A stretch of DNA of 64,000 bases, taken from positions 1 to 64,000 of IMG/VR virus record IMGVR_UViG_3300027839_000001; one strand, 5' to 3'. Below are positions 1 to 64,000 of this stretch, piece after piece. A program made the translations under genes and the position numbers. Each line of letters begins with the position of its first letter. Within the stretch, counting starts at the first letter, position 1. The notes below the pieces were generated by a model. It was not told the DNA's origin, made no database searches, and saw nothing but the letters and a program-made list of their open reading frames with translations. The stretch is from a virus.

Positions 1-97
1 CCTGTTCATTGGTCAGCGGCTCACCTTCAAGCTCATTGTAGTCACACCCACTGGGATTAGGGTGAGGGTATTTAGGTTTATGTTTCTGTTTAGTCAT
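1..97 (-). CDS. hypothetical protein, 5' part only (runs off the left edge)
   Basis: Minus-strand ATG at 97, 7 nt after the 13-bp palindrome, the same context as neighbouring genes; frame open to the window edge (MTKQKHKPKYPHPNPSG...). Confidence 0.55.
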   Translation of the reverse strand, partial: MTKQKHKPKYPHPNPSGCDYNELEGEPLTNEQ

Positions 98-118
98 GGA
101 ATTCTTTCCACTGTAAAG

Positions 119-573
119 ATGGTAGCTGTGAAATGTAAGCCGTGTTCTAGCTAACGAACATGATACCTAGCTTGCCTGCCAGTTCACGAAGGGACATGGT
201 GTCATTGGCACTGGCATAGCTGGAGCGTTCAAAGCTAACGACTTGAGATGCATTCTGTGCAAAGGGATCTTCATTGAGACGTAGCAGTGTAGTCTCTTGG
301 TCAATGATGAATGCATCGTCGAGGTGGCTAGGGTCGGCGAGGAAATCGCTGGCTGTAATATCAACCACCCGTTCTGAGTTGTCACCTGCTTGGCGTACCA
401 GTCCATTGACAATCATGAAGCAGAGAAGGCTGTTGTGATGCAGTGCTACGGTGCGGCCAGTGACGGGGGAATTGAGATCGACTTCGATGAGACGTAACAT
501 GGTAGTGTCCTTAGTAATGGGGTGAGGTAATGCGGGGTAATGAATGGTAGCTGTGAAATGTAAGTCGTGTTCT
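119..573. repeat. 30-bp direct repeat (119-148 and 544-573) flanking the 147..500 gene
   Basis: ATGGTAGCTGTGAAATGTAAG(C/T)CGTGTTCT, 29/30 identical, each directly downstream of a minus-strand stop codon. Confidence 0.9.
147..500 (-). CDS. hypothetical protein
   Basis: 117-aa ORF with AAGGA upstream; co-oriented with neighbours. Confidence 0.7.
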   Translation of the reverse strand: MLRLIEVDLNSPVTGRTVALHHNSLLCFMIVNGLVRQAGDNSERVVDITASDFLADPSHLDDAFIIDQETTLLRLNEDPFAQNASQVVSFERSSYASANDTMSLRELAGKLGIMFVS

Positions 574-767
574 TAGCGTGACATGTCGTCGAGCTTAGAG
601 TATAGCCTGTCGAGAAACTTGTTGGTCAGTTGGATACGCAAGCCACTGAGGTGATGGGGTGGGCATCGCGCCGCCTTGGCATGGTCAGCTATGGTCTGTT
701 CTAGCTGCCGAATGTATCGCTCGACGTTACGAACGCTGTCCCCTGCCAGTACGTCATTGATATGCAT
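573..767 (-). CDS. hypothetical protein (start trimmed to MHINDV)
   Basis: 3' part of ORF 573..884; ATG 767 is preceded by AAGGGA and the palindrome. Confidence 0.6.
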   Translation of the reverse strand: MHINDVLAGDSVRNVERYIRQLEQTIADHAKAARCPPHHLSGLRIQLTNKFLDRLYSKLDDMSR

Positions 768-835
768 GGCGGTATCCCTTGTGATGTTTCCACTGTAAAG
801 ATGGTGGCAGTGTGAACGAGGCGGTGAGACTGGCA

Positions 836-1333
836 TCACAGGTATCGGTGGAGATTCCTTATTGCATTGGTAGCAATGCGGCAATCACTATTGAACTTGT
901 CATTGCAATCTATGCCGGGGGAATTCAACTCGTCGATACCGTCAATCAATCTTATGCAGTCGGCGTAGAAACCATGGCCGTGCTTTGGTTCCTCTTCATC
1001 TGTTCTTAGCGATTCGAGACTGGTGAGTCCGACCTTGATGATAATACCACCGGGGTATTCTTCTTCGGTCTGTTCTATGATGTGCTTGATGCCCCTTGCC
1101 GAGCATACGAACTCGCAGTTCTCACCCTTGTAATCAATGACGACGTGCCAGCTACGGGTTGGTGGGTTGCGTGTCTCTGGTCCCTCGCATTCAGTGACAT
1201 GCCACCGGCATATTCGGTCGGGATCAATAGCGTCGATCCAATCCAGGGCACACTCATCAGTGCTGAAGGGACCGATGAGGTCAGCGGAATTGGTGAGGGT
1301 GGTGTCAGCGAGCTTGATTACATAGATGGACAT
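836..1333 (-). CDS. hypothetical protein (start trimmed to MSIYVIK)
   Basis: ATG 1333 lies 8 nt after palindrome 1342-1354; upstream part of the ORF is low-complexity Thr/Pro. Confidence 0.65.
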   Translation of the reverse strand: MSIYVIKLADTTLTNSADLIGPFSTDECALDWIDAIDPDRICRWHVTECEGPETRNPPTRSWHVVIDYKGENCEFVCSARGIKHIIEQTEEEYPGGIIIKVGLTSLESLRTDEEEPKHGHGFYADCIRLIDGIDELNSPGIDCNDKFNSDCRIATNAIRNLHRYL

Positions 1334-1395
1334 GGTAGTTCTTTCCAGTGTAAAGGTTGATGGTAGTGATGGAGTAGTGAGGTTGGTTGGTGGTG

Positions 1396-2637
1396 TTATG
1401 CTATAGCTTTCTTCAGTCGTCGAGTGCAAGTACGTCGGGCATTGCTGATTGCTTTCTTGAATGCCGCTTGCTGTTCTTTGGTATCAAGCCCGTGTTCTTC
1501 ACTGACTTCCAGGTATATCGTAATGTCAGGTGCTGCGGCATCGAGGTTGCTGTATCCTATAGGTCCCTCGAACTTGCCGTCACTGTCCGGTGTTATCTCG
1601 ACTCGGCATTCAGCGACACTAACACGTACCTTGTAATCCCGGTGCTTCAGTGCCAACTCTCTTGCCAGTGTATCGCCAAGGCCATAGGGCATGGTGCCGA
1701 TGCTTGCATAGCCACCGATACCGTCACCAGTGCGGGAATCTTCAATGGCTTCCTGTGCTTTACGCTTGGTGATTCCATCGGCCAATGCTCGGGTAACCTG
1801 TACGTTGATACTCTCAATGCCGAGTTCTAGCAGCATTGCTTCAGTCATCTCGATCATTGATGGTTGCGATAGGTACGCTGCTTTGTCGGGGTTAACAGGG
1901 TGGGCAGGCAATGAGGCCGGGGTATCAACAGCGTGCCGTCTGATGATGTCATGCGGTGCACGTCCAGTGTCATGTATGTCTTTGTCTTCATCTTGTGCCG
2001 CTGTTCTTAGCACACTGTGCTTGTTAGGCTTGCGTGCTTTCTGCTGTCGAGGTGCTGGACTGCGGTGATTCGGCGTGCCATCTTCTATCTGCCGTAGTGG
2101 GTCATTGAGGTAGGTGTCGTCGATCCAGATGTCATCACCGAAGAACATCCTGAGGATCTCAACTTGCTTTGTCTCGGCCAGTGCCTTGATTGCCGGGTGC
2201 TCAGCTATTGTCATGGCACATTGGTCTAGCTTGTCGATGACTTTTTCCACTGGAAATTCACGGCCCGTACCATACTCTCCAATGAAGGCTTGCTGTTCTG
2301 ATGCTGCCTGGATGTAGACCACCGGCCAGTCCTCTCGGTGCTGGTACTGACTGGTACTTACATGGTAGTTAGTGGGATTGATACGGCCACTGGTTGTATC
2401 ATATACACACCGTAGTGCTAGGTACTTACAAGTGCCGTCATGTAGCTGTGCCTTCTCATTGTGGGATCGTCGAAGCCGCTTTGCCTTTGCTTCCGATGGT
2501 GTATCAACTGGAGGTAGCACTGCCTTTACAGGTGGGGTGGGAATGCCACCGGGAATCAACTGCGGCTTTGTTGTTGCTGTGGTAGTAGTGCGTCGTCGCT
2601 GTGTTTGCTTTGTCTTGTTAGGTTTCTTTGCGGCCAT
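1396..2637 (-). CDS. hypothetical protein with basic N-terminus
   Basis: 413-aa ORF; no family recognised. Confidence 0.75.
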   Translation of the reverse strand: MAAKKPNKTKQTQRRRTTTTATTKPQLIPGGIPTPPVKAVLPPVDTPSEAKAKRLRRSHNEKAQLHDGTCKYLALRCVYDTTSGRINPTNYHVSTSQYQHREDWPVVYIQAASEQQAFIGEYGTGREFPVEKVIDKLDQCAMTIAEHPAIKALAETKQVEILRMFFGDDIWIDDTYLNDPLRQIEDGTPNHRSPAPRQQKARKPNKHSVLRTAAQDEDKDIHDTGRAPHDIIRRHAVDTPASLPAHPVNPDKAAYLSQPSMIEMTEAMLLELGIESINVQVTRALADGITKRKAQEAIEDSRTGDGIGGYASIGTMPYGLGDTLARELALKHRDYKVRVSVAECRVEITPDSDGKFEGPIGYSNLDAAAPDITIYLEVSEEHGLDTKEQQAAFKKAISNARRTCTRRLKKAIA

Positions 2638-2683
2638 TGTATTGCTCTTGTAATGGGTGTTACTGTTCTAGATACAAACGAAG

Positions 2684-2716
2684 AGAGGCACTGTATAGTA
2701 TATATACAGTGCCTCT
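2684..2716. promoter_or_regulatory. perfect 14-bp inverted repeat in an intergenic gap
   Basis: AGAGGCACTGTATA-gtata-TATACAGTGCCTCT; no U-tract; function unknown. Confidence 0.5.
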
Positions 2717-2739
2717 ATGTACTGGGATCTCAGTGGCCT

Positions 2740-3162
2740 TTACAGGTAGTAATGATCGTCTAGTTCATCGACTCGACGATCACTTGGGACATGATTGCGT
2801 GGCATGTTATCACCGTCGATCTCATTGTCCAGATCAATGCCGATGGTACTTGCTGGGATCTCGGCTCCGATTTCGAGGATGGTATCAATCTCATCCTCAT
2901 AGTCATGGAATTCCAGCTTGTCTGCTGGAGCCAGGCTCTCATTCATATACTGGACACCGGCTTCAAAGGATTCGTCCGTGATTTCGAGGAGGGCATTCAT
3001 TGTGTCATCTTCAGCCTGCAATTGTGATTCGATGTCTTCCAACACGCTGAAGAAATCTTCTTTCATTTGCTCACTCAGTGCTTCGCAAACTCGCTCAACC
3101 ATTCGGTCAAAGGCCAGTCGCAGCATTCGATTCGTGCAGATTGCTTGTTGTGATTGTGACAT
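2740..3162 (-). CDS. acidic hypothetical protein
   Basis: 140-aa D/E-rich ORF. Confidence 0.7.
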   Translation of the reverse strand: MSQSQQAICTNRMLRLAFDRMVERVCEALSEQMKEDFFSVLEDIESQLQAEDDTMNALLEITDESFEAGVQYMNESLAPADKLEFHDYEDEIDTILEIGAEIPASTIGIDLDNEIDGDNMPRNHVPSDRRVDELDDHYYL

Positions 3163-3220
3163 TGTAATGGTCTTTCATAAAAGGATTGAGTAATAAAAGT
3201 GGGCGGTAAATTGGGTGCGG

Positions 3221-3424
3221 TTACTTAAGTGCAATGCGAGCATTGAATGCTTTTTTGATTGCCGTCTTGAATGACTTGTCAATGCTTGGATTCTCCATGG
3301 TGGCGGCAATCGACTGCCATCCTTCGCCATAGTGGTGCTTCTCTTGATAGCTGCCTTCGTCGATGTTGATGATGAATGTGAATGTCTTCCAGTTGAACTC
3401 GGTAGTGCGAATGGTTGATGCCAT
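3221..3424 (-). CDS. hypothetical protein (start trimmed to MASTIRT)
   Basis: ATG 3424 lies 8 nt after palindrome 3433-3445. Confidence 0.65.
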   Translation of the reverse strand: MASTIRTTEFNWKTFTFIINIDEGSYQEKHHYGEGWQSIAATMENPSIDKSFKTAIKKAFNARIALK

Positions 3425-3545
3425 GGTGATTCTTTCCACTGTAAAGGTTGAGGTGATAAAAGCTACGGGAATTTTAAATGCGGTTACTACAGGCGAGGAT
3501 GGTTTGTTAACTAAAAAAAGATCCTTACAAAGGATCTGCGGAGAC

Positions 3546-3582
3546 AAAAAAAAAGAACCGACCAGGCGTTAACCTGGTCGGT
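3546..3582 (-). terminator. Rho-independent terminator after 3593..4381
   Basis: ACCGACCAGG-cgttaa-CCTGGTCGGT stem; A9 on the + strand gives a U9 tail on the - strand. Confidence 0.85.
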
Positions 3583-3592
3583 CTGGTCGTTG

Positions 3593-4381
3593 CTATTCGT
3601 TAATCCATACTACGTTAAGTAGGAAGTCTACATATACGCTACCAGTCCCACCAACTTGTGGGTCCTCATCTATGAGATGATCCTGACCTAAGTCCTCTAG
3701 TATCGCCTTCGCATCGCCTTCGCTTACAGTCCGGCTTGACGTGTAATCTAACTCGCCTTCTGCATTGTAGTAAGGACGGCAGTATTGTCCGTAAGGTCCG
3801 TATTTTCCGGTCTTAATCTCGCAGTGTAAGACTGGTAAATCACTTTCTTCAGTCGCTTTGTATTTTTTGCTACCAGAAACGTTTCGTTTCGTCGGCTTGA
3901 CTGCTTTGCTGTTGGATCGTTTCGTCGGCTTGGTCCCTTTGCTTTGCTTGTTGCTATTGCTGTTGGATCGTTGACTGAGCTTGGTTTCCATCGCCTCTAG
4001 TTTATCGGTTACCATATCTGTTAAATCGTTGAATGCGTGGTTAACAGTATCGGCATTGCTTTCCATCAATTCTACTAGTCGGTCAAAACTGGTAGATTCT
4101 GGGGACTGCTCTAATTCATCTATCTGCTTTGCTGGTTCATCGTCAAGCAGAGAATAGCCCAGAGCAGTTGCTGTGGTGACTGCTTCTGATCTTGCTGCGC
4201 TGATTGCTTTGTTGTCACCCCCTTTGCCACGATGCGGCAGACGATGGTTCAATTCGATGAACTTCACCAATTGACCGAGATTAGAGGAAAGTGACAGGTC
4301 TGCTTCCGGTACATCACCAATGTAAGATACTGCGTTTGATCGTTTCGCTTGGTTGGTTCGTTGTTTTAGTGAGATTGACAT
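3593..4381 (-). CDS. hypothetical protein, first gene of the leftward arm
   Basis: 262-aa ORF, AAAGGA upstream, followed by a terminator; Lys/Ser-rich linker with repeated KPTKR. Confidence 0.8.
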   Translation of the reverse strand: MSISLKQRTNQAKRSNAVSYIGDVPEADLSLSSNLGQLVKFIELNHRLPHRGKGGDNKAISAARSEAVTTATALGYSLLDDEPAKQIDELEQSPESTSFDRLVELMESNADTVNHAFNDLTDMVTDKLEAMETKLSQRSNSNSNKQSKGTKPTKRSNSKAVKPTKRNVSGSKKYKATEESDLPVLHCEIKTGKYGPYGQYCRPYYNAEGELDYTSSRTVSEGDAKAILEDLGQDHLIDEDPQVGGTGSVYVDFLLNVVWINE

Positions 4382-4527
4382 TGCGTAAGTCCTTTAATTG
4401 AGAAAACGAGAAAAACTAAAAACGTTGCCTTCTATTAGTGCATTTGCCGCGCCAAAACTTATTTTATGCGTAAATGTCGCATACCCAGACTACCTATCTT
4501 AACAGAGTCAGACAGCTTGTCTTGAGC

Positions 4528-6186
4528 GTAACCCTATACGTAGCAACTACTTACAAAGTAATCCTACTAAATTGATAGAATTTTAGTTTAGTGCTGTTAG
4601 TTGTATAAGCAAGCACCAGTCGAGCAGCGCACGACTGAAATTGTATGACATTATGGCAGTTTTGTAACCCTATACGCTGCAACTACTTACGTCACTTATG
4701 CGATATATTAACTGCCACCGATGGTGGTAGAATGCCGATAGTGTATCAAACTGCTACACTCAGACAACTTGTCTGATACCGGCACGGCTCAATAGTGTAT
4801 CGTAATCGTACACCATTATGGCAGGACAAAATGTCTGGTACTAGTCCTTAGGTAGTAGTTATTGTCAATTCTGACAAACGCCGCTAATGTAATACTTATG
4901 TAAAAGTGCCTCTAAGTCCTTTGATAGTAAGGGTTTAAGATTATTGTCGCACCCTCTTATGGGGTATACGTTAGACTGGCATCGAATTCTAAGTCAGTCA
5001 AGCTGACTGACCATAGGCAAGCTGACTGACTTAGAACATATCAGTAGTTGTTTATATTTCCACTGGAAAGAACTAGTCAAGCTGACTGACCCTTAGTCAG
5101 CTTGACTGACTTAGAATGGTTGGGATTAGTCGAGTTGTCTAGGGGTCAGTCAGTTTGACTGAATTTAAGGACGATAATAATAGACAACTTGACTATGGGT
5201 CAGTCAGCTCGACTGACTTTCCACTGGAAAGAAATAGACAACTTGACTATGGGTCAGTCAGCTTGACTGAATTGATGGTAGGATTAGTCGAGTTGTCTAG
5301 GGTATAGACGTTTTGACTAGTAAATCAAGTTTAGACGGTTTTTTACGGTGTTCTAGGCCGTTTTTTTGCCTTAAGCCAGTCAAGTTGTCTAGGGGTCAGT
5401 CATGTTGTCTGAAGTCTCACCGAATATGATGATATTATCACGCGAATAAGCAATTTTTCACCGTTTTTCATAGTTTTGTCGGGGTACTGCCGCAACTCGA
5501 CCATAAAAAAATAGACATTTCCACTGTAAACATACTTTAGACTTTGTAAAACTCTTACAGTACTTAAAGTATTAATCTTACCAAACTAACCACAGCTCGC
5601 CCGAACTACGGAGTCAACTTATTTGCTATATCTACCGCACAATGCTAGTCGATCTAAGGTTCCTAAAGGATCAAAGAGAGTTAGAGTATATCCACAACCT
5701 CCACAAAGTAACACAAAAACGTGCCCAACAATCTGGGTAACATCAACTAACCCTATACCTGTAAAGGACTTACGAACGCTGGTGATACCTCGATACCCTT
5801 AAGTTCATTCTCGCCGTAAACCTTTACGGTGGAACTACTTAGGTTCTCCGCTATAAATAAAACAGTTTTTACGAACACAAATACGTAAGTCGTTTAATAG
5901 TAACAAGTTAAATATAATTCATTCCCCTATTTCAGATATATTACTGATGTTAGCACACCCCCCCCCTACTTTTGTTTTTTTTAAAACGTAGGAGTACTTA
6001 CTCTACTAGTACTGCTATTCTTACCAGGCTTTACTCCTCTGTGGGCTTTATACAGGGGTCCACCTACACTGTAAAAATACATAGACCCCCTGGCGGTGTT
6101 TTTTTTGAAAGTAGACTACCCCAAGCAATCCCAAGGGGGGCAATTGTGCGATCCTCGACGTAAGTACTTTCGTACAGGCGACTTCG
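4528..6186. repeat. 27-bp imperfect palindrome family, TAA(C/A)CCT-TAC-N5-AA(GG/CT)ACTTA-like, ~7 copies
   Basis: Copies at 4528-4554, 4664-4690, 4912-4938 (inverted), 5747-5773, 5816-5842, 5885-5911 (inverted); weaker copy at 6160-6186. Confidence 0.7.
4996..5410. repeat. Phased array of seven pairs of a 13-bp palindrome AG(T/A)C(A/G)-N3-(T/C)G(A/T)CT; candidate origin or packaging site
   Basis: Pairs start at 4996/5015, 5075/5095, 5128/5148, 5182/5202, 5236/5256, 5286/5306, 5378/5398; singles at 4510 and 4762. Confidence 0.85.
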
Positions 6187-6974
6187 GACCTGATCGACCA
6201 ACTCTTTTTTTTTGCCATCCCTCTCGCGTGGGGTTCAGTCACCACCCATCGCTATAATTACCAATAGTTCCACTGGAAACATTCTAACGAGGGCAAGCGT
6301 GACCATGCCGTATCCCACATATACTATTGTCGTACTGGCACTGTATCCTATCGTAGTCTCAGAAACACTTTATAACATCCACCCTTTCACCGTAAAGGCT
6401 TTCGTCTCATCGGCTTACGGAGGAGAGGGTTGGACAAATTAAATCCTTTACCCCACTTGACAGCCCTATGCCCTTTATGGTAGACTATAATCTGCATGTC
6501 GACTTTCAGAAGATAACGCAACTCTCGACCCACCGGCACGCTAACAACGCTATCTCCACTAACCCACAATTCAAACCTTCACTACCATAACCACCCTCAA
6601 ATCACCATGCACAATCACAACCTCAAATCGGCATCCAACTCACTACCCCACATCCAATCCTACCTACCCCACCTCAACGCTAACCTAACCCGACCCCCTA
6701 CCCAGTATGATCTTACATCCTTCCAGCCCCGACCTCACACACGGCCTCTCAGGCCCCTTCTCGTCGACCTCTGTTATCCCGTACTAATCACCTCAATCCT
6801 TAACCTTCTTAAGCTCACAGCCTTACCTATCCTCTTGCCCATTCTACCATTATACTCACACCCCTCTCTCAAAAAACTTAATGTTGTATCTCAACTCAAC
6901 AGTCGATATAAAGTATGTAACCTTAACGCATCAGCCCCTAACCAAAAAATAATCCTTTACACTGGAAACAATCT

Positions 6975-7178
6975 ATGTCAATGCCAAGACGAAGCAAGGA
7001 CAAGGAGAAGTTAAGAGTCAAAGCTATCCACGCAGGCAGGAAGATGCTATGGCAATGCGATGATGGATACTGGTACGCGGCTGTAGACAAAGACAACGTC
7101 CCTAACTACGCAGTCAAGTCCGAACCAACAGAACCAGCCACTCACCCAGGAGAAACCACATGCCACGAAACACAGTAG
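6975..7178 (+). CDS. small hypothetical protein, first gene of the rightward arm
   Basis: ATG 6 nt after palindrome 6956-6968; overlaps the next gene. Confidence 0.55.
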   Translation: MSMPRRSKDKEKLRVKAIHAGRKMLWQCDDGYWYAAVDKDNVPNYAVKSEPTEPATHPGETTCHETQ

Positions 7179-7555
7179 ACGAAGCAGTAGACAGAGGCAT
7201 TCTTTCCACTGGAACTTTAGCCAAGCTCTTGCTAGTAACGCCTTCTCAAGTTCGAGGCTGGTGCGATAAGGGCTTCCTGAAGTTCGGGAAGATCCCAATG
7301 TCAAAGGAACGCCGAATCACCGGCAGAGACGCACTAGCCTTTGCAGTCGAACACAACGCAATGTACGACAAGCGACTGGAGAAATGTGCACAGAACTACG
7401 GTGTCATGTTCACAGAGGGATTCGAGCTACGCCTGAAAGGAGAGAAGATCCCGAGTAACATCGTACCAGTAGCCCCGTCACCAACTACCGTACCGGCCTA
7501 TCCGCCTACGCCGATCTCTCCGCAGTCACCCGAAGAAGATGAGGACATTATATAA
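7160..7555 (+). CDS. excisionase/MerR-type (HTH_17) DNA-binding protein
   Basis: STGTLAKLLLVTPSQVRGWCDKGFLKFGKIPMSKERRI matches the winged-HTH pattern TTGxxAKxxxVxxxTVxxWxDxGxLxxxRxPxSxxRRI. Confidence 0.75.
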   Translation: MPRNTVDEAVDRGILSTGTLAKLLLVTPSQVRGWCDKGFLKFGKIPMSKERRITGRDALAFAVEHNAMYDKRLEKCAQNYGVMFTEGFELRLKGEKIPSNIVPVAPSPTTVPAYPPTPISPQSPEEDEDII

Positions 7556-7992
7556 TGTCAAAGCATATAGGCAGAGCGAGGACTATCTATCACAAGCCCG
7601 CAGAGGCAACGCCGATTCTCCCCGTACCCTATATCCTTCAGATCAAACCATCAGACAACGACGAGATGATCTTACTCAGGTCAGTACTAGCAACGACCGT
7701 AGCGTCCATGAAAAACGCCTACTACACAATGAACGCTCCACACTGGATCGAAGGAAAGACAGACCAAGAAGTTTCAGAAGAGATCAACTCAGAGCTTCAG
7801 AGCATCATCGGACACCAAGAATGGGCCAAAGAGAAAGGCATCCACGACTGTGCAATGATGGCCGCTCACGGCTTGTCACTCAGACATAGCAATCGGGCAC
7901 TCGACGGCTGGGAACTAGAACGAGAGACAGTAGAAGAAGATTCCAACGACCCCGACCTAGTACCTGACGACGATGGAGAAACCCCAGAATAG
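7555..7992 (+). CDS. hypothetical protein
   Basis: 145-aa ORF coupled to the upstream gene (TAATG). Confidence 0.75.
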   Translation: MSKHIGRARTIYHKPAEATPILPVPYILQIKPSDNDEMILLRSVLATTVASMKNAYYTMNAPHWIEGKTDQEVSEEINSELQSIIGHQEWAKEKGIHDCAMMAAHGLSLRHSNRALDGWELERETVEEDSNDPDLVPDDDGETPE

Positions 7993-8076
7993 TTTACACT
8001 GGAAAGTCCCCACATAAACACTACCTACCCAACAATCCCACACTTCACAGCACGCTCAGAACGAACAGGAGATAAC

Positions 8077-8892
8077 ATGCCAAGGAATGCAAACACTGTC
8101 GGCCATCTGCACGGTGCCGCATACAGGCCAGGAGTCACAATTAAACTTCCTAATGCCGGTCTACCTACTTCCGGCGAATCCTCCTCGCTCTCAACCAGAC
8201 TAGGAGATTCAGCGACCAAAAAGAAAAAGAAACTAGGAACAGGTAAAACCGTAAAGCTAACCAAGAAGAAACAAAACTCCCTCGCAGGCACAGCAGACTC
8301 ATCCCGTGTAGCCCACACTGCTACCGTAAAGGCAGGAACGGAGTTCACCTGGGGCAGTGCCGAGAACGGAGGCAACGGAGGGACCGCAGCTATTAAAACC
8401 CCATCGACATACGGCAAGCAGGACAACACCGGCTCACGTGCAAAGACTAAGGGCAGTGGCGGTGTACCTATGAACCAGCAATCACCGGCATCTCAAAACA
8501 GTGCAGCCAAACCAGACCAGATAGTGTCCGACGAAGAAGTTGCCATAATCATGACGGACATTGAAGAGTCGATCAAGTACGCCATGTTTGATCGAGCCAT
8601 GGAAGTCATAGCAACAGCACGGCAAGCGTTCATGTCACGTGTATCTATAGCTGACATGGAAATGCAGGACAAGCTTGAAGTCAGTCTAATGCAAGGAGGG
8701 TTGAACCCACGATTCGCTGGCATCCTCGCCGCCAACGGCATCGTCACTTTCTACGACGCACTCGTCCAGCCTCAATCATACTTCCTTGGACTTAAAAGCT
8801 TTGGGCCGCGTGGAGTCGAAGCACTTGTTTCCACTGTAAAGAAACACGGGCCATGGGAAGCCATGCAAGGCGTGTCTGGGAAATGCAACTAA
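8077..8892 (+). CDS. protein with Lys-rich N-terminus and C-terminal RNA polymerase alpha-CTD-like domain
   Basis: GLNPRFAGILAANGIVTFYDALVQPQSYFLGLKSFGPRGVEAL resembles alpha-CTD LSVRxxNCLxxxGIxTxxDL...LLxxxNFGxKSLxEI; AGGAG RBS. Confidence 0.65.
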   Translation: MPRNANTVGHLHGAAYRPGVTIKLPNAGLPTSGESSSLSTRLGDSATKKKKKLGTGKTVKLTKKKQNSLAGTADSSRVAHTATVKAGTEFTWGSAENGGNGGTAAIKTPSTYGKQDNTGSRAKTKGSGGVPMNQQSPASQNSAAKPDQIVSDEEVAIIMTDIEESIKYAMFDRAMEVIATARQAFMSRVSIADMEMQDKLEVSLMQGGLNPRFAGILAANGIVTFYDALVQPQSYFLGLKSFGPRGVEALVSTVKKHGPWEAMQGVSGKCN

Positions 8893-8919
8893 CCGAGAGC
8901 ATTAAAGCGGAGGAATCAA

Positions 8920-9150
8920 ATGACCAAGCCAAAGACTAAGGGCGAGCTAGCCCTGCTCGCAGCAAGTAAAAAGAAATCCCAGTTCGTGACACCCATCACC
9001 ACAAAGCACTGCCTGTGGATCATGGCACCACATGCTAGGTGTGGATACAAGACAGGTGAGAACTCCTACTTCTGCAATGACCACCAGATCGAAGCAGACG
9101 CTGGCAAGTTACTCAGAGCGGAGATCGCTAAAGCGGAGAATACGTCATGA
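8920..9150 (+). CDS. small Cys/His (possible Zn-binding) protein
   Basis: C-x9-C-x9-C-x2-H; GGAGGA RBS. Confidence 0.65.
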   Translation: MTKPKTKGELALLAASKKKSQFVTPITTKHCLWIMAPHARCGYKTGENSYFCNDHQIEADAGKLLRAEIAKAENTS

Positions 9151-9581
9151 AAACCTACGAGTACTCAGCAGCAGTCACCTCATCATCTGCGAGGCACCCG
9201 ATCTATGATGGCGACACTGTACGCTTAGACATAGACTGTGGGTTCGGTATATGGAAACGCAACACAGTCTGCCGACTGTACGGGATCGACACACCTGAGA
9301 TGCGAGGAGCCGATAGAGAGTATGGAACGAAGTCCAGGGATGCACTCAGGGAGATACTCAGTACCGCAGAGAAAATCTGGATCAGGACCCACAAGGACAA
9401 GACAGGCAAGTACGGTCGCTACTTAGTAGAGATCTTCGTTCCGGTGACTGTCGAGCCTATGCTCTCTAAGATAAATTCAATAAAGGAGAAGGCAAGCGAT
9501 ATAGTACTAGACATAGAAGGAGTCAGATCGGTTAACGTAAACCTTCTGATGGTCATGCTAGGATTAGCAAACAACTACTAA
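9147..9581 (+). CDS. thermonuclease (SNase-like) family nuclease
   Basis: DGDT, RLYGIDTPE and GKYGRYL motifs. Confidence 0.9.
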   Translation: MKTYEYSAAVTSSSARHPIYDGDTVRLDIDCGFGIWKRNTVCRLYGIDTPEMRGADREYGTKSRDALREILSTAEKIWIRTHKDKTGKYGRYLVEIFVPVTVEPMLSKINSIKEKASDIVLDIEGVRSVNVNLLMVMLGLANNY

Positions 9582-9603
9582 GCACGCATAAGGCGACCTG
9601 ACT

Positions 9604-9918
9604 ATGATAACACTGGCAATAATGATAACCGATGGAGTCAACGAGAGAGACTTCATGTTAAGGGTTCGTGGTATCCGTAGGCCGCAACCGCTTCAGATAG
9701 GAACTTCAGTCGACGGCGGCGTGACTGGCTACACTGACAGCAGAAGAGTTATCTCCGCAACCTTCTGGCTAAAGAAATTCCTGTGGTTCAGGATTCCCCA
9801 AATGATCTACGTACTAGAGCCTATCACTGTGCCACTTGGAGCGATAGAGCTTACAGGCGTAATGCTTGAGGAGAACAGGTGGGAACAGAACGGACGAACT
9901 AGAAACGCGAAGGAGTAG
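9604..9918 (+). CDS. hypothetical protein
   Basis: 104-aa ORF filling the operon gap. Confidence 0.55.
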   Translation: MITLAIMITDGVNERDFMLRVRGIRRPQPLQIGTSVDGGVTGYTDSRRVISATFWLKKFLWFRIPQMIYVLEPITVPLGAIELTGVMLEENRWEQNGRTRNAKE

Positions 9919-9924
9919 TTTACA

Positions 9925-11097
9925 GTGGAAATAAACGGAATCAACGAACAGATAGTAAAGCAGTGCAGTCAGCTTTACTTCAGGCAGTCAATGCTCAACG
10001 ACTTCCTGCTCTGTCCACAGATGGCAATGTACAGATGGGTCCTCGACATGGAAGAGTCGGAACCTTTCTACGCAGCCATCCTCGGTACGGCAGGACATGA
10101 AGTCGTGTACGAGATGCACGTTCGCAAGAAGCTAGACAGTACGTTCGGAGAACTGCTACAGGACTTCACTCGCTGTTACAACACAGAGATGGAGAAGCAG
10201 TCAACCAATCCTCCTATCCGTGCTGGCTGCGATTCCATAGAAGAGATGTTTGAAGAGAGCGCGTCTGAGTACATCCAGATGCTCCAAGGCTACCAAGAAC
10301 ACGAACGCAATCATGACTTCAGATCCACCATGCACGAACAGTCATTCGTACTGGAGATCCAAGACCCGATGTTCCCAGACAAGAAGCCTTACCTCTTCGT
10401 TGGTCAGATAGATCAAGGAGGAGTGTACGGTGATGGACTACGCAGCATTCGAGACATGAAGTTCAGGGCACAAGAGTTCAAGCCCTCTCGCGTTGAGTTC
10501 ATGCTGAACATGCAGATGACAATCTACTCAGCAGCAGTCAAGTGGGGCAACCCAGTCTGTCCAGAGTGCAAGCCTTGCTACGTTGACGATCCATTCGGTA
10601 TCAACAAAGAACTGGTATACAACGGGCCATGCGAAGACTGCCTAGCAATGGTAGGCACACCACGCTGGCCCCGAGAACTACCTGACGTAGTGGAGTTGGT
10701 TTGGATGAGAGACTTCATCCGTCGCCCCAAGGATCAGTACGCCAAGATGATCAAGGACAAGTCTTTACCCAAGGTCAAGTCAACCAAATCCAACAAGATG
10801 ATCATAGCCGAGAGGATATCAGACAAGTGGCTAGAAGGAGGAAAGAAAGGAGACTACATGGGGAAGTGCTTCATACCAGCGAAGCGAACCCCCGAGCAAG
10901 TACAGATCTACATGTCAGACGTAATACGGATCTGCCGTCAGATCCATCGAGGAGACTTCTGGCGTAACCCCGGTAGTCACTGCGAGTTCTGGTGTAAGCA
11001 CACAGATCAATGCACTGACGGACTGGAACTACAAGTAGAAGAAGCCCAGCTACACAACATCAAGTCGTATTCAAGCGAAGACCCGTTTGGAATGTAA
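9925..11097 (+). CDS. PD-(D/E)XK (Cas4/RecB-like) exonuclease
   Basis: N-terminal CP, GTAGH, GQID...RDMK, QMTIY, C-terminal C-x3-C-x5-C; extra CPEC...CEDC insert; GTG start lies inside the palindrome after AGGAG. Confidence 0.85.
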   Translation: MEINGINEQIVKQCSQLYFRQSMLNDFLLCPQMAMYRWVLDMEESEPFYAAILGTAGHEVVYEMHVRKKLDSTFGELLQDFTRCYNTEMEKQSTNPPIRAGCDSIEEMFEESASEYIQMLQGYQEHERNHDFRSTMHEQSFVLEIQDPMFPDKKPYLFVGQIDQGGVYGDGLRSIRDMKFRAQEFKPSRVEFMLNMQMTIYSAAVKWGNPVCPECKPCYVDDPFGINKELVYNGPCEDCLAMVGTPRWPRELPDVVELVWMRDFIRRPKDQYAKMIKDKSLPKVKSTKSNKMIIAERISDKWLEGGKKGDYMGKCFIPAKRTPEQVQIYMSDVIRICRQIHRGDFWRNPGSHCEFWCKHTDQCTDGLELQVEEAQLHNIKSYSSEDPFGM

Positions 11098-11194
11098 CAG
11101 GAGATTTACAGTGGAAACTTTAACTGGGCAGCAGGCGTAATAAACTACCAAATGTTTCCTTTGATGAACACAACAGAGAAAGAAGAGGACAGTA

Positions 11195-11368
11195 ATGGGC
11201 CTACTAACGCTATTAAACAAGGAGATCGGGAAGAACAAGGACCTTCAGGAGGCGATATTAAGACTGGAGAAGCAAAATAGAATGCTCAGGGAGGAGCAGG
11301 ACAGGTGCGTATGTCAGCACAAAGTGTACGAAACCGCCCACTATACACGAACGCATGACCACAGTTAA
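11195..11368 (+). CDS. small coiled-coil protein (57 aa, below the ORF-track cutoff)
   Basis: Hand translation MGLLTLLNKEIGKNKDLQEAILRLEKQNRMLREEQDRC...; GAGGA RBS. Confidence 0.5.
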   Translation: MGLLTLLNKEIGKNKDLQEAILRLEKQNRMLREEQDRCVCQHKVYETAHYTRTHDHS

Positions 11369-11386
11369 CCCTATAACCCAAGGACC

Positions 11387-11788
11387 ATGACCATGATTGT
11401 AGTAATAGTCAACCCAATAGTTCTCGTTCCAAACGATCAAGGCAGCGAATTCGGGTATGCATGCTGCGAGGCAGCCCTTAATGCAGTCGACTTCTCTACA
11501 TACATAGAGGGCAGAAACGTAAGCAGGTACGACCTTAAAAAAAGGAATCCAGAGCATGCCGCAATAGATGAACTCACGTTCCCGTCGCTAACCGAACTGC
11601 CGGAGGGACACATCGTAGATCCAAAGCTAGAGGGAATGTTCGACGAAGGTGACTACACCAACACGTGCCACATCGGAATGAAGGATGGAAGATCGGTCCA
11701 CATCCTTGGCAACTACGATACATGGTGCAAGAGCGTATTGGGCCAGCTACAGTCGATGTCAACCCGCTCTCAGATCGTCAAGGGCTAG
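11387..11788 (+). CDS. hypothetical protein
   Basis: 133-aa ORF with AAGGA RBS. Confidence 0.7.
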   Translation: MTMIVVIVNPIVLVPNDQGSEFGYACCEAALNAVDFSTYIEGRNVSRYDLKKRNPEHAAIDELTFPSLTELPEGHIVDPKLEGMFDEGDYTNTCHIGMKDGRSVHILGNYDTWCKSVLGQLQSMSTRSQIVKG

Positions 11789-11819
11789 AGTGGGTCCATA
11801 ATCACGCGGAGAATTTCCA

Positions 11820-12635
11820 ATGGAAAAGCAAAAACCTAGTATCATTCAAGATCAGTCGCGTGCTGACACAGCAGGAGTAGAGTCAGTCAAGGTGGTAGTT
11901 CCAGGGAAGGAGCAGGCCACCACCTTGACGCCCAAGACCAGGGTAAGGCCAGAGATGGTCAAACGCAAGCCCGGCATGTCAAATAAGAAGACGGCAGCGG
12001 GCGTCACAGCAAGAGAGCCAATCAGTGTCATCTACAAAGAAGAGGATATAGGCAAGGAGTTAATAAAGAAGATCATATCTTGGTACGCAGTGGGAGACGC
12101 ACCGCTACACAAGATTTTAAGAATGGCTAACGAGCAGCGTAACGCTCAATGTCGCGGCGACCTGTACTACCTAGACGTGTACTCCATACTGTTTAATCAG
12201 TACAGAACAAAGGTAATAGTCCAGAGGACCAATAGACATCAGGGTGAAATGCTACTCACTGAGTTCGCTACGTTCTTCAAGAAGTTCAGAGAGGGACACA
12301 AGTTCAACGATTGCCTCAGGGCAATAGGAACAACATACTCACTCAATTTCTGCAAGAAGATCTACCAGCAGCTACTGAAGAGATGGAAGCAGGGTAAGTC
12401 GAGGAGCGATCAAGAGTCGGAAGAGTCGGAGAACGCAAGGCAGGAACTACTCGACCTGTCAGTCATTAGGCATGTTCAGGGAAAGGCGGCGATAGTAATC
12501 TTCATCCGAGACATACCCGAGGACCTAAAGGATTCCATCGCCAGAAACATCCCAGGCATATCTTTAGATACAGTCTCCGATAAGGTCGATGAATCAGGCC
12601 GTGTCGATAAAGAAAGCGAGGGTAAAGATGACTGA
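11820..12635 (+). CDS. hypothetical basic protein
   Basis: 271-aa ORF; ATG lies inside palindrome variant TTTCCAATGGAAA, after GGAG. Confidence 0.75.
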   Translation: MEKQKPSIIQDQSRADTAGVESVKVVVPGKEQATTLTPKTRVRPEMVKRKPGMSNKKTAAGVTAREPISVIYKEEDIGKELIKKIISWYAVGDAPLHKILRMANEQRNAQCRGDLYYLDVYSILFNQYRTKVIVQRTNRHQGEMLLTEFATFFKKFREGHKFNDCLRAIGTTYSLNFCKKIYQQLLKRWKQGKSRSDQESEESENARQELLDLSVIRHVQGKAAIVIFIRDIPEDLKDSIARNIPGISLDTVSDKVDESGRVDKESEGKDD

Positions 12636-13707
12636 CGTGAAGGAATGCGAGATGTCGAATTTCAGAGTATGGGCTATTCCCTCTTATGAGGAAGTTGATG
12701 CCCCTGAGATCGCAAACGGGATCAAGTGGACTCAGTCCAGGGGCCTGCCAGGACTACCGTGTAAGAGATCCGTAGTGTTCATCAACTACAGAAGGGACAG
12801 GGACTGGGCACTTGCCCTTGAAGTTTACACTGGAAACAAGACCGTCAAGGAAGCGGCAGTTCTAGAGCCTTTCTTTAATGAAGCTATCCATGTATTGGAC
12901 TTCACTCCTTCTCGGCCTCTTCAGCCTGAAGATCTAATGAAGTCAGTTCAAGACGCAGCGATACTGTCAATCTCTGCTTACAACGAGTCCGTCATGGCAG
13001 TCTCATCGACCCTGACCGAAGCTGACATAGAGGCATTATGTACAGACACAGCATTACTATGGGTGACCAGCTTTATAACAGCACCAGAACTGGCAGAGAA
13101 CTTTATTGGCTTCATAAGGGACGTTGACTTTTTCGTTGACGACATGTCCTCATATGGAGCGACGGTAAAGCTAGTAACCAGTGGAGAGATGGTCAACTCA
13201 GCCATTAAGATGACGGGTGCCTTAGATCCTAACATTCACACAGGACTCTTTGGTAACGCAGATCTCATGCCGTTCCACTCAGCTATATGGAAGAAATGCA
13301 TAGCCGAGAGAAGAAATATAATGCTGGCGTTTCCCACGAACCCATCAAAGATTTCTCCTGATGTCCACCCCGTTACTGGGGAAGGCGTACTCCCGCCTGC
13401 TGGCTACATGGTATTCGACACGCGGAAGTCTACCAGTTTAGTTGCGAGTTTCGCGGTTGAACCTGACTGGAGAGGTGCCGGTCTAGGTACATGCATGATC
13501 AGAAACTTCTTCAAGCTGTTCACTGGCAGCTTGACGTTCATACTGGATATAGACAGCGACACTAACCTCAACCTAGCTGGCTTCCTAAAGTCGGTAGCAA
13601 AGAAATTAGATAGGAAAATGAACGTAAGGGTAGTAGAACCAAAATTATTAACTGCACTGCCGGGGGAAAAGACGAGTGACCACCACATGTGGATTGAGCT
13701 TAAGTGA
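12628..13707 (+). CDS. protein with C-terminal GNAT (RimI-like) acetyltransferase domain
   Basis: GYMVF...SFAVEPDWRGAGLGTCMI acetyl-CoA-binding motif A (RxxGxG), followed by an N-containing motif B (DTNL). Confidence 0.75.
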   Translation: MTDVKECEMSNFRVWAIPSYEEVDAPEIANGIKWTQSRGLPGLPCKRSVVFINYRRDRDWALALEVYTGNKTVKEAAVLEPFFNEAIHVLDFTPSRPLQPEDLMKSVQDAAILSISAYNESVMAVSSTLTEADIEALCTDTALLWVTSFITAPELAENFIGFIRDVDFFVDDMSSYGATVKLVTSGEMVNSAIKMTGALDPNIHTGLFGNADLMPFHSAIWKKCIAERRNIMLAFPTNPSKISPDVHPVTGEGVLPPAGYMVFDTRKSTSLVASFAVEPDWRGAGLGTCMIRNFFKLFTGSLTFILDIDSDTNLNLAGFLKSVAKKLDRKMNVRVVEPKLLTALPGEKTSDHHMWIELK

Positions 13708-13762
13708 TAATAAGGTCCCCAGGCTTAACATTTCCAGTGTAAACTTTTTTCTCTAGCCCCTA

Positions 13763-13791
13763 TTGACAAGAAGATTATTTTCTGGTATAAT
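13763..13791 (+). promoter_or_regulatory. consensus sigma70 promoter for the SSB-like/parB operon
   Basis: TTGACA-17 bp-TATAAT with extended -10 TG; palindrome at 13731-13743 ends 19 bp upstream of the -35. Confidence 0.9.
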
Positions 13792-13897
13792 GATCATGTA
13801 CAGTCGATAGAAAATCAGTCGCAACATAACTTGAGAAGTTTAAACGATCCCCACATTCTAACCCGTCGCCCCCAAGTCGCACAAAAAAGGAGACTCT

Positions 13898-14887
13898 ATG
13901 TCACCGGACCCCACTGGCGAAATTATCACACAAGATGAAGTCGCACCAGACACAGAAATCAGCATTCGAGAGCCTACTCAAGACGAACTTGAGCTTCTGC
14001 AAGGTGCATTCGACGACAACGTCGATCAGCAGGCAGAGATTGCCATCAGTCGCGTTGCTATCCTACAGCCAGCATCGCCGGAAGTAGCACAAGGCAAGCC
14101 AGGGTACAAGGCAGGCCAGTTGGTTGACAGTATCAACCGTTCCATCCTGACACAGCGAGCCAAGCCGCTATGGTTGATCGACCAGGGCGTTAACCCTGAC
14201 GAGTTAACGCTAGTGGACAACATGATGTTCGTTCCTATCGCAAAGCTTCCATTCGAGTATGTCAAGTGGAAGACACTTGAAGAACGAACGGAAGAAGAAC
14301 CAATCCCTTTCCACTGGAAATCTCTCGACAAGACAGAAGAGAAAGTACGGGAAGGAATCTGGAAGAAGCACGGCGGGACATACGGAACGCTCCCAGATCA
14401 AGATGGACGACCGCCAGTCACCGTCAACACGAACTACTTGGTCCTTCCAATCGACCAAGAGACAATGACAGCAATGTCAAACTTCGTAGTACTGACTTTC
14501 AGTAGAACGTCGAGCAAAGCAGGTGAGAAGCTTGCCACATTCATGGCTGGTCACCGCTTTGAAAGCCTAGCACCTTACGGTCGAACATACTTCGTTTCGA
14601 CAAATCAGAAAGTAAGGGTTGACGCGGGCCAGGAGCAGACGTATTATGTAATGGACATCAACAAGGGCGGCAAGACATCTATTGCATGCCCAGCGATGAT
14701 TCCAATGGTTCATCAGATTGCACTTCAACTAGCTAGCAAGGAGACAGGAAAGGACGCACAGCTTGCGATGATCAACGCAACAGACCTAAGCGACGACACC
14801 AGTAACAAGTCAGGCGAATCGAACGAAGCCCCAACAGACAACGCTGATCCGTTCGCCGCACCAGAAGAGAACGACGACGACTTCTAA
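13898..14887 (+). CDS. putative single-stranded DNA-binding/recombination protein
   Basis: Acidic tail ending DPFAAPEENDDDF; ILQPASPEV...GxKAG N-terminal pattern; position in the replication module. Confidence 0.55.
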   Translation: MSPDPTGEIITQDEVAPDTEISIREPTQDELELLQGAFDDNVDQQAEIAISRVAILQPASPEVAQGKPGYKAGQLVDSINRSILTQRAKPLWLIDQGVNPDELTLVDNMMFVPIAKLPFEYVKWKTLEERTEEEPIPFHWKSLDKTEEKVREGIWKKHGGTYGTLPDQDGRPPVTVNTNYLVLPIDQETMTAMSNFVVLTFSRTSSKAGEKLATFMAGHRFESLAPYGRTYFVSTNQKVRVDAGQEQTYYVMDINKGGKTSIACPAMIPMVHQIALQLASKETGKDAQLAMINATDLSDDTSNKSGESNEAPTDNADPFAAPEENDDDF

Positions 14888-14958
14888 AGATTTCCACTGT
14901 AAACACTGTAAACACTAGACCTAACAATTTCTAACTTTCAAACCCAGGAGACATTAAC

Positions 14959-16335
14959 ATGTCACAAACAGTAGCAGGTGCAAACCAAGCAGTAACATCC
15001 GACGCAACTAACACGGGCGATGCACATGTGATCGTGCTTAACCTCGAAGACATTTATGTTGAGCCAAAGAACAACGCTCGCAAGACCTACAGCGACGAAC
15101 ACATCGAAGGACTCGCAGCGTCAATCGAATCGATGGGTGGCTTGCTCCAAGCTGTCGGAATCGTCGCAGTCAATCCAGGCCCGAAGAACGACGGTAAGTC
15201 ATGGGAACTGGTATACGGATTCTGTCGCGTCATGGCCCTTCGCCTCCTCGGTGGTGACTGGGAGAACAACGTCAAGTGCGGTATCATGCTACCCAAAGAC
15301 TCCGGTGAGTTGAAGGCAGCACAGATGATCGAGAACCTCCACCGTTCTAATCTCAATCCCATTGAGACGGCGGCTGGTATTGCTGAGATCATGAAGGCAG
15401 AAGGCTTGAACCAAAAGCAAGTCGGTGCATTGGTTGGCGTAAAGGAAGTTACTCTTTCCCGCCTCCTTAGCTTGCTACGATTGCCGCCCGAGTGCCAGAA
15501 GATGGTCGCAGACGAAGTCATCTCTCTCAGTCACGCACGAGAGATCGTTCGCTTCGCTCCGAAGGACGACATGGACAAGTATCGTGAGCTTTGCGAGACT
15601 GCAAAGGACATGACCTACGGCGAGTTCGAGTCTCACCTTCAGAATCTTTACGGTGGAAATGCATCGGCTGAAGAATCGGCTGAAGGCGATGTTACTGCCA
15701 AGAAAAGTACTGACGCCGCACCAAAGCGACCTCAGTTGCGAACGGCAAAGGATCTTCAGGAAAACTTCCTGACCTTCCTCAGCAACAAAGCGAAGAGTGC
15801 AGACGGTGAAGAGAAGAAGTACACCGCCAAGCAACTTCGTGAAGCCCAGGTTGACGTACTAAATTGCGTGATGCGTGTGCCTGAGACGAAGCTCGAAGCT
15901 GCAATCGCTCCGTTCCTCGCAGCCAAGGCTGAGAAGGATGCGGCAGATAAGGCCAAGAAGGACTCAGGAAAGAACAAAGAGAAGTTCTTTAGTGATTCCG
16001 TTAAGACAGTTAACGCCAACTTGAAAAGCCCTCTCGGCCCCGATGGCAACCGACCGTTCCCCGATTACACTTCTGCCGCTAAGCCTGTTGTTGACGCAAT
16101 GGCGATTGCGTCAGAAGAGAATCTGAAGGATATCGGATTCGAGTTCGATGGCGAGACGTTTGAAGTCGATCTTCGCAAAGCGTGGGAAACCGACTACAAA
16201 GAGAAGCGTGCGACCGCTGAGAAGAAAGCCAAGGACAAGGCTAGCAAGCTAGCCAAAGAGAAAGCTGATAAAGAAGCTGCTGAATTGGGCGAAGCTGCAA
16301 GCGATGCCGATGCAGAAGCTGACGCTGTTTCTTAA
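14959..16335 (+). CDS. parB: ParB/Spo0J/KorB-family DNA-binding protein with a long K/A/E-rich C-terminus
   Basis: NNARK...LAASI...GLLQAV (box I), LVYGFCR (box II), IENLHRSNLNPIE, HTH GLNQKQVGALVGVKEVTLSRLLSLLRLP, ISLSHARE. Confidence 0.92.
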   Translation: MSQTVAGANQAVTSDATNTGDAHVIVLNLEDIYVEPKNNARKTYSDEHIEGLAASIESMGGLLQAVGIVAVNPGPKNDGKSWELVYGFCRVMALRLLGGDWENNVKCGIMLPKDSGELKAAQMIENLHRSNLNPIETAAGIAEIMKAEGLNQKQVGALVGVKEVTLSRLLSLLRLPPECQKMVADEVISLSHAREIVRFAPKDDMDKYRELCETAKDMTYGEFESHLQNLYGGNASAEESAEGDVTAKKSTDAAPKRPQLRTAKDLQENFLTFLSNKAKSADGEEKKYTAKQLREAQVDVLNCVMRVPETKLEAAIAPFLAAKAEKDAADKAKKDSGKNKEKFFSDSVKTVNANLKSPLGPDGNRPFPDYTSAAKPVVDAMAIASEENLKDIGFEFDGETFEVDLRKAWETDYKEKRATAEKKAKDKASKLAKEKADKEAAELGEAASDADAEADAVS

Positions 16336-16359
16336 AGTGGGGACTTGGAGATTCAGCTA

Positions 16360-16403
16360 GTGGCGGTGGGTGGCCTATTCACACCCGCCGCCACGCTTTT
16401 ATT
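16360..16403 (+). terminator. Rho-independent terminator after parB
   Basis: GTGGCGGTGGGTG / CACCCGCCGCCAC stem followed by GCTTTTATT. Confidence 0.8.
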
Positions 16404-16497
16404 CTGCACCAAGCTTCTGCTACCCTTTACACTGTAAACATCCCCACCTTCTGCTTAGCTACTACAGTCAGGAATACGCCAGAAAGGACTCTGATAC

Positions 16498-17379
16498 ATG
16501 TCGCGCAAAGACTTGCGTGTGCTGACCCCATCAGGATCTACCCTAAGGACGCTAGCCTCAGATACCCCACGCCAAAAGGAAGTCAAAGAACCCATAAACG
16601 CAGTGAAGCCAGAGCTTACTGAGGCTCAACTATGGGCAGAGTACACGACAACAAAATCAGACGAAGCACGCGGAGAACTATTTCGCAGATTTCATAGCGT
16701 AGCCCTGAAGTTTGCGAGATCATACTACTCACGCAAGATGCCAGCCCATTCATCAGCCAACTGCGATGACTTGGAGCAGGCTGCGAGTGTAGGGTTACTA
16801 GAAGCAATTGGTTCGTACTCGCCCGACAAGGGAACTAACTTCCAGCAGTATGCGTACAAGAGGATCAGCGGGTCTATCATAGACTGCCTTCGAGCGCATC
16901 AGCATTATCCCCGGTCGATTTCAAAGAACCGCCGTGAGTTAAAGCCTCTCATTGCCCGTGTTGCCACAAGATTACAAAAGCCCCCGACTACAGACGAGAT
17001 ATGCGAACACGTTGGAGAATGGGTGAGGCCGATACTAGAAGACCCACTCTACAAGACAGGCGTATTCACTCAGGTCAAGTCAACGGACGAGAACGGAAAT
17101 CTAATAGACGTAGTCACTACGATCCAGTGCAGTGGCACGACGCGAAAGGACCCACTCAGCAGGATAGAGCTAGAGCGAGCCATCCTCGGAGTAATCAAAG
17201 ACAGATGCATACGTAAGACCATCTGGCTGTACTACTGGTGGAACATACCATTCAAGAGGATAGCTAGGTTCGAGAAGTGCAGCATGTCAACGATAGCCAA
17301 TAGGCATGCTACAGGAATCGCAATACTAAAAGAGCATTTCACATACGCAGAGTTCAGAGACATCGTAAGCGACAAGTAA
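16498..17379 (+). CDS. sigma70-family (FliA/WhiG-like) RNA polymerase sigma factor
   Basis: DDLEQAASVGLLEAIGSYSPDKGTNFQQYAYKRISGSIIDCLR...PRS (region 2), PTTDEI (region 3), YYWWNIPFKRIA...STIANRH (region 4). Confidence 0.9.
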   Translation: MSRKDLRVLTPSGSTLRTLASDTPRQKEVKEPINAVKPELTEAQLWAEYTTTKSDEARGELFRRFHSVALKFARSYYSRKMPAHSSANCDDLEQAASVGLLEAIGSYSPDKGTNFQQYAYKRISGSIIDCLRAHQHYPRSISKNRRELKPLIARVATRLQKPPTTDEICEHVGEWVRPILEDPLYKTGVFTQVKSTDENGNLIDVVTTIQCSGTTRKDPLSRIELERAILGVIKDRCIRKTIWLYYWWNIPFKRIARFEKCSMSTIANRHATGIAILKEHFTYAEFRDIVSDK

Positions 17380-17404
17380 TTTCCACTGTAAAGAAGGACG
17401 CATT

Positions 17405-17881
17405 ATGGGAATCAACGATGCAAAAGGCGTGGACACTGGCAGCAAGTTCCTGCCCGGTACAGGCCACGGTGTCATGTATTCACACACCGTGACTTACATC
17501 GAGTCCTGCTTCTACTTATGTACGCCTTACAGCCATTGCAGGATGGACGTAATGGTGGCTCGCTACGAAGTAGCACATGAGATCCTGGCTTACCTCCACG
17601 ACATTGGTGAGATGTGCTTCTCTCCTATCGTCCACTCTCACAAGATCTCAATGAACCATGGAGGTCAGAAAGCGTCGTACAATCACTGGCGTAAGTTCGA
17701 CGAACACATGATGCTGTCTTGCGGTGAGCTACTGTTCGCCAGCGTCCCAGGCTACGAAGAGTCTTACGGCATGAGCGAGGAGCTTTCCTTCGCAGAGAAG
17801 CATGGACTCAAGGTACACAGAGTAGACCCAACAGTAGACTTCAAGATCAAGTATAGCAATGCTTTACTGGGGTACAAGTAA
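17405..17881 (+). CDS. DUF1937-like / nucleoside deoxyribosyltransferase-fold protein
   Basis: YLCTPYSH, FSPIVHSH, WxxFD, ESYGxxxE motifs. Confidence 0.7.
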   Translation: MGINDAKGVDTGSKFLPGTGHGVMYSHTVTYIESCFYLCTPYSHCRMDVMVARYEVAHEILAYLHDIGEMCFSPIVHSHKISMNHGGQKASYNHWRKFDEHMMLSCGELLFASVPGYEESYGMSEELSFAEKHGLKVHRVDPTVDFKIKYSNALLGYK

Positions 17882-18375
17882 TGAAGCTCATGATATGCGG
17901 CCACGGTCGCCACGGTAAGGACACCGTAGCACTATTCTTCAAAGAGAATCTCGGAATGACGTTCGAGTCATCCAGCATGTTTTGCTGCAAGCTGTTCATC
18001 TTCGACAGGATACACAAGACATTCGGGTATGAAAATTTGATAGATTGCTTCAATGACAGAAGCAACCACAGGGCCTTATGGTATGAACTGATATGCGAAT
18101 ACAACGAAGACGACAAGGCACGCCTGTCAAAGAAGATCTTCGCTGAGTATGACATGTATGTTGGAATCAGGAACGCAGAAGAACTTGCTGAAGCCAGGAA
18201 GCAGAAGGTGTTCGACCTATCAATATGGGTAGACGCTGACAGAAGGAAGCCCGTAGAACCGACTAGCTCCAATACAGTGACCGAAGACATGTGCGACATA
18301 ACGATAAACAACAACGGAACAGAGGAAGATTTACAGTTGAAAGTGGCATTCCTAACTGACTTACTCGTATTCTAG
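17881..18375 (+). CDS. deoxynucleoside monophosphate kinase-like P-loop protein
   Basis: ICGHGRHGKDTVA, GIRNxxE, DITINNNGT. Confidence 0.8.
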   Translation: MKLMICGHGRHGKDTVALFFKENLGMTFESSSMFCCKLFIFDRIHKTFGYENLIDCFNDRSNHRALWYELICEYNEDDKARLSKKIFAEYDMYVGIRNAEELAEARKQKVFDLSIWVDADRRKPVEPTSSNTVTEDMCDITINNNGTEEDLQLKVAFLTDLLVF

Positions 18376-18386
18376 GAGAGGGTGAC

Positions 18387-18632
18387 ATGGCTCAAGTAAG
18401 ATCGTTTGAGAGCAAGCACTTCATCGAGAGATTGTTTTGCGACTGCGGAACCGAGATGCAGTACGAGTTCTGTGCAGCCACAGAGGTTGTAAATCCAGGC
18501 AAAGATGCAGTGCTTACCTACAAGCATGTATGCAGGGGATGCGGCCACATCGAGAACACTGAAGGTAGGTTCTACCCATTTGGTGTCAACACTGAAGTAC
18601 AGGACTCATTATATAACGATGACGGTGAGTAG
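18387..18632 (+). CDS. small Zn-ribbon protein
   Basis: CDCG...CRGCG. Confidence 0.65.
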   Translation: MAQVRSFESKHFIERLFCDCGTEMQYEFCAATEVVNPGKDAVLTYKHVCRGCGHIENTEGRFYPFGVNTEVQDSLYNDDGE

Positions 18633-18658
18633 GTTCTCAATTTACACTGGAAAGAATC

Positions 18659-19570
18659 ATGGCTAAGACAGACCCACAAGAGAGGACGTTCGATGTATCA
18701 GTGGATCAGGTGTACTTCCATGAACCAAAGACCAACTATGCAATAGTGTCCTGCTCAATCACCCATCATGCTAACCCAGATCACATAGGGAACAAGCTGG
18801 TATGCAAAGGAAACCTTCACCCAGTTCACGTTGGTGCCATCTACCACGTAAAGGGAATCCCAGTCTTCGACAAGAAGTTCAACAAGTGGGGAGTTAAGGT
18901 CAGCGATTGGAAGGAAACCACTTCACTCACAGAGAAAGGACTGATCAACTACTTGATACGTGAAGGACCAAACGTAGGAGACAAGAGGGCAGCAGAGATA
19001 GCAGAGACTATAGGATCGAACGCCATAGACAAGATAGCAGATGACTACAAGTGCCTTCTTTCAATCAAAGGGGTCACTGAGGACAGAGCCAAGGAGCTAT
19101 CCGAATGGGCCAAGGGAGAGAAGAGGAACATGACAACCAAGACAATGCTGTACGGACTAGGCTTAGGTCCAGCATTAGTCGCAAAGATACTTGGATTCTT
19201 CGGCCAGGCAGCGCATGCTAGGCTGGACAAGGAATGCTTCAGGCTAACGTCAGTCGATGGCATAGGATTCAAGACAGCGGCAATGATAGCAGATGCACTG
19301 GGCATACCCTCGATCAGGCCAGATAGAGTTCAAGCTGGAGTATTCTATATGCTCCAAGAGATGATGAAGGAAGGTGGGCATACCAGGGTTCCACAGGATA
19401 AGCTAGTCACTGAGGCATGTAAGTTACTCGGAGTAACTAGACAGAAGGTGGTCGAGCAGATGAAAGTCATGCTGACCAACGGAATGGTTTGTACTAACAG
19501 AAGCGATCCGGCTAAGTTCTCTTCGACGCCGGAGATATTTGATAAGGAAGTTTCCAGTGGAAAAGTATGA
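18659..19570 (+). CDS. RecD2-like helicase, N-terminal half (OB fold + helix-hairpin-helix)
   Basis: GLINYL...GPNVGDKRA, LLSIKGV, VDGIGFKTAAMIA, RVQAG...EGGHT; no Walker motifs. Confidence 0.88.
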   Translation: MAKTDPQERTFDVSVDQVYFHEPKTNYAIVSCSITHHANPDHIGNKLVCKGNLHPVHVGAIYHVKGIPVFDKKFNKWGVKVSDWKETTSLTEKGLINYLIREGPNVGDKRAAEIAETIGSNAIDKIADDYKCLLSIKGVTEDRAKELSEWAKGEKRNMTTKTMLYGLGLGPALVAKILGFFGQAAHARLDKECFRLTSVDGIGFKTAAMIADALGIPSIRPDRVQAGVFYMLQEMMKEGGHTRVPQDKLVTEACKLLGVTRQKVVEQMKVMLTNGMVCTNRSDPAKFSSTPEIFDKEVSSGKV

Positions 19571-20120
19571 CGAACTAGCGGCAAGAACAGAGGCACCGAT
19601 AACACCAGGGATGAAGAGGCGATTCTCCGGTACGATCATGACCCTTGAGGACGAGCTAGATACTCTATCCCAGGTAGGCAAGAGACTAGATGTAATCAAG
19701 AGACACATCTATTACAACGATCCAAAGTCTACAGAGCAGTTGAAGCACTGGCTGCATGACGAAGAAGAGAAGGACGACAAGTTCACTGACAACAAGTCAG
19801 TTAGATTACTACACGGAATCATAGGTATCATGACCGAGGCTGGAGAATTAGCGGAGGTATTCGCAGACGACAGCACGATGTACGGCAGGGAAGAGGACAT
19901 CGACAAGGTGAACCTCATCGAAGAATGCGGAGACTTGATGTGGTACATCGGTCTGGTCCTATCAGCATGCGGTGTCGATATAGACTACTGCCAGAGAAAG
20001 AACATAGAGAAGCTCAGGGCTAGATTCCCCGAAAAATTCAATGAAGGCGATGCGTTGTCGCGTGACCTAGAGAACGAACGAAATGCATTAGAAGACGAAG
20101 AAGAAGGAGACATAGTATGA
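19557..20120 (+). CDS. MazG-like nucleoside triphosphate pyrophosphohydrolase
   Basis: RLLHGIIGIMTEAGELAE...EECGDLMWY...NIEKLRARFPEKF; likely GTG start inside palindrome 19551 after AAGGA. Confidence 0.88.
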   Translation: MEKYDELAARTEAPITPGMKRRFSGTIMTLEDELDTLSQVGKRLDVIKRHIYYNDPKSTEQLKHWLHDEEEKDDKFTDNKSVRLLHGIIGIMTEAGELAEVFADDSTMYGREEDIDKVNLIEECGDLMWYIGLVLSACGVDIDYCQRKNIEKLRARFPEKFNEGDALSRDLENERNALEDEEEGDIV

Positions 20121-20380
20121 AACCTAGCCAAATGGAAAAAAGAATTCAGGAGTTGACTCAAGAGCGAGATGAGCTGAAGGCTGGCTATCTTAGTCCTGAC
20201 GATTCTATCGTCGCTGAAGTAGCAATCCTCAAAAAGATCGTGTCAGATCTTGAGGAAACAAACTCTAAGCTTGAAGCTGACACACTGACCATGGCACAGA
20301 AGATTTCCGACCTTGAAGAGGAGCTTGGCGAAGAGATAGATGAAGATGAAGACGAAGACGAAGACGAAGGCGACATCTAG
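20117..20380 (+). CDS. acidic coiled-coil protein
   Basis: 87 aa, heptad pattern, (DE)n tail; ATGA overlap with the MazG stop. Confidence 0.7.
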   Translation: MKPSQMEKRIQELTQERDELKAGYLSPDDSIVAEVAILKKIVSDLEETNSKLEADTLTMAQKISDLEEELGEEIDEDEDEDEDEGDI

Positions 20381-20406
20381 TCATCTATTCCTACCGTTCA
20401 CGCCTG

Positions 20407-20439
20407 GGGTTTCCACTGTAAAGTGGGGACCCTGTTTTT
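20407..20439 (+). terminator. Rho-independent terminator whose stem-loop contains the 13-bp palindrome
   Basis: GGGUUUCCACU-GUAA-AGUGGGGACCC then UGUUUUU; GNRA loop. Confidence 0.7.
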
Positions 20440-20479
20440 CCCTCACGGTAATCCCCACGCCAAGAGAGGTTCATTCGCG

Positions 20480-21856
20480 ATGCCAGAACTAGCAGAAGAC
20501 TCGACAGCAAAGCATACCACATACTTCTATACTCCAGAGAACTTCGCAGGAGAGCACGAGCTTGCCTATTACGTGAAGAGAATAATCAAAGCCAAGGTAG
20601 ATGCCATACCAGAGGTCACTGAAGGGCTTAAGGAAGATCAGCCGAAGGCAGTGCACTTGGCATGCACCCAGCCTCTAAGCATACTCAGAGGCAGGCCGGG
20701 AACAGGAAAGACCACCACGCTAAGGCAGATAGTGGAGTCATTCGACAACGCAGGACTGTCTGGAGCGATCTTCGCTCCTACCGGAAAGGCACGAAAACGT
20801 GCAGATGAGGTAGTGAACGACCCAGGCAAGAAGCCATTCAAGAACGCACCTGAATGCAAGACCATACATCGTGGCCTTGAGTATAGTCCGACCGATGGCG
20901 GATTCAAGTTCGGACCAAGGAAGAACCTAGATTACGACTACGTAATCCTCGACGAGTTCTCCATGGCTGGCCTTAGCATAGCTAAGTCCCTCTTCTCAGC
21001 AATCAACCCAAAGAAAACCAGGGTGATTCTATGTGGAGATCCAAATCAATTGCCGTCAGTCGACAGTGGCAACGTGATGCACGATCTGATAATGTCTCGT
21101 GCCATACCAGACACCAACCTGAACTATCTGTTTAGACAAGGTGCTGACAGCGGCATAGCGTACAACGCAGGACGCATACTGAATGGTGAGGACCTAGCCA
21201 AGACAGATCCCAAGACAGGTGAGCTATTCAATGACTTCTACTTCGTCGAGAAGAGAGATCCTGAACTAGCAAGAGACTACATCATCAACTGCGTAAGCGA
21301 GTCCATACCCGAGAATAGGAATCTGAAGCATGCAGACATACAGGTTCTTTCCCCTGGAAAGAAGTCCGAGGTGGGCACAGTCGCACTGAACGACGGACTC
21401 AGAGACAGGATCAATCCAGGCAAGGGCGGTGGATATAGAGGGCTGAGAGTAGGCGACAGAGTCATCAACCGTAAGAATAACTATGAACTAGAGATAGTTA
21501 ACGGTGATGTAGGCACAGTTATTTCCACTGGAAACCACGGACTGACTATCAACTTTGGCCCAGGTGCTGGCCCAGAAGGAGATGGCCTAGTTGAATTAAA
21601 CGCCGATAATGCAGAGAGCGTTTACTTGGCGTATGCTTTTACAGTGCATAGCTCGCAGGGATCTGAGTTCCCGGTGTGCGTCATACCTTTATTCAAGGCT
21701 CACTACAGACTACTGTTTCGCAACATGCTCTACACTGGAGCTACACGACCAAAGCAACTCACCCTTCTGGTTGGAGATCCTTTGGCACTGAAGCTCTGTA
21801 TTGACACTAGCGTGGTAGACAAACGATCCACTGGATTGCAAGGACTGCTGAGATAA
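20480..21856 (+). CDS. RecD2-like SF1B helicase, C-terminal motor half
   Basis: GRPGTGKTT, APTGKA, TIHR, DEFSM, GDPNQLPSV, FRQ, NGDVG, YAFTVHSSQGSEF, LYTGATR. Confidence 0.93.
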   Translation: MPELAEDSTAKHTTYFYTPENFAGEHELAYYVKRIIKAKVDAIPEVTEGLKEDQPKAVHLACTQPLSILRGRPGTGKTTTLRQIVESFDNAGLSGAIFAPTGKARKRADEVVNDPGKKPFKNAPECKTIHRGLEYSPTDGGFKFGPRKNLDYDYVILDEFSMAGLSIAKSLFSAINPKKTRVILCGDPNQLPSVDSGNVMHDLIMSRAIPDTNLNYLFRQGADSGIAYNAGRILNGEDLAKTDPKTGELFNDFYFVEKRDPELARDYIINCVSESIPENRNLKHADIQVLSPGKKSEVGTVALNDGLRDRINPGKGGGYRGLRVGDRVINRKNNYELEIVNGDVGTVISTGNHGLTINFGPGAGPEGDGLVELNADNAESVYLAYAFTVHSSQGSEFPVCVIPLFKAHYRLLFRNMLYTGATRPKQLTLLVGDPLALKLCIDTSVVDKRSTGLQGLLR

Positions 21857-21879
21857 TTTCCAGTGGAAAGGAATGACAC

Positions 21880-24800
21880 ATGGATAAGATGACGACCGAC
21901 CAGTTGAAGGAAGAGATCGTAAGATCACTTGATATAGTAACATTCTATGAATCACATTGCGGCGATGGACAGGATTTCGGTGGAGGAAGACAGAACGGGT
22001 GGACCTCAAAAAGGGTCCTATGCCCACTGCATTCAGACCGGAACACGCCCAGCTTCTTTGTAAACGCTGAGACAGGAGGATTTAAATGTCATGCATGCGG
22101 TAAAGGCGGTAGCATATTTGATTTCTGGATCATAAAATCCGGCCTAGCACCAGATGATAAGACGAACTTTGCGAAAGCATTGGTTGCATTAGCAGATGAT
22201 GCAGGTGTAGACATAAAGCACTGGAAAGATAAGCCCGCCCTAACCCCAAAGACTAAGTCAGCACAGCTTAAAAGGAAAGACGCTGACATCATCCCGAAGG
22301 TAAATAAGGCGGACGCGATGGATATCGCTAACGCCCCGATAGATACCATCGTAGTGGATACCTTCAATAAAGCTCTACGCCCAGAGCATTTCATGTACCT
22401 ACTCAAGAACAGGGGCCTCAAGGCACCTACGATTGAGAAGGCTTGCATCGGATGGGACAAGACTTGGAAAGTAAAGAGCAACGATGGTCAGTGGACAGAC
22501 GGACGCTACACCATACCAGTCAGGAACAAGAAGGGTGAAGTAAGGAACGTAAGGGGATACTCACCTCAGGCTGACGCATCATCCAAGATGATGAACCTAG
22601 TAACAGACAGGGGTTCACCGGCAGAGAGAAGGCACGGCACGCCGGTCAGGCTGTACAATCTAGACAGGCTGATAGCTGAGAACTGGGATCACGTAGTCAT
22701 ATGCGAGGGCGAGTTTGATTGCATACTGTTGAATCAGATGTTCGCAGATGCTGGACTCACTACCTATGGTGCTGTCACTGGCACCCATGGTGTCAAAAGT
22801 TTTGCACCTGAGTGGATGGAGTATCTCTTCGGTAAGTTCGTATACATCTGCTTCGACTGCGACGAAGAAGGCAAGCTGTCATCTCACAACGTAGCCAATA
22901 AGTACTTCCTCAAGGCACTGGAGGCATCCAAGTTTTCCACTGTAAAGATTATAGACCTGCCGCTGGAAGGAACGAAAGACTCGAAGGACCTCACCGACTT
23001 CTTCCTTAAGTCAGAGCTTAACACCAATGACTTCCTTAAGATAATGGAAGAAACGCCAGAGCTTATATGCGGAGGCATGGACGGGGACGAGGCCACAGTC
23101 GAGGCTGAAGAAGTAGACAACCTAGTCGTTGCCCTGAAAAACAGGAAGTACATCGACAAGAAGGTCACCGTGCCCATCACCATATCAGGTACAACATCAA
23201 AGATCTTCCATGCTATACGTAGCTACAAGATAAAGAAATGCCCACTGCTCGCAGGTGGTGAATGCTGTCACGCTGACGCTGGCACACAGACTATACCATA
23301 TGGGCACGCCCTGTTCATTGAAGCATGCATGCAGAAAGAGAGTGCAAACCTCAGGTCCATAGCCGAGATAGCATGTGCCAAGGGAAAGAAGTGCACGGTT
23401 GAGCCTATAACCAAGGTAGTCATGGAGGAGTACTACGCTCACCAAGTAGTGGAGAGATGGAGGGCTGAAGAAGATCAGGACGGCAGGCTACAGAATTCAC
23501 AGGAGCTAGTTCAAACCCCAGTGTATATCCTTCAGCCAGAGGACAACATCACGATCCAGCCGCAGAACTACATGGCTACAGGCTGGATACGAACGCACCC
23601 GCACACCGCTATAGCTACCCTGTTCGTGCAAGAGATGGTGCCAATGGAAGAGGACTGGCGACAGTTCGACATGGCACGGTCAGACAACAGGGAGGTAATG
23701 CAAGCACTGAAGGATGAGTTTACCGTACCTGAGATAATGCACGACCTAGTGCATGGGGTTACCAAGATCTATGATGCCGATCACATCCTGCTTACAGTCC
23801 TCCTCACTTACCTCTCACCATTGCACTACAACTTTAATGGAGGAAGAATCAGAGGCTGGGTCAACAGTGCCATCCTCGGTGACTCAGGCACAGGGAAGTC
23901 AGCGACTTATACTGCTCTATCCGACTGGATTGAACTCGGAGACTTGTTTTCGGCTTTATCTGGAACAAGGACTGGCCTGCTATACGCAATCAAACAGAAG
24001 GGCGGCGAGTGGATGATATCGATTGGTCGATACGTCCAAGCCTCATGTAAGATCATAGCAATCGATGAGACGCAAGAGAGTACAAAGGAAGAGATCAAGC
24101 GAATGGCGATAGCCATGGACACTGGCTTTCTAAGCATCGAGCAGGTAGCCAGTGGCGGGTATCACACACAGACAAGAACGATCTTCCTCATGAACCCCAA
24201 GGATGCAAACGGAGAAGCCGCCACGATATCCGACTTCGTCTTCGGGTGCGAAGCACTGAGGGAATGCTTCGACCCTATGTTTATTAGGCGTCTCGACCTA
24301 GCCGTGTTTTCCACTGGAAAGCATGACTATGATTTTTACAATCAGAAGTCAGAGATAGATGCAGAGATAAGGCTTACATCGAAAATGCTGAGAAGCTTAG
24401 TTCACTGGGCATGGACTAGAAAGATAGATCAGATACACTGGTCGCCAGAGGCTACGGACATGTGCCTTGAGAAGACGACGGAGCTATCAGACAAGTACGG
24501 GTATGTTGACGACATACCATTGGTCAATCCTCAGGACTTCAGGCTGAACCTAGCTAGGCTATCAACAGCCTATGCCGTACTGGACAGAAGCTTTACTGAT
24601 GACCTAATGGCTCTGAACGTAGAGCCGGAACACGTGGCCGCGATGGCTATGTTCATAGATTCAATCTACAGTTCGCCCGCCTGCTTGCTTCACCAGAAGT
24701 CCAATCAGAACAGAAAGAGAAAGACACTGTCTGACTTCGATGAGATTAGGGAAGTATTCGAGGAGACTATCAAGCAGGCCAAGGACTCCTCCAATCAATT

Positions 24801-25182
24801 CTTCAGGGATGGCAATCACTTCTGTCAGATACTTCTGCTCATCGAACAGCTAGAGTCTGTCAAGAAGAGGGATCTTCAAGAGCAAATAGACATGAGATCT
24901 AGGTGGCTAGGGTCTAACATAGCCACTCTACAGGGATTCAATCTTATAACCAGCGGCAGGTGGGGATACAAGAAAACAAAGAAGTTCAACCTGTTCATGC
25001 AGAGATGGAGGCAGGACCAAGAGATAGCGGATATGCTAGAGGGAGTATTCTTAAACGTAGGAAAGGCTTCAAGGAGAGCTAACACTACAGAGTCATACAC
25101 GTCTTCATTGCCATCAAAAAGCAGTGACGATCCATTCAGTGATTTCGATCACTCACAAGAGCAGGACGACCCGTTCAATTAG
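21880..25182 (+). CDS. DnaG-type primase (CHC2 Zn finger + TOPRIM) fused to an MCM-family helicase
   Basis: CPLH...CHAC; ICEGEFD and CFDCD (TOPRIM); RGWVNSAILGDSGTGKS (MCM Walker A context), IAIDE, AMDTG, RRLD arginine finger. Confidence 0.88.
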   Translation: MDKMTTDQLKEEIVRSLDIVTFYESHCGDGQDFGGGRQNGWTSKRVLCPLHSDRNTPSFFVNAETGGFKCHACGKGGSIFDFWIIKSGLAPDDKTNFAKALVALADDAGVDIKHWKDKPALTPKTKSAQLKRKDADIIPKVNKADAMDIANAPIDTIVVDTFNKALRPEHFMYLLKNRGLKAPTIEKACIGWDKTWKVKSNDGQWTDGRYTIPVRNKKGEVRNVRGYSPQADASSKMMNLVTDRGSPAERRHGTPVRLYNLDRLIAENWDHVVICEGEFDCILLNQMFADAGLTTYGAVTGTHGVKSFAPEWMEYLFGKFVYICFDCDEEGKLSSHNVANKYFLKALEASKFSTVKIIDLPLEGTKDSKDLTDFFLKSELNTNDFLKIMEETPELICGGMDGDEATVEAEEVDNLVVALKNRKYIDKKVTVPITISGTTSKIFHAIRSYKIKKCPLLAGGECCHADAGTQTIPYGHALFIEACMQKESANLRSIAEIACAKGKKCTVEPITKVVMEEYYAHQVVERWRAEEDQDGRLQNSQELVQTPVYILQPEDNITIQPQNYMATGWIRTHPHTAIATLFVQEMVPMEEDWRQFDMARSDNREVMQALKDEFTVPEIMHDLVHGVTKIYDADHILLTVLLTYLSPLHYNFNGGRIRGWVNSAILGDSGTGKSATYTALSDWIELGDLFSALSGTRTGLLYAIKQKGGEWMISIGRYVQASCKIIAIDETQESTKEEIKRMAIAMDTGFLSIEQVASGGYHTQTRTIFLMNPKDANGEAATISDFVFGCEALRECFDPMFIRRLDLAVFSTGKHDYDFYNQKSEIDAEIRLTSKMLRSLVHWAWTRKIDQIHWSPEATDMCLEKTTELSDKYGYVDDIPLVNPQDFRLNLARLSTAYAVLDRSFTDDLMALNVEPEHVAAMAMFIDSIYSSPACLLHQKSNQNRKRKTLSDFDEIREVFEETIKQAKDSSNQFFRDGNHFCQILLLIEQLESVKKRDLQEQIDMRSRWLGSNIATLQGFNLITSGRWGYKKTKKFNLFMQRWRQDQEIADMLEGVFLNVGKASRRANTTESYTSSLPSKSSDDPFSDFDHSQEQDDPFN

Positions 25183-25196
25183 ATCAGGAGTTTACA

Positions 25197-25802
25197 GTGG
25201 AAATCTCAGACCTACCATCAGCGAACAAGCCAAGGCTACAAGAGGCTGGCCCCAGGAAATATAAGCGAGGAGAAGCAGACCTCGATCTCACAGAGGCCCA
25301 TGAGATATACGAGAAGGATGCGATTGAGTATGCGTTGAACTTTGGCTGGAGCATAGCCACATGTATGAACGACGCACTTGAGAAGAGGCACGAAGGAAAG
25401 AAGTACCTGACAGTAAGGGAGTGCGACATAGCCTGGAGATCTAACTACGATCTCGGCAATGATATGATCTTCGAGGCGATGGAGATGTTCGGCACAATGC
25501 TGACAGAGGGCATTGTTGGAGAAGACGGTAACCCGTGGGAGTTAAGAGAATACTACAACCGTGGCATAGCCTTCATGAAGAATGGAGGATGGGACAAGTC
25601 TTCACCAGAGAAAAGAAAGAAGGCGGAGGATGCAATCAGGGACACGACCGACTCCCTAAGTCAGCTTGGGCTTCCAGCAACAGTAAATGAGATCTCTCAC
25701 GGATTCCATGCTGCACTTACTCGCCCTGAGTACATGACTGAGTATCAGTACAAGAGGGCGAGAAGCGAACGCAAGATTACATGGGGGTTCGGTGATGACT
25801 AA
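25197..25802 (+). CDS. hypothetical protein
   Basis: 201 aa; GTG start inside the palindrome after AGGAG. Confidence 0.75.
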   Translation: MEISDLPSANKPRLQEAGPRKYKRGEADLDLTEAHEIYEKDAIEYALNFGWSIATCMNDALEKRHEGKKYLTVRECDIAWRSNYDLGNDMIFEAMEMFGTMLTEGIVGEDGNPWELREYYNRGIAFMKNGGWDKSSPEKRKKAEDAIRDTTDSLSQLGLPATVNEISHGFHAALTRPEYMTEYQYKRARSERKITWGFGDD

Positions 25803-26346
25803 GATACTATCTATAGACCCAGGCATTAAGCACACCGGCGTTGCTTCATGGGAATTCAAGATACGAGGCATGGGCAGGGAAGGCATCAACTACGCAAAGA
25901 ACATACGGCCAAGGACGAAGTCAGAAGGGATACACGACAGAGCAAGGGACATAGCCCAGTCAGTACTAAGCCTTACCATCAAAGATGACTTTGATCACAT
26001 AGTGATTGAGCAGCCGCCTCAGACAATCTACGGAGTCAAGACCCTTAAGAAGGAGATGCTTGCAGCCAGGGCACAGTCAGTATTCAAGGTGTTCGCTGTA
26101 GCATACGCCATAGTGGGTGTACTCCTCAGCACTAAGACAGTGGACATGTGCCTTCCAATAGATTGGGAGAAGCACAGGGGCAAGAAGAAGGCAAAGCCAT
26201 GGTCAGTCGAGACTGCCAACAAGCTTATAACTTCGTTTAATCCAACGTCGTCACTGATTGTTGATGGTGGAGTCAAGCAGAACATAGCCGATGCCATAAA
26301 CATCGGCTTCTACTTCGCAGTTAGCAAGGGATACTACGATGGCTGA
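25792..26346 (+). CDS. RuvC-like Holliday junction resolvase
   Basis: ILSIDPGIKHTG, IVIEQP, NIADAINIG. Confidence 0.8.
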   Translation: MMTKILSIDPGIKHTGVASWEFKIRGMGREGINYAKNIRPRTKSEGIHDRARDIAQSVLSLTIKDDFDHIVIEQPPQTIYGVKTLKKEMLAARAQSVFKVFAVAYAIVGVLLSTKTVDMCLPIDWEKHRGKKKAKPWSVETANKLITSFNPTSSLIVDGGVKQNIADAINIGFYFAVSKGYYDG

Positions 26347-27280
26347 ACAGAAAAACATCTGCTCATACAAGGCAGTATGCAAGAAATGCAACATGGTGTC
26401 CCTCGATAACAGGCCAGCAATATGCAAAGAACTAGAATGCGAGCATCTAACCGTATGCTTAAAATGCGGAAAGAACAAGCACATAAAAGACGAAGACAAA
26501 ACCCTGTGCGGGTCATGCTCTGGAAGAGGGGCGGACATAGAGTTCTCAACAAACGCAGAAGGAGACACGGTCGCCACCCCGGTAACGCAGAGCGATATCC
26601 ACGAACCTATTTCCAGTGGAAACAATCAAACGGAGGGTGGTAATTCGGAGCTTGAGCAAACTGGAGTTGTCATAGAGATCACTCCACCTGGCGTAGCCCC
26701 AGACTCATATTCTGAAGCCGAGAGGAAGTACTACCTTGAGCAGTACGAGCAGTACTCAGGCTACTACAGAGATCCGACCGCATACTTCCTGTGCCACCAG
26801 ATCATAATCACAGAGATTGAACTAAACTGGCTTACCTGTTACATGATCCAGACTAGGGGAGAGTTGACTAAGGAGCTTGACTCCAAGAAGACCAGACTCA
26901 TAAGTAACCTCGAATCCCTTCGCAAACAGCTACCAGAGAAGGAAGCATTCGAGTTAAGCGACGACGAGAAGTCGATGGCGATGATTCACGACTCGTACAT
27001 GAAGGAGAAGGAAGCAAGAGAGGGCCTTGGCGTGAGGAGGATGTTCAGTGATGCAGCCATAGCACTAGCACCTGTCCTAGACTTTCCAATGGACCTACAG
27101 TACCTGCTTCAGTCACTTGGATATGATACCGTAACGGCATTAGATGTTGCACAGAAGCACTTAGACTCAGGGGCAGACCTGCCTGAGGACCCGCATCAAG
27201 TCGCCCTTTTCTTTGGGTATGAATTGAACAGCGAGTACGCATTACCACTAGATGGAAAGGCAAAAGAAGATGGCAACTAG
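26339..27280 (+). CDS. Cys-rich Zn-finger protein; candidate terminase small subunit
   Basis: Several CxxC pairs at the N-terminus; overlaps the start of terL (function from position only). Confidence 0.5.
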   Translation: MAEQKNICSYKAVCKKCNMVSLDNRPAICKELECEHLTVCLKCGKNKHIKDEDKTLCGSCSGRGADIEFSTNAEGDTVATPVTQSDIHEPISSGNNQTEGGNSELEQTGVVIEITPPGVAPDSYSEAERKYYLEQYEQYSGYYRDPTAYFLCHQIIITEIELNWLTCYMIQTRGELTKELDSKKTRLISNLESLRKQLPEKEAFELSDDEKSMAMIHDSYMKEKEAREGLGVRRMFSDAAIALAPVLDFPMDLQYLLQSLGYDTVTALDVAQKHLDSGADLPEDPHQVALFFGYELNSEYALPLDGKAKEDGN

Positions 27281-29018
27281 TCACGCATGGAGGAATGACA
27301 ACAGGCTAACTGCGATGATGGTTGACGATTTCATACATGATCCGATTCTGGCAGCGAAGGTAATACTGAACGTAAAGCTCCCTCCGCATCAGGAGCTTAG
27401 GCTCGCAGAGATGTGGACTACCCACTTCACTATGGACGACTCAGGATTTTCCACTGGAAAGTCCTTTACTCTTGGACTGCTATCTGCACTGAGATCCTGC
27501 CTGTTTCCTAATCGAATCTCAGGAATCATCTCAGGTACGTTCCGTCAGGGACAGTTGATCTTTCAGAACTATGACAGATGGTACTCGTCATCCAAGATAT
27601 TCAGAAGCTGCGTAAAGACACAGCAGGGCAGGCCAAGGATCACGCACGGAACCTCGGCATGGGAGATCCACTTCAGGGGAGGTGCCACCATCAGGGCGTT
27701 GCCTCCCAACTTCGACAAGGATAGTGAGCGGTTGAGATCAGAGCGTTGGCACGATGGGTACTTCGACGAGTGGACAATCTTTAATATAGCATCACTCACC
27801 AAGACGCTATTCGGTCGAGTCACTGCGTTGAATGATTACCAAGATGACAAGATAATGCAGAACCACATACACTGCATGTCAACCCCAGGCTTCAGGCATG
27901 ACAGGTCATACACGCTAGTCAAGAGTATCGACTCAAACATAGCCAGGGGCAATAAGGACTACGCGCGGTTTACATCCAACTACCGGCACGTGCCAGTAAA
28001 CAAGAAGGAGTTCCAGGCGTTCGTTGATCGTCGAACAATCTTCACCATGCAGACCACGAACCCTGATGGCGTAGTGAAGTCAGAGATTGATGGCAGGTGG
28101 CAGAAGGACTCCATGTCTTTCTATTCGTCGAAGGACATCGATGCTAGACGGAGGCAGAACTCTCCCATGCTGCTGCAAAGACGCAGCGACAACGACATGT
28201 ACGTTGCCGGGTACGATACAGCAAGGGGTGGATCTGATCACACTAAGTCTAGTGCAGATGACTTCTCTATATCTGTACTCAAGATATCCGACCTGTCAGA
28301 ACCGCCGCAGCACTGCCTAACAATTCGGAAGAACAACATTCAATCTGAACACATGGCAGGAATAATCCAAGAGCTTCACAAGAAGTTTCAGTTTTCGTTC
28401 GTGTGCTACGATCCAGGCGGTGGTGGACTGTTCGTCAGGGATGAACTCAGGAAGACAGAGATACCGATACGAGGAAAGATAGAGTCAGTCATTCCAATGG
28501 TCGAGCTTGGAGATCCACATGGATTGATAGGTGACAATATACTGGTTCCGTTCAAGCGTGGAGATTTCTTCATTAATGCACTGTGGGGCAAGATGGCGTC
28601 TGATAGCGTCATAGTAAACAGAATGCATAGAGCTATGAGGGATGCTATTTCCACTGGAAACATCATACTCCCAGGAAGATGGAACGGATGGGAAGAGGCT
28701 GGTGGTACGTGGGACGTTGGTGCCAAGAGGGAGTATCTGAACAGAGCGAAAGGAATGGCAGAGGCTGATGTGATACGTGCCGAGATGGACATAACTGTTG
28801 AGCAGTTAATCCAAGTTGACATCGCTAGACACAAAGACAAGTCGCCGTCCATAGACACATACGGAATGTACAAGTTTAAATCCAAGAATAAAAAAGATTC
28901 TGCATACGGATTACTGTACTCGTTCGTTGCATACTCTATACTTAAAGCACTGAGCGGCAAGGACATGCCTGGAAGGCAAGGTGGATCTGATCTAGCAATT
29001 TCTATTGACCCAATATAA
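27270..29018 (+). CDS. terL: terminase large subunit
   Basis: LPPHQ, Walker A-like GFSTGKS, SGTFRQG, YFDE Walker B, STP, nuclease YVAGYDTAR...DDFS, C-terminal KKDSAY. Confidence 0.85.
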   Translation: MATSHAWRNDNRLTAMMVDDFIHDPILAAKVILNVKLPPHQELRLAEMWTTHFTMDDSGFSTGKSFTLGLLSALRSCLFPNRISGIISGTFRQGQLIFQNYDRWYSSSKIFRSCVKTQQGRPRITHGTSAWEIHFRGGATIRALPPNFDKDSERLRSERWHDGYFDEWTIFNIASLTKTLFGRVTALNDYQDDKIMQNHIHCMSTPGFRHDRSYTLVKSIDSNIARGNKDYARFTSNYRHVPVNKKEFQAFVDRRTIFTMQTTNPDGVVKSEIDGRWQKDSMSFYSSKDIDARRRQNSPMLLQRRSDNDMYVAGYDTARGGSDHTKSSADDFSISVLKISDLSEPPQHCLTIRKNNIQSEHMAGIIQELHKKFQFSFVCYDPGGGGLFVRDELRKTEIPIRGKIESVIPMVELGDPHGLIGDNILVPFKRGDFFINALWGKMASDSVIVNRMHRAMRDAISTGNIILPGRWNGWEEAGGTWDVGAKREYLNRAKGMAEADVIRAEMDITVEQLIQVDIARHKDKSPSIDTYGMYKFKSKNKKDSAYGLLYSFVAYSILKALSGKDMPGRQGGSDLAISIDPI

Positions 29019-29068
29019 ATAAGCTGCCGATAAATCCTCTACACGAAACATTAGTGGAGAGAGTTTCA

Positions 29069-30742
29069 ATGGCAGACCTGCGTAAGATCATCATAGACGA
29101 GCCTGAAGAGACAGCCGAAGTCGGTGCCATCGAAATGATGGGCGTACCCATCAGGGAGTTCGCATTCAGCACTGTCGACACTGCGTTCACTAGCGGCAGC
29201 AGTACAGGAGGCAGCGGCACAAGAATCAGGAAGACGACTCTTGATCGCTTGATGAATGACGCCACCCCTGCGGCCAAGCACACGCAGATTCGACGATCAA
29301 TGGAGTGGTCAGAGAGGGATGACCTAGTCCAGGGACTGGTCAGAGTCAAGACTGACTTCACTACATCAGGCTTCAACATCGCCTGCGCTCCAGAAGTTTC
29401 CAGTGGAAATGAGAACGAGGTAGAGTTCTCTGCGTTCGAGGTAAAGCTCGCAAAGATCAAAAGGAAGTGGGACTTCTACGCCCTCACCAAGAAGCTTCTA
29501 AGCGACTGGTTCACATGCGATAGCATGATTCTGTACTGGAAGATCGACCCTAAGTCAGAGGGATCTCAGTCATCATCTGCGTCGGTGCCGCCAAAGCCAC
29601 GCTCAAGGGAGGCACTTGTCCCTGGCCTACAGGACATCACCGCCCTTAACCCAGGCGACATCGACTGGAATAATTCGTTTGGAAACGATGTACTAAGGGT
29701 TGCAATTCCCATAGAGATAAGAAACAAGATACAGTATGCCCTTCGCCTCTATACAAAGGCAGAGCGAGAAGAGGCCCTCATGGCTCTCGTCAACGACGAA
29801 GGCATACCGTTCGCATACATCAAGGCCGTGAAGACCGGCGACAGTATGGTTGCGTTGAACAGGGAAGACGGCCACAACTGGATAGTCAAGACCAACAACA
29901 GAAAGCATCACGGACTAGCCAAGCCATCCATGGCTAACATTTTCCTTCCGCTGGAAACTCGAAACAACTGTACGGACGGCGACTTCGCTACATCGTTCAT
30001 GATGAAGCACTTCATGCTGCACGCCAAGATGGGTGAGTCCATAACCCAAGGCCCTCTTGCTGGACAGAAGAACAACTGGGCCAAGCAGGATGATATCGAC
30101 GCACTTACAACCAAGCTCAAGGACACATCACAGGCCGCCAAGATAGTAACGAACCACACGGTGTCCTTCGACTTCATCTTCCCTCCCAACGACATGTTCT
30201 CTGGTGAGAAGTACAAGAAGCCAGAGGAGAGAATCTTCAACTGGGCAGGTGTTACCGTAGTGGTGTTCACTGGTGACGGTGGCAATTACGGCAGTGGATT
30301 CCTTGGAGTCAAGAGACTCATGGCTCACTTAGTAGACGCAAGGACTGAAGTAAAGTGGGTGCTATCTGAGTTCTTTGATCACGACAGCATAGTTGATCGA
30401 ATAGAAACCCCAGAGAACTGCGTTGTCTCGGCAGGCTTCGATGAGAACGTCCTCAAGGAACCAGCACAGCTACTAAATGAGCTAAGGTTCCTCGCAGAGT
30501 ATGCATGGACAGATCCACGAACAGCACACAAGGAGCTTGGAAGAGATCCTGATTCTACACTAAGGCAGAAGGCGATATCCAAAGCAGAGGAAGAGAAGAC
30601 AAAGCTATGGTCATGGCCCGAGCCGCCCGATCCTTTCGGAGACAAAGGCGGTGAGCATCAGAACCCAGGTAGACCCGGCGTAGATGGAAACCCTGACGCC
30701 AACGAAGGTACTAGAACACAACCCCCAGCAGGAGCATCGTAG
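29069..30742 (+). CDS. portal protein (putative)
   Basis: ~560 aa directly after terL; size and position typical. Confidence 0.65.
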   Translation: MADLRKIIIDEPEETAEVGAIEMMGVPIREFAFSTVDTAFTSGSSTGGSGTRIRKTTLDRLMNDATPAAKHTQIRRSMEWSERDDLVQGLVRVKTDFTTSGFNIACAPEVSSGNENEVEFSAFEVKLAKIKRKWDFYALTKKLLSDWFTCDSMILYWKIDPKSEGSQSSSASVPPKPRSREALVPGLQDITALNPGDIDWNNSFGNDVLRVAIPIEIRNKIQYALRLYTKAEREEALMALVNDEGIPFAYIKAVKTGDSMVALNREDGHNWIVKTNNRKHHGLAKPSMANIFLPLETRNNCTDGDFATSFMMKHFMLHAKMGESITQGPLAGQKNNWAKQDDIDALTTKLKDTSQAAKIVTNHTVSFDFIFPPNDMFSGEKYKKPEERIFNWAGVTVVVFTGDGGNYGSGFLGVKRLMAHLVDARTEVKWVLSEFFDHDSIVDRIETPENCVVSAGFDENVLKEPAQLLNELRFLAEYAWTDPRTAHKELGRDPDSTLRQKAISKAEEEKTKLWSWPEPPDPFGDKGGEHQNPGRPGVDGNPDANEGTRTQPPAGAS

Positions 30743-30743
30743 C

Positions 30744-32561
30744 ATGCCTTTCACACTTGACGATTTCATACACAAGATCGGCGCTCCTGAGTCAGGCGAC
30801 TCTCGGGAGAGAGTAGTAGGAGACAACGCCTCCGTCCAGACCATGGACGTTGGTGAGATCAGGGACATGTTTCCAGATGTCCAGTTCTCTGATTCGCCAA
30901 ACATAATCTACTTCCCGATGAAGCTCTGCCATTCGCTACCTACAGTCAACAAGAAGCGACGGTGCTTCACCACCAAGACCCTGGCAAACTCCTTTGCTTC
31001 CGCTCAAGACAGCTTGATTGATATCGAGCATTCTCTTATTGACAATGGCATCTCCTCTCGCGATGAGATCTGTGGTCACATCAAAGCAGTGGCTTATGCC
31101 AAGGAAGGTTTACAGTGGAAAGAAGTTGCAGACGCAAGCTCGATCCCAGACAGCGCAGTCCCCTTGTACGCCCTCGGTGCCTTGTACATGCGGCACTCGA
31201 AGATCCCAGACATAGTTAAGAACCACTTGACAGGACGCGAGCAGTGGAAGGTTTCGATGGAGTGCGGGCACAAGTGGTCCGATGCGGCCCTCTACTACCG
31301 AGACGAGTTCATTCCATTTGCCGACGCAGATGGTGACATGCTTGAATGCGTTCACGGCAATGGAGTCAAAGACTACAAGGGTCACGAGATGGCAGTAGCC
31401 CTGGGTGGTGTCGACGGTAAGGTAAGCTTCTGGGGAGCAGGTATTACCACCTCCCCGGCAGATGATACCAGCGACGTACTGGCAATGGTTGCTGGCACCA
31501 GTCTCGAAGTCGCATCATCCAGCAGCGGAAAAATCTTTCTTCCACTAAAATATAAAATTTTTAGTGGTGAAGAAAATTGCGTGGAGGTTGCCAGCGTAGC
31601 TGTCGATACAATGATTAACGATTTAGCTAGCATTGCCATAATCGGCAAGACACAGCCTGGAGATGAAGACGGGCACGTTCATGAAATTCTTAGCGACGGA
31701 ACGATTTTGCCGTCCAATGGTCACGTACATTATCTACAGAACATGAACTTAGTGAGGGGCAACAAGCCTAAGCTCACTGGACGAACCGACACTCACCACA
31801 GTTATTGGCGAGATCCTCAGGGCACAGAGCATTCTGAGGTTCATCTGCACATCGTTGACGTGCCGCTCAGGGGTAAGAACAACTCTGGCGACACAGTTGT
31901 ACCAGAAGAAGCATCCTTACCCGGAGACATCGAAGTGAAATTCAAAGATCTATTCAAGAAAATGGAAGACGCAACTAAAAAGATTTCCAGTGGAAATCCG
32001 GTAGACGAGGCGACTCAAAAAGAGTTCGCAAGTCTAGTCACTGAGATGCGTCAGTCGTCCGTACAGGCAGACTTTGACGAGTCAGTCAAGAGTGAGATCG
32101 CCAGCCAGATTGAAGGCGGCGAACTCATGACTAAAGAGCAGCACGAAACTATGCTTAACGAGGCTCTTGAGTTGAAGCAAACTGAATTTGATGCAGTCAA
32201 AGCATCGGACGAAAAGCATGCATCGCGACTCAAGGAAATCTCAGACATCGGAGTCAACCTTGAATACAAGTTCGAGGAAGATGACGAAGAGACAATCGAA
32301 GAACAAGTTAAAGCCATGTCGCACGACGAAGCTGGCGACAAGATGTTCAAGAGAACGATCAATCTCCTGAAGCAACTGGCTAAGGCCGCAACCTCCGAAG
32401 AAGAAGTTGAAGAAGTTGAAGTCGTCGCTGATACTGCGAGCGTCAACAAGAAGGTTCAACTACTGGTAGGCGCTGGGTCAACTGAACAGGCCGCTGAAAC
32501 GGCAAGCACGAAAGTAACGAAGAGTCTTCGTGGACGAAGTGCAATCTCTTACGCTAAGTAA
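30744..32561 (+). CDS. prohead protease/scaffold protein (putative)
   Basis: N-terminal domain with IDIEH and VSMEC, His-rich linker, acidic coiled-coil C-terminus; between portal and capsid genes. Confidence 0.65.
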   Translation: MPFTLDDFIHKIGAPESGDSRERVVGDNASVQTMDVGEIRDMFPDVQFSDSPNIIYFPMKLCHSLPTVNKKRRCFTTKTLANSFASAQDSLIDIEHSLIDNGISSRDEICGHIKAVAYAKEGLQWKEVADASSIPDSAVPLYALGALYMRHSKIPDIVKNHLTGREQWKVSMECGHKWSDAALYYRDEFIPFADADGDMLECVHGNGVKDYKGHEMAVALGGVDGKVSFWGAGITTSPADDTSDVLAMVAGTSLEVASSSSGKIFLPLKYKIFSGEENCVEVASVAVDTMINDLASIAIIGKTQPGDEDGHVHEILSDGTILPSNGHVHYLQNMNLVRGNKPKLTGRTDTHHSYWRDPQGTEHSEVHLHIVDVPLRGKNNSGDTVVPEEASLPGDIEVKFKDLFKKMEDATKKISSGNPVDEATQKEFASLVTEMRQSSVQADFDESVKSEIASQIEGGELMTKEQHETMLNEALELKQTEFDAVKASDEKHASRLKEISDIGVNLEYKFEEDDEETIEEQVKAMSHDEAGDKMFKRTINLLKQLAKAATSEEEVEEVEVVADTASVNKKVQLLVGAGSTEQAAETASTKVTKSLRGRSAISYAK

Positions 32562-32618
32562 TTGCTGAAGAGACTCATGCCATACCTCACACCATCTACC
32601 AAGAAATAGGAGAGCATC

Positions 32619-33197
32619 ATGCACTTCGGAGATTCACGATTCAAACATGTTTCCGGTAGCTACGACTACTGGGACAGTGCAAAGACAACCGAACTTGACC
32701 TTAGTGTAGCCGACGCTAATGTCGGAACTACTCAAAAGGGCAAGGGCGTTACGCTAAAGGACAACGACGAAACAGAACTTGCCTACGCTGAAGTCGGAGA
32801 CTTTTTCCTCGGCTTCATGCATCACTCGATCAACCTCAGTGGAACCACTGATGAAACCGGGTTCAAAGAATTCACCATCGGCAAGCTTGATATCCCCAAA
32901 AAGCGTGGAAGCCCAGTGTCCATTGTCCTGCCAGCGCCTGGATCTATCTGGGAGTTCGAGGGAACTGGAATCACGTCTGTTGACAATCTAGTCACCGATT
33001 CTGGTACTGGACTGCTCGCAACTGGCTCCACACTTCGTTCGCCGCTGACTCAGAAGAATGGTTGCTGGCAAATTGCCGTAGCAACGGACGTGATTCACGC
33101 CCATCTCCTACAAGCCAACCTTACTCCAGAGAATGCTGCTGAAGTTCGCATTCGAGTGCAGATCTGCTCGCCACATCTGTTCGTAACTGAAACGTAA
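32619..33197 (+). CDS. capsid decoration/cement protein (putative)
   Basis: 192 aa, beta-rich, directly upstream of the MCP; AGGAG RBS. Confidence 0.5.
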   Translation: MHFGDSRFKHVSGSYDYWDSAKTTELDLSVADANVGTTQKGKGVTLKDNDETELAYAEVGDFFLGFMHHSINLSGTTDETGFKEFTIGKLDIPKKRGSPVSIVLPAPGSIWEFEGTGITSVDNLVTDSGTGLLATGSTLRSPLTQKNGCWQIAVATDVIHAHLLQANLTPENAAEVRIRVQICSPHLFVTET

Positions 33198-33269
33198 AAG
33201 TTTCCACTGGAAAACCAGAGATACAATTTTCAAAATAGATTATAATAAATTTCCATTGGAGCTATAAAC

Positions 33270-34538
33270 ATGGCAGGAAAAAGCCACCTCCGCAATCTGC
33301 GAAGAGACGCGGAAAAGAATTTTCAAGGAGGCGGTGAGAATATCACAGCCTCCCCTATCAACTCAGCAAGCCCTACCCAGATGGTAGCTGAAGCCAAGCG
33401 CGGTGAGCGAGAGTTCGCTAGCATCCCATGGATGCTTCCAGAGAATGCTCGCATGCTTGACCGTGAGTACGCAAGCTACCGAGATGAGCGATTCGACCTG
33501 ACGAATCAGGACGACTTGCGAGAATACCGAGCGTTGATGGTTGCCGCTGCTACGAATGCAGAAGCTGCACGAGACTTCGCTGCTTATCGAAACTTCGAGA
33601 TCTCCGCCGACGTAATGGCTACGCCATGGTCGATGGGAGCCTTCCAAATGGTGGATCTCTCGGCAGACGAACTGCCAATGATCACTCGACCGCAAAGCCG
33701 GAACTTGAATGAGTTCACGGTTCGCAATGTCGGTGTTGATGGCGGTAGTCGTCGAGCGCAATGGCGAACAACGAAAGCCGCGACAACTTTGGAGATGGAT
33801 TATCTCCAGACGGATCGCGTCAATTACCCTCTCGTTGACCTCCAGCAGGGCGACGTATCTCAAGCAGAAGCAGTGCGACAAACACTTGCCTATGACCTTG
33901 AGATGCACTTGGACGCCTTGGCATTGACTAACATCGATGCCGCTGAAGTAGACAGTGGACTTCGTGACTCGCTGAACATCCACTCGTCCGTAGATACTGC
34001 AAACATCCCAGACTTAAACCATCTGGACTTGAACGCAGTCGACGTAGCTACTGAACTTTCCATTGGAAAACTCAAGACGATCCTTGAGCATGTTTCCAAG
34101 TTCGGTGCAGCCGGTGGTGCTGATGAGCCAATTAGCATCCAGACGATCATGATCTCGCCGCAGAACATTCGTGACCCATGGGATTTCATTGACCTCGTCA
34201 GTGACTTCAATGATGGCGACCGAGTGAAGCCGAAGGACACTGTCACTTCTACTACGCGTGACTCGATCTTCAGCAGTGGCATGATGACGAGCGCATGGGG
34301 ACATAACTTCTCATGGACTCCGAATGCACAGCTTGCAAAGGGCAAGATGTACGTCCTGACTAGCCAGCCTCTCGGTTGGGCTTTCACCAAATCCGCGTTT
34401 GATAAAACGCTGGTATGGGACGAGAGCAACAGTCCTGACCATGCACAGCGCAACGAAGCAGAGATCCTTCACAAGAAGGCTATCTCGATTCACGTACCCG
34501 ATGAATGGCGATACAGAGTCGTCATCGTCGATCTATAA
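33270..34538 (+). CDS. major capsid protein (putative)
   Basis: 422 aa, canonical position, followed by a strong stem-loop. Confidence 0.7.
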   Translation: MAGKSHLRNLRRDAEKNFQGGGENITASPINSASPTQMVAEAKRGEREFASIPWMLPENARMLDREYASYRDERFDLTNQDDLREYRALMVAAATNAEAARDFAAYRNFEISADVMATPWSMGAFQMVDLSADELPMITRPQSRNLNEFTVRNVGVDGGSRRAQWRTTKAATTLEMDYLQTDRVNYPLVDLQQGDVSQAEAVRQTLAYDLEMHLDALALTNIDAAEVDSGLRDSLNIHSSVDTANIPDLNHLDLNAVDVATELSIGKLKTILEHVSKFGAAGGADEPISIQTIMISPQNIRDPWDFIDLVSDFNDGDRVKPKDTVTSTTRDSIFSSGMMTSAWGHNFSWTPNAQLAKGKMYVLTSQPLGWAFTKSAFDKTLVWDESNSPDHAQRNEAEILHKKAISIHVPDEWRYRVVIVDL

Positions 34539-34557
34539 AGCATCGTTCGTTGGGTCG

Positions 34558-34656
34558 TGGAAGGGGGAAGATCGCAGTCTGGGATTTTCAAAGTGAAAAA
34601 TAGCTTCGGCGAAAAGTAACACGAATTTCTATTCAGTCTCTCCCCCTTCCATTTTT
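34558..34656 (+). terminator. large nested stem-loop with U-tract after the MCP (terminator or structured RNA)
   Basis: TGGAAGGGGGA pairs with TCCCCCTTCCA followed by TTTTT; inner helices and a C-UUCG-G loop. Confidence 0.65.
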
Positions 34657-34675
34657 AACACCAGAAAGCACTCAC

Positions 34676-34927
34676 ATGAAACTGCCAGTAGCTATTCCAA
34701 AAGACTTACTCGCAGAGCTTCAGTCTCAGCGAGGCGAAGCAAACTCAGAGCGAATCGAAATGTTCGACAAGACCTGGGAATGCGGTACTCTAGTTTTTGA
34801 GAAAGTGATAGCCGGTCTTTCCAGTGGAAACTATGTCGGCCACATGGTCTTCAGGGTAGCCACTGGCGGTGAGTCGCTTAATCAGAATTTTGATTTACTT
34901 GAGATATTCACCACCAATACGGAGTAA
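34676..34927 (+). CDS. hypothetical protein
   Basis: 83-aa ORF in the head operon. Confidence 0.65.
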   Translation: MKLPVAIPKDLLAELQSQRGEANSERIEMFDKTWECGTLVFEKVIAGLSSGNYVGHMVFRVATGGESLNQNFDLLEIFTTNTE

Positions 34928-34930
34928 GCC

Positions 34931-35323
34931 ATGAGCTTTACGCATACAGTAACAAAGTCCGTTATTACTGCCAGTGGAGTCGTCTCTGACGTATCCGCAC
35001 AGTACACCGGATCTGGAACGATTGAGATTGACGAGGTGGTTGCAGATGCTGCCACGGACTTCGAGGTCGTCGCAGCAATCGACGTATCCGCAGTTCAGTC
35101 TTTCATTGTGATTTCCGACAAGGCAGTTACATTGGAAACCAACAGCGGAAGCGTACCTGATGACACGCTGGTTCTCGTTGCCAACAAGGCATACCAATGG
35201 GACACCGGCAGCTACAACACGTTCTTGCTGGTATCCGCAGACATCACATCGATCTTCTTCACGAACGCCTCTGGTTCTGATGCAAACATCAAGATCCGAT
35301 GCGTCCTTGATACAACGCCTTAA
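34931..35323 (+). CDS. putative virion structural protein
   Basis: 130 aa, T/S/V/D-rich beta composition; GGAG RBS. Confidence 0.65.
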   Translation: MSFTHTVTKSVITASGVVSDVSAQYTGSGTIEIDEVVADAATDFEVVAAIDVSAVQSFIVISDKAVTLETNSGSVPDDTLVLVANKAYQWDTGSYNTFLLVSADITSIFFTNASGSDANIKIRCVLDTTP

Positions 35324-35343
35324 TAACAAGGCAGGATTGAGCA

Positions 35344-35799
35344 ATGGCAGCTACAACCTTTTCAAATCTGTATGGTTATATACGAGCGGTCTTAGGGGAC
35401 TTAGATGCCCAGAAGATTATGTACTCTAATGATTTCCTACGGTCCATGTTAAGACTTGAGCTGATGACGCTCTGCGACGAGGCGATAGCTGAGGAAGTAG
35501 ACTCAGATCCAGAAGCTTTCACTAAGGAGCTTACGGCGGTACAGCAGGCACTTGTTATATACAGTGTAGCAAGGTCCGTGGTATCGCCAAAGGATAACTT
35601 CTTCCACTACAAGACGCCAGTACTTACCATAACGCGAAAGGGCGGCGCTCTTAACTTGATCGCTCACCTTGACAATCAGATAACCAGACTTTGTGGCGGT
35701 GCATTCCCTATTGGAATGGAAACAGATCTTGAAGCTTACATAGCCCGCGAGAACAGATACTACGACGAGCTATGTTCAGCAATCGCAGAAAGCCCATGA
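35344..35799 (+). CDS. putative head-tail adaptor
   Basis: 151-aa helical protein after the MCP (position only). Confidence 0.45.
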   Translation: MAATTFSNLYGYIRAVLGDLDAQKIMYSNDFLRSMLRLELMTLCDEAIAEEVDSDPEAFTKELTAVQQALVIYSVARSVVSPKDNFFHYKTPVLTITRKGGALNLIAHLDNQITRLCGGAFPIGMETDLEAYIARENRYYDELCSAIAESP

Positions 35800-36059
35800 C
35801 CAAACACCCAGCATCAGAAGTACTTGATACGCAAGCCCGAGCCATAGATAGGGTCATCAAGGGCATGCAGATACAGGTCCTTCAAAATGCTGATCAAGTG
35901 GAAATTTTAATCAATGAAATACTTGCGAAGTTTCCAGTGGAAAAAGGTAAGGCCGGGGAGATGAAGGTTCTCATAGAGCATCTAATCAAAATCCCAGTAA
36001 GGCGAAACGTCGGACTACTGAAAAACATACGCAAGACCATTGATCATATTAACAAATAA
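35796..36059 (+). CDS. hypothetical protein
   Basis: ATGA-coupled to the upstream gene. Confidence 0.6.
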   Translation: MTKHPASEVLDTQARAIDRVIKGMQIQVLQNADQVEILINEILAKFPVEKGKAGEMKVLIEHLIKIPVRRNVGLLKNIRKTIDHINK

Positions 36060-36074
36060 GAAAGGTATTAAGTC

Positions 36075-36764
36075 ATGGCAGAAATCAATTTAACCTATGG
36101 CGCAAAGACAAAGACAGGCAATGAAGCCTGGATTTACTACAGCCTCCAAGTAGGTATCATCAAGGAAGTTCGGACACTCACAGACGCTGGTGTCCAGGCA
36201 TTCGATATGACGAACACAGGCTGCGGCAACCCGATCTGCCCAGACCCTTCGTTCGATGCGTCAGTAATCGAGATTCCAAACACGGGATCGATGGGTAACA
36301 TTCCCCAGCAAGCACCAGTTGGATTCGCCTCGGAAGAGGTAGCAGACCCAACTACAATCGGTGACAGCGTATCGATTGCGTGCCTGCCAAACCCAGCGGA
36401 AGATGAATTGATCTGTTACGATCAAGGATTCTCGGCAAGCCCAGGATTATCGTACCGGCCAATCGCACGAAAGTTCCAGACCGTCGACCATTACGTTCGC
36501 CAGCGATCTGAGAACACACTGTCAATGAACGACCTGTTCGTCAGTAATCGTGATGGACTCCAGAGAATTCAGGGCCGTCCGGTCACGATCATTGTAAAGA
36601 TCTCTCCTGATGGCACCGGCCAGTTCAGTGAGATCCAGTACTACTGTAATGTGATCCTGAATCCTCAGCCGATGAACAGCGGCGGCGATGGAAACGCGAG
36701 CATCGACGTATCTCTCGAAGGCACGTTCGACTTCTTCGCAGTCTTCTCCGCAGCCAAGCCTTAG
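36075..36764 (+). CDS. putative major tail (tube) protein
   Basis: 229 aa, beta-rich, followed by a terminator and then the frameshifting chaperone gene. Confidence 0.55.
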   Translation: MAEINLTYGAKTKTGNEAWIYYSLQVGIIKEVRTLTDAGVQAFDMTNTGCGNPICPDPSFDASVIEIPNTGSMGNIPQQAPVGFASEEVADPTTIGDSVSIACLPNPAEDELICYDQGFSASPGLSYRPIARKFQTVDHYVRQRSENTLSMNDLFVSNRDGLQRIQGRPVTIIVKISPDGTGQFSEIQYYCNVILNPQPMNSGGDGNASIDVSLEGTFDFFAVFSAAKP

Positions 36765-36805
36765 TTTCCACTGTAAACTAATACTGTGCAAGCCTGCTGC
36801 AACCC

Positions 36806-36843
36806 GGCGATGACTACTTCAGGTAGTCATCGCCTTTTTCTTT
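36806..36843 (+). terminator. Rho-independent terminator
   Basis: GGCGATGACTAC-ttcag-GTAGTCATCGCC-TTTTTCTTT. Confidence 0.9.
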
Positions 36844-36853
36844 GGAGAATCAA

Positions 36854-37351
36854 ATGGTACGAATGTTAAACCCAGTTTGGGTAGGACTAGACGCTGAAGT
36901 AGGAGTCTTTCTTGAGGACGATGACGGCGTAGCGACCGGCCTGTCCAACCAGAGCTACTGGAACCACAGAGAGTACGGGTATGATCAGCCGCTATTTGAG
37001 TACTGCTACTGGCAGGACATAAAGGTGGATGCAGTACTGGAAGCAGAGCGAAGGCAGGTCCCAGGTCTTGCAAGCAAGAAGATAACAACCAGAAGCCACA
37101 CATATGAAATAAAGGTCCAGTCATGGTACTTCAAACAGTCGGTAGAGTTTGACGTAAACGATTTTCAGAGCAGGGAAACCAGGCTAACAATAGTGCTTGC
37201 TAACTACAGCCCATACAAGGCCAAGGAGGAGCAGATTTTCCTGAGGGGTTGCATCATCAAGGGTGTCAATCTCAACGTAAAAGAAGGCAACCCCGTACAA
37301 GAAGCTCAGGCTTCATTTTGGGCTGAGTCATTTTGGGCTGAGTCATTCTAG
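36854..37351 (+). CDS. putative tail protein (tube-like)
   Basis: Beta-rich ORF with GGAG RBS; ends in a duplicated SFWAE. Confidence 0.55.
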   Translation: MVRMLNPVWVGLDAEVGVFLEDDDGVATGLSNQSYWNHREYGYDQPLFEYCYWQDIKVDAVLEAERRQVPGLASKKITTRSHTYEIKVQSWYFKQSVEFDVNDFQSRETRLTIVLANYSPYKAKEEQIFLRGCIIKGVNLNVKEGNPVQEAQASFWAESFWAESF

Positions 37352-37414
37352 TGGACGATATAGTATTAACGAGAACATGACCAAACCCTTAACGAACATG
37401 ACCAGGAGAAAAAG

Positions 37415-38476
37415 ATGACGAACCTGAGAGCACTAGGTAAATCCGACGAGCCAGGCGAGGACCCGCAGGACCCGCAGGACCCGCAGGACCCGCAGTTGGC
37501 TAACGAAGCTATCGAAGAGAAAGACCAGTTTACGTACCGCACTCTGAACGTAGGCGGGACAGAGAAGAGATTCAAGTTTCTAGTTGTTGACTCAGCCAAG
37601 AAATGGCATGAAGCAAATTCCTTAAGTTCCGTATTTGAACTCAAGCAGCCAGGGTCGGATCAGGGGATAAAGATTCCATTCAGCGGGATCTCAATGAAAC
37701 AATGGGAGGAAGTCGAGGTAAAGTACCCGATCCCGGAGTGGACTAGCGAGGAAGAAAAGAAAACACAATCATTCATGGACCGAGAGAAGCTCGCGACCGA
37801 CAACAAGATGATAGCCTTGTTTGAAATTTCCAGTGGAAAGGAGATACCCGGCTCGAACATGGAAGAGAAGCGATCCTTCGTCGAACTGAGAAGTCCAGGC
37901 GATTCAGATGCATTATTCCTTTACGTAACGGAAGTAATGTGCAACCTTACTAGCGGTCGAATCATGGACGACTGGAACCTATATTCTTCCCTTTCTGAAA
38001 CTACTCTTGAAGTAACTGAATTGTCAGGATGGGACGACTGGAAGCCAGCATCAGAGACAAAGCATTTCTTCAGGTTCCAACGGCCATTTCAAGATTACAT
38101 AGTTGAGATACCGATGACATCGATAAGCTCAGCAGACAAGGCCATGATTGAAAGCACATGCTCAACGCCAGAGCCACCAAACGGACCCAAGAAATTTCCT
38201 AATGGCAAGTTTGACATGAGCGGCATGGAGCCGAACTACAATGATCCTTCATGGCAACAAGCGGCACGGTCGGTAGCGCAGAAGAGAGCAGTCAAACTGT
38301 TTGAAGCATGCCTTCCTTTCGAGATACCAGGGGATACAGACAAAGACAAGTACAACTGGATTGCACTCAGGATGCCTGGTGATGTATCTAATACCAGAAG
38401 ATTCATCGAAGAGGAAGTTGCGGGGTACAAATCCCGATACGATTTTTTTACTCTAAGCTCAGGCCAGACGAGCTAG
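37415..38476 (+). CDS. tail assembly chaperone (gpG-like) with an internally duplicated domain
   Basis: Slippery T-run near the 3' end with an open -1 frame; two similar halves (IP...IS...FE...EIPG...LRxPGD). Confidence 0.7.
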   Translation: MTNLRALGKSDEPGEDPQDPQDPQDPQLANEAIEEKDQFTYRTLNVGGTEKRFKFLVVDSAKKWHEANSLSSVFELKQPGSDQGIKIPFSGISMKQWEEVEVKYPIPEWTSEEEKKTQSFMDREKLATDNKMIALFEISSGKEIPGSNMEEKRSFVELRSPGDSDALFLYVTEVMCNLTSGRIMDDWNLYSSLSETTLEVTELSGWDDWKPASETKHFFRFQRPFQDYIVEIPMTSISSADKAMIESTCSTPEPPNGPKKFPNGKFDMSGMEPNYNDPSWQQAARSVAQKRAVKLFEACLPFEIPGDTDKDKYNWIALRMPGDVSNTRRFIEEEVAGYKSRYDFFTLSSGQTS

Positions 38477-38694
38477 AGGGATACATATACCACACTCCGA
38501 AGGACCCTGTCGAACAAGTAATGATAAGCCTTGACTTAGTTAAGGGCAGGGTTGCTAAACACTGGGGCTTGATGCCCTGGGAGTTTAGAGAGCTTGAGAG
38601 AGAAAAGGCCGCTGAGTTGCATGCTATCTATCAGGTAGAGCAAGAGATAGAAGCGTACTACAATAGTGAGCAATCAAAGCGTCTCGATAAATAG
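38443..38694 (+). CDS. -1 frameshift extension of the tail chaperone (gpT-like)
   Basis: T TTT TTT at 38443-38449; -1 frame open to TAG 38692-38694 and contains HWGLMPWEFREL. Confidence 0.75.
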   Translation, partial: FFYSKLRPDELEGYIYHTPKDPVEQVMISLDLVKGRVAKHWGLMPWEFRELEREKAAELHAIYQVEQEIEAYYNSEQSKRLDK

Positions 38695-38710
38695 GGAGTT
38701 TCCACTGTAA

Positions 38711-39187
38711 ATGTCTCACACGCAATTCCTGACATCACAAGAGATCACACTCTTGCAGGCAGATTACGATGAGCTACTTGATAGCCCAGAGGCTTCCAGT
38801 ATCACGATAGAATACTACGCCTTTGAGCCACTAGAAGCTGACGACATTGACGATGTGTATGGCACTAACGACAGGGGTAGACGGCCTGTCATCAGTGTAT
38901 CCATCTGCGGAATACACCAGATAGTAACTGACAGGAATCTTGCCTTGCTGTCCTTTGGCATCTTTGAGGTAGGTGATTCAATCTTCTACATCAGAAGAGA
39001 CATCGATCTCCAAGAGGCCCAGGACGGATTTGTTGCAGTTCCAGAGAGCGTCATCTTCATAGACCCAGGTGGGGTACGGTGGGAGCCTGACCTACAGAAC
39101 CTCGGTGCAGCGCAGGACCTACTGAAGGCACGCATCGGTGGAATTCAGATCTGCCAAGCAGTACCATGTCACCTTGAGAAGAGATAG
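38711..39187 (+). CDS. putative head-closure/connector protein
   Basis: 158 aa; DDVYG and FGIFEVGD pattern; position. Confidence 0.45.
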   Translation: MSHTQFLTSQEITLLQADYDELLDSPEASSITIEYYAFEPLEADDIDDVYGTNDRGRRPVISVSICGIHQIVTDRNLALLSFGIFEVGDSIFYIRRDIDLQEAQDGFVAVPESVIFIDPGGVRWEPDLQNLGAAQDLLKARIGGIQICQAVPCHLEKR

Positions 39188-39189
39188 CC

Positions 39190-39723
39190 ATGGCAAAGGG
39201 ACCAGCCAAGACAACGATAGGGGTCAAGATTGATAAGTCCAAGGGCAATCTGCTCAGGGGCGTTGAGTGGCTGGAGTATCTCACGACTCCCGAATACAAA
39301 GAAGATGTCAGGGAGACAATGAGAACCAAGGGTAGGCTCACTGAGATTGAGATGGGCGCAAGGAAGGTGATAGAAGAAGAGATCTACAACAAGTACAAAG
39401 GATATCAGGGCGAGGGCAACATAGCTGACTCAATGACGGCAGTTGAAGATGACAGGAAAACAGGAACTACCGTACTGTATTCAGACCCCTCTGTCGCTGA
39501 AGCAAAGTTAGGGCCTCAGTTTTCATATGCCGCATTCTTTGAGAAGCCAATTGAATTTAACTCATTCATTGGTGACGAGGATGAAGGTCTGTCAAAGAAA
39601 AGATACAGGCCATTCTTCGACCAGCTAACAGAGATGTTCATGAAGATGACAGAGAAGCATGCCATGCAGGCTCACAGGATAAACATTTCAAAGCGAATGC
39701 CTAAGACTACAAAGAGAGGCTAG
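39190..39723 (+). CDS. putative neck/tail-completion protein
   Basis: SYAAFFE...RPFF, reminiscent of HK97 gp10-like YAxxxE...RPF. Confidence 0.5.
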   Translation: MAKGPAKTTIGVKIDKSKGNLLRGVEWLEYLTTPEYKEDVRETMRTKGRLTEIEMGARKVIEEEIYNKYKGYQGEGNIADSMTAVEDDRKTGTTVLYSDPSVAEAKLGPQFSYAAFFEKPIEFNSFIGDEDEGLSKKRYRPFFDQLTEMFMKMTEKHAMQAHRINISKRMPKTTKRG

Positions 39724-39724
39724 T

Positions 39725-40252
39725 ATGCCGAACGACTTCTTTAATATGCAAGAGTCACTTAACAGGTCAATACACGCTGTTCTTGCCTACTACTTCACGG
39801 GTGGTAATACAAGAGACATAAACTCAGTGGCAGTGGACTTCACAGACTGTGACATAGTTCACGACATCAGGCGATTGCAGAACGACACTAGCGACAAGCC
39901 AATGATAGCGATAGTTGGATCTAGAATCTCTTCTCACGAAAGAGTGAAGTGCAACGTCGGTGCGAAGGTGGGATTCGAGATAAGGGTTTCCACTGTAAAG
40001 TCCGTGTTCGTAAAGGTAAATCACACTGAGGATTTTACTGGAAGATCAGGCAAGAGATTGGCAGACAGGGTCTATGACCAGCTATCGCTAGTCTTCTCTA
40101 CGCAGATAGCAAGGATAGCGCAGCATGACATATTCATCCCAATGCTGTCTCCAATACCAGCAGAAGTCCCGTCAGAGCAAGAAGCTATACTAAGAGGATC
40201 TCTGACATTCGATGCCAGATTCCTGCACACCATGGATGAAGTAACAGTATAA
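39725..40252 (+). CDS. putative tail terminator protein
   Basis: 175 aa before the tape measure gene (position only). Confidence 0.4.
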   Translation: MPNDFFNMQESLNRSIHAVLAYYFTGGNTRDINSVAVDFTDCDIVHDIRRLQNDTSDKPMIAIVGSRISSHERVKCNVGAKVGFEIRVSTVKSVFVKVNHTEDFTGRSGKRLADRVYDQLSLVFSTQIARIAQHDIFIPMLSPIPAEVPSEQEAILRGSLTFDARFLHTMDEVTV

Positions 40253-40271
40253 TCTTTCCACTGGAAATATC

Positions 40272-43200
40272 ATGGCTGAAGAACTTAGGTCAAATATACT
40301 TATAGCTGGAAGAACTACCGGAAACCTAGAAGGTTTCAGGAAGATACATACCAGCCTTGACAGCATCAAGACAAAGCTTGAGGTGCTGTCTGGCAAAGAG
40401 TACGAGATTAATCTCAGGATCAAGGGGATCGATGAGATCAAGAAGGAGCTTGCTGGACTAGGGGCGCTCGTAGACAACAAGACCGCCAAGCAGAGAGCAA
40501 GGACCACCGCAGCAAAAGCTTCGCAGCAGGAGGGCTTACGTAGACCGGCGGGTGTCATCGGTGCCTCAGCAAAGAAAGTCGATGTCGTATCAGGCAAGGA
40601 GGGTCCTGAACTCACACACACCAGTACTGACATAATCAACCTACGCAATGTTGAAAAGATCAGAACCATAACCGAGAAGGTAATTGACGGAAAGAAGCAG
40701 ATAGTAAAAATAACTGCTGAAGAGAACAACCTCACAGATCGTGCAGTACAGCTAGAGAAGAAGAGAAGCATACAGGCAGAGGAGACAAGGAAGGCGAGAT
40801 CCGCAACCACTGCGAGCTTACGCCGAATGGGTGACAACGCCAGGCAGATGGGGTTCACTGCTGGAACAAAGACAACCACTGTTGACGCTAACACAGGGCA
40901 GTCAGGTACATCACAGAAGTTCTGGAAGACCTCCAGGGATGCCGCCGGAAGGCTAAAGGCCGAGATCCTTGAGGTAAACACAGCCACAAATAAGTACAAG
41001 AAATCAGTAGCGGAAGGAACTGAAGCAGTAAGGTATCTAGACGGGGCACAAGCCAGGGTTCACAAGGCAGAGGTCAGTAGGATAAATAAGATCCTTGGAT
41101 TAATGGACAGGAAGGAAGCCAAGGTAAGGGCGGCATCAGCCAAAGCCCTGTCGACCGCAGATCTCAAGGCAAGGGGTCGGAGTGCAATAGAGAGTGGATT
41201 CACGGCAGAGCCAGCCAAGACTACAACAGACACGTTGACTGGGAATGTAGGCGAGTCCCAGAGATTCTTCAAGTCACGAAGGGTTGGGCTTGCAGCCTGG
41301 GAAGTCGACATACAAAAGATAAACACGGCAACCAATAAGTTTACAACGGAAACTTTACACGGTGCAGCAGCAGCTAAGTTCATGGGTGACTCAATGGCTT
41401 CTGCGGCTGCCAAGGTAGCCCTGTGGACAATTGCGACCACTGCTGTATTCGGTATGTTCAGGCTGATCAGGCAAGCCGCCGACGACATGAAGGAACTTGA
41501 GTCCAACACTGTTTTCCTTGCTCGCGTAGGTAAGAACCTCGGCTCGACGTGGGACGAGCAGATAGCCGGTGCTAGGACGTTAACGCAGGACATTATAAAA
41601 ATGTCGGCAGCGATTGGCGGAAACGCAACGGAAGCACAGAGGTCCGCTGCCGTCTTCCTTCGTGCAGGCCAGACAAGAAGCCAGACACTTGAGTCGGTAA
41701 AGGCTTCACTCTTGGCATCCAAGATTGCTGAGATCGAAGTAGAGGATGCAGCTAACCTGCTGTCTTCAGCATACTTGCAGTTCAATATGAGTGCCAGTGA
41801 CTTGCTACCAACGCTCGACTCACTGAATACACTCTCAAATACGTACAGGGTAACTACTGACGACTTGCTTCAATCTATAAGTAGGGCTGGCTCGGTCATT
41901 TCATCGCACGGTGGAAGCCTGGAAGAACTAGCTGGCCTGACTGCGGTGGTTGCGCAGGAGACATCAAGGACTGGTGCACAGATCGGTAATGCATTCAAGA
42001 CGATCCAATCAAGAATGGATCGATTCGATGTACGAAAGAACTTCTTTGATAAGCTCGGAGTTTCCGCTGTAAAGTTTGACGGTGAAGCAAAGGGTTTACT
42101 TGACACCCTGCTTGAGATGCAGTTCGCAATGGATAGATTGACACTATCTGAAAAGAAAGAAATAGAACAACAGGCTGGCGGTATCAGACAGAAGAACATT
42201 CTTATTGCCGCACTAAAGAATGCAGATGCAGCACTCATAGCTCACAACAGGGCCTTGACAAATGAAGCATCGTCCATGGTTGAATTCCATAGCACAACCA
42301 AGACATTGTCCTCGGCTCTCGATAGGCTGCAAGGTTCATTCACGAGCCTGGCCTCGTCATCGTCAGGAATGATATCAACATTGGCAGCCTCAATGACTGA
42401 GATACTCATAGTCATCACTGAAGTCTTGAATGCAGGAGAAGGGATTCCGATTCAGATGGTAACGGTGGCCGCTGGAATCATACTCGCAAAGAATGCACTG
42501 ATCCTCTTTGCTAAATCTTCATGGGCTGCATCGCTTGGCCTTGCTGGACTTCATACCTTCACTGCTAGGCTCAGGGCTGAGTACGCAAGGCTTACGATGT
42601 CTACAGTCGCGCAAACGAGAGCGCAGATGTTTATGAATAGTACAGCAGCGGCAGGCAAGGTTGCGATGCTCGGTCTTGGCACAGCCATTGGGACAATCCT
42701 TTCACCGACCAATCTTGCTCTCATAGCTGGTGCACTATTGATATCCCAGCTAGGAAGCATAGCTAGAGCACAGACTGCATATAAAGAAGCACTGGAAGAC
42801 GAGGGGATAGCACTGGAAAAATCCCTCAGTATCCACGAGAGAAGATTCAAGGCCCTCCAAAAGACTTCTGGTCAAATAGGCTTGATTCTGAATCAGCTTG
42901 AGACACTACAGGCTGCTGGGGAAGCCGATAAGTTTGCAGAGAAGCTTGAGACGCTCAGGAAATTAGCAGGTAGCGTCAATGTAAAAATAGAAGGAGAAGA
43001 TCTTGAGGCAGTTGCACTTGAGGCACAGAACAAACTCCTTGAAGAACAGTTGACCCAGAAGAAAAAGATGGACAAGGCCAATCAGGTCTTACTTAAGCAG
43101 AAAAAAATCGAGCTTGACACAGCCAAGAAAGAACAGTGGGCAAGGCAGTTCTTCCACGACAGGAGAGCGCACTCGGTAGAGAAGCTCAAGAAAGATGACC

Positions 43201-44774
43201 AGATAATAGAAGACGGCGGACTCTTATATGAGATAGATAGGTTCCTTACTCCAACCAGAAACAACAGGAAGGAATTAATAAGAGATGCATTCGACCAGAT
43301 AGGACTGGACCCAAAAAGCACAGATCCAATGCAGGATCAGATCAAGGAGATGTTCGAGAGGTATCTAGCTCAGACATCATCGAAGGTCGAGGAGCAAAAG
43401 AATGTAGTAGATGGCCTTGAGATTATAATAAATGGACTACAGGAGAAGGTAGACAGGATTAAGGGTCCAGAAGAGACAAGGGGAATGCAGAAGAGAAAGA
43501 ACGAGCTTCACGATGAACGACTAGCGATGCGGCAGAAGTTCGATAAAAGAGAAGAAATGGAAGGGTTCTTCAAGAGGAACCTTACAAGAACCGAAACGCT
43601 CGATAGAATATCCAAGATCACTGATGAATCTGAGAAGCTAAAGAAGAACGTCGAAGACACGATGAAGCTAACTGGCGAAAGTGCTGAGATCTTCAAGGAA
43701 GACGAAGACAGGCTAGAGAAAATGAGGAAGGCTATATCAGAGATACGCAAGCCTCAGCAGGAAAGGATTTCCACTGTAAAGAATTTCACTGCTAACGCAC
43801 TCAAAGATCTCACTGAAATGAAGTTGAAGCTAGGTGAGATACAGGTAGCAAGGGAGAATGCACTGAGCGGTGCCGGTGGATTCAATCTGCCGTTACGCCA
43901 GAATAATCAGAAGAGAGCCACGCTGGCGGCCTCAATCAAGAATGATGTCGAGATTTTCAAAGAGGCAATGGCGCAAAAGAACGATCCTAATGTCACCCTT
44001 GAGGAAAGAAGGGAAATAAGCGGAAGGATACAAGGTGTCCAAGTAGACATGACGAAAAACCTCGTAGACCTAAAGCAACTCGAACTCTCCAAGGTAGTAA
44101 GCATTGCGAAGGCTGAGGCTGACATAGCGATCTCAAGAAAGAACTCTGCCGATGAGGCACTGCGTGCGCTAGGCGCACTATCAGATGAAGATAAGCTTAG
44201 AGTCGCAGCACAATCTGCTTTCTTTACTGAGAACCCAAACGCAAAGATAACCGCACTAGATAGGTTCAATGCCTCCAGTGAATCAAACAGTATGCTAGAC
44301 AGATTCTGGGGCACCAAGGGAGATCCATTATCTACCAATAATAAAGACCCGACCGTACAGGACCTGCTTGCCAAGGGATTCGGACAGGATCGTCAAACCG
44401 AGAGGGCGGCAGTTGCCCTTGAGCAGATGACCGGAGGCGAGTCACAGGCATCCATTACCAACACAGCACTTGAGTTAACCAGAAGGATAGCTGAAATGGC
44501 TGGCCTTGCAGTCGGAGATCAGGCATCAACAGGACTAGCCAGTTCATTCAATCCAGGCAAGGTAACCCAGAACAGCACCGGACAGATCAACCTTGCAGTT
44601 CCAATACAGCTAAACGAAGGTGCGTTCGACATGTCACCAGTAGTTGAAGCGTTCGTACATGTTGCCGATATAGTAGTCAGGGATGAAATCCAGAGATCAG
44701 AGGCAGCTATAATGGCAGTGATAAACGCCAACAAGCTGAATGCAGACAGAGTCCCTGTTGCTCCAAGAGATTGA
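40272..44774 (+). CDS. tail tape measure protein
   Basis: 1500 aa, helical, A/K/E-rich, TP901-type core (LLQSISRAGS...GAQIGNAFKTI), hydrophobic mid-section. Confidence 0.9.
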   Translation: MAEELRSNILIAGRTTGNLEGFRKIHTSLDSIKTKLEVLSGKEYEINLRIKGIDEIKKELAGLGALVDNKTAKQRARTTAAKASQQEGLRRPAGVIGASAKKVDVVSGKEGPELTHTSTDIINLRNVEKIRTITEKVIDGKKQIVKITAEENNLTDRAVQLEKKRSIQAEETRKARSATTASLRRMGDNARQMGFTAGTKTTTVDANTGQSGTSQKFWKTSRDAAGRLKAEILEVNTATNKYKKSVAEGTEAVRYLDGAQARVHKAEVSRINKILGLMDRKEAKVRAASAKALSTADLKARGRSAIESGFTAEPAKTTTDTLTGNVGESQRFFKSRRVGLAAWEVDIQKINTATNKFTTETLHGAAAAKFMGDSMASAAAKVALWTIATTAVFGMFRLIRQAADDMKELESNTVFLARVGKNLGSTWDEQIAGARTLTQDIIKMSAAIGGNATEAQRSAAVFLRAGQTRSQTLESVKASLLASKIAEIEVEDAANLLSSAYLQFNMSASDLLPTLDSLNTLSNTYRVTTDDLLQSISRAGSVISSHGGSLEELAGLTAVVAQETSRTGAQIGNAFKTIQSRMDRFDVRKNFFDKLGVSAVKFDGEAKGLLDTLLEMQFAMDRLTLSEKKEIEQQAGGIRQKNILIAALKNADAALIAHNRALTNEASSMVEFHSTTKTLSSALDRLQGSFTSLASSSSGMISTLAASMTEILIVITEVLNAGEGIPIQMVTVAAGIILAKNALILFAKSSWAASLGLAGLHTFTARLRAEYARLTMSTVAQTRAQMFMNSTAAAGKVAMLGLGTAIGTILSPTNLALIAGALLISQLGSIARAQTAYKEALEDEGIALEKSLSIHERRFKALQKTSGQIGLILNQLETLQAAGEADKFAEKLETLRKLAGSVNVKIEGEDLEAVALEAQNKLLEEQLTQKKKMDKANQVLLKQKKIELDTAKKEQWARQFFHDRRAHSVEKLKKDDQIIEDGGLLYEIDRFLTPTRNNRKELIRDAFDQIGLDPKSTDPMQDQIKEMFERYLAQTSSKVEEQKNVVDGLEIIINGLQEKVDRIKGPEETRGMQKRKNELHDERLAMRQKFDKREEMEGFFKRNLTRTETLDRISKITDESEKLKKNVEDTMKLTGESAEIFKEDEDRLEKMRKAISEIRKPQQERISTVKNFTANALKDLTEMKLKLGEIQVARENALSGAGGFNLPLRQNNQKRATLAASIKNDVEIFKEAMAQKNDPNVTLEERREISGRIQGVQVDMTKNLVDLKQLELSKVVSIAKAEADIAISRKNSADEALRALGALSDEDKLRVAAQSAFFTENPNAKITALDRFNASSESNSMLDRFWGTKGDPLSTNNKDPTVQDLLAKGFGQDRQTERAAVALEQMTGGESQASITNTALELTRRIAEMAGLAVGDQASTGLASSFNPGKVTQNSTGQINLAVPIQLNEGAFDMSPVVEAFVHVADIVVRDEIQRSEAAIMAVINANKLNADRVPVAPRD

Positions 44775-44807
44775 CCGCAAGGTAAATAATTTACACTGGA
44801 AAGAAAC

Positions 44808-45872
44808 ATGCCAGAAAATCCAGTAATACTTATACTTCAGTCAACGGCTGAAGATTACTTCTTCGCTGATGTAGACATGCCTATAATGTCTCGTCGGATT
44901 GACAACGCACGCGCGTTGGATCAGGGGCACAGTAGAGTCAAGTACACCGTCACCTTCAGTGGGTTTTTCACAGGAAACACTCATGACGAGATCATAGAGA
45001 AGTACATGGCACTTGAGAAGTCACTCAAGGTTAACGACCTACAGGTGTACTACTACGACGGCCAACGCGAACTTATGAACTACGTAACATGTTACCTTGA
45101 CTCACTCAACGAGCCAGGCGACTGGAAGCAGTACGACGGCACGTACGCTATCACACTGCACTACTTTGGTGACGTAACAGACAGCACGAGCCTCGGAATC
45201 CAGGCCCTGTACACATCGTCAGTTGGTACGTATTCATTTCTTCCTCCGCCAAACTGGTCGTCAACAAAGAAGCCAGTACGAAAGAACCCGTACCGCTCCC
45301 GAGTATCAGGGTACGGAAACCGGATATCGGATGACGTAGTAGTGACTCTAAGTGGATTCGTAGCAAGAGATAGCCACAGCGAACTCAAGGCTGAGGCAGA
45401 GCTAATGGATTCCATCTTTGCTGAAGATGGTCAGTTGGATTACGGAGAGTGGTCTGACACTGTCAGGATTGTAAGCAGAAATATACCAACTGTGTTCCCG
45501 GTAAATTATTTCAACTACTCAATCCAAATTGCATATAAGACAGAGGACATCCACTCTATCTCAAGCAAGCGAATCTACGGCATGGTTCACAAGAATCCGA
45601 AAATCAAAGAGAGGTTTTACTGCGATGACATAGATGTCAAGGAGTACGGATCGTCAGGGCAAGAGGTCCAGTATGACGCATCAGTTTCCTCGAAGACAAT
45701 AGAGCTTGCTCGCGAACTACTAGCTCAAGAGGTAATGCTACTCGTACATCCAGACGGAGTTCTACTGAAGGGCGGGACTGAGACTCAGGACGATGACGCC
45801 CTCAAGGTTTCCGTGTCCTTCAAGAGATACTACAAGACACCACCACTCGCAAACATCTACACGGAGATATAA
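44808..45872 (+). CDS. putative distal tail protein
   Basis: First gene after the TMP; repeated TxSGF pattern. Confidence 0.5.
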   Translation: MPENPVILILQSTAEDYFFADVDMPIMSRRIDNARALDQGHSRVKYTVTFSGFFTGNTHDEIIEKYMALEKSLKVNDLQVYYYDGQRELMNYVTCYLDSLNEPGDWKQYDGTYAITLHYFGDVTDSTSLGIQALYTSSVGTYSFLPPPNWSSTKKPVRKNPYRSRVSGYGNRISDDVVVTLSGFVARDSHSELKAEAELMDSIFAEDGQLDYGEWSDTVRIVSRNIPTVFPVNYFNYSIQIAYKTEDIHSISSKRIYGMVHKNPKIKERFYCDDIDVKEYGSSGQEVQYDASVSSKTIELARELLAQEVMLLVHPDGVLLKGGTETQDDDALKVSVSFKRYYKTPPLANIYTEI

Positions 45873-45877
45873 CCTAA

Positions 45878-46321
45878 ATGGCCGACCCATACTTCCAGAT
45901 GTTCGATAGTGGAGACACTGAGATTTCCAGTGGAAACCCTGTATCTTTCGGACTGGCACAAAAGGGAACAATCAGTTCTACCGTAACGGTAGCCATGTGG
46001 AATGACAGGAACGGCACGTTGTCATCAGACTCAGCGGCAGCACCAATAGTGTCTGCCGTGAATTCAACCGACGACTTGTCCATTATCTTCAGTGGCACCA
46101 CTCGCAATGGATTCGTGTCAATGCTTGAAGCTAGAAGCTGTACGGCAACAAATGCAGTAGCGGACGCAGGCTGTGCGTGGGTTCCGATTAGTCCCACTGA
46201 GTTCCTAACGCTTGGCGTAATGCCCTCCAACTCAAGCAGGGGCATAGAGCTAAGGCTTAACATTCCATCAGACGCTGACTCACTAGCATTGACATCGTTC
46301 ACACTAATGGTTCAAGCATAA
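45878..46321 (+). CDS. putative virion protein
   Basis: 147 aa, beta-rich. Confidence 0.6.
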   Translation: MADPYFQMFDSGDTEISSGNPVSFGLAQKGTISSTVTVAMWNDRNGTLSSDSAAAPIVSAVNSTDDLSIIFSGTTRNGFVSMLEARSCTATNAVADAGCAWVPISPTEFLTLGVMPSNSSRGIELRLNIPSDADSLALTSFTLMVQA

Positions 46322-46923
46322 TGCCAACCCTGACGCTAACAGCACTTGAAACCACCGTCGAGATCGGCGGCATATCTCCACCGTTCTATGATAATGCAGA
46401 CGCAGGAATCATAGACTACGGTGCTGGGATCGAAGCTACGTTCGATGCCGAGGCAGGTATTCTCGCATCCACTGAGTTCGATGCTGAAGTCGGAATAGAA
46501 GAGATTACTTTTGCTCCACCTACCTCAGTGCTTGCAGTGCACATAGCTCACGGTCAGGTGATGGTCGTATGGGACGAGCCTGCTGAACCTACCCTAGTAA
46601 GGAGATACGAAGTCTTCGCAAAGATCAGCACCAGAACTAACTACTCCATGATCAATCACAGAGTTAGGGGCAATCAATGCATACTCAGGCTACCGATGGG
46701 TGCGTCGTACAACATCAGAGTGAGGGCTGTATACAGGACGGGAGACAAGAGTGTGTTTGCGACATCGAAGCTAGGAGAGATTACTATGCCGGAAGACGTA
46801 GTGATGAACGTAACTGCAATATCAGGCTCGACGATTCCAGCAGGTGCAGTATTCTCGGTGAGCAATAGAAACCTGGGTGTCTCGATGGCATTTCAGGCAG
46901 TCAACGCAATTGATATATCTTAG
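46321..46923 (+). CDS. virion protein with fibronectin type III-like domain
   Basis: APPTSV...VVWDEP...YEV...LPMGASYNIRVRAV. Confidence 0.65.
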   Translation: MPTLTLTALETTVEIGGISPPFYDNADAGIIDYGAGIEATFDAEAGILASTEFDAEVGIEEITFAPPTSVLAVHIAHGQVMVVWDEPAEPTLVRRYEVFAKISTRTNYSMINHRVRGNQCILRLPMGASYNIRVRAVYRTGDKSVFATSKLGEITMPEDVVMNVTAISGSTIPAGAVFSVSNRNLGVSMAFQAVNAIDIS

Positions 46924-46941
46924 GTTTACACTGGAAATAAA

Positions 46942-47658
46942 ATGGCTAACTTATTCATAGACTACTACGGAAAAGACTTGGTCGTAGGTTGCTGCACTAA
47001 CCTCATCTATGCAGTCGTCTACAATCAAAGTAGTTCCTCACTTAAGGAGGTGACACCATCTGCTTGGTCGCTCCAGGCTTACCTTGACTCTGCGCATGAC
47101 GACCACGCATTGCTACTGACAGAACATTCCGAGAGAAGCAAGTACTACTTGCTGAATCTAGATGAGGCACAGTTTACGCTGGCAGATACCCCTGACGGTG
47201 AAGAGTACACCATAGAGATATGGAAGTCAGACACGGTCGCACCATACGTCAGGGCAGACGACACCCTGCTTGAGACACAGAAGTTCACTTGGCACGGACA
47301 GGAGAGAGGACTAAGAATCCTTCCGCTACAGCAAACAGCTATTTCAGGCATACAGTCACACATAGCAATGAGCTATGACTCCGACACTCAGACGATCTAC
47401 TATCTCGCTTGGTTAGAAAAAGCAGGGATAATGATAACCGATACAACGAACTGCAACGTAAAGTGGAGAGACAGGACGGGATCTCTAGTAACAAACATTA
47501 ATCAGAGCACGCACCTCACCGATGAGCCTGGGGTGTTCTCTTTCGTCCAGTCCCCGATCACTCCGAACGCAGATGAAACAACGGTAGTAATCTGTAGCAT
47601 AACAGATGCCGATAGTAATGTGTATAGCACGACTCACTCAGTTGTAACGTGGGATTAG
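46942..47658 (+). CDS. putative virion protein
   Basis: 238-aa ORF bounded on both sides by palindrome copies. Confidence 0.65.
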   Translation: MANLFIDYYGKDLVVGCCTNLIYAVVYNQSSSSLKEVTPSAWSLQAYLDSAHDDHALLLTEHSERSKYYLLNLDEAQFTLADTPDGEEYTIEIWKSDTVAPYVRADDTLLETQKFTWHGQERGLRILPLQQTAISGIQSHIAMSYDSDTQTIYYLAWLEKAGIMITDTTNCNVKWRDRTGSLVTNINQSTHLTDEPGVFSFVQSPITPNADETTVVICSITDADSNVYSTTHSVVTWD

Positions 47659-47683
47659 TTTCCACTGTAAAGGGAGAAGCCAA

Positions 47684-48580
47684 ATGGCTAACGGCCAGTA
47701 CAATAATTTCAATCACCGGGTATACAATGGCGACCTTGACTTTCAAGGTGCCGTGGTTTTACATGCCGTACTCCTTAGGTCTACCGGGGCGTACACATTC
47801 GACCCAGATCACGACACGATGAGTCAGATCTTGGCTACTGGTGTGGAGATCACAGTAGCATCGTATGCCCGCGTTGCACTGTCAACCAAGGCAGTCACAC
47901 TCGACGACTCGAACGACAGGACGAAGGTGTCTTGTGACAACATCTCGTTCGGCAGCCTTGAGTCTGGACAGACGGTAGATCAGGTAGTCATCATGGAGTT
48001 CGTCACCGACGACACCGATCACATCCCGTTGTTATACTTCGATGGCACCATTGACGTAACGGCATGCTCCCCAGTGGCAGCACCGCTCTCCGGCAGTGTA
48101 TCTGGAGCTACTGCTGCAAACCCAGTAGTCATCACAGCCACCGCCCACGGCATGGCAGACGGCGACCGAGTTCGACTCACTGGACTCGGTGGTATGACTG
48201 AGGTTAATGATCGAATCTTTACAGTGGCAAATCAAGCCACTAATACTTTCGAGCTTTCCGGTGAGGACGGGACTTCGCACACTGCCTATACGTCAAGTGG
48301 TACATGGAGGCAAGCCAAGACCGTGTACATCGAGAAGCTTCTCGAAACAGTTCCTGCTGACACGGCGCTTGACTTCGGTGGTGGTGCAACGTGCAACCTC
48401 GGTGCAGAGGTAGCAGCGGGTGCGTACTCCCTTGAAGTGTACGATCTTGGTGCAGCCATCGATTCCCGAGACGTATCATCTGATGTCGTAACGGCCCTTG
48501 CATTTCCAGCCGCACTGGGTGGCGGTGCATTCAACTTAAACATTCCCACTGATGGATTGCTTAACATACAAAGTAAGTAA
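47684..48580 (+). CDS. virion protein with an inserted E1-FCCH-like beta domain
   Basis: ATAANPVVITATAHGMADGDRVRLTGLGGMTEVN...FTV...FEL...YTSSG. Confidence 0.65.
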   Translation: MANGQYNNFNHRVYNGDLDFQGAVVLHAVLLRSTGAYTFDPDHDTMSQILATGVEITVASYARVALSTKAVTLDDSNDRTKVSCDNISFGSLESGQTVDQVVIMEFVTDDTDHIPLLYFDGTIDVTACSPVAAPLSGSVSGATAANPVVITATAHGMADGDRVRLTGLGGMTEVNDRIFTVANQATNTFELSGEDGTSHTAYTSSGTWRQAKTVYIEKLLETVPADTALDFGGGATCNLGAEVAAGAYSLEVYDLGAAIDSRDVSSDVVTALAFPAALGGGAFNLNIPTDGLLNIQSK

Positions 48581-48605
48581 CTGACAGACTAACCGGAGAG
48601 CACTC

Positions 48606-48860
48606 ATGCCAAGTAACGAAAAAGCACAACTAACACTACATATCGCGCAGCTCGAAGGTCGCTTGATAAACATCAAAGACAAGACGCCGGAATCTTTCGC
48701 TAGCAACAGGACCATCGCTAAGGCACGGTGTGCAGCAAGGCTTTCCGACATTGCCCGTCAAGAATCCCTAGTGTCAACTGAACTCGCAGCAGCAGAGGCT
48801 AACCTTGCCACTGCCACGGAAAAGATGGTAGCACTCGACGCGGCAGAAGCCGCTGAGTAA
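48606..48860 (+). CDS. small coiled-coil protein
   Basis: 84 aa, Ala-rich; GGAG RBS. Confidence 0.65.
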   Translation: MPSNEKAQLTLHIAQLEGRLINIKDKTPESFASNRTIAKARCAARLSDIARQESLVSTELAAAEANLATATEKMVALDAAEAAE

Positions 48861-50542
48861 CCCACGATTTACAGTGGAAATAAAATGCTTGGTGAACGCC
48901 CACCTGAATGGTTCATGGGAGACGGATGAACGCTGGCACCTGACTGGTTGATTTGGGACCTGTCAGAATCATGCAGGTGGCATGACTGGGCGCACCTCAA
49001 TGCGAGAGACGATGAAGACAGGCCATTATCCACGTAACGGGTGGCTTCACAGCAGGTAGGGTCATTGCAGAAATCTACTACTTCGCCGTTCGAGTGTTCG
49101 GCGGGTTATTTTACAGAAGGCATGTCAAATGGGAATCATGGCAAACATAATCGACACGTACGAAGAGGTGTTTTGATGTTTTGGTACGTCGGGCCACTCG
49201 CCTACACCGAGGAGCCAATTGCATCCGAAGAGATCGCGACGATGCGAGCCAAGACGGTGCGCGGAAGTAATCCGCCCCGTAAGCAACTCGGGCCGAACGA
49301 ACTGCCCCCGCCTCAATACGCATGGACAATGCCAGCACGACTTAGCACGCGAGGAGGTCGAATGCTCGACCTTCGCCCGTTCGGATCTATGGCTAACACC
49401 AACGACAGCGGCGGCGAGAATCATTTCGCTATCGTGGCTACCGACAGCCGACCGGGTACGACGCCCGACGGCTGGACTTATTTAGGCGGCGGAAATCCCG
49501 GCGATGTCACGCTCGACACGCAACAGCGCCAGCGAATCGGAACCGGCGCGGGTATCACTATCGAGTCGAACAGTCTATCCGGCGCGATCCATGAGGCGTT
49601 CGTTTACAAAGCCGACCCAGAGGGGCTTACCGGCCCCAAGCCGGTGATGCCCTCTCGACACAGCCGCGTGACCTTTCGCGGATTAGGCCGACATCGGAGT
49701 CTGTTTGTTCCGATTGAATGGAACCGGCCCGAGTTCAAGCCATACCTCGACCACATACGCAAGGAATACAAGCACCGACTCGACGGATCTCAAGACGATG
49801 TCAAGCACCGGATGTGGATCGCTCAATTCCTCGACAACCACGGCATCAACCGAGCCGAGTTCCGAAACTTCCAAGATCCGACCACGCCGCCCGAGTCGCC
49901 GTTGGACCCACAGACGCCAATTACGGAATCATTCCCCGGCACATCCGGCACTCTCGGCGGCGACCTCACTTGGTACGAATACGACAGCAACTTTCAGAAC
50001 GTCGGCGGGGTCGGGTTCAAGTCGAGCAGCGCCCACGGGACGGCTCGCGTCGAGCAGGATATGAGCGGCGGCGACGTGTGGGTACAGAACGCCATCAATG
50101 GCGGGCAAAATGGGTGGTTTGGCTGCGCTGTTCGGTTCGCGTCGGACGCGGAGACGTGCTATTGGTCATACACCCGAGGCGGAAGTGCGGGCAATAAGCA
50201 CGCTCGGATAACCAAGCGAGTCGCCGGAACGGATTCGACGCTAACGGATGTCATCGGTTCCGCGTTTCCTAATAGCGATTACAATGAACGCCTTGAGATA
50301 ATCGGCAGCAATCTAGAATTGCTCGCCAACGACGAAACAACTAGCCACCTCACCGTGACCGATTCGTCTCTCAGTTCAGCCAACGTCCGCGTTGGAGTCA
50401 GCGGGCGAGACAGCGGTGGGGACGCATTTGCGTACGACTTCCAGGCCGATGTGTTTGCGGCTGCTGGCAACGTCGTCGGAATGGTTACAGCAGCCTACAT
50501 GAGCTGAGTAACCAACGATTTACAGTGGAAATAAAATGCTTG
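48852..50542. repeat. 40-bp direct repeat (48852-48891 and 50503-50542) flanking a CG-rich gene
   Basis: GCTGAGTAACC(C/A)ACGATTTACAGTGGAAATAAAATGCTTG, 39/40 identical, centred on the palindrome. Confidence 0.93.
49176..50507 (+). CDS. putative tail-tip/receptor-binding protein with C-terminal lectin-like beta-sandwich
   Basis: ATG after GAGG; C-terminal G/S/T-rich beta pattern; visibly higher GC/CpG than the flanks. Confidence 0.55.
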   Translation: MFWYVGPLAYTEEPIASEEIATMRAKTVRGSNPPRKQLGPNELPPPQYAWTMPARLSTRGGRMLDLRPFGSMANTNDSGGENHFAIVATDSRPGTTPDGWTYLGGGNPGDVTLDTQQRQRIGTGAGITIESNSLSGAIHEAFVYKADPEGLTGPKPVMPSRHSRVTFRGLGRHRSLFVPIEWNRPEFKPYLDHIRKEYKHRLDGSQDDVKHRMWIAQFLDNHGINRAEFRNFQDPTTPPESPLDPQTPITESFPGTSGTLGGDLTWYEYDSNFQNVGGVGFKSSSAHGTARVEQDMSGGDVWVQNAINGGQNGWFGCAVRFASDAETCYWSYTRGGSAGNKHARITKRVAGTDSTLTDVIGSAFPNSDYNERLEIIGSNLELLANDETTSHLTVTDSSLSSANVRVGVSGRDSGGDAFAYDFQADVFAAAGNVVGMVTAAYMS

Positions 50543-50555
50543 AGGGAGATAAATA

Positions 50556-52274
50556 ATGCACTACGTCGTCAAAAAAGGCACCACCAATTTCAGCGTCGAG
50601 TTGTATATCATCGACAACACCGACGGAACGCCCGAATTGGGAGTCGTCTTCGATACGAGCGGCATTGATCTCAATTATCGCCGAGAGGGTTCGGCCCTCG
50701 TGACGGTCACAGAAGCGACGCTCGCCGCGCTGACAACAGCGCATTCCGACGGCGGATTCAAAGAGATCGGCAACGGGCGCTATCGGTTCGATCTTCCCGA
50801 CGCCGCATTCGCCACCGGAAAACAAAACGTCACAATCGGCGGCACGATAACGGGCATGATCGTCATGCCCGTGTTGTGTCAATTGGTGGACTACGACCCC
50901 GAGGACAGCGTACGGCTCGGACTTACGGCGCTACCCAACGCGGCGGCAGAAGCATCTGGTGGACTCTACACGCAAGGCAGTGGTTCGGGTCAAATAGCCC
51001 AAGATTCAAGCGGTAGAATCAATACTAATTTAGTTGCAATCAGTAGCTCGACATCCTACGTTAGCACGCTAAACACCGCGTTAGCCGACTATTATAGTTA
51101 CGGCTATTTTAACGCAAACGTCTACGCAATCAATACCTCAGCGTCATACGTTTCGACAATGGATTCGTTCTTCTCTGACTACATGAGTAACGGATATGTG
51201 ACGGCGAACGTCGCGTATATCTCTGGCTCGGCGTCATACGTGAGCTACCTAGATACGATATGTAGCGACTACTCAAGCGGCTATTTAAATGCGAACGTCG
51301 CGTATATCAATGGCTCGGCGTCATACGTGAGCTACCTAGATACGATATGTAGCGACTACTCAAGCGGCTATTTAAATGCGAACGTCGCCGCGATCAGCAG
51401 TAACACGGGTAACGTAAGCAGCTTCGATACCGCTTGTGGCGACTATTCAACTTATGGATTCAATGCGAACACCAACTACATTGAAAGCTCCGACGCGACC
51501 GACCAGATCGGTGATGCAGTCTGGGACGAAGAAGTTACGACAGGCCACACCACAGCAGACAGTGCGGGCAAGAAGCTAAACGACGCGAGCGCAGCGGGCG
51601 ACCCCTGGAGTACGACGCTAGGCGGATACGGAGCGGGAACGGCGGGGTATATCCTATACACAAACCTTGATGCACCAGTTTCCACTGTTGATACCGTGGT
51701 TGATGGTATTGCTACAACCCTGGGAACTGCCGGTGCTGGTCTTATGGACCTGGGTGGCATGTCTACAGCCATGAAGGCCGAAGTAAACACAGAGGCCGAC
51801 GTTGCATTGTCAGACATCGGATTAAACTATCTTGTTGCTGCTGACGCAATCGTGGGCGCTTACGATCCTGTCGATGGGTCAGTCTTCACTCAGATCGTAT
51901 CGAAGTCAGTGAGTCCATCCTGGGGCGACTTCTCTCCGTTGTACCAGTCATTAGAGGCGGTTGGTGACGTTACGAGTGCATTAGGTGTGACGGCGGCAGG
52001 CAGGCTAAAGGAGTCTGCGAGTCAGATCATCCTCGGTGTCGTCGACACGGTGGTGAACACGCACACGCCTACGACTACCGTGCTTCAGGCAGACGATATC
52101 ACTGAGGCAACTGCTGATCACTTCGTAGACAGGGTTATCATATTCACAACTGGTGTTCTGGCAGGGCAGCAGGCAGTCATAACCGGATACTCACTAGTCG
52201 GCGGTATCGGTCAGTTCACCGTAGCTGTAATGACTGACGCACCTGCTAACGATGATGAATTCATAATAGTATAG
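50556..52274 (+). CDS. putative tail fibre/virion protein with 29-30-aa Tyr/Ser repeats
   Basis: 572 aa; five NANVxxIxxSxSYVSxxDxxxxDYxxGY repeats. Confidence 0.65.
   Translation: MHYVVKKGTTNFSVELYIIDNTDGTPELGVVFDTSGIDLNYRREGSALVTVTEATLAALTTAHSDGGFKEIGNGRYRFDLPDAAFATGKQNVTIGGTITGMIVMPVLCQLVDYDPEDSVRLGLTALPNAAAEASGGLYTQGSGSGQIAQDSSGRINTNLVAISSSTSYVSTLNTALADYYSYGYFNANVYAINTSASYVSTMDSFFSDYMSNGYVTANVAYISGSASYVSYLDTICSDYSSGYLNANVAYINGSASYVSYLDTICSDYSSGYLNANVAAISSNTGNVSSFDTACGDYSTYGFNANTNYIESSDATDQIGDAVWDEEVTTGHTTADSAGKKLNDASAAGDPWSTTLGGYGAGTAGYILYTNLDAPVSTVDTVVDGIATTLGTAGAGLMDLGGMSTAMKAEVNTEADVALSDIGLNYLVAADAIVGAYDPVDGSVFTQIVSKSVSPSWGDFSPLYQSLEAVGDVTSALGVTAAGRLKESASQIILGVVDTVVNTHTPTTTVLQADDITEATADHFVDRVIIFTTGVLAGQQAVITGYSLVGGIGQFTVAVMTDAPANDDEFIIV
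51204..51388 (+). repeat. 87-bp tandem duplication within the virion gene
   Basis: Units start at 51204, 51291 and 51378 (partial); 2 mismatches between the full units. Confidence 0.9.
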
Positions 52275-52323
52275 CCTGCGCAGGCGAAAGGTGTCCGCAT
52301 TTCTTTCCACTGGAAATTAGAGT

Positions 52324-53214
52324 ATGGCTACACGACTTGGATTAACCGGAACACCCGCTGCCGCCGCCAGCGGTCCCCCTCCAGCCTCGCCGATAAACCT
52401 CACGCTCACTACTATCGAGCAAGTGAGCGAGAGTGGCTTCGATGCCGTCATAACAGTACGCAACATACCGTTCAGCTTTCCAGATTCAGAAGTCGAGGTC
52501 GGTGTCACTCCCGTAATCGGATGGGAGCTAGAGCTAACAACACTAGAGTCACTGCCTGAGGTGGGCGTTGACGGTCGAGCCGACATTACAATCGGTACGG
52601 TTCAGCTACAGTCTCAGAGTCCAAGTATAGACACAGAGGTACGTAATGTACCTACCATCGAAGTAGAGGTAGAGCAAAGACTTGAACTGGTATACGACCA
52701 GAACCATACTCTAACCACTACGGAACTGGAACCTGACATCTCAGTGCAGGCTGAGACTGCCAAGGTTATAGACATAGTACTGACTAGCATCGAGACTGAC
52801 ACATGGGGCAGGATAAACGCAGTCAATACTATAGCCGATACGACCAAGTTCATTCACACTGGCAGGTCGCAGTCGTCGAACGTCCTAATGGGTGTTAACG
52901 CAGGGCCGTTCAAGCTGAACCACGCCATGACTACTTACAAGCGAGGGTCTAAAGTAAACGTCCTTCACCTCTCAGTAGTCAAGCCAGTGGTAGTCACAGT
53001 GCAGGCTGACTTCAAGATGATCATACCTATCATGTACGTAGAGTCCGGTGAGTTCAGCTACAAGGACAGGGCACAGTACCTGAAGATCGAGAACGATGCA
53101 TTGGTCGATGGAGTCATGGCACAGGATGGCGATACTGAAGACATACCAGTATTACTCAAAGATAACGACGGACGTTTGATCACAGGCATACAAGCCAGAA
53201 GAGTCTCGGTCTAG
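52324..53214 (+). CDS. putative virion protein
   Basis: 296 aa, T/V/E-rich, bounded by palindrome copies. Confidence 0.65.
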   Translation: MATRLGLTGTPAAAASGPPPASPINLTLTTIEQVSESGFDAVITVRNIPFSFPDSEVEVGVTPVIGWELELTTLESLPEVGVDGRADITIGTVQLQSQSPSIDTEVRNVPTIEVEVEQRLELVYDQNHTLTTTELEPDISVQAETAKVIDIVLTSIETDTWGRINAVNTIADTTKFIHTGRSQSSNVLMGVNAGPFKLNHAMTTYKRGSKVNVLHLSVVKPVVVTVQADFKMIIPIMYVESGEFSYKDRAQYLKIENDALVDGVMAQDGDTEDIPVLLKDNDGRLITGIQARRVSV

Positions 53215-53231
53215 TTTACACTGGAAATAAA

Positions 53232-55835
53232 ATGACATCAGACGAATCCATAGTAATCAACGGCGTGGAGCAGGAAGGCGGCAGCCGCAGTGTTGCCTAC
53301 ACCTACGGCGGGGAGATATGTCCAGACTCAGCGAACTTTGGGTACGTACATGGACCCTCTCCATCAGTAGCTACTCTATCCCACACTGAAGCCATAGACG
53401 CACCAATGGGTTCAGACCTTTCTCTTCAGGTTGGGGTTGCACAATGGAGAGGGTTCGTCATTCAAAGCACAAAGACGCTAGATACGGAGACTGGCGAGAC
53501 TTACAGCATACGAGCGCACGACTGGAGAGACAGGCTGCACGACGTGTGGTTCTTTGCTGCATTCAACATGCATGAAGACGACGGCAGGGTGTGGCACATG
53601 CCGGAACACCTGTGGGAAAATCAGACCAAGGTATACATCTCTAAAGAACTCAGTCAGGTAGACATAGACGATCTACAGTTCTTCGAGGAAGACATAGAGG
53701 ACCCGGCATACAACGACCTGCTTGAGAACCTTCTTGGAGAGAGCTACATAAGTGCAGCAAGCATCATAGAGATACTCGGCCTAAAGCACGAGTTCATATG
53801 GGCAGCAGAGGAGAGAGTATTTGAAATACTAGACGAAGCTGTGCCCATGAACATGGACTGGATATCTGGCGTAAAGGTAGTAGACGCCCTACAGCAGGTG
53901 CTTGAGTCGTGCGGCCTTCAGTTCACCATATACGGTGAAGATGTAATCATGATCACACTAAGGGGATGGACTAGCGAGGAGCTTGTCAACCAGTACATGG
54001 CAGGTCTTGACGATCCATGCATATGGGGTGCGAATCAGATTTCCACTGGAAAGGAATTGAACATGAAGGGCAGGAGAGTCTTGCTCGTCGGAGGAAAGAA
54101 CACGCAGCAGTGGACGTACCCATGCAGGCAGAACTGGAATGCCAACTGGGACTGGCAGCTATGCTATGGTGGATGGCAACTAAGTGCATTCCTTAAAACT
54201 AATTTCAACTCAGAGGGACAGAGTCTCACTAGATGGAGCAAGATAAAAGAGCTACCAGAAGAATACCATGACCACAATCTATGGAGTGATGGCGTAAAGG
54301 TTCAAGGCGAAGGGGCTGTCGACCTGAAGAGAACAAGGATGGAGATGACAGTACAGGAGTATATCGACAAGGTGGCGTGGAAGGTTTACATAGTTGACCC
54401 TAACTGGTCAGTCAGTGAGATGAACCCGGCCCCTGAACTCAACACCGATTTTGACGCGCTGGGAGAGGAACCCTACTACAATACCATTCTGCAAAAGATG
54501 GACAAAGAGACGCTCGTGCCTGAGAATACTTATCGCGGAACAGAGGCAACCGTGACTCTGCCTGGTGATCCGCAACCGGAGTCGCTGGATGAGATCGACG
54601 ATGTAGAGCTTGCATTATTTCCAGTGGAAGAATGGGACGATTCAGAAATAGAGTCGAACATAGACAACGGATTCACCGGCGATTATAACTTCTCATTCCC
54701 TGTATACAACAAGCTAAACACAGACACGAACCTGAAGATGCTTCCATATATAGCTACGAGGAGAATCCTTGGCGGCATGGAGTCAGCACTTGATAGACAG
54801 GTTACGGTGGTCCCAGTCACCAAGGGAGTGACTATCACAGAAGAAGAAGTCATAGACCCCAAGACACACAGGTCTGTCTTCAGATTAAGACTGGTGTTCT
54901 CTAATGCACAGTTCTGGATCGATGAGGACATGGACTTCAGGAAGATGGATAGCAGAAAGGCTGACAGGATAGTGGTCACGCTGGCTCATGGCAAGGACAT
55001 GTATACACATGAGGCAGGAGAAGAGATAGGGGCTGTGTTTGATAGGGGTCCAGGTCCAGAGCAAGGCTTCCAGCAAAACGCACGGATACGAACACAAAAG
55101 CACAACATACCTACACTGCACAAGGCTTTTGTGGATGGTGGTGAGTACAATGTTCTCGCAGAGAACTTCAGGCTAGACCTTGAAAACGGTGGGTCAGAGC
55201 CAGCAGTGAGGCCAATCAATGCCGATGCGGTTGCAGGCAAGATCTCACACCAGCTATTGTTCCACGATGCTATCAACCGTACAGGATACATGGAGTTCGA
55301 TGAAACTACGGGAACCCTGCCAGATGGAATGATCGAATCAGTATCCGTACGATTCAGTGCAACAAATGGCATTACGGAGCGTGTTAATTACACAGGTGAG
55401 GAGATAGATGACAACCTGATACGGGCACCTTTCAGGATAGGAGCAAGCAGGCTGGTCAATGATCTTGAAGATATAAACAGAGACATTCTTAATTCAGTTC
55501 TCCCTCTAATATCAACTAAGGTGCTGAATCAAGCATCGAAGAAGGACTCAACAAGTTCCGATCTAGGAATATCCGATACGTCCACCGAGGAACGTAGGAT
55601 GATAGAGTTCAACAATGCCGGTGCCGATAAAGCTGTCGTTGAGGTCAAACTGGAAAGGACGCACATGCAAATGAACGAGGCACTGGCGTGGGAGGGGATA
55701 GTTAAGCATGGAGTAGTGGTAATAGGTGAAAGAAATCGACCAAAAGAAGGTGTGTACTTAGACCCTCGGTGGTCATACGATATCGAATCATACTTAGAAG
55801 ACCTTCAGGCCCTTTACGACGCGGAGGGTGGATAG
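53232..55835 (+). CDS. putative baseplate hub / central tail protein
   Basis: 867 aa; QWRGFV...YSIRAHDWRDRL N-terminal pattern typical of hub proteins. Confidence 0.55.
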   Translation: MTSDESIVINGVEQEGGSRSVAYTYGGEICPDSANFGYVHGPSPSVATLSHTEAIDAPMGSDLSLQVGVAQWRGFVIQSTKTLDTETGETYSIRAHDWRDRLHDVWFFAAFNMHEDDGRVWHMPEHLWENQTKVYISKELSQVDIDDLQFFEEDIEDPAYNDLLENLLGESYISAASIIEILGLKHEFIWAAEERVFEILDEAVPMNMDWISGVKVVDALQQVLESCGLQFTIYGEDVIMITLRGWTSEELVNQYMAGLDDPCIWGANQISTGKELNMKGRRVLLVGGKNTQQWTYPCRQNWNANWDWQLCYGGWQLSAFLKTNFNSEGQSLTRWSKIKELPEEYHDHNLWSDGVKVQGEGAVDLKRTRMEMTVQEYIDKVAWKVYIVDPNWSVSEMNPAPELNTDFDALGEEPYYNTILQKMDKETLVPENTYRGTEATVTLPGDPQPESLDEIDDVELALFPVEEWDDSEIESNIDNGFTGDYNFSFPVYNKLNTDTNLKMLPYIATRRILGGMESALDRQVTVVPVTKGVTITEEEVIDPKTHRSVFRLRLVFSNAQFWIDEDMDFRKMDSRKADRIVVTLAHGKDMYTHEAGEEIGAVFDRGPGPEQGFQQNARIRTQKHNIPTLHKAFVDGGEYNVLAENFRLDLENGGSEPAVRPINADAVAGKISHQLLFHDAINRTGYMEFDETTGTLPDGMIESVSVRFSATNGITERVNYTGEEIDDNLIRAPFRIGASRLVNDLEDINRDILNSVLPLISTKVLNQASKKDSTSSDLGISDTSTEERRMIEFNNAGADKAVVEVKLERTHMQMNEALAWEGIVKHGVVVIGERNRPKEGVYLDPRWSYDIESYLEDLQALYDAEGG

Positions 55836-55851
55836 TTTCCACTGTAAACAT

Positions 55852-56925
55852 ATGGCCCTTAGAACATTATCTAATCAACAAGACCACACACCAATAGCTC
55901 AGCCATCGGGTGAGTTTACTGTGTTCTGGCCTGGGTACGACATACCTGAGCGAAGAACAAACAAGGAGAAGAGGGTTTTAATAACCAGCTTAATGAAAGG
56001 GACAAGCTTCGGAATCTCAGTGTCTGAACTTAGCCACGAGTCTCTAGTTAAGTACGGAATAGAAGACCACCAGGTCTACATCGAAATGACAGGGAACGTC
56101 ATAGTTGATGGAGTCTGTCTCGTAAAGGTCTATTACGACGGGACCGATGACACCGGAAGGGTTTACGCAGGCGAGCCAGTAGTGTTTGATACGCAGACAG
56201 CGACTGCCGTGACGGGAATAAATGAGACATGGGAGAAAGATGAGTACAAGGTAGTCGGCATAGCAATGGAGGATCACGAAACTTCGCAGAACCTTCACTG
56301 GGACGACCAGATATACTCAGTGATACCAGTCAGGCTGATACCACCAATCCTAGAAGACGCGGAGGAGATGCACGTAGGTATCGTTGGTACGGGCGGCATT
56401 ACTGGTGCTAGAAAGCTGGTAGAGGATGATGTCACTGCACCGGAAGTAGAAGAGGGGGAGCCTGAAGAAGAGGCACCCTATAATCCAGAGCAGTTCTCTG
56501 AGGGCGACATATTAATAGGCTTCGGTGAAGTTGAACTTATGTACGAGAAGAAGGTGAAGCAGGACCCAGAGGACGACGACGAAGAAGGGGAGTCCATCCT
56601 TAAGCAACGGCTAAGTGATGAAACCGTGATACTGAAAGAGGTGTCGAATGCCAAGGGATACGCAGCGCCCGGCTATCTAGTCACCGTACATAAGGACGAC
56701 AAGGGCGTGTGGTGGGTAGAAGGGCCTGACAACTACGTAGCTACACTGAGTGAGGACGCCGACGCAAACGCTTCAGCACTGGCTAACCTCAAGGTAAACG
56801 ATCATGAGCTAACTGTTCACCATGACGTGTTCACTGGCGGAGGAACCCTGGAATCTGGTGCTAAGATAAGAATTCGCTGGAATAAGAAGAAGCTACACTG
56901 GAGCATTATAGGGGCGGAATGTTAA
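55852..56925 (+). CDS. putative tail-tip protein
   Basis: Acidic ORF ending WSIIGAEC, abutting the Cys-rich gene. Confidence 0.6.
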   Translation: MALRTLSNQQDHTPIAQPSGEFTVFWPGYDIPERRTNKEKRVLITSLMKGTSFGISVSELSHESLVKYGIEDHQVYIEMTGNVIVDGVCLVKVYYDGTDDTGRVYAGEPVVFDTQTATAVTGINETWEKDEYKVVGIAMEDHETSQNLHWDDQIYSVIPVRLIPPILEDAEEMHVGIVGTGGITGARKLVEDDVTAPEVEEGEPEEEAPYNPEQFSEGDILIGFGEVELMYEKKVKQDPEDDDEEGESILKQRLSDETVILKEVSNAKGYAAPGYLVTVHKDDKGVWWVEGPDNYVATLSEDADANASALANLKVNDHELTVHHDVFTGGGTLESGAKIRIRWNKKKLHWSIIGAEC

Positions 56926-58929
56926 ATGGATAAGTTCGGAGTCAGCAGGTGCTGCTGTGGTGCTAGGTATCTCAAGTGTGATTGCAGTCTCGTATGCACT
57001 GAAGGGACTACACCCTGTTGTGTAACGATCACAATAGAGGGTGCAGAGAATCTACCGGCAGATAACTTCGCACACTGCAACGAGTGCGAGAGCCTTAACG
57101 GCACATACATACTCACATCCAACCTTGATAGCTGCCACTGGAGGGGAAGTCTGTGCCAGAACGGCGGAACTGCAAGGCCGGGAGTGTGCTGTGCATATGA
57201 GCATGTCGAGCTTATTTACAGAGACAGACTTCCATTCTCTGGTGAAGAGGAAGGGCATAGATGGTATCTTACTTTCGTAAACGGACCTACCTATACGGCA
57301 GAACATGATCATGACCCAGAGGATCTCGACGATCCAGAGTACAAGATAAACTGTGAGTCATTGTCACTTACAATGGAGGCCACTGCATCTGATATAGAGG
57401 CAGAAACCACTGAATTCTGGTGTAAGTTTCCACTGGAAATCACAGTCAGGACTAGCTCGTCCGATGCCAGATCAGGATGCATTGAAGAGTACACTTGCAG
57501 GGACGACACCGGCTCTAGGTGGCCTCGGTGCGACTGCTGGGACCTCCCTTTGTCGTACACGGTTAGCTTCGATGAGGATATTATACTCAAAGAACATGAA
57601 GCCGAGGAGGATGAGTGCGTAATAGGCGATGTCTTAAGCGACCTTAATAGTCCACTGACTCTCAGGTACAAGACCGCATACTGGTCAGAAACGGCTGGGC
57701 CATGGGGTATTTCTGAAAGGCTCGCATACGATCAAGCTAGGCTTGACTGCATTATAGACATAGGATCGTTCACCAAGATCAACGCACTCGGTCCTTCGTG
57801 CCAGCCAGGCCAATATGTTGGCGTCGAGATGTGGATCACAAGGATGCCGACATTGACGGTGCCAACGGTTCCGTTTCAGTTTGACCTAGCTGCCGTTATT
57901 GCATTCGTTGAATTCGATGAGCTAGGAGAGAAGACATACAGTGCATATCTTTGGAAGAGAGTCTCATCTGACTGTTCTTCACCTAGCCCTGAGACGCATT
58001 GGTCAGAGAGAAGCGGGTGTGAGTGCACTGGAACCATAGGCGACTCAAGTGGATGGGAACTAGTTGAGTCAGGTGACGTTCTCCGAACAACTGACGACGG
58101 AGGATTCGACCCAATACAGATAGTGCCATCTGAGATATACGACTTCTCGGATCTTTCCACTGTAAATGTTAGCTTCCCAGAAGACACAGACAACTGCGGT
58201 GACAACGATCCCTGTCCAGAAGATGGGTGCATGACCTGTATAGATGACTACAATACAGGGCCAGTTAATATCGGAGTTGAGTTCCAGGCCAACACAAAAG
58301 CACCTGAGACGCCAGAGCCTCCACCTGGGCAGTTCATATTTCCACTGGAAATCAACGGAGATTGCGAGGACTCATGCCCACACCTAGAGTCTGGCATGTA
58401 TGTTCTTGAGTACAATAATGGCAATGGTGGATCAGGAGTCAGATGCTTAGGGGGCGATGTCTGGACCACGATAACAACGGAAAGAAATGACCTTGGACAG
58501 TCAGTGTCCGTGCCAAAGAAGGTTTATAGCGGTGGTTGCTCCTGGAGGTACAGGGTAGAAGGATTCTCTGGGTGCGGAATGTACAGAATATCGCTCGGTA
58601 ACTACACTATAGGAGCCGACCCATACCACTGGATAATCAGACTTGCGATTGGTGGAAATCAGAACTTCAATGCGCAGAATCCTACGGTTTTTTCGACGAC
58701 TTGGAGCCTTATATTCGAGACACAGATACCGATCCTGTCTGAAATAGGGGGAGTGCAGGCCAGTACTCCTGAGCAGACCAAGTACCTGATGATGGAGCAA
58801 CTAGACGGTCTAGAGCTTGAGTTGGTGAGCCAGCGCAATGGAATGAGGAACCAGCAGATAGTGTTCAGTGAGGCGTGCCACATAGACGAGACAACAGATG
58901 CGGCACCAGTGATACTGAGGACACTATGA
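56926..58929 (+). CDS. Cys-rich putative tail-tip protein
   Basis: 667 aa; N-terminal CCCG; repeated C..C..LNGxYxL..CxW modules. Confidence 0.7.
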   Translation: MDKFGVSRCCCGARYLKCDCSLVCTEGTTPCCVTITIEGAENLPADNFAHCNECESLNGTYILTSNLDSCHWRGSLCQNGGTARPGVCCAYEHVELIYRDRLPFSGEEEGHRWYLTFVNGPTYTAEHDHDPEDLDDPEYKINCESLSLTMEATASDIEAETTEFWCKFPLEITVRTSSSDARSGCIEEYTCRDDTGSRWPRCDCWDLPLSYTVSFDEDIILKEHEAEEDECVIGDVLSDLNSPLTLRYKTAYWSETAGPWGISERLAYDQARLDCIIDIGSFTKINALGPSCQPGQYVGVEMWITRMPTLTVPTVPFQFDLAAVIAFVEFDELGEKTYSAYLWKRVSSDCSSPSPETHWSERSGCECTGTIGDSSGWELVESGDVLRTTDDGGFDPIQIVPSEIYDFSDLSTVNVSFPEDTDNCGDNDPCPEDGCMTCIDDYNTGPVNIGVEFQANTKAPETPEPPPGQFIFPLEINGDCEDSCPHLESGMYVLEYNNGNGGSGVRCLGGDVWTTITTERNDLGQSVSVPKKVYSGGCSWRYRVEGFSGCGMYRISLGNYTIGADPYHWIIRLAIGGNQNFNAQNPTVFSTTWSLIFETQIPILSEIGGVQASTPEQTKYLMMEQLDGLELELVSQRNGMRNQQIVFSEACHIDETTDAAPVILRTL

Positions 58930-59363
58930 CCGACAAATGCGTGTTCGACAGAGAGGGAGATATCGCCACTTGCACCATCTGCGATAGATCCGTAAAGGTT
59001 CCTGTACATATAAAGACCTTCAAGATCAACAGGGCCTGCACGGGATTTCCAGTGGAAACAAAGGAGTTCCCGCCCGTATATATACAAGCCTGGAACTATG
59101 CAGTGTCAACATTCTGGCATCTATTCAATCTATGCAGGCATGCAGGCAAATCGGTTGTCGCCAGGAGATTTACGCAGTGCAAGCCGTGCGACTGGTACAC
59201 AGGCAAGGGCGACGGTGACAAGCGTGGAAGGTGCATAGGATGCGGGTGCCCAGTCAATGACGTTGACGATGGCACTCATCCCAATAAGCTCAACAGGCTA
59301 TGGGATACATGCCCGTACAAGGAAGATAAAAAACGCAAGCCGAAGTGGTTGCCGATAGAGTAA
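58926..59363 (+). CDS. Cys-rich small protein (possible tail-fibre chaperone / metal-binding)
   Basis: ATGA overlap; CTIC, RxxxCKPC, CIGCGC, TCP...KW. Confidence 0.65.
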   Translation: MTDKCVFDREGDIATCTICDRSVKVPVHIKTFKINRACTGFPVETKEFPPVYIQAWNYAVSTFWHLFNLCRHAGKSVVARRFTQCKPCDWYTGKGDGDKRGRCIGCGCPVNDVDDGTHPNKLNRLWDTCPYKEDKKRKPKWLPIE

Positions 59364-59412
59364 GAAGACTAAAAATCATAATTATTTCCAGTGGGAATAT
59401 AGAGACAGAGAT

Positions 59413-59850
59413 ATGACAGGAATATGGTCAGCAGGATCTCAGGTATGGTCTATATTCAGACTACTGATCATCGGCGGGGTCATATCTCCAATTCTATACG
59501 CAAACGCTTCGAGCTTTGATCTTGGAGAAGTGCTATCAATCCTTGGAACAATGGGGATAGCAGGCTCAAGCGAAGTTTTGCTACGAATGGCACTGAAGAC
59601 AGACAATCCCAATCATCCTGCATGGTCTATCATAAGACTAGGATTGCTAGGGGTATTTATCTGGCCCATTCTGTACGCAAACGCTTCAAACTTTGATCTC
59701 GGGGAAGTGAGAACCATAGTGGTTACTTTGATACTGGCAAGCGTCGGAGAGGTTGGAGTAAACCTAGTGTCGAGACTGGTCAAGAAGTATCAAGATGATG
59801 GAGAAAAGAATGGATCGGCCAATAGAACTACTAAAGAGAAGGAAGGGTAG
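59413..59850 (+). CDS. multi-pass membrane protein with a duplicated unit (holin candidate)
   Basis: Two copies of WSIxRLxxxGxxIxPILYANASxFDLGEV; charged C-terminal tail. Confidence 0.65.
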   Translation: MTGIWSAGSQVWSIFRLLIIGGVISPILYANASSFDLGEVLSILGTMGIAGSSEVLLRMALKTDNPNHPAWSIIRLGLLGVFIWPILYANASNFDLGEVRTIVVTLILASVGEVGVNLVSRLVKKYQDDGEKNGSANRTTKEKEG

Positions 59851-60052
59851 GAAAGACGGAAGAGTCCGCAAGGATGTAGACAGGGAAGAGAAGAAAAAGA
59901 AGAGGCAAGAGAGAAGGCAAAGCTTTTTCTCTGTAATAGCCGAAGCTATGACCAGGGGTTTTACTGCACAGATGTTCCCGGTACTAGCAGCTAGTATAGC
60001 TGCAATTACAGGTGCGATCATCTTGTTTTTATGGAGGTTATTTGGATCATGA
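59795..60052 (+). CDS. small membrane protein with basic N-terminus
   Basis: K/R-rich segment then one C-terminal TM helix. Confidence 0.55.
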   Translation: MMEKRMDRPIELLKRRKGRKDGRVRKDVDREEKKKKRQERRQSFFSVIAEAMTRGFTAQMFPVLAASIAAITGAIILFLWRLFGS

Positions 60053-60360
60053 ATTTCTTTGGACTAGACACCGGACAATCCATTGGACTCAGCATAGCAG
60101 GCGTTGTCCTTGCTGCACTGGGTATCAACAACTGGACAGATATCACTGCGATGTTCAAGAAGAAAGAGGAACCCTCTAAGCCTGACATAGGCGGTGACTG
60201 CTTCGACGAGCTTCAGTTCGCAGTTGAAAGCCTAACTAAAGTCAAGGGACATGCCGACCCGGTAAACAAACCGCATCTTACCGCTGCCCTAGAGGCCCTG
60301 TCCAAGGTTACCATCAGTGCCTTCATTACATGTGAGGAACACGATGACTCGCAAGTCTAA
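60049..60360 (+). CDS. N-terminally anchored membrane protein
   Basis: TM segment SIGLSIAGVVLAALGI; GGAGG RBS; ATGA overlap. Confidence 0.65.
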   Translation: MNFFGLDTGQSIGLSIAGVVLAALGINNWTDITAMFKKKEEPSKPDIGGDCFDELQFAVESLTKVKGHADPVNKPHLTAALEALSKVTISAFITCEEHDDSQV

Positions 60361-60754
60361 GACCAATCTAATACTGGTTGCCGGACTTGCCTTCAGTTTA
60401 TACTTCACATTTTCCAGTGGAAATAGTGTATTCACTGACACGTTCTCCGATGTAACCAAAGAGATATCAACCGAGTGGGTGATTCCAAGGTCAGGAAGAG
60501 AGTCTTTCTGTACTGCATTGACCGAGGCTGCTGCACTTACAGATGCAACACCTAAGGACATGTACAAATCAGTCAACCCACGGTTCATGGAGCTTGAGAC
60601 TCAGGACGTTACGATTGGGTGGATTGCATTCAGGACAGACCTGATGAACAAGTCTCGTTCACTTCACAATGTCGGTCGATTACCACTGGATAAGCCAGTC
60701 AAGCACGGTGCCTACATAATGGCAGTCAAAGCTGGCATTGAAGCCGCTAAATAG
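60344..60754 (+). CDS. exported/anchored hypothetical protein
   Basis: Basic N-terminus plus hydrophobic helix; GAGGA RBS. Confidence 0.6.
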   Translation: MTRKSKTNLILVAGLAFSLYFTFSSGNSVFTDTFSDVTKEISTEWVIPRSGRESFCTALTEAAALTDATPKDMYKSVNPRFMELETQDVTIGWIAFRTDLMNKSRSLHNVGRLPLDKPVKHGAYIMAVKAGIEAAK

Positions 60755-60768
60755 ATCAGGAGTTTACA

Positions 60769-61713
60769 GTGGAAATTGCCAAGAAGTACATGATAGGAGA
60801 CATGAGCGGGTGGAGGCCAGATCCTAAGCATGCCGCCAACTTCGCAGGTAGAAACCGAACGCCACTGTTCGGTGTATCAGCACCCTTGATCATGAATCAG
60901 CCACGTCGAGAGGTATTCCTTCCGGCGTATCTTTCCATGGTCATGCGAGAGAAGGATAAGGAATGGCGGTATAAATCGCAGTACCAGAAGCGTGGCACGT
61001 GCGTCGGTCAGGGATATAAGCTGTCATGTGACATCGTAATGGCTGTCAACCGACTGATCGGCGGCATGAGATTTCCAGGCCGAGCAGCAGTAGCACCCAT
61101 ATACGCCGGTAGCAGGGTAGAGGTGGCGAATCAAGCGGGCCGATGGGACGGCAGCAATGGTAGCTGGGCATCAGACTGGGTCACAAAATACGGTGTCGTT
61201 CTACTGAAGGAACTGGGCCTACCTGAAGATGCACTCGATTCAGATGAGAAGTTCGCTACGTCATGGGCAGCAAGATCATCAGGCGTACCGGCAGAATACG
61301 AAACGGCTGCACGAGTACGACCAATCAAGAACTCATCACTTGTAACTGACACTGATGAGGTAGCTGCTGGATTGGGAAACCTTCAGCCTGTTCCTATCTG
61401 CACCAGCCTGATCCCTTCACCTAATCGAAACAGGGACGGCATAGCAAGAATGTCCTCTCAGGGCGGGCACTGTACTGTCATTGTAGGCATGCGCAAGGTC
61501 GGAAGAAACTGGGTGTTCGCCTATCACCAGTCTTGGAACGGCTGGGCCAAGGGACACTACGGTTGGCAGAAGCACGATCCAATTAAAGAGTATTCAAGTT
61601 GCATTGTCGATATAACTGAAAGCGACCTAGCCAAGGTGCTTAGGTCAAGAGACTGTTACACGTTGATGGGAGTCAGCGGCACGGAGCCGATTGACACCAC
61701 GTTCTTTATCTAG
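60769..61713 (+). CDS. papain-like (C1) cysteine peptidase
   Basis: QKRGTCVG (Gln...catalytic Cys), GGHC (His), QSW; GTG start inside the palindrome. Confidence 0.78.
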   Translation: MEIAKKYMIGDMSGWRPDPKHAANFAGRNRTPLFGVSAPLIMNQPRREVFLPAYLSMVMREKDKEWRYKSQYQKRGTCVGQGYKLSCDIVMAVNRLIGGMRFPGRAAVAPIYAGSRVEVANQAGRWDGSNGSWASDWVTKYGVVLLKELGLPEDALDSDEKFATSWAARSSGVPAEYETAARVRPIKNSSLVTDTDEVAAGLGNLQPVPICTSLIPSPNRNRDGIARMSSQGGHCTVIVGMRKVGRNWVFAYHQSWNGWAKGHYGWQKHDPIKEYSSCIVDITESDLAKVLRSRDCYTLMGVSGTEPIDTTFFI

Positions 61714-61724
61714 GGAGTAGACAT

Positions 61725-62252
61725 ATGGACACAAAGTCAAGCCTTATCCTCGGAGGCGCTGCTATCATCGCTGCCGCAGCCTTCATGTTTCCACTGGAAA
61801 AAACAGCCGCATCGCCTGACCCATACGCAGCAATGACCGCTGAAGTCCTCAGCGATATTGTCACCCTTCGCTCTCGCGTCAGTGACGTAGAGGATCAGTT
61901 GGCAAGCTTAAGTTCTGAAGTGAATGGAATCGCTGGCTACGTAGACGAACGAGTCGATGGAATGAATAAGGAAATCATGAAGGGTAGCGGCTCAAGCAGT
62001 GAATCAAAAATCATTAGCGAAGAAGAATGGGAGGTGATCGCATCTAGAGGTGGCGTCAAGGTATGCGATGAGAATGGATGTCGCATTCAATACTCACCTG
62101 CCTATAACATGGAACACCACTCCTCAGGCTCAATGAGTTCAAGCTCAAGTTCCAGTGGAAATGGCATCTTTGGCTCTGGCGGTAACAGGCGTGCCAGAGT
62201 TGATGCGCGACGAGAAGACCGATGTGGACTGTTTGGTCGCAAGTGCAACTAG
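61725..62252 (+). CDS. signal-anchored coiled-coil protein
   Basis: Hydrophobic N-terminus, coiled coil, Ser-rich tail, CDENGC. Confidence 0.65.
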   Translation: MDTKSSLILGGAAIIAAAAFMFPLEKTAASPDPYAAMTAEVLSDIVTLRSRVSDVEDQLASLSSEVNGIAGYVDERVDGMNKEIMKGSGSSSESKIISEEEWEVIASRGGVKVCDENGCRIQYSPAYNMEHHSSGSMSSSSSSSGNGIFGSGGNRRARVDARREDRCGLFGRKCN

Positions 62253-62322
62253 AGAGTTCATGATACATGTACGTTACCACATTGCGATGACTTAATCCTA
62301 TCACATAAGCTGGTTGTTAACA

Positions 62323-62667
62323 ATGATTTTTAAGCCAGACAGTAAAGTGGGGCAGGCAGTGAAGAATATAACAGAGTCTACTCCAGTTAGCATAGCGCTA
62401 GTACTTGCGCTATGTGCTGGAGCGTATTGGACAGGCGGAGAGCTTACTGACCTGAAGTCTCGCGTTAGTAATGCTGAAGCAATAGGAAAAGACAACAGGG
62501 AGCTTCTAAACCAACTTACGGAAATATCTGTAGACAACAAGCATAGAATAGATATTTTCGTTGAGAGAATGCTGATGGATGATCGTCGTGAACTTCACGA
62601 CACGGATCTTCTTAATTCATTTCAAAGGAGAATCACAGCACTTGAGGCAAAGTCCAGTGGTAGCTAA
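62323..62667 (+). CDS. membrane-anchored coiled-coil protein
   Basis: TM VSIALVLALCAGAYW followed by heptads. Confidence 0.6.
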   Translation: MIFKPDSKVGQAVKNITESTPVSIALVLALCAGAYWTGGELTDLKSRVSNAEAIGKDNRELLNQLTEISVDNKHRIDIFVERMLMDDRRELHDTDLLNSFQRRITALEAKSSGS

Positions 62668-62704
62668 GACGTAGTTGAACTATACCCTTATTTAAGAGGA
62701 GAGC

Positions 62705-62896
62705 ATGATGGAGCTAATGAAATGGCTGCAAGGAAAGAAAACCTACATAATCGCAATCGCAATGGGAGTCATGGCGATGCTAAAACAGTTGGAGGTTATC
62801 GATCAGGCAATGTTCGATACGCTACTGACATTACTGAGCGGCGGTGGACTCGCTTCGTTCTACGCAATGATGAATCGAAAGAAAGTTGAAAAGTAA
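62705..62896 (+). CDS. small two-TM holin-like protein
   Basis: WLQGKKTYIIA pattern, two hydrophobic helices, basic C-terminus; dual Met start. Confidence 0.6.
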   Translation: MMELMKWLQGKKTYIIAIAMGVMAMLKQLEVIDQAMFDTLLTLLSGGGLASFYAMMNRKKVEK

Positions 62897-63435
62897 TGAA
62901 CATGACAGCAGAACCCCATGATCAGGAAGTTGAAATGAATGACTCACTGACAGAAGTATTCCGAAAGCTTAATCAATCAGGCTTAGAGTACTCAGTCATC
63001 TCTGATTGGAGCACATTGCCTCGGGCATTTCCAGACTCGATGGTAATGCTAGTCAAAGATGCAGAGCGCGTAGCACAAATCCTCGGATGCTCTCAGTTCA
63101 GAGCGACACACCCAGTTATAAGTGTGTCGATTTCCACTGGAAATCTTTCTGAAAAGAACTGCCTTGTTACCCTTATCGAGAAGGGGTCGGGTGCATTTCC
63201 TGAACAGTTCGAGTCGAGAGTTCTCAAGCGGCGTGTCCTTCATGAGGATGTTGTCTACGTACCGGACAACGAGGAGCAGGCTTTGATCTGCCTGTATGTC
63301 GTCATGAGATACGGTAGCTGGGGTTCAATGAGACTCTCCGATAAGTTTGAATCGAAGATGATCTTGGATTACCTGAGCAATCGAGTCGGTAACTTCACGA
63401 CGCCACGAATAGATTTGCTGCGGAATTCAATGTAG
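62896..63435 (+). CDS. hypothetical protein (possibly degenerate nucleotidyltransferase fold)
   Basis: 179 aa; VFRKLNQSGLEYSVI...LP pattern, but no DxD. Confidence 0.55.
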   Translation: MNMTAEPHDQEVEMNDSLTEVFRKLNQSGLEYSVISDWSTLPRAFPDSMVMLVKDAERVAQILGCSQFRATHPVISVSISTGNLSEKNCLVTLIEKGSGAFPEQFESRVLKRRVLHEDVVYVPDNEEQALICLYVVMRYGSWGSMRLSDKFESKMILDYLSNRVGNFTTPRIDLLRNSM

Positions 63436-63461
63436 CCCGTTCTTGGATCTAAGTTGCACAA

Positions 63462-64000
63462 CTAACCTTGAAGCCGAGTGATAGCATCACCTACAATGGT
63501 ACTATCCTCGGCTTTCTTTCTTTGCCTCTGCCATCCATCGTCTCTCAGTACCGACATACCACCGCCTATTGTATACAAAAGGTTGGCTCTCTCGTCATCA
63601 TATAGCGTATCCATAACTGGGTCGTCGCCTATCAATATGACATTTCCCCTATACGATATCAATGATCGTATGAAGGATGAAGGCACCCCGTTGCGGTGAT
63701 CAACTACAATGGTTGGTATGTCTTCGAGTCCAGAAAGCGATTGGAAATCGTCATACGTATTATACATGACGTTCTTAAGCTTCGTCATGCCTACCATCGC
63801 ATCGGCTTTCCATTTAGCTATGCTTACATGGTCACCAAGCATTACGATCTTCTGCCCTACGACGCATGCAAATACATGATTGCAAAAGTCTATGATGTCT
63901 CGGTAGTTGTCCCAGCATAGATGTATCCTGCCATACCTCTTGAAGTCACTCCATGCTTCGGCGTACTGACGGTGCCCCTCAAGTGCATTAATGGCATCGG
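63462..64000 (-). CDS. hypothetical protein, 3' part (starts beyond the right edge)
   Basis: The frame of ORF 63462..63842 stays open to the window edge (hand translation). Confidence 0.65.
   Translation of the reverse strand, partial: DAINALEGHRQYAEAWSDFKRYGRIHLCWDNYRDIIDFCNHVFACVVGQKIVMLGDHVSIAKWKADAMVGMTKLKNVMYNTYDDFQSLSGLEDIPTIVVDHRNGVPSSFIRSLISYRGNVILIGDDPVMDTLYDDERANLLYTIGGGMSVLRDDGWQRQRKKAEDSTIVGDAITRLQG

Follow-up and report, generated by a model that had tools for sequence, protein, structure and literature searches.

Why an uncultured marine phage should carry one 13-bp palindrome, TTT(C/A)CA-N-TG(G/T)AAA (TTTMCANTGKAAA), about once per kilobase along its chromosome, and what reads that palindrome, are the questions addressed here. 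The phage genome is complete at 86,403 bp with a 99-bp terminal repeat, and the window, i.e., the whole stretch of DNA first described, spans its first 64,000 nucleotides; coordinates are those of the window unless stated otherwise, and no strand is assigned to any lattice site. A preliminary description made from the letters alone had counted about 62 copies by eye, held that selection acts on the DNA and on the density of the sites rather than on the encoded protein, and proposed a Poisson test of the gaps and a codon-shuffled null for the copies inside genes.

Abundance and spacing of the palindrome

The by-eye count and its coordinates were correct: the window holds exactly 62 perfect matches (positions 105 to 63143) and the whole 86.4-kb genome holds 85, against 0.02 expected from dinucleotide-preserving shuffles of the window. 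Copies with one mismatch also exceed expectation (12 vs. 1.0), copies with two are at chance level (12 vs. 10.5), and the flanks show no conservation beyond the 13 bp. The fourth base of each half-site is either C or A, C/A variant sites make up about half of all copies, and a single site among the 85, at 16426–16438 between the parB and sigma-factor genes, combines two weak halves, where 6.8 would be expected if the halves were independent. On the plus strand the centre base is mostly C over the first 60 kb and mostly G over the rest, up to 86 kb, a switch that does not simply match gene orientation.

The 85 genome copies have a mean gap of 1016 bp with a coefficient of variation (CV) of 0.456, whereas random placement gave a mean CV of 0.98 and a minimum of 0.67, with none of 20,000 simulations as even as observed; the spacing is thus sub-Poisson, the gap distribution has a gamma shape of 4.7, and gaps below 300 bp number 4 against 21 expected. 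Most neighbouring gaps in the window (41 of 61) measure 0.7–1.4 kb, as had been claimed. Mismatch copies had also been placed in several of the longer gaps, rightly for the one-mismatch copies at 15647–15659 (inside parB), 41340–41352 and 42061–42073 (both in the tape-measure gene, filling a 3.5-kb gap), and 54618–54630; the one named at 29945 carries more than one mismatch. Once one-mismatch copies are counted (eight further ones start at 6267, 7203, 18330, 21348, 35126, 48218, 59385, and 62149), the longest gap drops from 3513 to 1785 bp.

Selection on the DNA and conservation in relatives

Synonymous-codon shuffling yielded 1.5 in-gene copies (maximum 5) against 55 observed, and all 55 amino-acid-compatible positions, in three frames, carry the palindrome. 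Fifty-four copies lie wholly within genes, in all three frames as first described and on both strands, and long genes carry internal copies about every kilobase. Approximate gene calls put 27 of the window's copies at junctions or between genes and 35 in genes, in place of the 34 and 28 originally reported. Copies within genes include those at 1342–1354, 2244–2256, 3433–3445, 6956–6968, 8828–8840, 12824–12836, 14308–14320, 19551–19563, 21522–21534 (RecD2-like helicase), 28648–28660, 29397–29409 (portal-like gene), 31109–31121, 31984–31996, 34057–34069, 34818–34830, 35931–35943, 37827–37839, 39987–39999, 43768–43780 (tape-measure gene), 45924–45936, 54040–54052, 57427–57439, 58154–58166, 58339–58351, 59046–59058, 60411–60423, 61788–61800, and 63131–63143.

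Two related fragments, G004 (33.7 kb) and L166 (13.3 kb), are syntenic with the phage at 27–49% protein identity, and their DNA similarity to it amounts to two short blastn matches of 66–69% identity. The lattice is conserved in both at a density of about 1 per kb (28 sites in G004, 12 in L166), and its even spacing is retained in G004, the larger fragment (CV 0.43; 0 of 10,000 simulations as even). Four in-gene sites recur in G004 at a matching or nearly matching codon position: two in the primase gene, at 22934–22946 (amino acid 354; 349 in G004) and 24308–24320 (amino acid 812 in both), one at 26610–26622 (amino acid 93 of gene 26339), and one at 27448–27460 (amino acid 68 of the putative terminase), the last falling in the Walker A-like motif SGFSTGKS, where the preliminary description had also seen it. 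The lattice is real and selected at the DNA level, and the earlier claim of selection on both DNA and density is upheld by the codon shuffle, by the sub-Poisson spacing here and in G004, and by the persistence of the motif in relatives with almost no nucleotide similarity.

The form in which the site is read

The palindrome is most likely read as half-sites on double-stranded DNA and not as a hairpin. Perfect sites are able to fold weakly, with a stem of 5 bp and a loop of 3 nt (− 2.4 kcal/mol), so the original argument that a 1-nt centre precludes a hairpin was mistaken, but its conclusion stands: with the A variant, the bases that would pair are mismatched (C·U or A·G) with no wobble pair, which breaks the pairing, and the variant sites, about half of all copies, do not fold (0 kcal/mol). 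The unpaired A variant and the scarcity of doubly weak sites support the earlier proposal of a double-stranded site bound by a dimer.

Candidate readers encoded by the phage

We consider it probable (roughly 0.6) that the palindrome is a double-stranded site of the parS, NBS, or KorB-operator type, with a phage-encoded ParB-family protein reading its two TTT(C/A)CA half-sites as a dimer; we infer a ParB reader from co-occurrence and family logic. Two ParB-family genes are present, and either product is a candidate. P0001 (14959–16335, plus strand) has at its N-terminus a domain of the CTPase type, which carries GFCR and ENLHR motifs and is followed by a ParB helix-turn-helix, and matches Pfam HTH_ParB (2e-16) and the solved Spo0J, ParB, and Noc structures (1vz0, 1.7e-15). 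Its GxxR and ENxxR motifs are kept; because its box II reads GFCR in place of GERR, its ability to bind or hydrolyse CTP may be altered or absent. P0002 is a divergent paralogue of P0001 just beyond the window (genome 71637–73499, minus strand), in a family that aligns with ParB at an hhalign probability of 99.1% (E 1.3e-18). Both would be orphans, given that no ParA was detected in a Pfam overview of all 112 phage proteins; P0001 also has no ParA-binding motif.

A consensus sigma-70-type promoter (TTGACA, 17 nt, TATAAT, with a TG extension; 13763–13791, plus strand), matching at 12 of 12 positions and with a lattice site 19 bp upstream of its − 35 element (13731–13743), precedes three plus-strand genes: a Pam3 gp34-like gene (13898–14887), P0001, and a gene for a sigma-70-family factor with region 2 (16498–17379). 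The gp34-like and sigma genes are conserved neighbours of parB in G004 and L166, and both fragments hold a P0001 orthologue with an adjoining sigma gene and a site about 30–60 bp upstream; in the phage, the site at 14891–14903 lies 56 bp upstream of the parB start, with counterparts about 30–50 bp upstream in the relatives. Neither fragment covers the P0002 region.

A paired-motif scan of 185,579 species genomes, one genome per species, placed the palindrome at several bacterial par loci. In five Streptomyces species it clusters by ParB genes, where an orphan ParB has three sites upstream and more inside and downstream; an Alcanivorax locus runs parA, parB, two sites, second parB; a Planctomycetota locus runs two sites, parA, parB; and in an 8.4-Mb Pirellulaceae genome all four copies lie 0.9–2.6 kb from a parB paralogue. 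A canonical parS, NBS, or KorB operator is absent from all of these loci. By bit score, the motif-associated bacterial ParBs are no nearer to P0001 than ordinary chromosomal ParBs are, and hence no phylogenetic signal links a ParB subfamily to the palindrome.

By analogy with ParB, Noc, and KorB, a ParB-family protein would nucleate at each lattice site, close into a nucleotide-dependent clamp, and then slide or spread over the adjoining DNA, and a loading site every kilobase or so would keep the entire phage chromosome covered, in which case the evenness of the spacing would itself be under selection. Such a coat might silence or time transcription genome-wide, an option suggested by the conserved position of parB beside a phage sigma-factor gene; alternatively, it could protect or mark the phage DNA against nucleases, or compact it. 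If ParB-type clamps do dock at the lattice, this would be an unusual genome-wide use of a chromosome-segregation protein.

Alternative explanations

It is possible, if unlikely, that the reader is a dimeric protein other than a phage ParB, whether a host protein (e.g., a regulator, or a ParB encoded by a plasmid resident in the marine host) or a small protein of the phage that has escaped recognition, and that the phage exploits or titrates this factor. Most phage proteins have no family assignment, and marine Shewanella and Halomonas contain arrays of the extended palindrome given in the next sentence, again with no ParB found in the vicinity. The motif also occurs in an unrelated marine podovirus-like group (group B: G001, G002, G005, L077, and L114) as AAGTTTCCAsTGGAAACAA ahead of each early gene, 9 times in a 5.4-kb early region and nowhere else in the roughly 20 kb covered; no ParB was found in those 20 kb, and no protein is detectably shared with the lattice phage. 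However, this coverage is about 55% of the group B genome, and the group's own reader may sit in the missing remainder. Because the extended site can form an RNA hairpin (− 5.8 kcal/mol), and because 2.9 million viral contigs were searched for exactly this palindrome, the group B site may also be a different element sharing the sequence by chance. Against a non-ParB reader stand the ParB genes in all three lattice phages and the motif at bacterial par loci.

Rather improbable is a role in replication, with the phage primase-MCM helicase loading or priming at the lattice sites, about one per Okazaki-fragment length, and the palindrome serving either fork direction. Prokaryotic Okazaki fragments are of the order of 1 kb long, as is the spacing, and the phage encodes a primase-helicase (21880–25182, plus strand) in which a DnaG-type zinc ribbon and Toprim domain are joined to an MCM P-loop and the C-terminus gives a weak winged-helix match (CggR_N, E 0.029); this enzyme is a rival candidate reader. 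The Pfam overview of the 112 proteins revealed no DNA polymerase, and the change of centre base from C to G near 60 kb would also fit. Known primase recognition sites, however, are short and asymmetric. The motif is the core of archaeal origin recognition boxes, TTTCCAsTGGAAA, and at least 10 archaeal matches in the genome scan are motif pairs about 150–180 bp apart, most of the seven pairs read having one copy followed by a GGGGT string; the 13-mer is also contained in primers that target the sequence preceding radA in Thermococcus, in a paper that puts oriC beside radA and cdc6 (PMC11005403). The phage sites differ in having no G-string of the full boxes, the same Pfam overview detected no Orc1/Cdc6-like protein, group B has the motif but a T7-type primase-helicase, and the bacterial arrays adjoin par genes, not replication genes.

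We regard as very doubtful that the motif primarily serves gene borders, whether in expression (as an element of translation start or of the RNA) or in recombination (as a boundary at which gene modules are exchanged), and that its in-gene copies are incidental, even though 31 of the 85 copies genome-wide lie between genes or across a gene end and non-coding DNA makes up 7%. Many copies sit between one stop codon and the next start. Copies are intergenic at 105–117, 787–799, and 5518–5530; in a divergent control region at 5057–5069 and 5218–5230 (the latter within a doubtful 50-aa open reading frame); immediately 3′ of a stop codon at 7993–8005, 17380–17392, 36765–36777, and 47659–47671; and at junctions at 11105–11117, 20410–20422, 21857–21869 (stop to start), and 33201–33213. 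The centre of the palindrome is a likely start codon at 9919–9931 (GTG, with GGAG just upstream), 11814–11826 (ATG), and 25191–25203 and 60763–60775 (both GTG after AGGAG). The right-half GGA falls 4–7 nt ahead of an ATG at 18641–18653 (site 5 nt ahead, where GGA can act as a ribosome-binding site), 40255–40267 (4 nt, tape-measure gene), 44790–44802 (5 nt), 46925–46937 (4 nt), and 53215–53227 (4 nt); the site at 52304–52316 lies 7 nt ahead of an ATG, that at 38699–38711 supplies the A of the following ATG, and that at 55836–55848 lies in a gene overlap. Two copies (48868–48880, left, and 50519–50531, right) are inside a direct repeat of about 27–40 bp that flanks a GC-richer gene. Against a border signal, the in-gene copies fall in three frames on both strands and recur within long genes, the variant sites have no RNA structure, and 85 gene starts picked at random give a spacing CV of 0.97 and not 0.46; the junction bias is itself expected if sites are required roughly once per kilobase and are put where the cost is lowest.

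A host by-product that phages of the host share passively, whether a word hyper-abundant in the host genome (as HIP1 and uptake sequences are) or the outcome of biased repair or restriction-modification, can practically be dismissed despite the presence of the motif in two unrelated phage groups from marine samples, given that the 185,579-species scan returned only local arrays, tandem repeats, and archaeal origins and no bacterial genome with dispersed high density, that five genomes checked in full hold 3–14 copies each, that the group B motif is limited to the early region, that mutational bias is not expected to give even spacing and positional conservation, and that the overview of 112 proteins detected no methyltransferase.

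Comparison with known systems

The comparators named in the preliminary description (KorB, Noc, and stoperators) were well chosen; to them can be added the two phage ParB-family genes, the palindrome in bacterial par loci, the dyad array of Cluster O mycobacteriophages, and the match of the motif to the archaeal origin recognition box. The phage site has T2-T3-T4-C5 in common with parS (TGTTTCAC-GTGAAACA) and T2-C6 in common with NBS (TATTTCCC-GGGAAATA) (PMC7383237), and shares its 6+1+6 geometry with the KorB operator TTTAGC-G-GCTAAA (PMC11790492). All canonical ParB proteins have G at residue 201, and Noc has R there, which reads cytosine 6 (PMC7383237). P0001 and its two orthologues, the P0002 family, and Streptomyces ParB all have S at this position; the planctomycete ParB, which goes with sites that contain A1 and C6, has R there along with Q173. 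In Cluster O mycobacteriophages, more than 30 dyad repeats are spread through the genome (PMC4351075), and their gp90 is likewise a ParB N-domain plus helix-turn-helix protein (hhalign 97%), although their repeat is a different, unexplained 17-bp dyad and the lattice is built from a 13-bp palindrome. Among known systems, those nearest to the lattice are the operators bound by KorB on plasmid RK2, the Noc sites, and the 17-bp repeats in Cluster O mycobacteriophage genomes.

The palindrome and its spacing

The lattice formed by the 13-bp palindrome TTT(C/A)CA-N-TG(G/T)AAA is real, strongly selected and conserved. Exactly 62 matches to TTTMCANTGKAAA lie in the window, in agreement in number and position with the ~62 exact copies reported in the preliminary description, against 0.02 expected by chance from dinucleotide-preserving shuffles, and 85 occur in the complete phage genome, which is 86,403 bp long with a 99-bp terminal repeat and begins with the 64 kb of the window. 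One-mismatch copies are also in excess (12 against 1.0 expected), and two-mismatch copies occur at the chance level. Sequence information is confined to the 13 bp, with none carried by the flanking bases; a mobile element or MITE was rejected for the absence of conservation beyond this length. The centre base is C or G in 80 of the 85 sites. On the plus strand it is mostly C at 0-60 kb and mostly G at 60-86 kb of the whole genome, a switch that does not simply follow gene orientation, as C is found in the leftward genes at 0-4.4 kb as well. Position 4 of the half-site is C (the strong half) in 122 of 170 halves and A (the weak half) in 48, and a single site combines two A-type halves where independent halves would yield 6.8, which suggests that a site needs at least one strong half. 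The weak half has no preferred side relative to the coding strand (24 vs 22), and the base following a strong half is C three times as often as G (34 vs 11).

Across the whole genome, the gaps between sites average 1016 bp with a CV of 0.456. Random placement gives a CV of 0.98, with none of 20,000 simulations below 0.67, which bears out the regular spacing that had been described. Only 4 gaps are shorter than 300 bp where 21 were expected, and the longest, at 3513 bp, falls to 1785 bp once one-mismatch copies are added. When 85 of the 112 gene starts were chosen at random, the spacing CV was 0.97; gene length thus offers no explanation for the regularity of the lattice.

Three further readings of the site were set aside. 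A hairpin in RNA or DNA was rejected because the perfect site folds weakly (-2.4 kcal/mol) and the C/A variants, about half of all sites, do not fold, as they give C·U or A·G mismatches instead of wobble pairs; the earlier conclusion that no RNA hairpin forms stands on account of these variants, but the perfect site can fold weakly, contrary to what had been stated. The unfolded variants and the non-wobble mismatches indicate that the unit being read is the half-site on duplex DNA. A DnaA box is matched in part, TTTMCAC corresponding to positions 2-8 of TTWTNCACA, but the sites invariably have T at position 9, and at position -1 T is the least frequent base. A word used throughout a host genome was rejected by a scan of one genome for each of 185,579 species, in which no species genome had a dispersed high density of the motif.

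Sites within genes and at gene junctions

Shuffling of synonymous codons within each gene, the control that had been proposed for the in-gene copies, left 1.5 copies (maximum 5) against the 55 observed. All 55 of the protein positions that permit the motif carry it, and the lack of any unused compatible position suggests that the DNA requirement has shaped the peptides themselves. Frame 1 is the commonest among in-gene sites, yielding peptides such as [FILV]-S-[ST]-[GV]-[KN], with F-[PT]-[LVM]-E and the looser [FL]-[HQ]-[WC]-K in frames 0 and 2.

Non-coding DNA makes up 7% of the genome yet holds 31 of the 85 sites, a five-fold enrichment, and most sites lie in tight stop-to-start junctions or within genes. 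Junction sites take three forms: they begin directly after a stop codon, position the right half so that its GGA precedes an ATG by 4-7 nt, or supply the start codon itself through a central GTG or ATG. We read this as placement where the cost is lowest, with double duty where possible. One site precedes the -35 element of a consensus promoter by 19 bp, and in a scan for promoters and terminators the matches were no more frequent than in shuffles.

Two regions of the window showed additional repeats. A direct repeat containing at least CGATTTACAGTGGAAATAAAATGCTTG occurs at 48852-48891 and 50503-50542, centered on two lattice sites; the segment that it flanks holds a gene and has a G+C content of 0.545 (about 0.49 otherwise), and looks like a swapped-in tail gene cassette with a lattice site at the joints. 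The divergent control region at 4996-5410, between leftward and rightward genes, bears repeats of a second palindrome with AGTCA/GCTGACT-like arms, including a 13-pair stem at 5075-5107, interleaved with the lattice sites at 5057 and 5218. Either an origin or an array of immunity operators may lie here.

The phage and its relatives

Recognized genes include those of a tailed phage (tape-measure protein, portal-like protein and putative terminase), a primase-helicase (DnaG zinc ribbon, Toprim and MCM P-loop), a split RecD2-like helicase, a PD-(D/E)XK nuclease, an SNase, MazG, a tyrosine integrase, an SNF2 ATPase and a sigma-70-family factor. A Pfam overview of the 112 proteins revealed no DNA polymerase, methyltransferase, ParA or Orc1/Cdc6. 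The sigma-70-family factor, together with Shine-Dalgarno-type starts, makes a bacterial host likely. The RecD2-like helicase (window 18659-21856) is encoded by two genes, one for the N-terminal part (HHH and SH3 domains) and one for the motor part, with the MazG gene and a small gene between them. The sole tRNA call (49348-49438) is 91 nt long, lies within a gene and is probably false.

Near-identical DNA was found in at least eight marine or seawater runs spanning several years, and for variation at the sites within the population, contigs from four seawater runs were almost clonal over 20 kb. No close cultured relative emerged: a megablast of 12 kb against INPHARED returned no match, and the primase matches among cultured phages, in those of Bacillus, Microbacterium and Arthrobacter, were only 21-25% identical; searches by the ParB-family protein P0001 gave distant ParBs only, and those by its divergent paralogue P0002 gave none. 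Searching viral contigs with the primase, the P0002 alignment and P0018 recovered no related loci.

Two distant relatives, the contig fragments G004 and L166, came from a scan of public contigs for pairs of motif copies separated by 140-200 bp. G004 (33.7 kb) has 28 sites with a spacing CV of 0.43 (0 of 10,000 simulations), and L166 (13.3 kb) has 12 sites with a CV of 0.59. Both are syntenic with the phage over the nuclease, gp34-like (after Pam3 gp34), ParB, sigma, RecD2 and primase genes, and in G004 the synteny extends to the terminase and portal genes. Both halves of the RecD2-like helicase have homologues in the two fragments, and L166 also has a MazG gene between them. Proteins are 27-49% identical to those of the phage, and nucleotide similarity amounts to two short blastn matches of 66-69% identity. 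In G004, four in-gene sites sit at the codon where the phage has them or very close to it, and others are shifted. Retention of the lattice in both relatives indicates that motif and density have been maintained across a divergence at which synonymous positions are saturated.

Candidate ParB-family readers

Two proteins of the phage are candidate readers of the site. P0001 (14959-16335) has a helix-turn-helix that matches Pfam HTH_ParB at 2e-16 (60.4 bits, cut-off 22.6), and phmmer aligned its residues 9-218 with Spo0J (1vz0) at 1.7e-15, with further matches to Noc and ParB structures; these structure matches span both the N-domain and the HTH. No match to Pfam ParB_N reached an E-value of 0.01 or better. 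In the ParB alignment A2, its GxxR motif (box II) is G87-F-C-R90, aligned to GERR with E and the first R replaced, and its ENxxR motif (box III) is E125-N-L-H-R129, aligned to ENLQR. This deviant box II, which bears on whether P0001 would bind CTP or another NTP, is conserved as GFxR in the three orthologues, and those of G004 and L166 retain GFxR, ENLxR and an S-x-S-H/N-A/G-R helix. In both relatives, a sigma-factor gene adjoins the orthologue's gene and a lattice site lies roughly 30-60 bp upstream of it. The ParA-interaction motif LG[KR]GL, present in the canonical rows of A2, is absent from the P0001 N-terminus, and no member of the ParA, CbiA or AAA_31 families is among the 112 phage proteins; this is therefore not a ParABS partition system.

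P0002 is encoded on the minus strand at genome positions 71637-73499. Alone it had no Pfam match, but a profile of 30 members of its family, which comprises about 60 clusters, matched the ParB profile with a probability of 99.1% (E 1.3e-18, 149 columns), establishing homology to the ParB N-domain and HTH. The N-domain of the family is enlarged by an insertion of about 55 aa; G101, R104 and N190 never vary, and the counterpart of GHAR is FSHAR. P0002 also has a long Asp/Glu tail, and its gene is directly upstream of that for a 1265-aa SNF2-family ATPase (the two at L005:4814-10499, genome 67814-73499, minus strand), with which it could form a DNA-binder/remodeller pair.

The same palindrome beside bacterial par genes

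A paired-motif scan of one genome for each of the 185,579 species returned 60 loci, many of which are tandem repeats and at least 10 of which are archaeal origins. Most genome and metagenome matches of the paired scan were tandem repeats (periods of 32-42 bp) or CRISPR-like arrays (period of 76 bp), which were rejected as unrelated to the phage. A Shewanella array compared with PLSDB matched only an IS element. In some Verrucomicrobia (L018, L021, L064 and L065 from one Limisphaerales MAG, and L071 from Prosthecobacter), there are several tandem arrays of a 41-42-bp unit in 5-6 copies each, every unit containing TTTCCAATGGAAA, an arrangement reminiscent of sopC, the centromere of plasmid F; these 8-kb loci yielded no ParB.

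Other loci place the palindrome beside par genes. In five Streptomyces species, an orphan ParB (ParB_N, HTH_ParB) has three CCGTTTCCAnTGGAAACGG sites upstream and more within and downstream of its gene. It looks like a ParB paralogue, so far undescribed, that has a site of its own. At the five loci (L033, L063, L039, L074 and L029) this conserved protein has 447 aa, six CCGTTTCCAnTGGAAACGG palindromes surround it and a RapZ-C-like gene adjoins. An Alcanivorax locus has the order parA, parB, two sites, second parB; between parAB and the second parB (L049:3300-4400), the two 6+1+6 sites are accompanied by two TTTCCACGTGGAAA-like 6+2+6 palindromes with the same arms, a mixture suggesting that the site family tolerates both centre lengths. 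A planctomycete locus has two sites followed by parA and parB, and the four motif copies of an 8.4-Mb Pirellulaceae genome all lie 0.9-2.6 kb from one parB paralogue. Canonical parS, NBS and the KorB operator were absent from the Streptomyces, Alcanivorax and Planctomycetota par loci.

The site has T2-T3-T4-C5 in common with parS and T2-C6 in common with NBS (PMC7383237). Jalal et al. showed that every ParB orthologue carries glycine at residue 201, whereas Noc carries arginine, which reads cytosine 6 (PMC7383237). Serine occupies this position in P0001 and its orthologues, in the P0002 family and in the Streptomyces ParB. The planctomycete ParB has arginine, together with Q173 as in Noc, and its sites have A1 and C6. 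The pattern fits the known specificity rules, which is not proof, and a point against a ParB reader is that the motif-associated bacterial ParBs are no nearer to P0001 than ordinary ParBs are.

Interpretation of the lattice

The best explanation, to which we assign a probability of roughly 0.6, is a genome-wide lattice of ParB-type sites. A ParB-family dimer would nucleate at each palindrome and, by analogy with ParB, Noc and KorB, close into a nucleotide-dependent clamp that moves onto flanking DNA, such that, with one loading site per kilobase or so, no part of the phage chromosome would be left unoccupied; whole-chromosome occupancy would explain selection on evenness. We infer the binding of the site by ParB, the clamp behavior and the purpose alike. 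The conserved pairing of parB with the sigma-factor gene and the pairing of P0002 with SNF2 suggest transcription control or remodelling of a nucleoprotein coat, and shielding or self-marking of the phage DNA may equally be the purpose.

A bolder form of this explanation, which we advance only tentatively, is a phage-built chromatin in which orphan ParB-type clamps loaded about every kilobase coat the viral chromosome only, the Cluster O phages belonging to the same undescribed class. Spacing would then be set by the distance that a clamp travels before opening, and the coat could serve the neighboring phage sigma factor as a mobile platform, much as the T4 sliding clamp does in late transcription, or it could mark phage DNA as self and so shield it from host defences and the phage's own nucleases.

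The reader of the palindrome may alternatively be encoded by the host, given that unrelated small podovirus-like phages from marine metagenomes (group B), which share no protein with this phage and have no ParB in the available part, carry the extended palindrome AAGTTTCCAsTGGAAACAATTGAGGA before each early gene, with 9 copies in 5.4 kb and none elsewhere in about 20 kb; their motif may, however, be a separate RNA-level element (-5.8 kcal/mol) that matches by chance. In one of them (L008:1400-6800, the same phage as L007, with relatives L013, L077 and L114), which has a T7-type primase-helicase, PolA and an SU10/P22-like portal, the unit is TAA-AAGTTTCCAsTGGAAACAATTGAGGA-N7-9-ATG, and the site can form a 6-bp RNA hairpin. 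A role in replication, by helicase loading or priming every kilobase or so, is improbable. In its favor, the sequence also forms the core of the origin recognition boxes of archaea, and the phage encodes an MCM-type helicase; against it, there is no Orc1/Cdc6 and no G-string, and the sigma factor argues for a bacterial host.

ParB-family CTP clamps serve in segregation of chromosomes and plasmids (ParB), placement of the division site (Noc) and silencing of plasmid genes (KorB), with loading that begins at a few sites or at sites separated by tens of kilobases. If the lattice sites are ParB loading sites, a whole genome is covered at 1-kb resolution. The lattice costs the phage codons, and probably amino acids, fixed at 55 places, which implies a strong benefit. 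The explanation, if true, would give a function to orphan phage ParB genes, which are to our knowledge common and unexplained, and would offer a testable account of the Cluster O repeats; the selected spacing would be a natural measure of the range of clamp action, and the system may yield orthogonal protein/site pairs for DNA labelling tools of the ParB/parS type.

Comparison with known systems

In the literature searched, we found no paper on these 13-mers in a phage context or on genome-wide ParB sites in phages. The core of the archaeal origin recognition box bound by Orc1/Cdc6, TTTCCAsTGGAAA, is identical to the phage site, and the 13-mer occurs in primers of PMC11005403. These boxes number a few per origin, usually with a GGGGT string by one, and are read by an AAA+ winged-helix initiator, whereas the phage has 85 copies without a G-string. 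An archaeal origin box was rejected on the absence of the Cdc6/ORC family from the Pfam overview, the informationless flanks and the sigma-70-family gene, which points to a bacterial host.

The stoperators of Cluster A mycobacteriophages are 13-bp sites at 24-36 per genome, many of them in short intergenic spaces, and a single phage repressor binds them and silences the prophage genome-wide (summarised in PMC4351075). Stoperators are asymmetric, oriented with transcription and not evenly spaced, in contrast to the even, palindromic phage site, and they are read by an immunity repressor instead of a protein of the ParB family. The palindrome and the lack of orientation of its weak half relative to the coding strand exclude a stoperator.

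Roughly 70 NBS are distributed over 4.2 Mb in Bacillus subtilis, about one per 60 kb, compared with one per kb in the phage. Their reader, Noc, is an orphan ParB paralogue without ParA whose palindromic sites extend across the whole replicon (PMC7383237, PMC8429893). NBS, TATTTCCC-GGGAAATA, shares TTTCC of the half-site with the phage palindrome, and neither Noc nor the phage ParB has glycine at position 201. NBS is 16 bp long with an even centre, whereas the phage site is 13 bp with a 1-nt centre, and the membrane-targeting helix and cell-division role of Noc are not evident in the phage.

Plasmid RK2 has 12 OB sites in 60 kb. These load KorB, a ParB-family CTP clamp that slides and acts at a distance in silencing, not in partition alone (PMC11790492). 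OB (TTTAGC-G-GCTAAA) and the phage site are both 13-bp palindromes of 6+1+6 with TTT...AAA ends (PMC11790492), and RK2 and the phage are alike in having several dispersed sites on a mobile element of 60-86 kb. The OB sites lie at or near promoters and are uneven, whereas the 85 phage sites are even and mostly off promoters; KorB partners ParA (IncC), KorA and TrbA, whereas the phage has no ParA and no recognizable KorA; and box II of P0001 reads GFCR in place of GERR. By analogy, KorB on RK2 would be the nearest mechanistic model.

Cluster O mycobacteriophages such as Corndog carry more than 30 copies genome-wide of one 17-bp dyad repeat of unexplained function (PMC4351075). They are siphoviruses of about 70 kb with the palindrome throughout, about a third of the copies in genes and most off promoters, and they lack parA. 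Their repeat, TGTTCGG-N3-CCGAACA, is unlike the phage site in sequence, occurs at half the density (1 per 2 kb) and is unevenly spaced in Corndog (CV 1.06 vs 0.46 in the phage). By profile comparison, Corndog gp90 (L195:9425-10933), annotated as a 'ParB-like nuclease domain protein', has a ParB N-domain (GQRR, ENDQR) followed by an HTH, making it a candidate reader of the 17-bp repeats; the authors of the Cluster O study drew no link between gp90 and the repeats (PMC4351075), and no follow-up on the repeats after that 2015 paper was found in the literature searched. The Cluster O dyad repeat is the nearest published phenomenon to the lattice.

Follow-up and report, generated by a model that had tools for sequence, protein, structure and literature searches.

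The parB1 locus and its palindromes

The window, that is, the whole stretch of 64,000 nucleotides analysed here, is part of a complete phage genome of 86,403 bp and carries at positions 14959–16335, on the plus strand, a gene for a ParB-family protein of 458 amino acids, parB1. It is preceded in its operon by a gene for a Pam3_Gp34-like protein (PF23977) of 329 amino acids (13898–14887, plus strand). The operon is headed by a sigma70-type promoter on the same strand (TTGACA-17-TATAAT, 13763–13791), which matches the consensus perfectly, has an extended −10 TG and is the only 12-out-of-12 match between positions 4000 and 20000. Downstream of parB1, an intrinsic terminator is present on the plus strand at 16355–16403, consisting of a 13-bp G+C-rich stem and a subsequent U run (−36.3 kcal/mol, z = −4.4), and the adjoining phage gene (16498–17379, plus strand) encodes a sigma factor (Sigma70_r2). 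On paper, the perfect promoter and the strong terminator predict that parB1 is well expressed. As the phage has its own sigma factor, a sigma70 promoter and an intrinsic terminator, its host should be bacterial.

Five copies of a strandless 13-bp palindrome accompany the operon. The first (TTTCCAGTGTAAA, exact, 13731–13743) stops 19 bp short of the −35 element of the operon promoter, a further exact site lies within the gene upstream of parB1 (14308–14320), and a third, TTTCCACTGTAAA (exact, 14891–14903), is located between the stop codon of that gene and the ribosome-binding site of parB1. A copy with one mismatch, TTTACGGTGGAAA, is found within parB1 itself (15647–15659), and an exact copy beyond the terminator (TTTACACTGTAAA, 16426–16438) is the only one of the 80 exact sites in the genome in which both halves are of the weak TTTACA type. 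A preliminary description of this DNA had listed the promoter, the terminator and the palindromes at 13731, 14891, 15647 and 16426, and all of them are indeed present. The case for its suggestion of autoregulation, as far as it is built on the sites near parB1, was rejected: the gaps from site to site around the gene amount to 577–954 bp, which is ordinary for a palindrome that recurs about every kilobase throughout the genome, and a local density no higher than this average is not evidence of autoregulation.

ParB1, a ParB-fold protein without ParA

ParB1 is a genuine ParB/Noc/KorB-fold protein with an HTH. Residues 22–232 comprise the ParB N-terminal nucleotide-binding domain and the ParB HTH, residues 234–255 are disordered, as are the polar first 20 residues, and residues 263–456 form a family-specific helical C-terminal domain. 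The Pfam family HTH_ParB (PF17762) matches residues 131–212 with 60.4 bits (cut-off 22.6, E = 2e-16), ParB_N (PF02195) scores 16.1 bits, which is under its cut-off of 26.3 (E = 7e-4), and four ParB families of the PHROG collection match residues 9–306. When the profile of the ParB1 family was compared with proteins of known structure, Noc (7ol9, 1e-26), ParB (7o0n, 2e-26) and KorB (8qa8, 5e-11) were retrieved, the alignments with Noc and ParB starting at residue 44. The AlphaFold model of ParB1 (pLDDT 85) led Foldseek to the ParB-CDP structure 7bnk (2e-12) and has TM-scores of 0.67–0.76 to Noc (7nfu), ParB-parS (6t1f) and KorB (8qa9), while its DNA-binding domain superposes on those of Noc-NBS (6y93) and KorB-OB (1r71) with TM-scores of 0.79 and 0.75, respectively. 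The N-terminal ParB fold is present, albeit in divergent sequence. The C-terminal half had previously been regarded as a long extension rich in K, A and E. This needs correction: such a composition is found in the last helix, and the domain as a whole is modelled with confidence and conserved family-wide. No recognisable relatives of residues 263–456 were found, and the canonical ParB C-terminal dimerisation domain (PF23552) is absent, all Pfam matches in ParB1 stopping at residue 212.

The ParB1 family comprises about 65–75 full-length cluster representatives with 25–40% identity. Only R41, G87, R90, Q122 and N126 are invariant in it, E125 and R129 being near-invariant, and the conserved columns coincide with the positions of boxes I, II and III in ParB CTPases. 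Box II of ParB1 reads GFCR (G[FY]RR in the family), so that the last arginine, R90, is kept, as had been noted before, and one arginine that most family members keep is missing; box III reads ENLHR. Throughout the family, the glutamate of the GERR motif and the glutamine of the QPR motif are both absent. We take these to be the residues altered in two M. xanthus ParB mutants of known crystal structure, E93A and Q52A, residues with a role in CTP hydrolysis. Given the GFCR sequence and the lack of both the glutamate and the glutamine, nucleotide turnover by ParB1 may be atypical. If R90 and N126 are equivalent to KorB R117 and N146, as their position in the motifs rather than an alignment suggests, they would be counterparts of residues required for clamp closure and long-range action (PMC11790492). 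ParB1 does not have the VSQ recognition helix common to most of its family, in which this helix also reads VSN, VSR, VSK or LSR, and at the four positions that determine specificity in ParB and Noc it carries E/L/R/S, which fits neither known code (QKKR in Noc), so that predicting the site from these positions was uninformative.

ParB1 is an orphan. The preliminary description had found no parA in the window, and this holds for the complete genome of 86,403 bp, in which neither PF13614 nor PF01656 has a match; both families match in all 14 of 14 control genomes. The N-terminal ParA-binding motif (L/F/I)G(K/R)G(L/F/I), as defined in PMC12704722, is absent from ParB1 and also from a second, very divergent ParB-like protein of the phage, ParB2. 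Other ParA-less ParB-fold proteins occur in phages and defence islands, namely ParBs that activate thymine dioxygenases of phages (PMC13229309) and proteins of the DndB/DpdB type. These act on DNA modification and, unlike ParB1 with its canonical ParB HTH, the ParBs concerned have no obvious DNA-binding domain. DNA modification by a ParB-activated dioxygenase was rejected, as no Tet_JBP dioxygenase domain was found in the genome.

A palindrome lattice across the phage genome

The palindrome at the parB1 locus belongs to a genome-wide lattice. The word TTTMCASTGKAAA (as in TTTCCASTGGAAA and TTTCCACTGGAAA), the candidate target of ParB1, has 80 exact copies in the complete genome, or 95 copies if one mismatch is tolerated, where about 0.3 occurrences are expected, and a reversed control pattern has no exact match genome-wide. 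The window holds 60 exact copies and 12 with one mismatch between positions 105 and 63143 (72 matches at up to one mismatch versus 0.31 expected). The sites are spaced much more regularly than by random placement: the coefficient of variation of the spacing is 0.47 for exact sites and 0.43 when one mismatch is allowed, whereas 10,000 simulations of random placement averaged 0.98 and never fell below 0.66, and the widest gap between sites is 1806 bp.

The composition of the sites follows a simple grammar. In 80 of 82 otherwise perfect sites the central base is C or G; sites with two weak (TTTACA) halves are depleted (1 versus about 7 expected), mixed C/A sites account for 45 of the 80 exact ones, and isolated half-sites are not enriched (41 versus 34 expected). 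The flanks show no conservation. This pattern fits a symmetric dimer that would read duplex DNA.

Sites fall in all three reading frames and on both coding strands. Because long genes contain internal sites every 1–1.8 kb, the spacing rule tracks DNA length and not genes. At the same time, 34 of the 80 sites are found on gene boundaries or in the stretches between them, versus 8.5 expected (p = 2e-13). Ten sites begin at the base that directly follows a stop codon, and several share bases with a start codon or with the Shine-Dalgarno position. We found no published description of such a palindrome lattice in a phage. Reads and contigs from four marine sequencing runs are at least 99% identical to the window, and this divergence is too small to be informative.

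Candidate readers of the lattice

ParB1 is the best single candidate for the protein that reads the lattice, though not the only one. In a Pfam scan that took in about 65 of the 108 ORFs, it was the only protein besides the sigma factor with a sequence-specific DNA-binding domain, and known ParB-family proteins bind sites akin to those of the phage. One of them is KorB with its operator OB on the IncP-1 plasmid RK2. RK2 is credited with 12 OB sites on roughly 60 kb, whereas the phage has 80–95 sites on 86 kb, with an enforced even spacing and mostly within genes. The systems agree in the combination of a ParB fold with an HTH (PMC11790492, PMC5577506) and in the site, since OB, TTTAGC(G/C)GCTAAA, is likewise a dispersed 13-bp TTT-N7-AAA palindrome with C/G at the centre, a resemblance that was recognised in the preliminary description and is borne out here. 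Some sites are promoter-adjacent in both, as exemplified in the phage by the palindrome ahead of the parB operon. Furthermore, clamp sliding lets KorB act on promoters at distances of up to 1.5 kb (PMC11790492), a range of the same scale as the lattice gaps, and even the widest gap of 1.8 kb is compatible with sliding in the kilobase range. On the other hand, KorB cooperates with the ParA protein IncC as well as with KorA and TrbA, which lock its clamp, whereas the phage has neither a ParA nor a recognisable clamp-locking partner. The C-terminal domain of ParB1 differs from that of KorB, and in sequence KorB (5e-11) is further from the ParB1 family than Noc and chromosomal ParB (1e-26) are.

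It is Noc that matches ParB1 best in both sequence and structure. Bacillus Noc has about 70 sites on a chromosome of 4.2 Mb, while the phage has one site per kilobase, and the membrane tethering by Noc is mediated by an N-terminal amphipathic helix, unlike anything in the polar and disordered N-terminus of ParB1. Like ParB1, Noc is an orphan ParB paralogue, and its sites (NBS) are numerous and scattered over the replicon (PMC7383237, PMC8429893), where it tethers DNA to the membrane (PMC8429893). The phage half-site ATTTCC is identical to positions 1–6 of the Noc consensus TATTTCCC-GGGAAATA; as NBS is an even palindrome of 14/16 bp, the phage half-sites sit 1 bp closer together than those of NBS, and their spacing likewise differs by 1 bp from that of parS.

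Our tentatively preferred reading, to which we assign somewhat less than an even chance, is that the HTH of ParB1 reads the lattice and that the protein is loaded there as a clamp and coats the phage chromosome. ParB1 would be made early by host RNA polymerase from the consensus promoter, and an HTH dimer would recognise TTTMCASTGKAAA. Binding of a nucleotide, probably CTP, by the N-terminal domains would then be followed by their closure, and the closed clamp would slide from the site onto flanking DNA. With loading sites no more than 1.8 kb apart, the whole phage chromosome would become coated and host DNA would not. Such a coat could serve silencing, compaction, the recruitment of other factors or shielding against the phage's own early nucleases, and ParB2 may share the reading of the lattice with ParB1 or replace it. 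The proposal that a ParB clamp loads about every kilobase goes back to the preliminary description; the ParB fold, the orphan status, the KorB-like site and gaps of no more than 1.8 kb speak for it, but the paralogue ParB2 and a second class of palindromes, both present in the same genome, mean that the pairing of ParB1 with the lattice is not the only one conceivable.

Searches of viral, metagenome and genome contigs, for which ParB1, two homologues (P0018 and P0163), four alignments of sub-families and a DNA word of 14 bases served as queries, yielded no full-length members of the ParB1 family but only generic N-terminal ParB matches, and tblastn against GenBank phages and PLSDB plasmids just weak N-terminal matches. 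The lattice is absent from about 90 contigs with generic ParBs and from about 100 random viral loci, and a scan of IMG/VR for the exact lattice word returned, among the matches listed, single chance matches only. Taken a step further, and with slightly greater reserve, we can picture a lytic-type marine phage in which one or both orphan ParB paralogues act as clamps on 80–95 even sites and coat solely the phage chromosome to within about 1 kb of every base, with selection on the spacing so strong that the word is written into all three frames of coding sequence, a kind of 'self-marking' chromatin. If true, this would be a virus-wide chromatin made from a chromosome-segregation protein. ParB clamps are known to work from one centromere or a few operators, so that coating of an entire viral genome would be a new use of the CTP clamp, and it would bear on how phages discriminate their own from host DNA as well as on silencing and compaction. 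The idea can be tested directly, as only a single small protein and a single 13-bp site are involved and the prediction is clear.

The roles of the two ParB proteins could also be exchanged. ParB2 (620 amino acids) is encoded outside the window on the minus strand (71637–73499 of the genome), next to a gene for an SNF2 helicase, and the sequence makes this very divergent paralogue an equally legitimate candidate. The genome contains two ParBs and also two palindrome classes, the second, AGWCR-N3-YGWCT (13 bp, strandless), being represented by 15 copies clustered at 4510–5410 in a divergent non-coding region of 2.2 kb; owing to this location, either ParB or a replication initiator might have the array as an alternative target. 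ParB2 might thus read the lattice while ParB1 binds, for example, this array or acts without sequence specificity. In an hhalign comparison with the ParB1-family profile, ParB2 aligned over residues 29–310 with a probability of 95% and an E-value of 2e-8, the alignment pairing NYR, GYCR and ENDIR, an HTH whose recognition helix reads VSQ, and FSHLR. All columns invariant in the ParB1 family are retained, and the VSQ helix is precisely the form that is common in that family and missing in ParB1. The structural model of ParB2 resembles KorB (8qa9; E = 5e-4, TM-score 0.63), but its pLDDT is 68, and since it was built on rows of the ParB1 family it leans towards a ParB1-like fold. ParB2 has no match in Pfam or PHROG, and a word search detected no homologues, so that the assignment of its fold rests on the alignment with ParB1-family rows. 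It is set further apart by an N-terminal domain with large insertions and by a tail that is very acidic, and ParB1 is far closer to the known readers of TTTC-type half-sites. We therefore regard an exchange of roles as unlikely.

A protein of quite another kind, either a family-less phage protein or a DNA-binding protein of the host, might read the lattice, with the ParBs having nothing to do with it. Most of the scanned phage proteins have no Pfam or PHROG match, and about 40 small ORFs outside the scan add to the pool. What makes this improbable is the likeness of the lattice site to sites of the ParB family, which extends to length, ends, centre and half-site, and the fact that two ParA-less ParB-fold proteins with an HTH would otherwise have no visible target.

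Replication offers a further reading, in which the lattice consists of ORB-like sites for the loading of, or for priming by, the phage primase-MCM helicase or an unrecognised initiator, with starts about every 1 kb on either strand. Bacterial Okazaki fragments have a length on the order of 1 kb, similar to the lattice spacing, and the product of a phage gene at 21880–25182 combines a DnaG-type primase with an MCM P-loop domain, a helicase domain of the type present in ORB systems. The 12-base core TTCCAGTGGAAA of the lattice is identical to that of the archaeal mini-ORB bound by Orc1/Cdc6, including the tolerated TTACA variant (PMC1868953, PMC4153887). In euryarchaea, the ORB consensus GTTCCAGTGGAAAC has it as its core; among the ORBs of 'Ca. 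M. alvus' there is one with the sequence TTTCCACTGGAAAC, and variants with TTACAGTGGAAA occur too. However, ORBs are clustered at origins, oriented and equipped with a G-string, whereas the phage sites are evenly spread and, because their flanks are unconserved, lack an ORB-type G-string. Neither Orc1/Cdc6 nor its winged-helix domain (Cdc6_C) has a match in the genome, the bacterial host argues against an origin of the archaeal type, and the array at 4510–5410 provides separate origin-like iterons. Moreover, three phages with full-length homologues of the primase-helicase contain neither a lattice nor such a word. A role of the lattice in replication starts is consequently quite doubtful.

Finally, the excess of sites at gene boundaries and their contact with stop codons, start codons and Shine-Dalgarno positions would favour an RNA element or a DNA hairpin or cruciform, for instance a signal for processing or translation where genes adjoin, but this very improbable reading was rejected on energetic grounds and because of the spacing within long genes, as the best hairpin of any site reaches just −2.7 kcal/mol, the 45 mixed C/A sites form none, and sites occur in all frames and on both coding strands.

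A regularly spaced palindrome in a marine phage

The window covers bases 1-64000 of an IMG/VR virus record that is complete, comprising 86,403 bp with direct terminal repeats of 99 bp and a G+C content of 49%. Since DNA of at least 99% identity occurs in contigs from seawater, sediment and brine metagenomes (more than 20 studies, 2017-2025), the phage is a widespread marine one. The gene for a phage sigma70-type factor, a promoter with consensus -35 and -10 elements, Shine-Dalgarno sites and an intrinsic terminator indicate a probably bacterial host. A tyrosine recombinase (Phage_integrase plus SAM-like N-domain; genome 64856-66025, minus strand) may mean that the phage is temperate, or may resolve multimers. 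Early genes encode a staphylococcal-nuclease homologue (window 9147-9581) and a PD-(D/E)XK nuclease (window 9925-11097), and it is speculation on our part that a self-protecting DNA coat would be useful beside a non-specific early nuclease.

The lattice, a 13-bp palindrome repeated about every 1 kb along the genome, far exceeds chance. When up to one mismatch is allowed, the word occurs 72 times in the window, compared with 0.31 expected; exact copies number 80 in the genome, where the reversed control word never occurs. Spacing is even, with a coefficient of variation (CV) of 0.47 for exact sites and 0.43 when one mismatch is allowed, and the largest gap is 1806 bp; in 10,000 trials of random placement the CV averaged 0.98 and never fell below 0.66. 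Gene boundaries carry 34 sites, at or between genes, where the expected number is 8.5 (p = 2e-13); 10 of these 34 begin at the base directly after a stop codon (e.g., 25191, 38699, and 60763). As several further sites overlap start codons or sit at the Shine-Dalgarno position, the word appears to be squeezed into minimal gene junctions. Another 46 sites lie within ORFs, spread over all three frames, and long genes contain internal copies at one per 1-1.8 kb, so the spacing rule tracks DNA length and not genes. Sequence differences among the contigs from marine runs are few, and none falls in any exact site within 10000-21999. The one-mismatch copy at 18330-18342 carries two changes, 18330 T>A and 18333 A>G, in contigs of one seawater run, which take it further from the motif.

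In the literature on ParB-family systems, which we covered for KorB, Noc, ParBs that work independently of CTP, ParB proteins that activate phage dioxygenases, and a survey of orphan ParBs from 2025, we found no description of a phage-wide, evenly spaced lattice of the ParB type. KorB of plasmid RK2 and Noc of Bacillus use dispersed sites, and the lattice is the same idea extended to genome-wide density and regularity.

ParB1 and its operon

ParB1 is the 458-aa product of the gene at 14959-16335 (plus strand). It matches Pfam HTH_ParB with 60.4 bits, and its residues 9-306 are matched by four PHROG ParB families. The match to Pfam ParB_N is weak (16.1 bits), and membership in the ParB fold is therefore judged from profiles and structure. 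The profile of the ParB1 family finds Noc (1e-26) and chromosomal ParB (2e-26), both ahead of KorB (5e-11). In the AlphaFold model (pLDDT 85), residues 22-232 superpose on ParB, Noc and KorB structures; the best Foldseek match reaches 2e-12, and TM values against open Noc, ParB-parS and KorB are 0.67-0.76. An exhaustive profile-free search returned about 65-75 full-length relatives with 25-40% identity, almost all of which come from assembled metagenomes. Their alignment has invariant columns at R41, G87, R90, Q122 and N126, and nearly invariant ones at E125 and R129, which correspond to the positions in boxes I, II and III that make up the nucleotide pocket of ParB CTPases. Box II does read GFCR in ParB1, as first described; the family consensus is G[FY]RR. 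The preliminary description had taken the C-terminal half for a long K/A/E-rich extension, which has to be revised: after a disordered stretch (residues 234-255), residues 263-456 form a confidently predicted, family-conserved helical domain that differs from the canonical ParB C-terminal domain and for which a search for resemblance to known domains gave none. ParB1 is an orphan in the strict sense, since ParA, reported missing from the window, is absent from the complete genome and the protein lacks a ParA-binding motif as defined previously (PMC12704722).

The operon consists of a Pam3_Gp34-like gene of unassigned function followed by parB1, and it ends with a hairpin (-36.3 kcal/mol, z -4.4) and a U run. 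Its promoter (TTGACA-17-TATAAT with an extended -10, 13763-13791) is indeed perfect, the sole 12/12 match in 16 kb, and its -35 is separated by 19 bp from the end of the palindrome copy at 13731. The copies reported around the gene are likewise present: TTTMCASTGKAAA occurs exactly at 13731, 14308, 14891 and 16426, and with one mismatch at 15647. The gaps between them (577-954 bp) are usual for the lattice, and these sites consequently say nothing on the autoregulation that had been proposed.

Candidate readers of the palindrome

The observation itself stands. What holds of the earlier interpretation is a real orphan ParB and a KorB-like site, while the pairing of ParB1 with that site is contested by a second paralogue. 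We tentatively favor ParB1 as the reader of the lattice word; that one of the two ParB proteins fulfills this role is probable. The KorB site TTTAGC(G/C)GCTAAA shares its length, TTT/AAA ends and C/G centre with the lattice word. KorB clamps reach promoters up to 1.5 kb from their loading site (PMC11790492), and with a largest lattice gap of 1.8 kb no phage DNA would lie beyond the reach of such a clamp. The half-site ATTTCC, with its frequent flanking A, coincides with the Noc consensus TATTTCCC-GGGAAATA at positions 1-6; that of parS reads TGTTTCAC-GTGAAACA. Specificity is switched between ParB and Noc at positions 173, 179, 184 and 201, RTAG in ParB and QKKR in Noc (PMC7383237). ParB1 has E/L/R/S there, as mapped through the Noc profile alignment, matching neither, and the half-site resemblance is thus not derivable from the known code.

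ParB2, the second paralogue (620 aa; genome 71637-73499, minus strand), is encoded 7.6 kb past the window end, directly upstream of a 1265-aa SNF2-family helicase (genome 67814-71611). That it reads the lattice in place of ParB1 is an unlikely but serious alternative. It aligns with the ParB1-family profile (95% probability, E 2e-8) over NYR, GYCR, ENDIR, the HTH with a VSQ recognition helix and FSHLR, keeping every family-invariant column, and this VSQ helix is that of most family members, whereas ParB1 itself has LSR. KorB is the best match of the ParB2 structure model, although this model is biased toward the ParB1-family fold because it was built on ParB1-family rows. ParB2 has a GYCR box II, large insertions in the N-terminal domain, a lysine-rich N-terminus and an extremely acidic C-terminal tail; Pfam and PHROG searches gave no match. 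A second 13-bp palindrome, AGWCR-N3-YGWCT, occurs in 15 copies in a 2.2-kb divergent, non-coding control region (window 4510-5410), where three lattice sites lie between them; 1.7 copies would be expected in the whole window. The array may be an origin, a centromere or a master operator. Two ParB proteins and two palindrome classes allow more than one pairing of protein and word.

A reader protein that escaped recognition is likewise unlikely. In favor of ParB1, a sequence-specific DNA-binding domain is recognizable in this protein only among about 65 ORFs scanned, the sigma factor aside. The lattice is absent from about 90 contigs that carry generic ParB-like genes, from about 100 random viral loci and from three phages that encode a full-length homologue of the primase-helicase, and therefore does not generally accompany either ParB genes or the replication module. 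Scans of contig collections for ParB1-family members returned no full-length member.

Replication and the grammar of the site

A function of the lattice in replication is improbable. Its word is identical to the archaeal mini-ORB core (TTCCAGTGGAAA), e.g., at window 2244-2256; the euryarchaeal ORB consensus is GTTCCAGTGGAAAC, one ORB of 'Ca. M. alvus' reads TTTCCACTGGAAAC, and TTACAGTGGAAA variants occur. The phage moreover encodes a fusion protein (window 21880-25182) in which a DnaG-type primase, with CHC2 zinc finger and Toprim, is joined to an MCM P-loop helicase domain; Bacillus, Microbacterium and Arthrobacter phages have full-length homologues of 24-25% identity. However, the host looks bacterial, a search of the genome for an Orc1/Cdc6 domain found none, the G-string beside the lattice word is absent, phages with the homologous helicase lack the lattice, and AGWCR-N3-YGWCT forms a separate iteron-like array.

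The base to the left of the word is not T and the base to its right is not A; further out there is no conservation. Of 82 copies that are perfect elsewhere, 80 have C or G at the centre, and 113 of 160 half-sites are the strong TTTCCA, the others being the weak TTTACA. Sites in which both halves are weak are underrepresented (1 observed, about 7 expected), and in 34 of 45 mixed sites the centre is C beside the strong half. Half-sites that stand alone show no enrichment. Mixed sites lack hairpin potential; for symmetric ones it is -2.7 kcal/mol at most. Together, these features are the signature of a symmetric protein dimer on duplex DNA. Action at the RNA level or as a hairpin is very hard to credit, and the grammar lacks the signature of an RNA or cruciform element; this reading was rejected on hairpin energetics and on the spacing within long genes. 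The sole site among the 80 with both halves weak lies just past the parB1 terminator (16426-16438). Just upstream of parB1, at 14896-14917, the right half of the 14891 site is followed by a direct repeat of CACTGTAAA, which provides an extra half-site.
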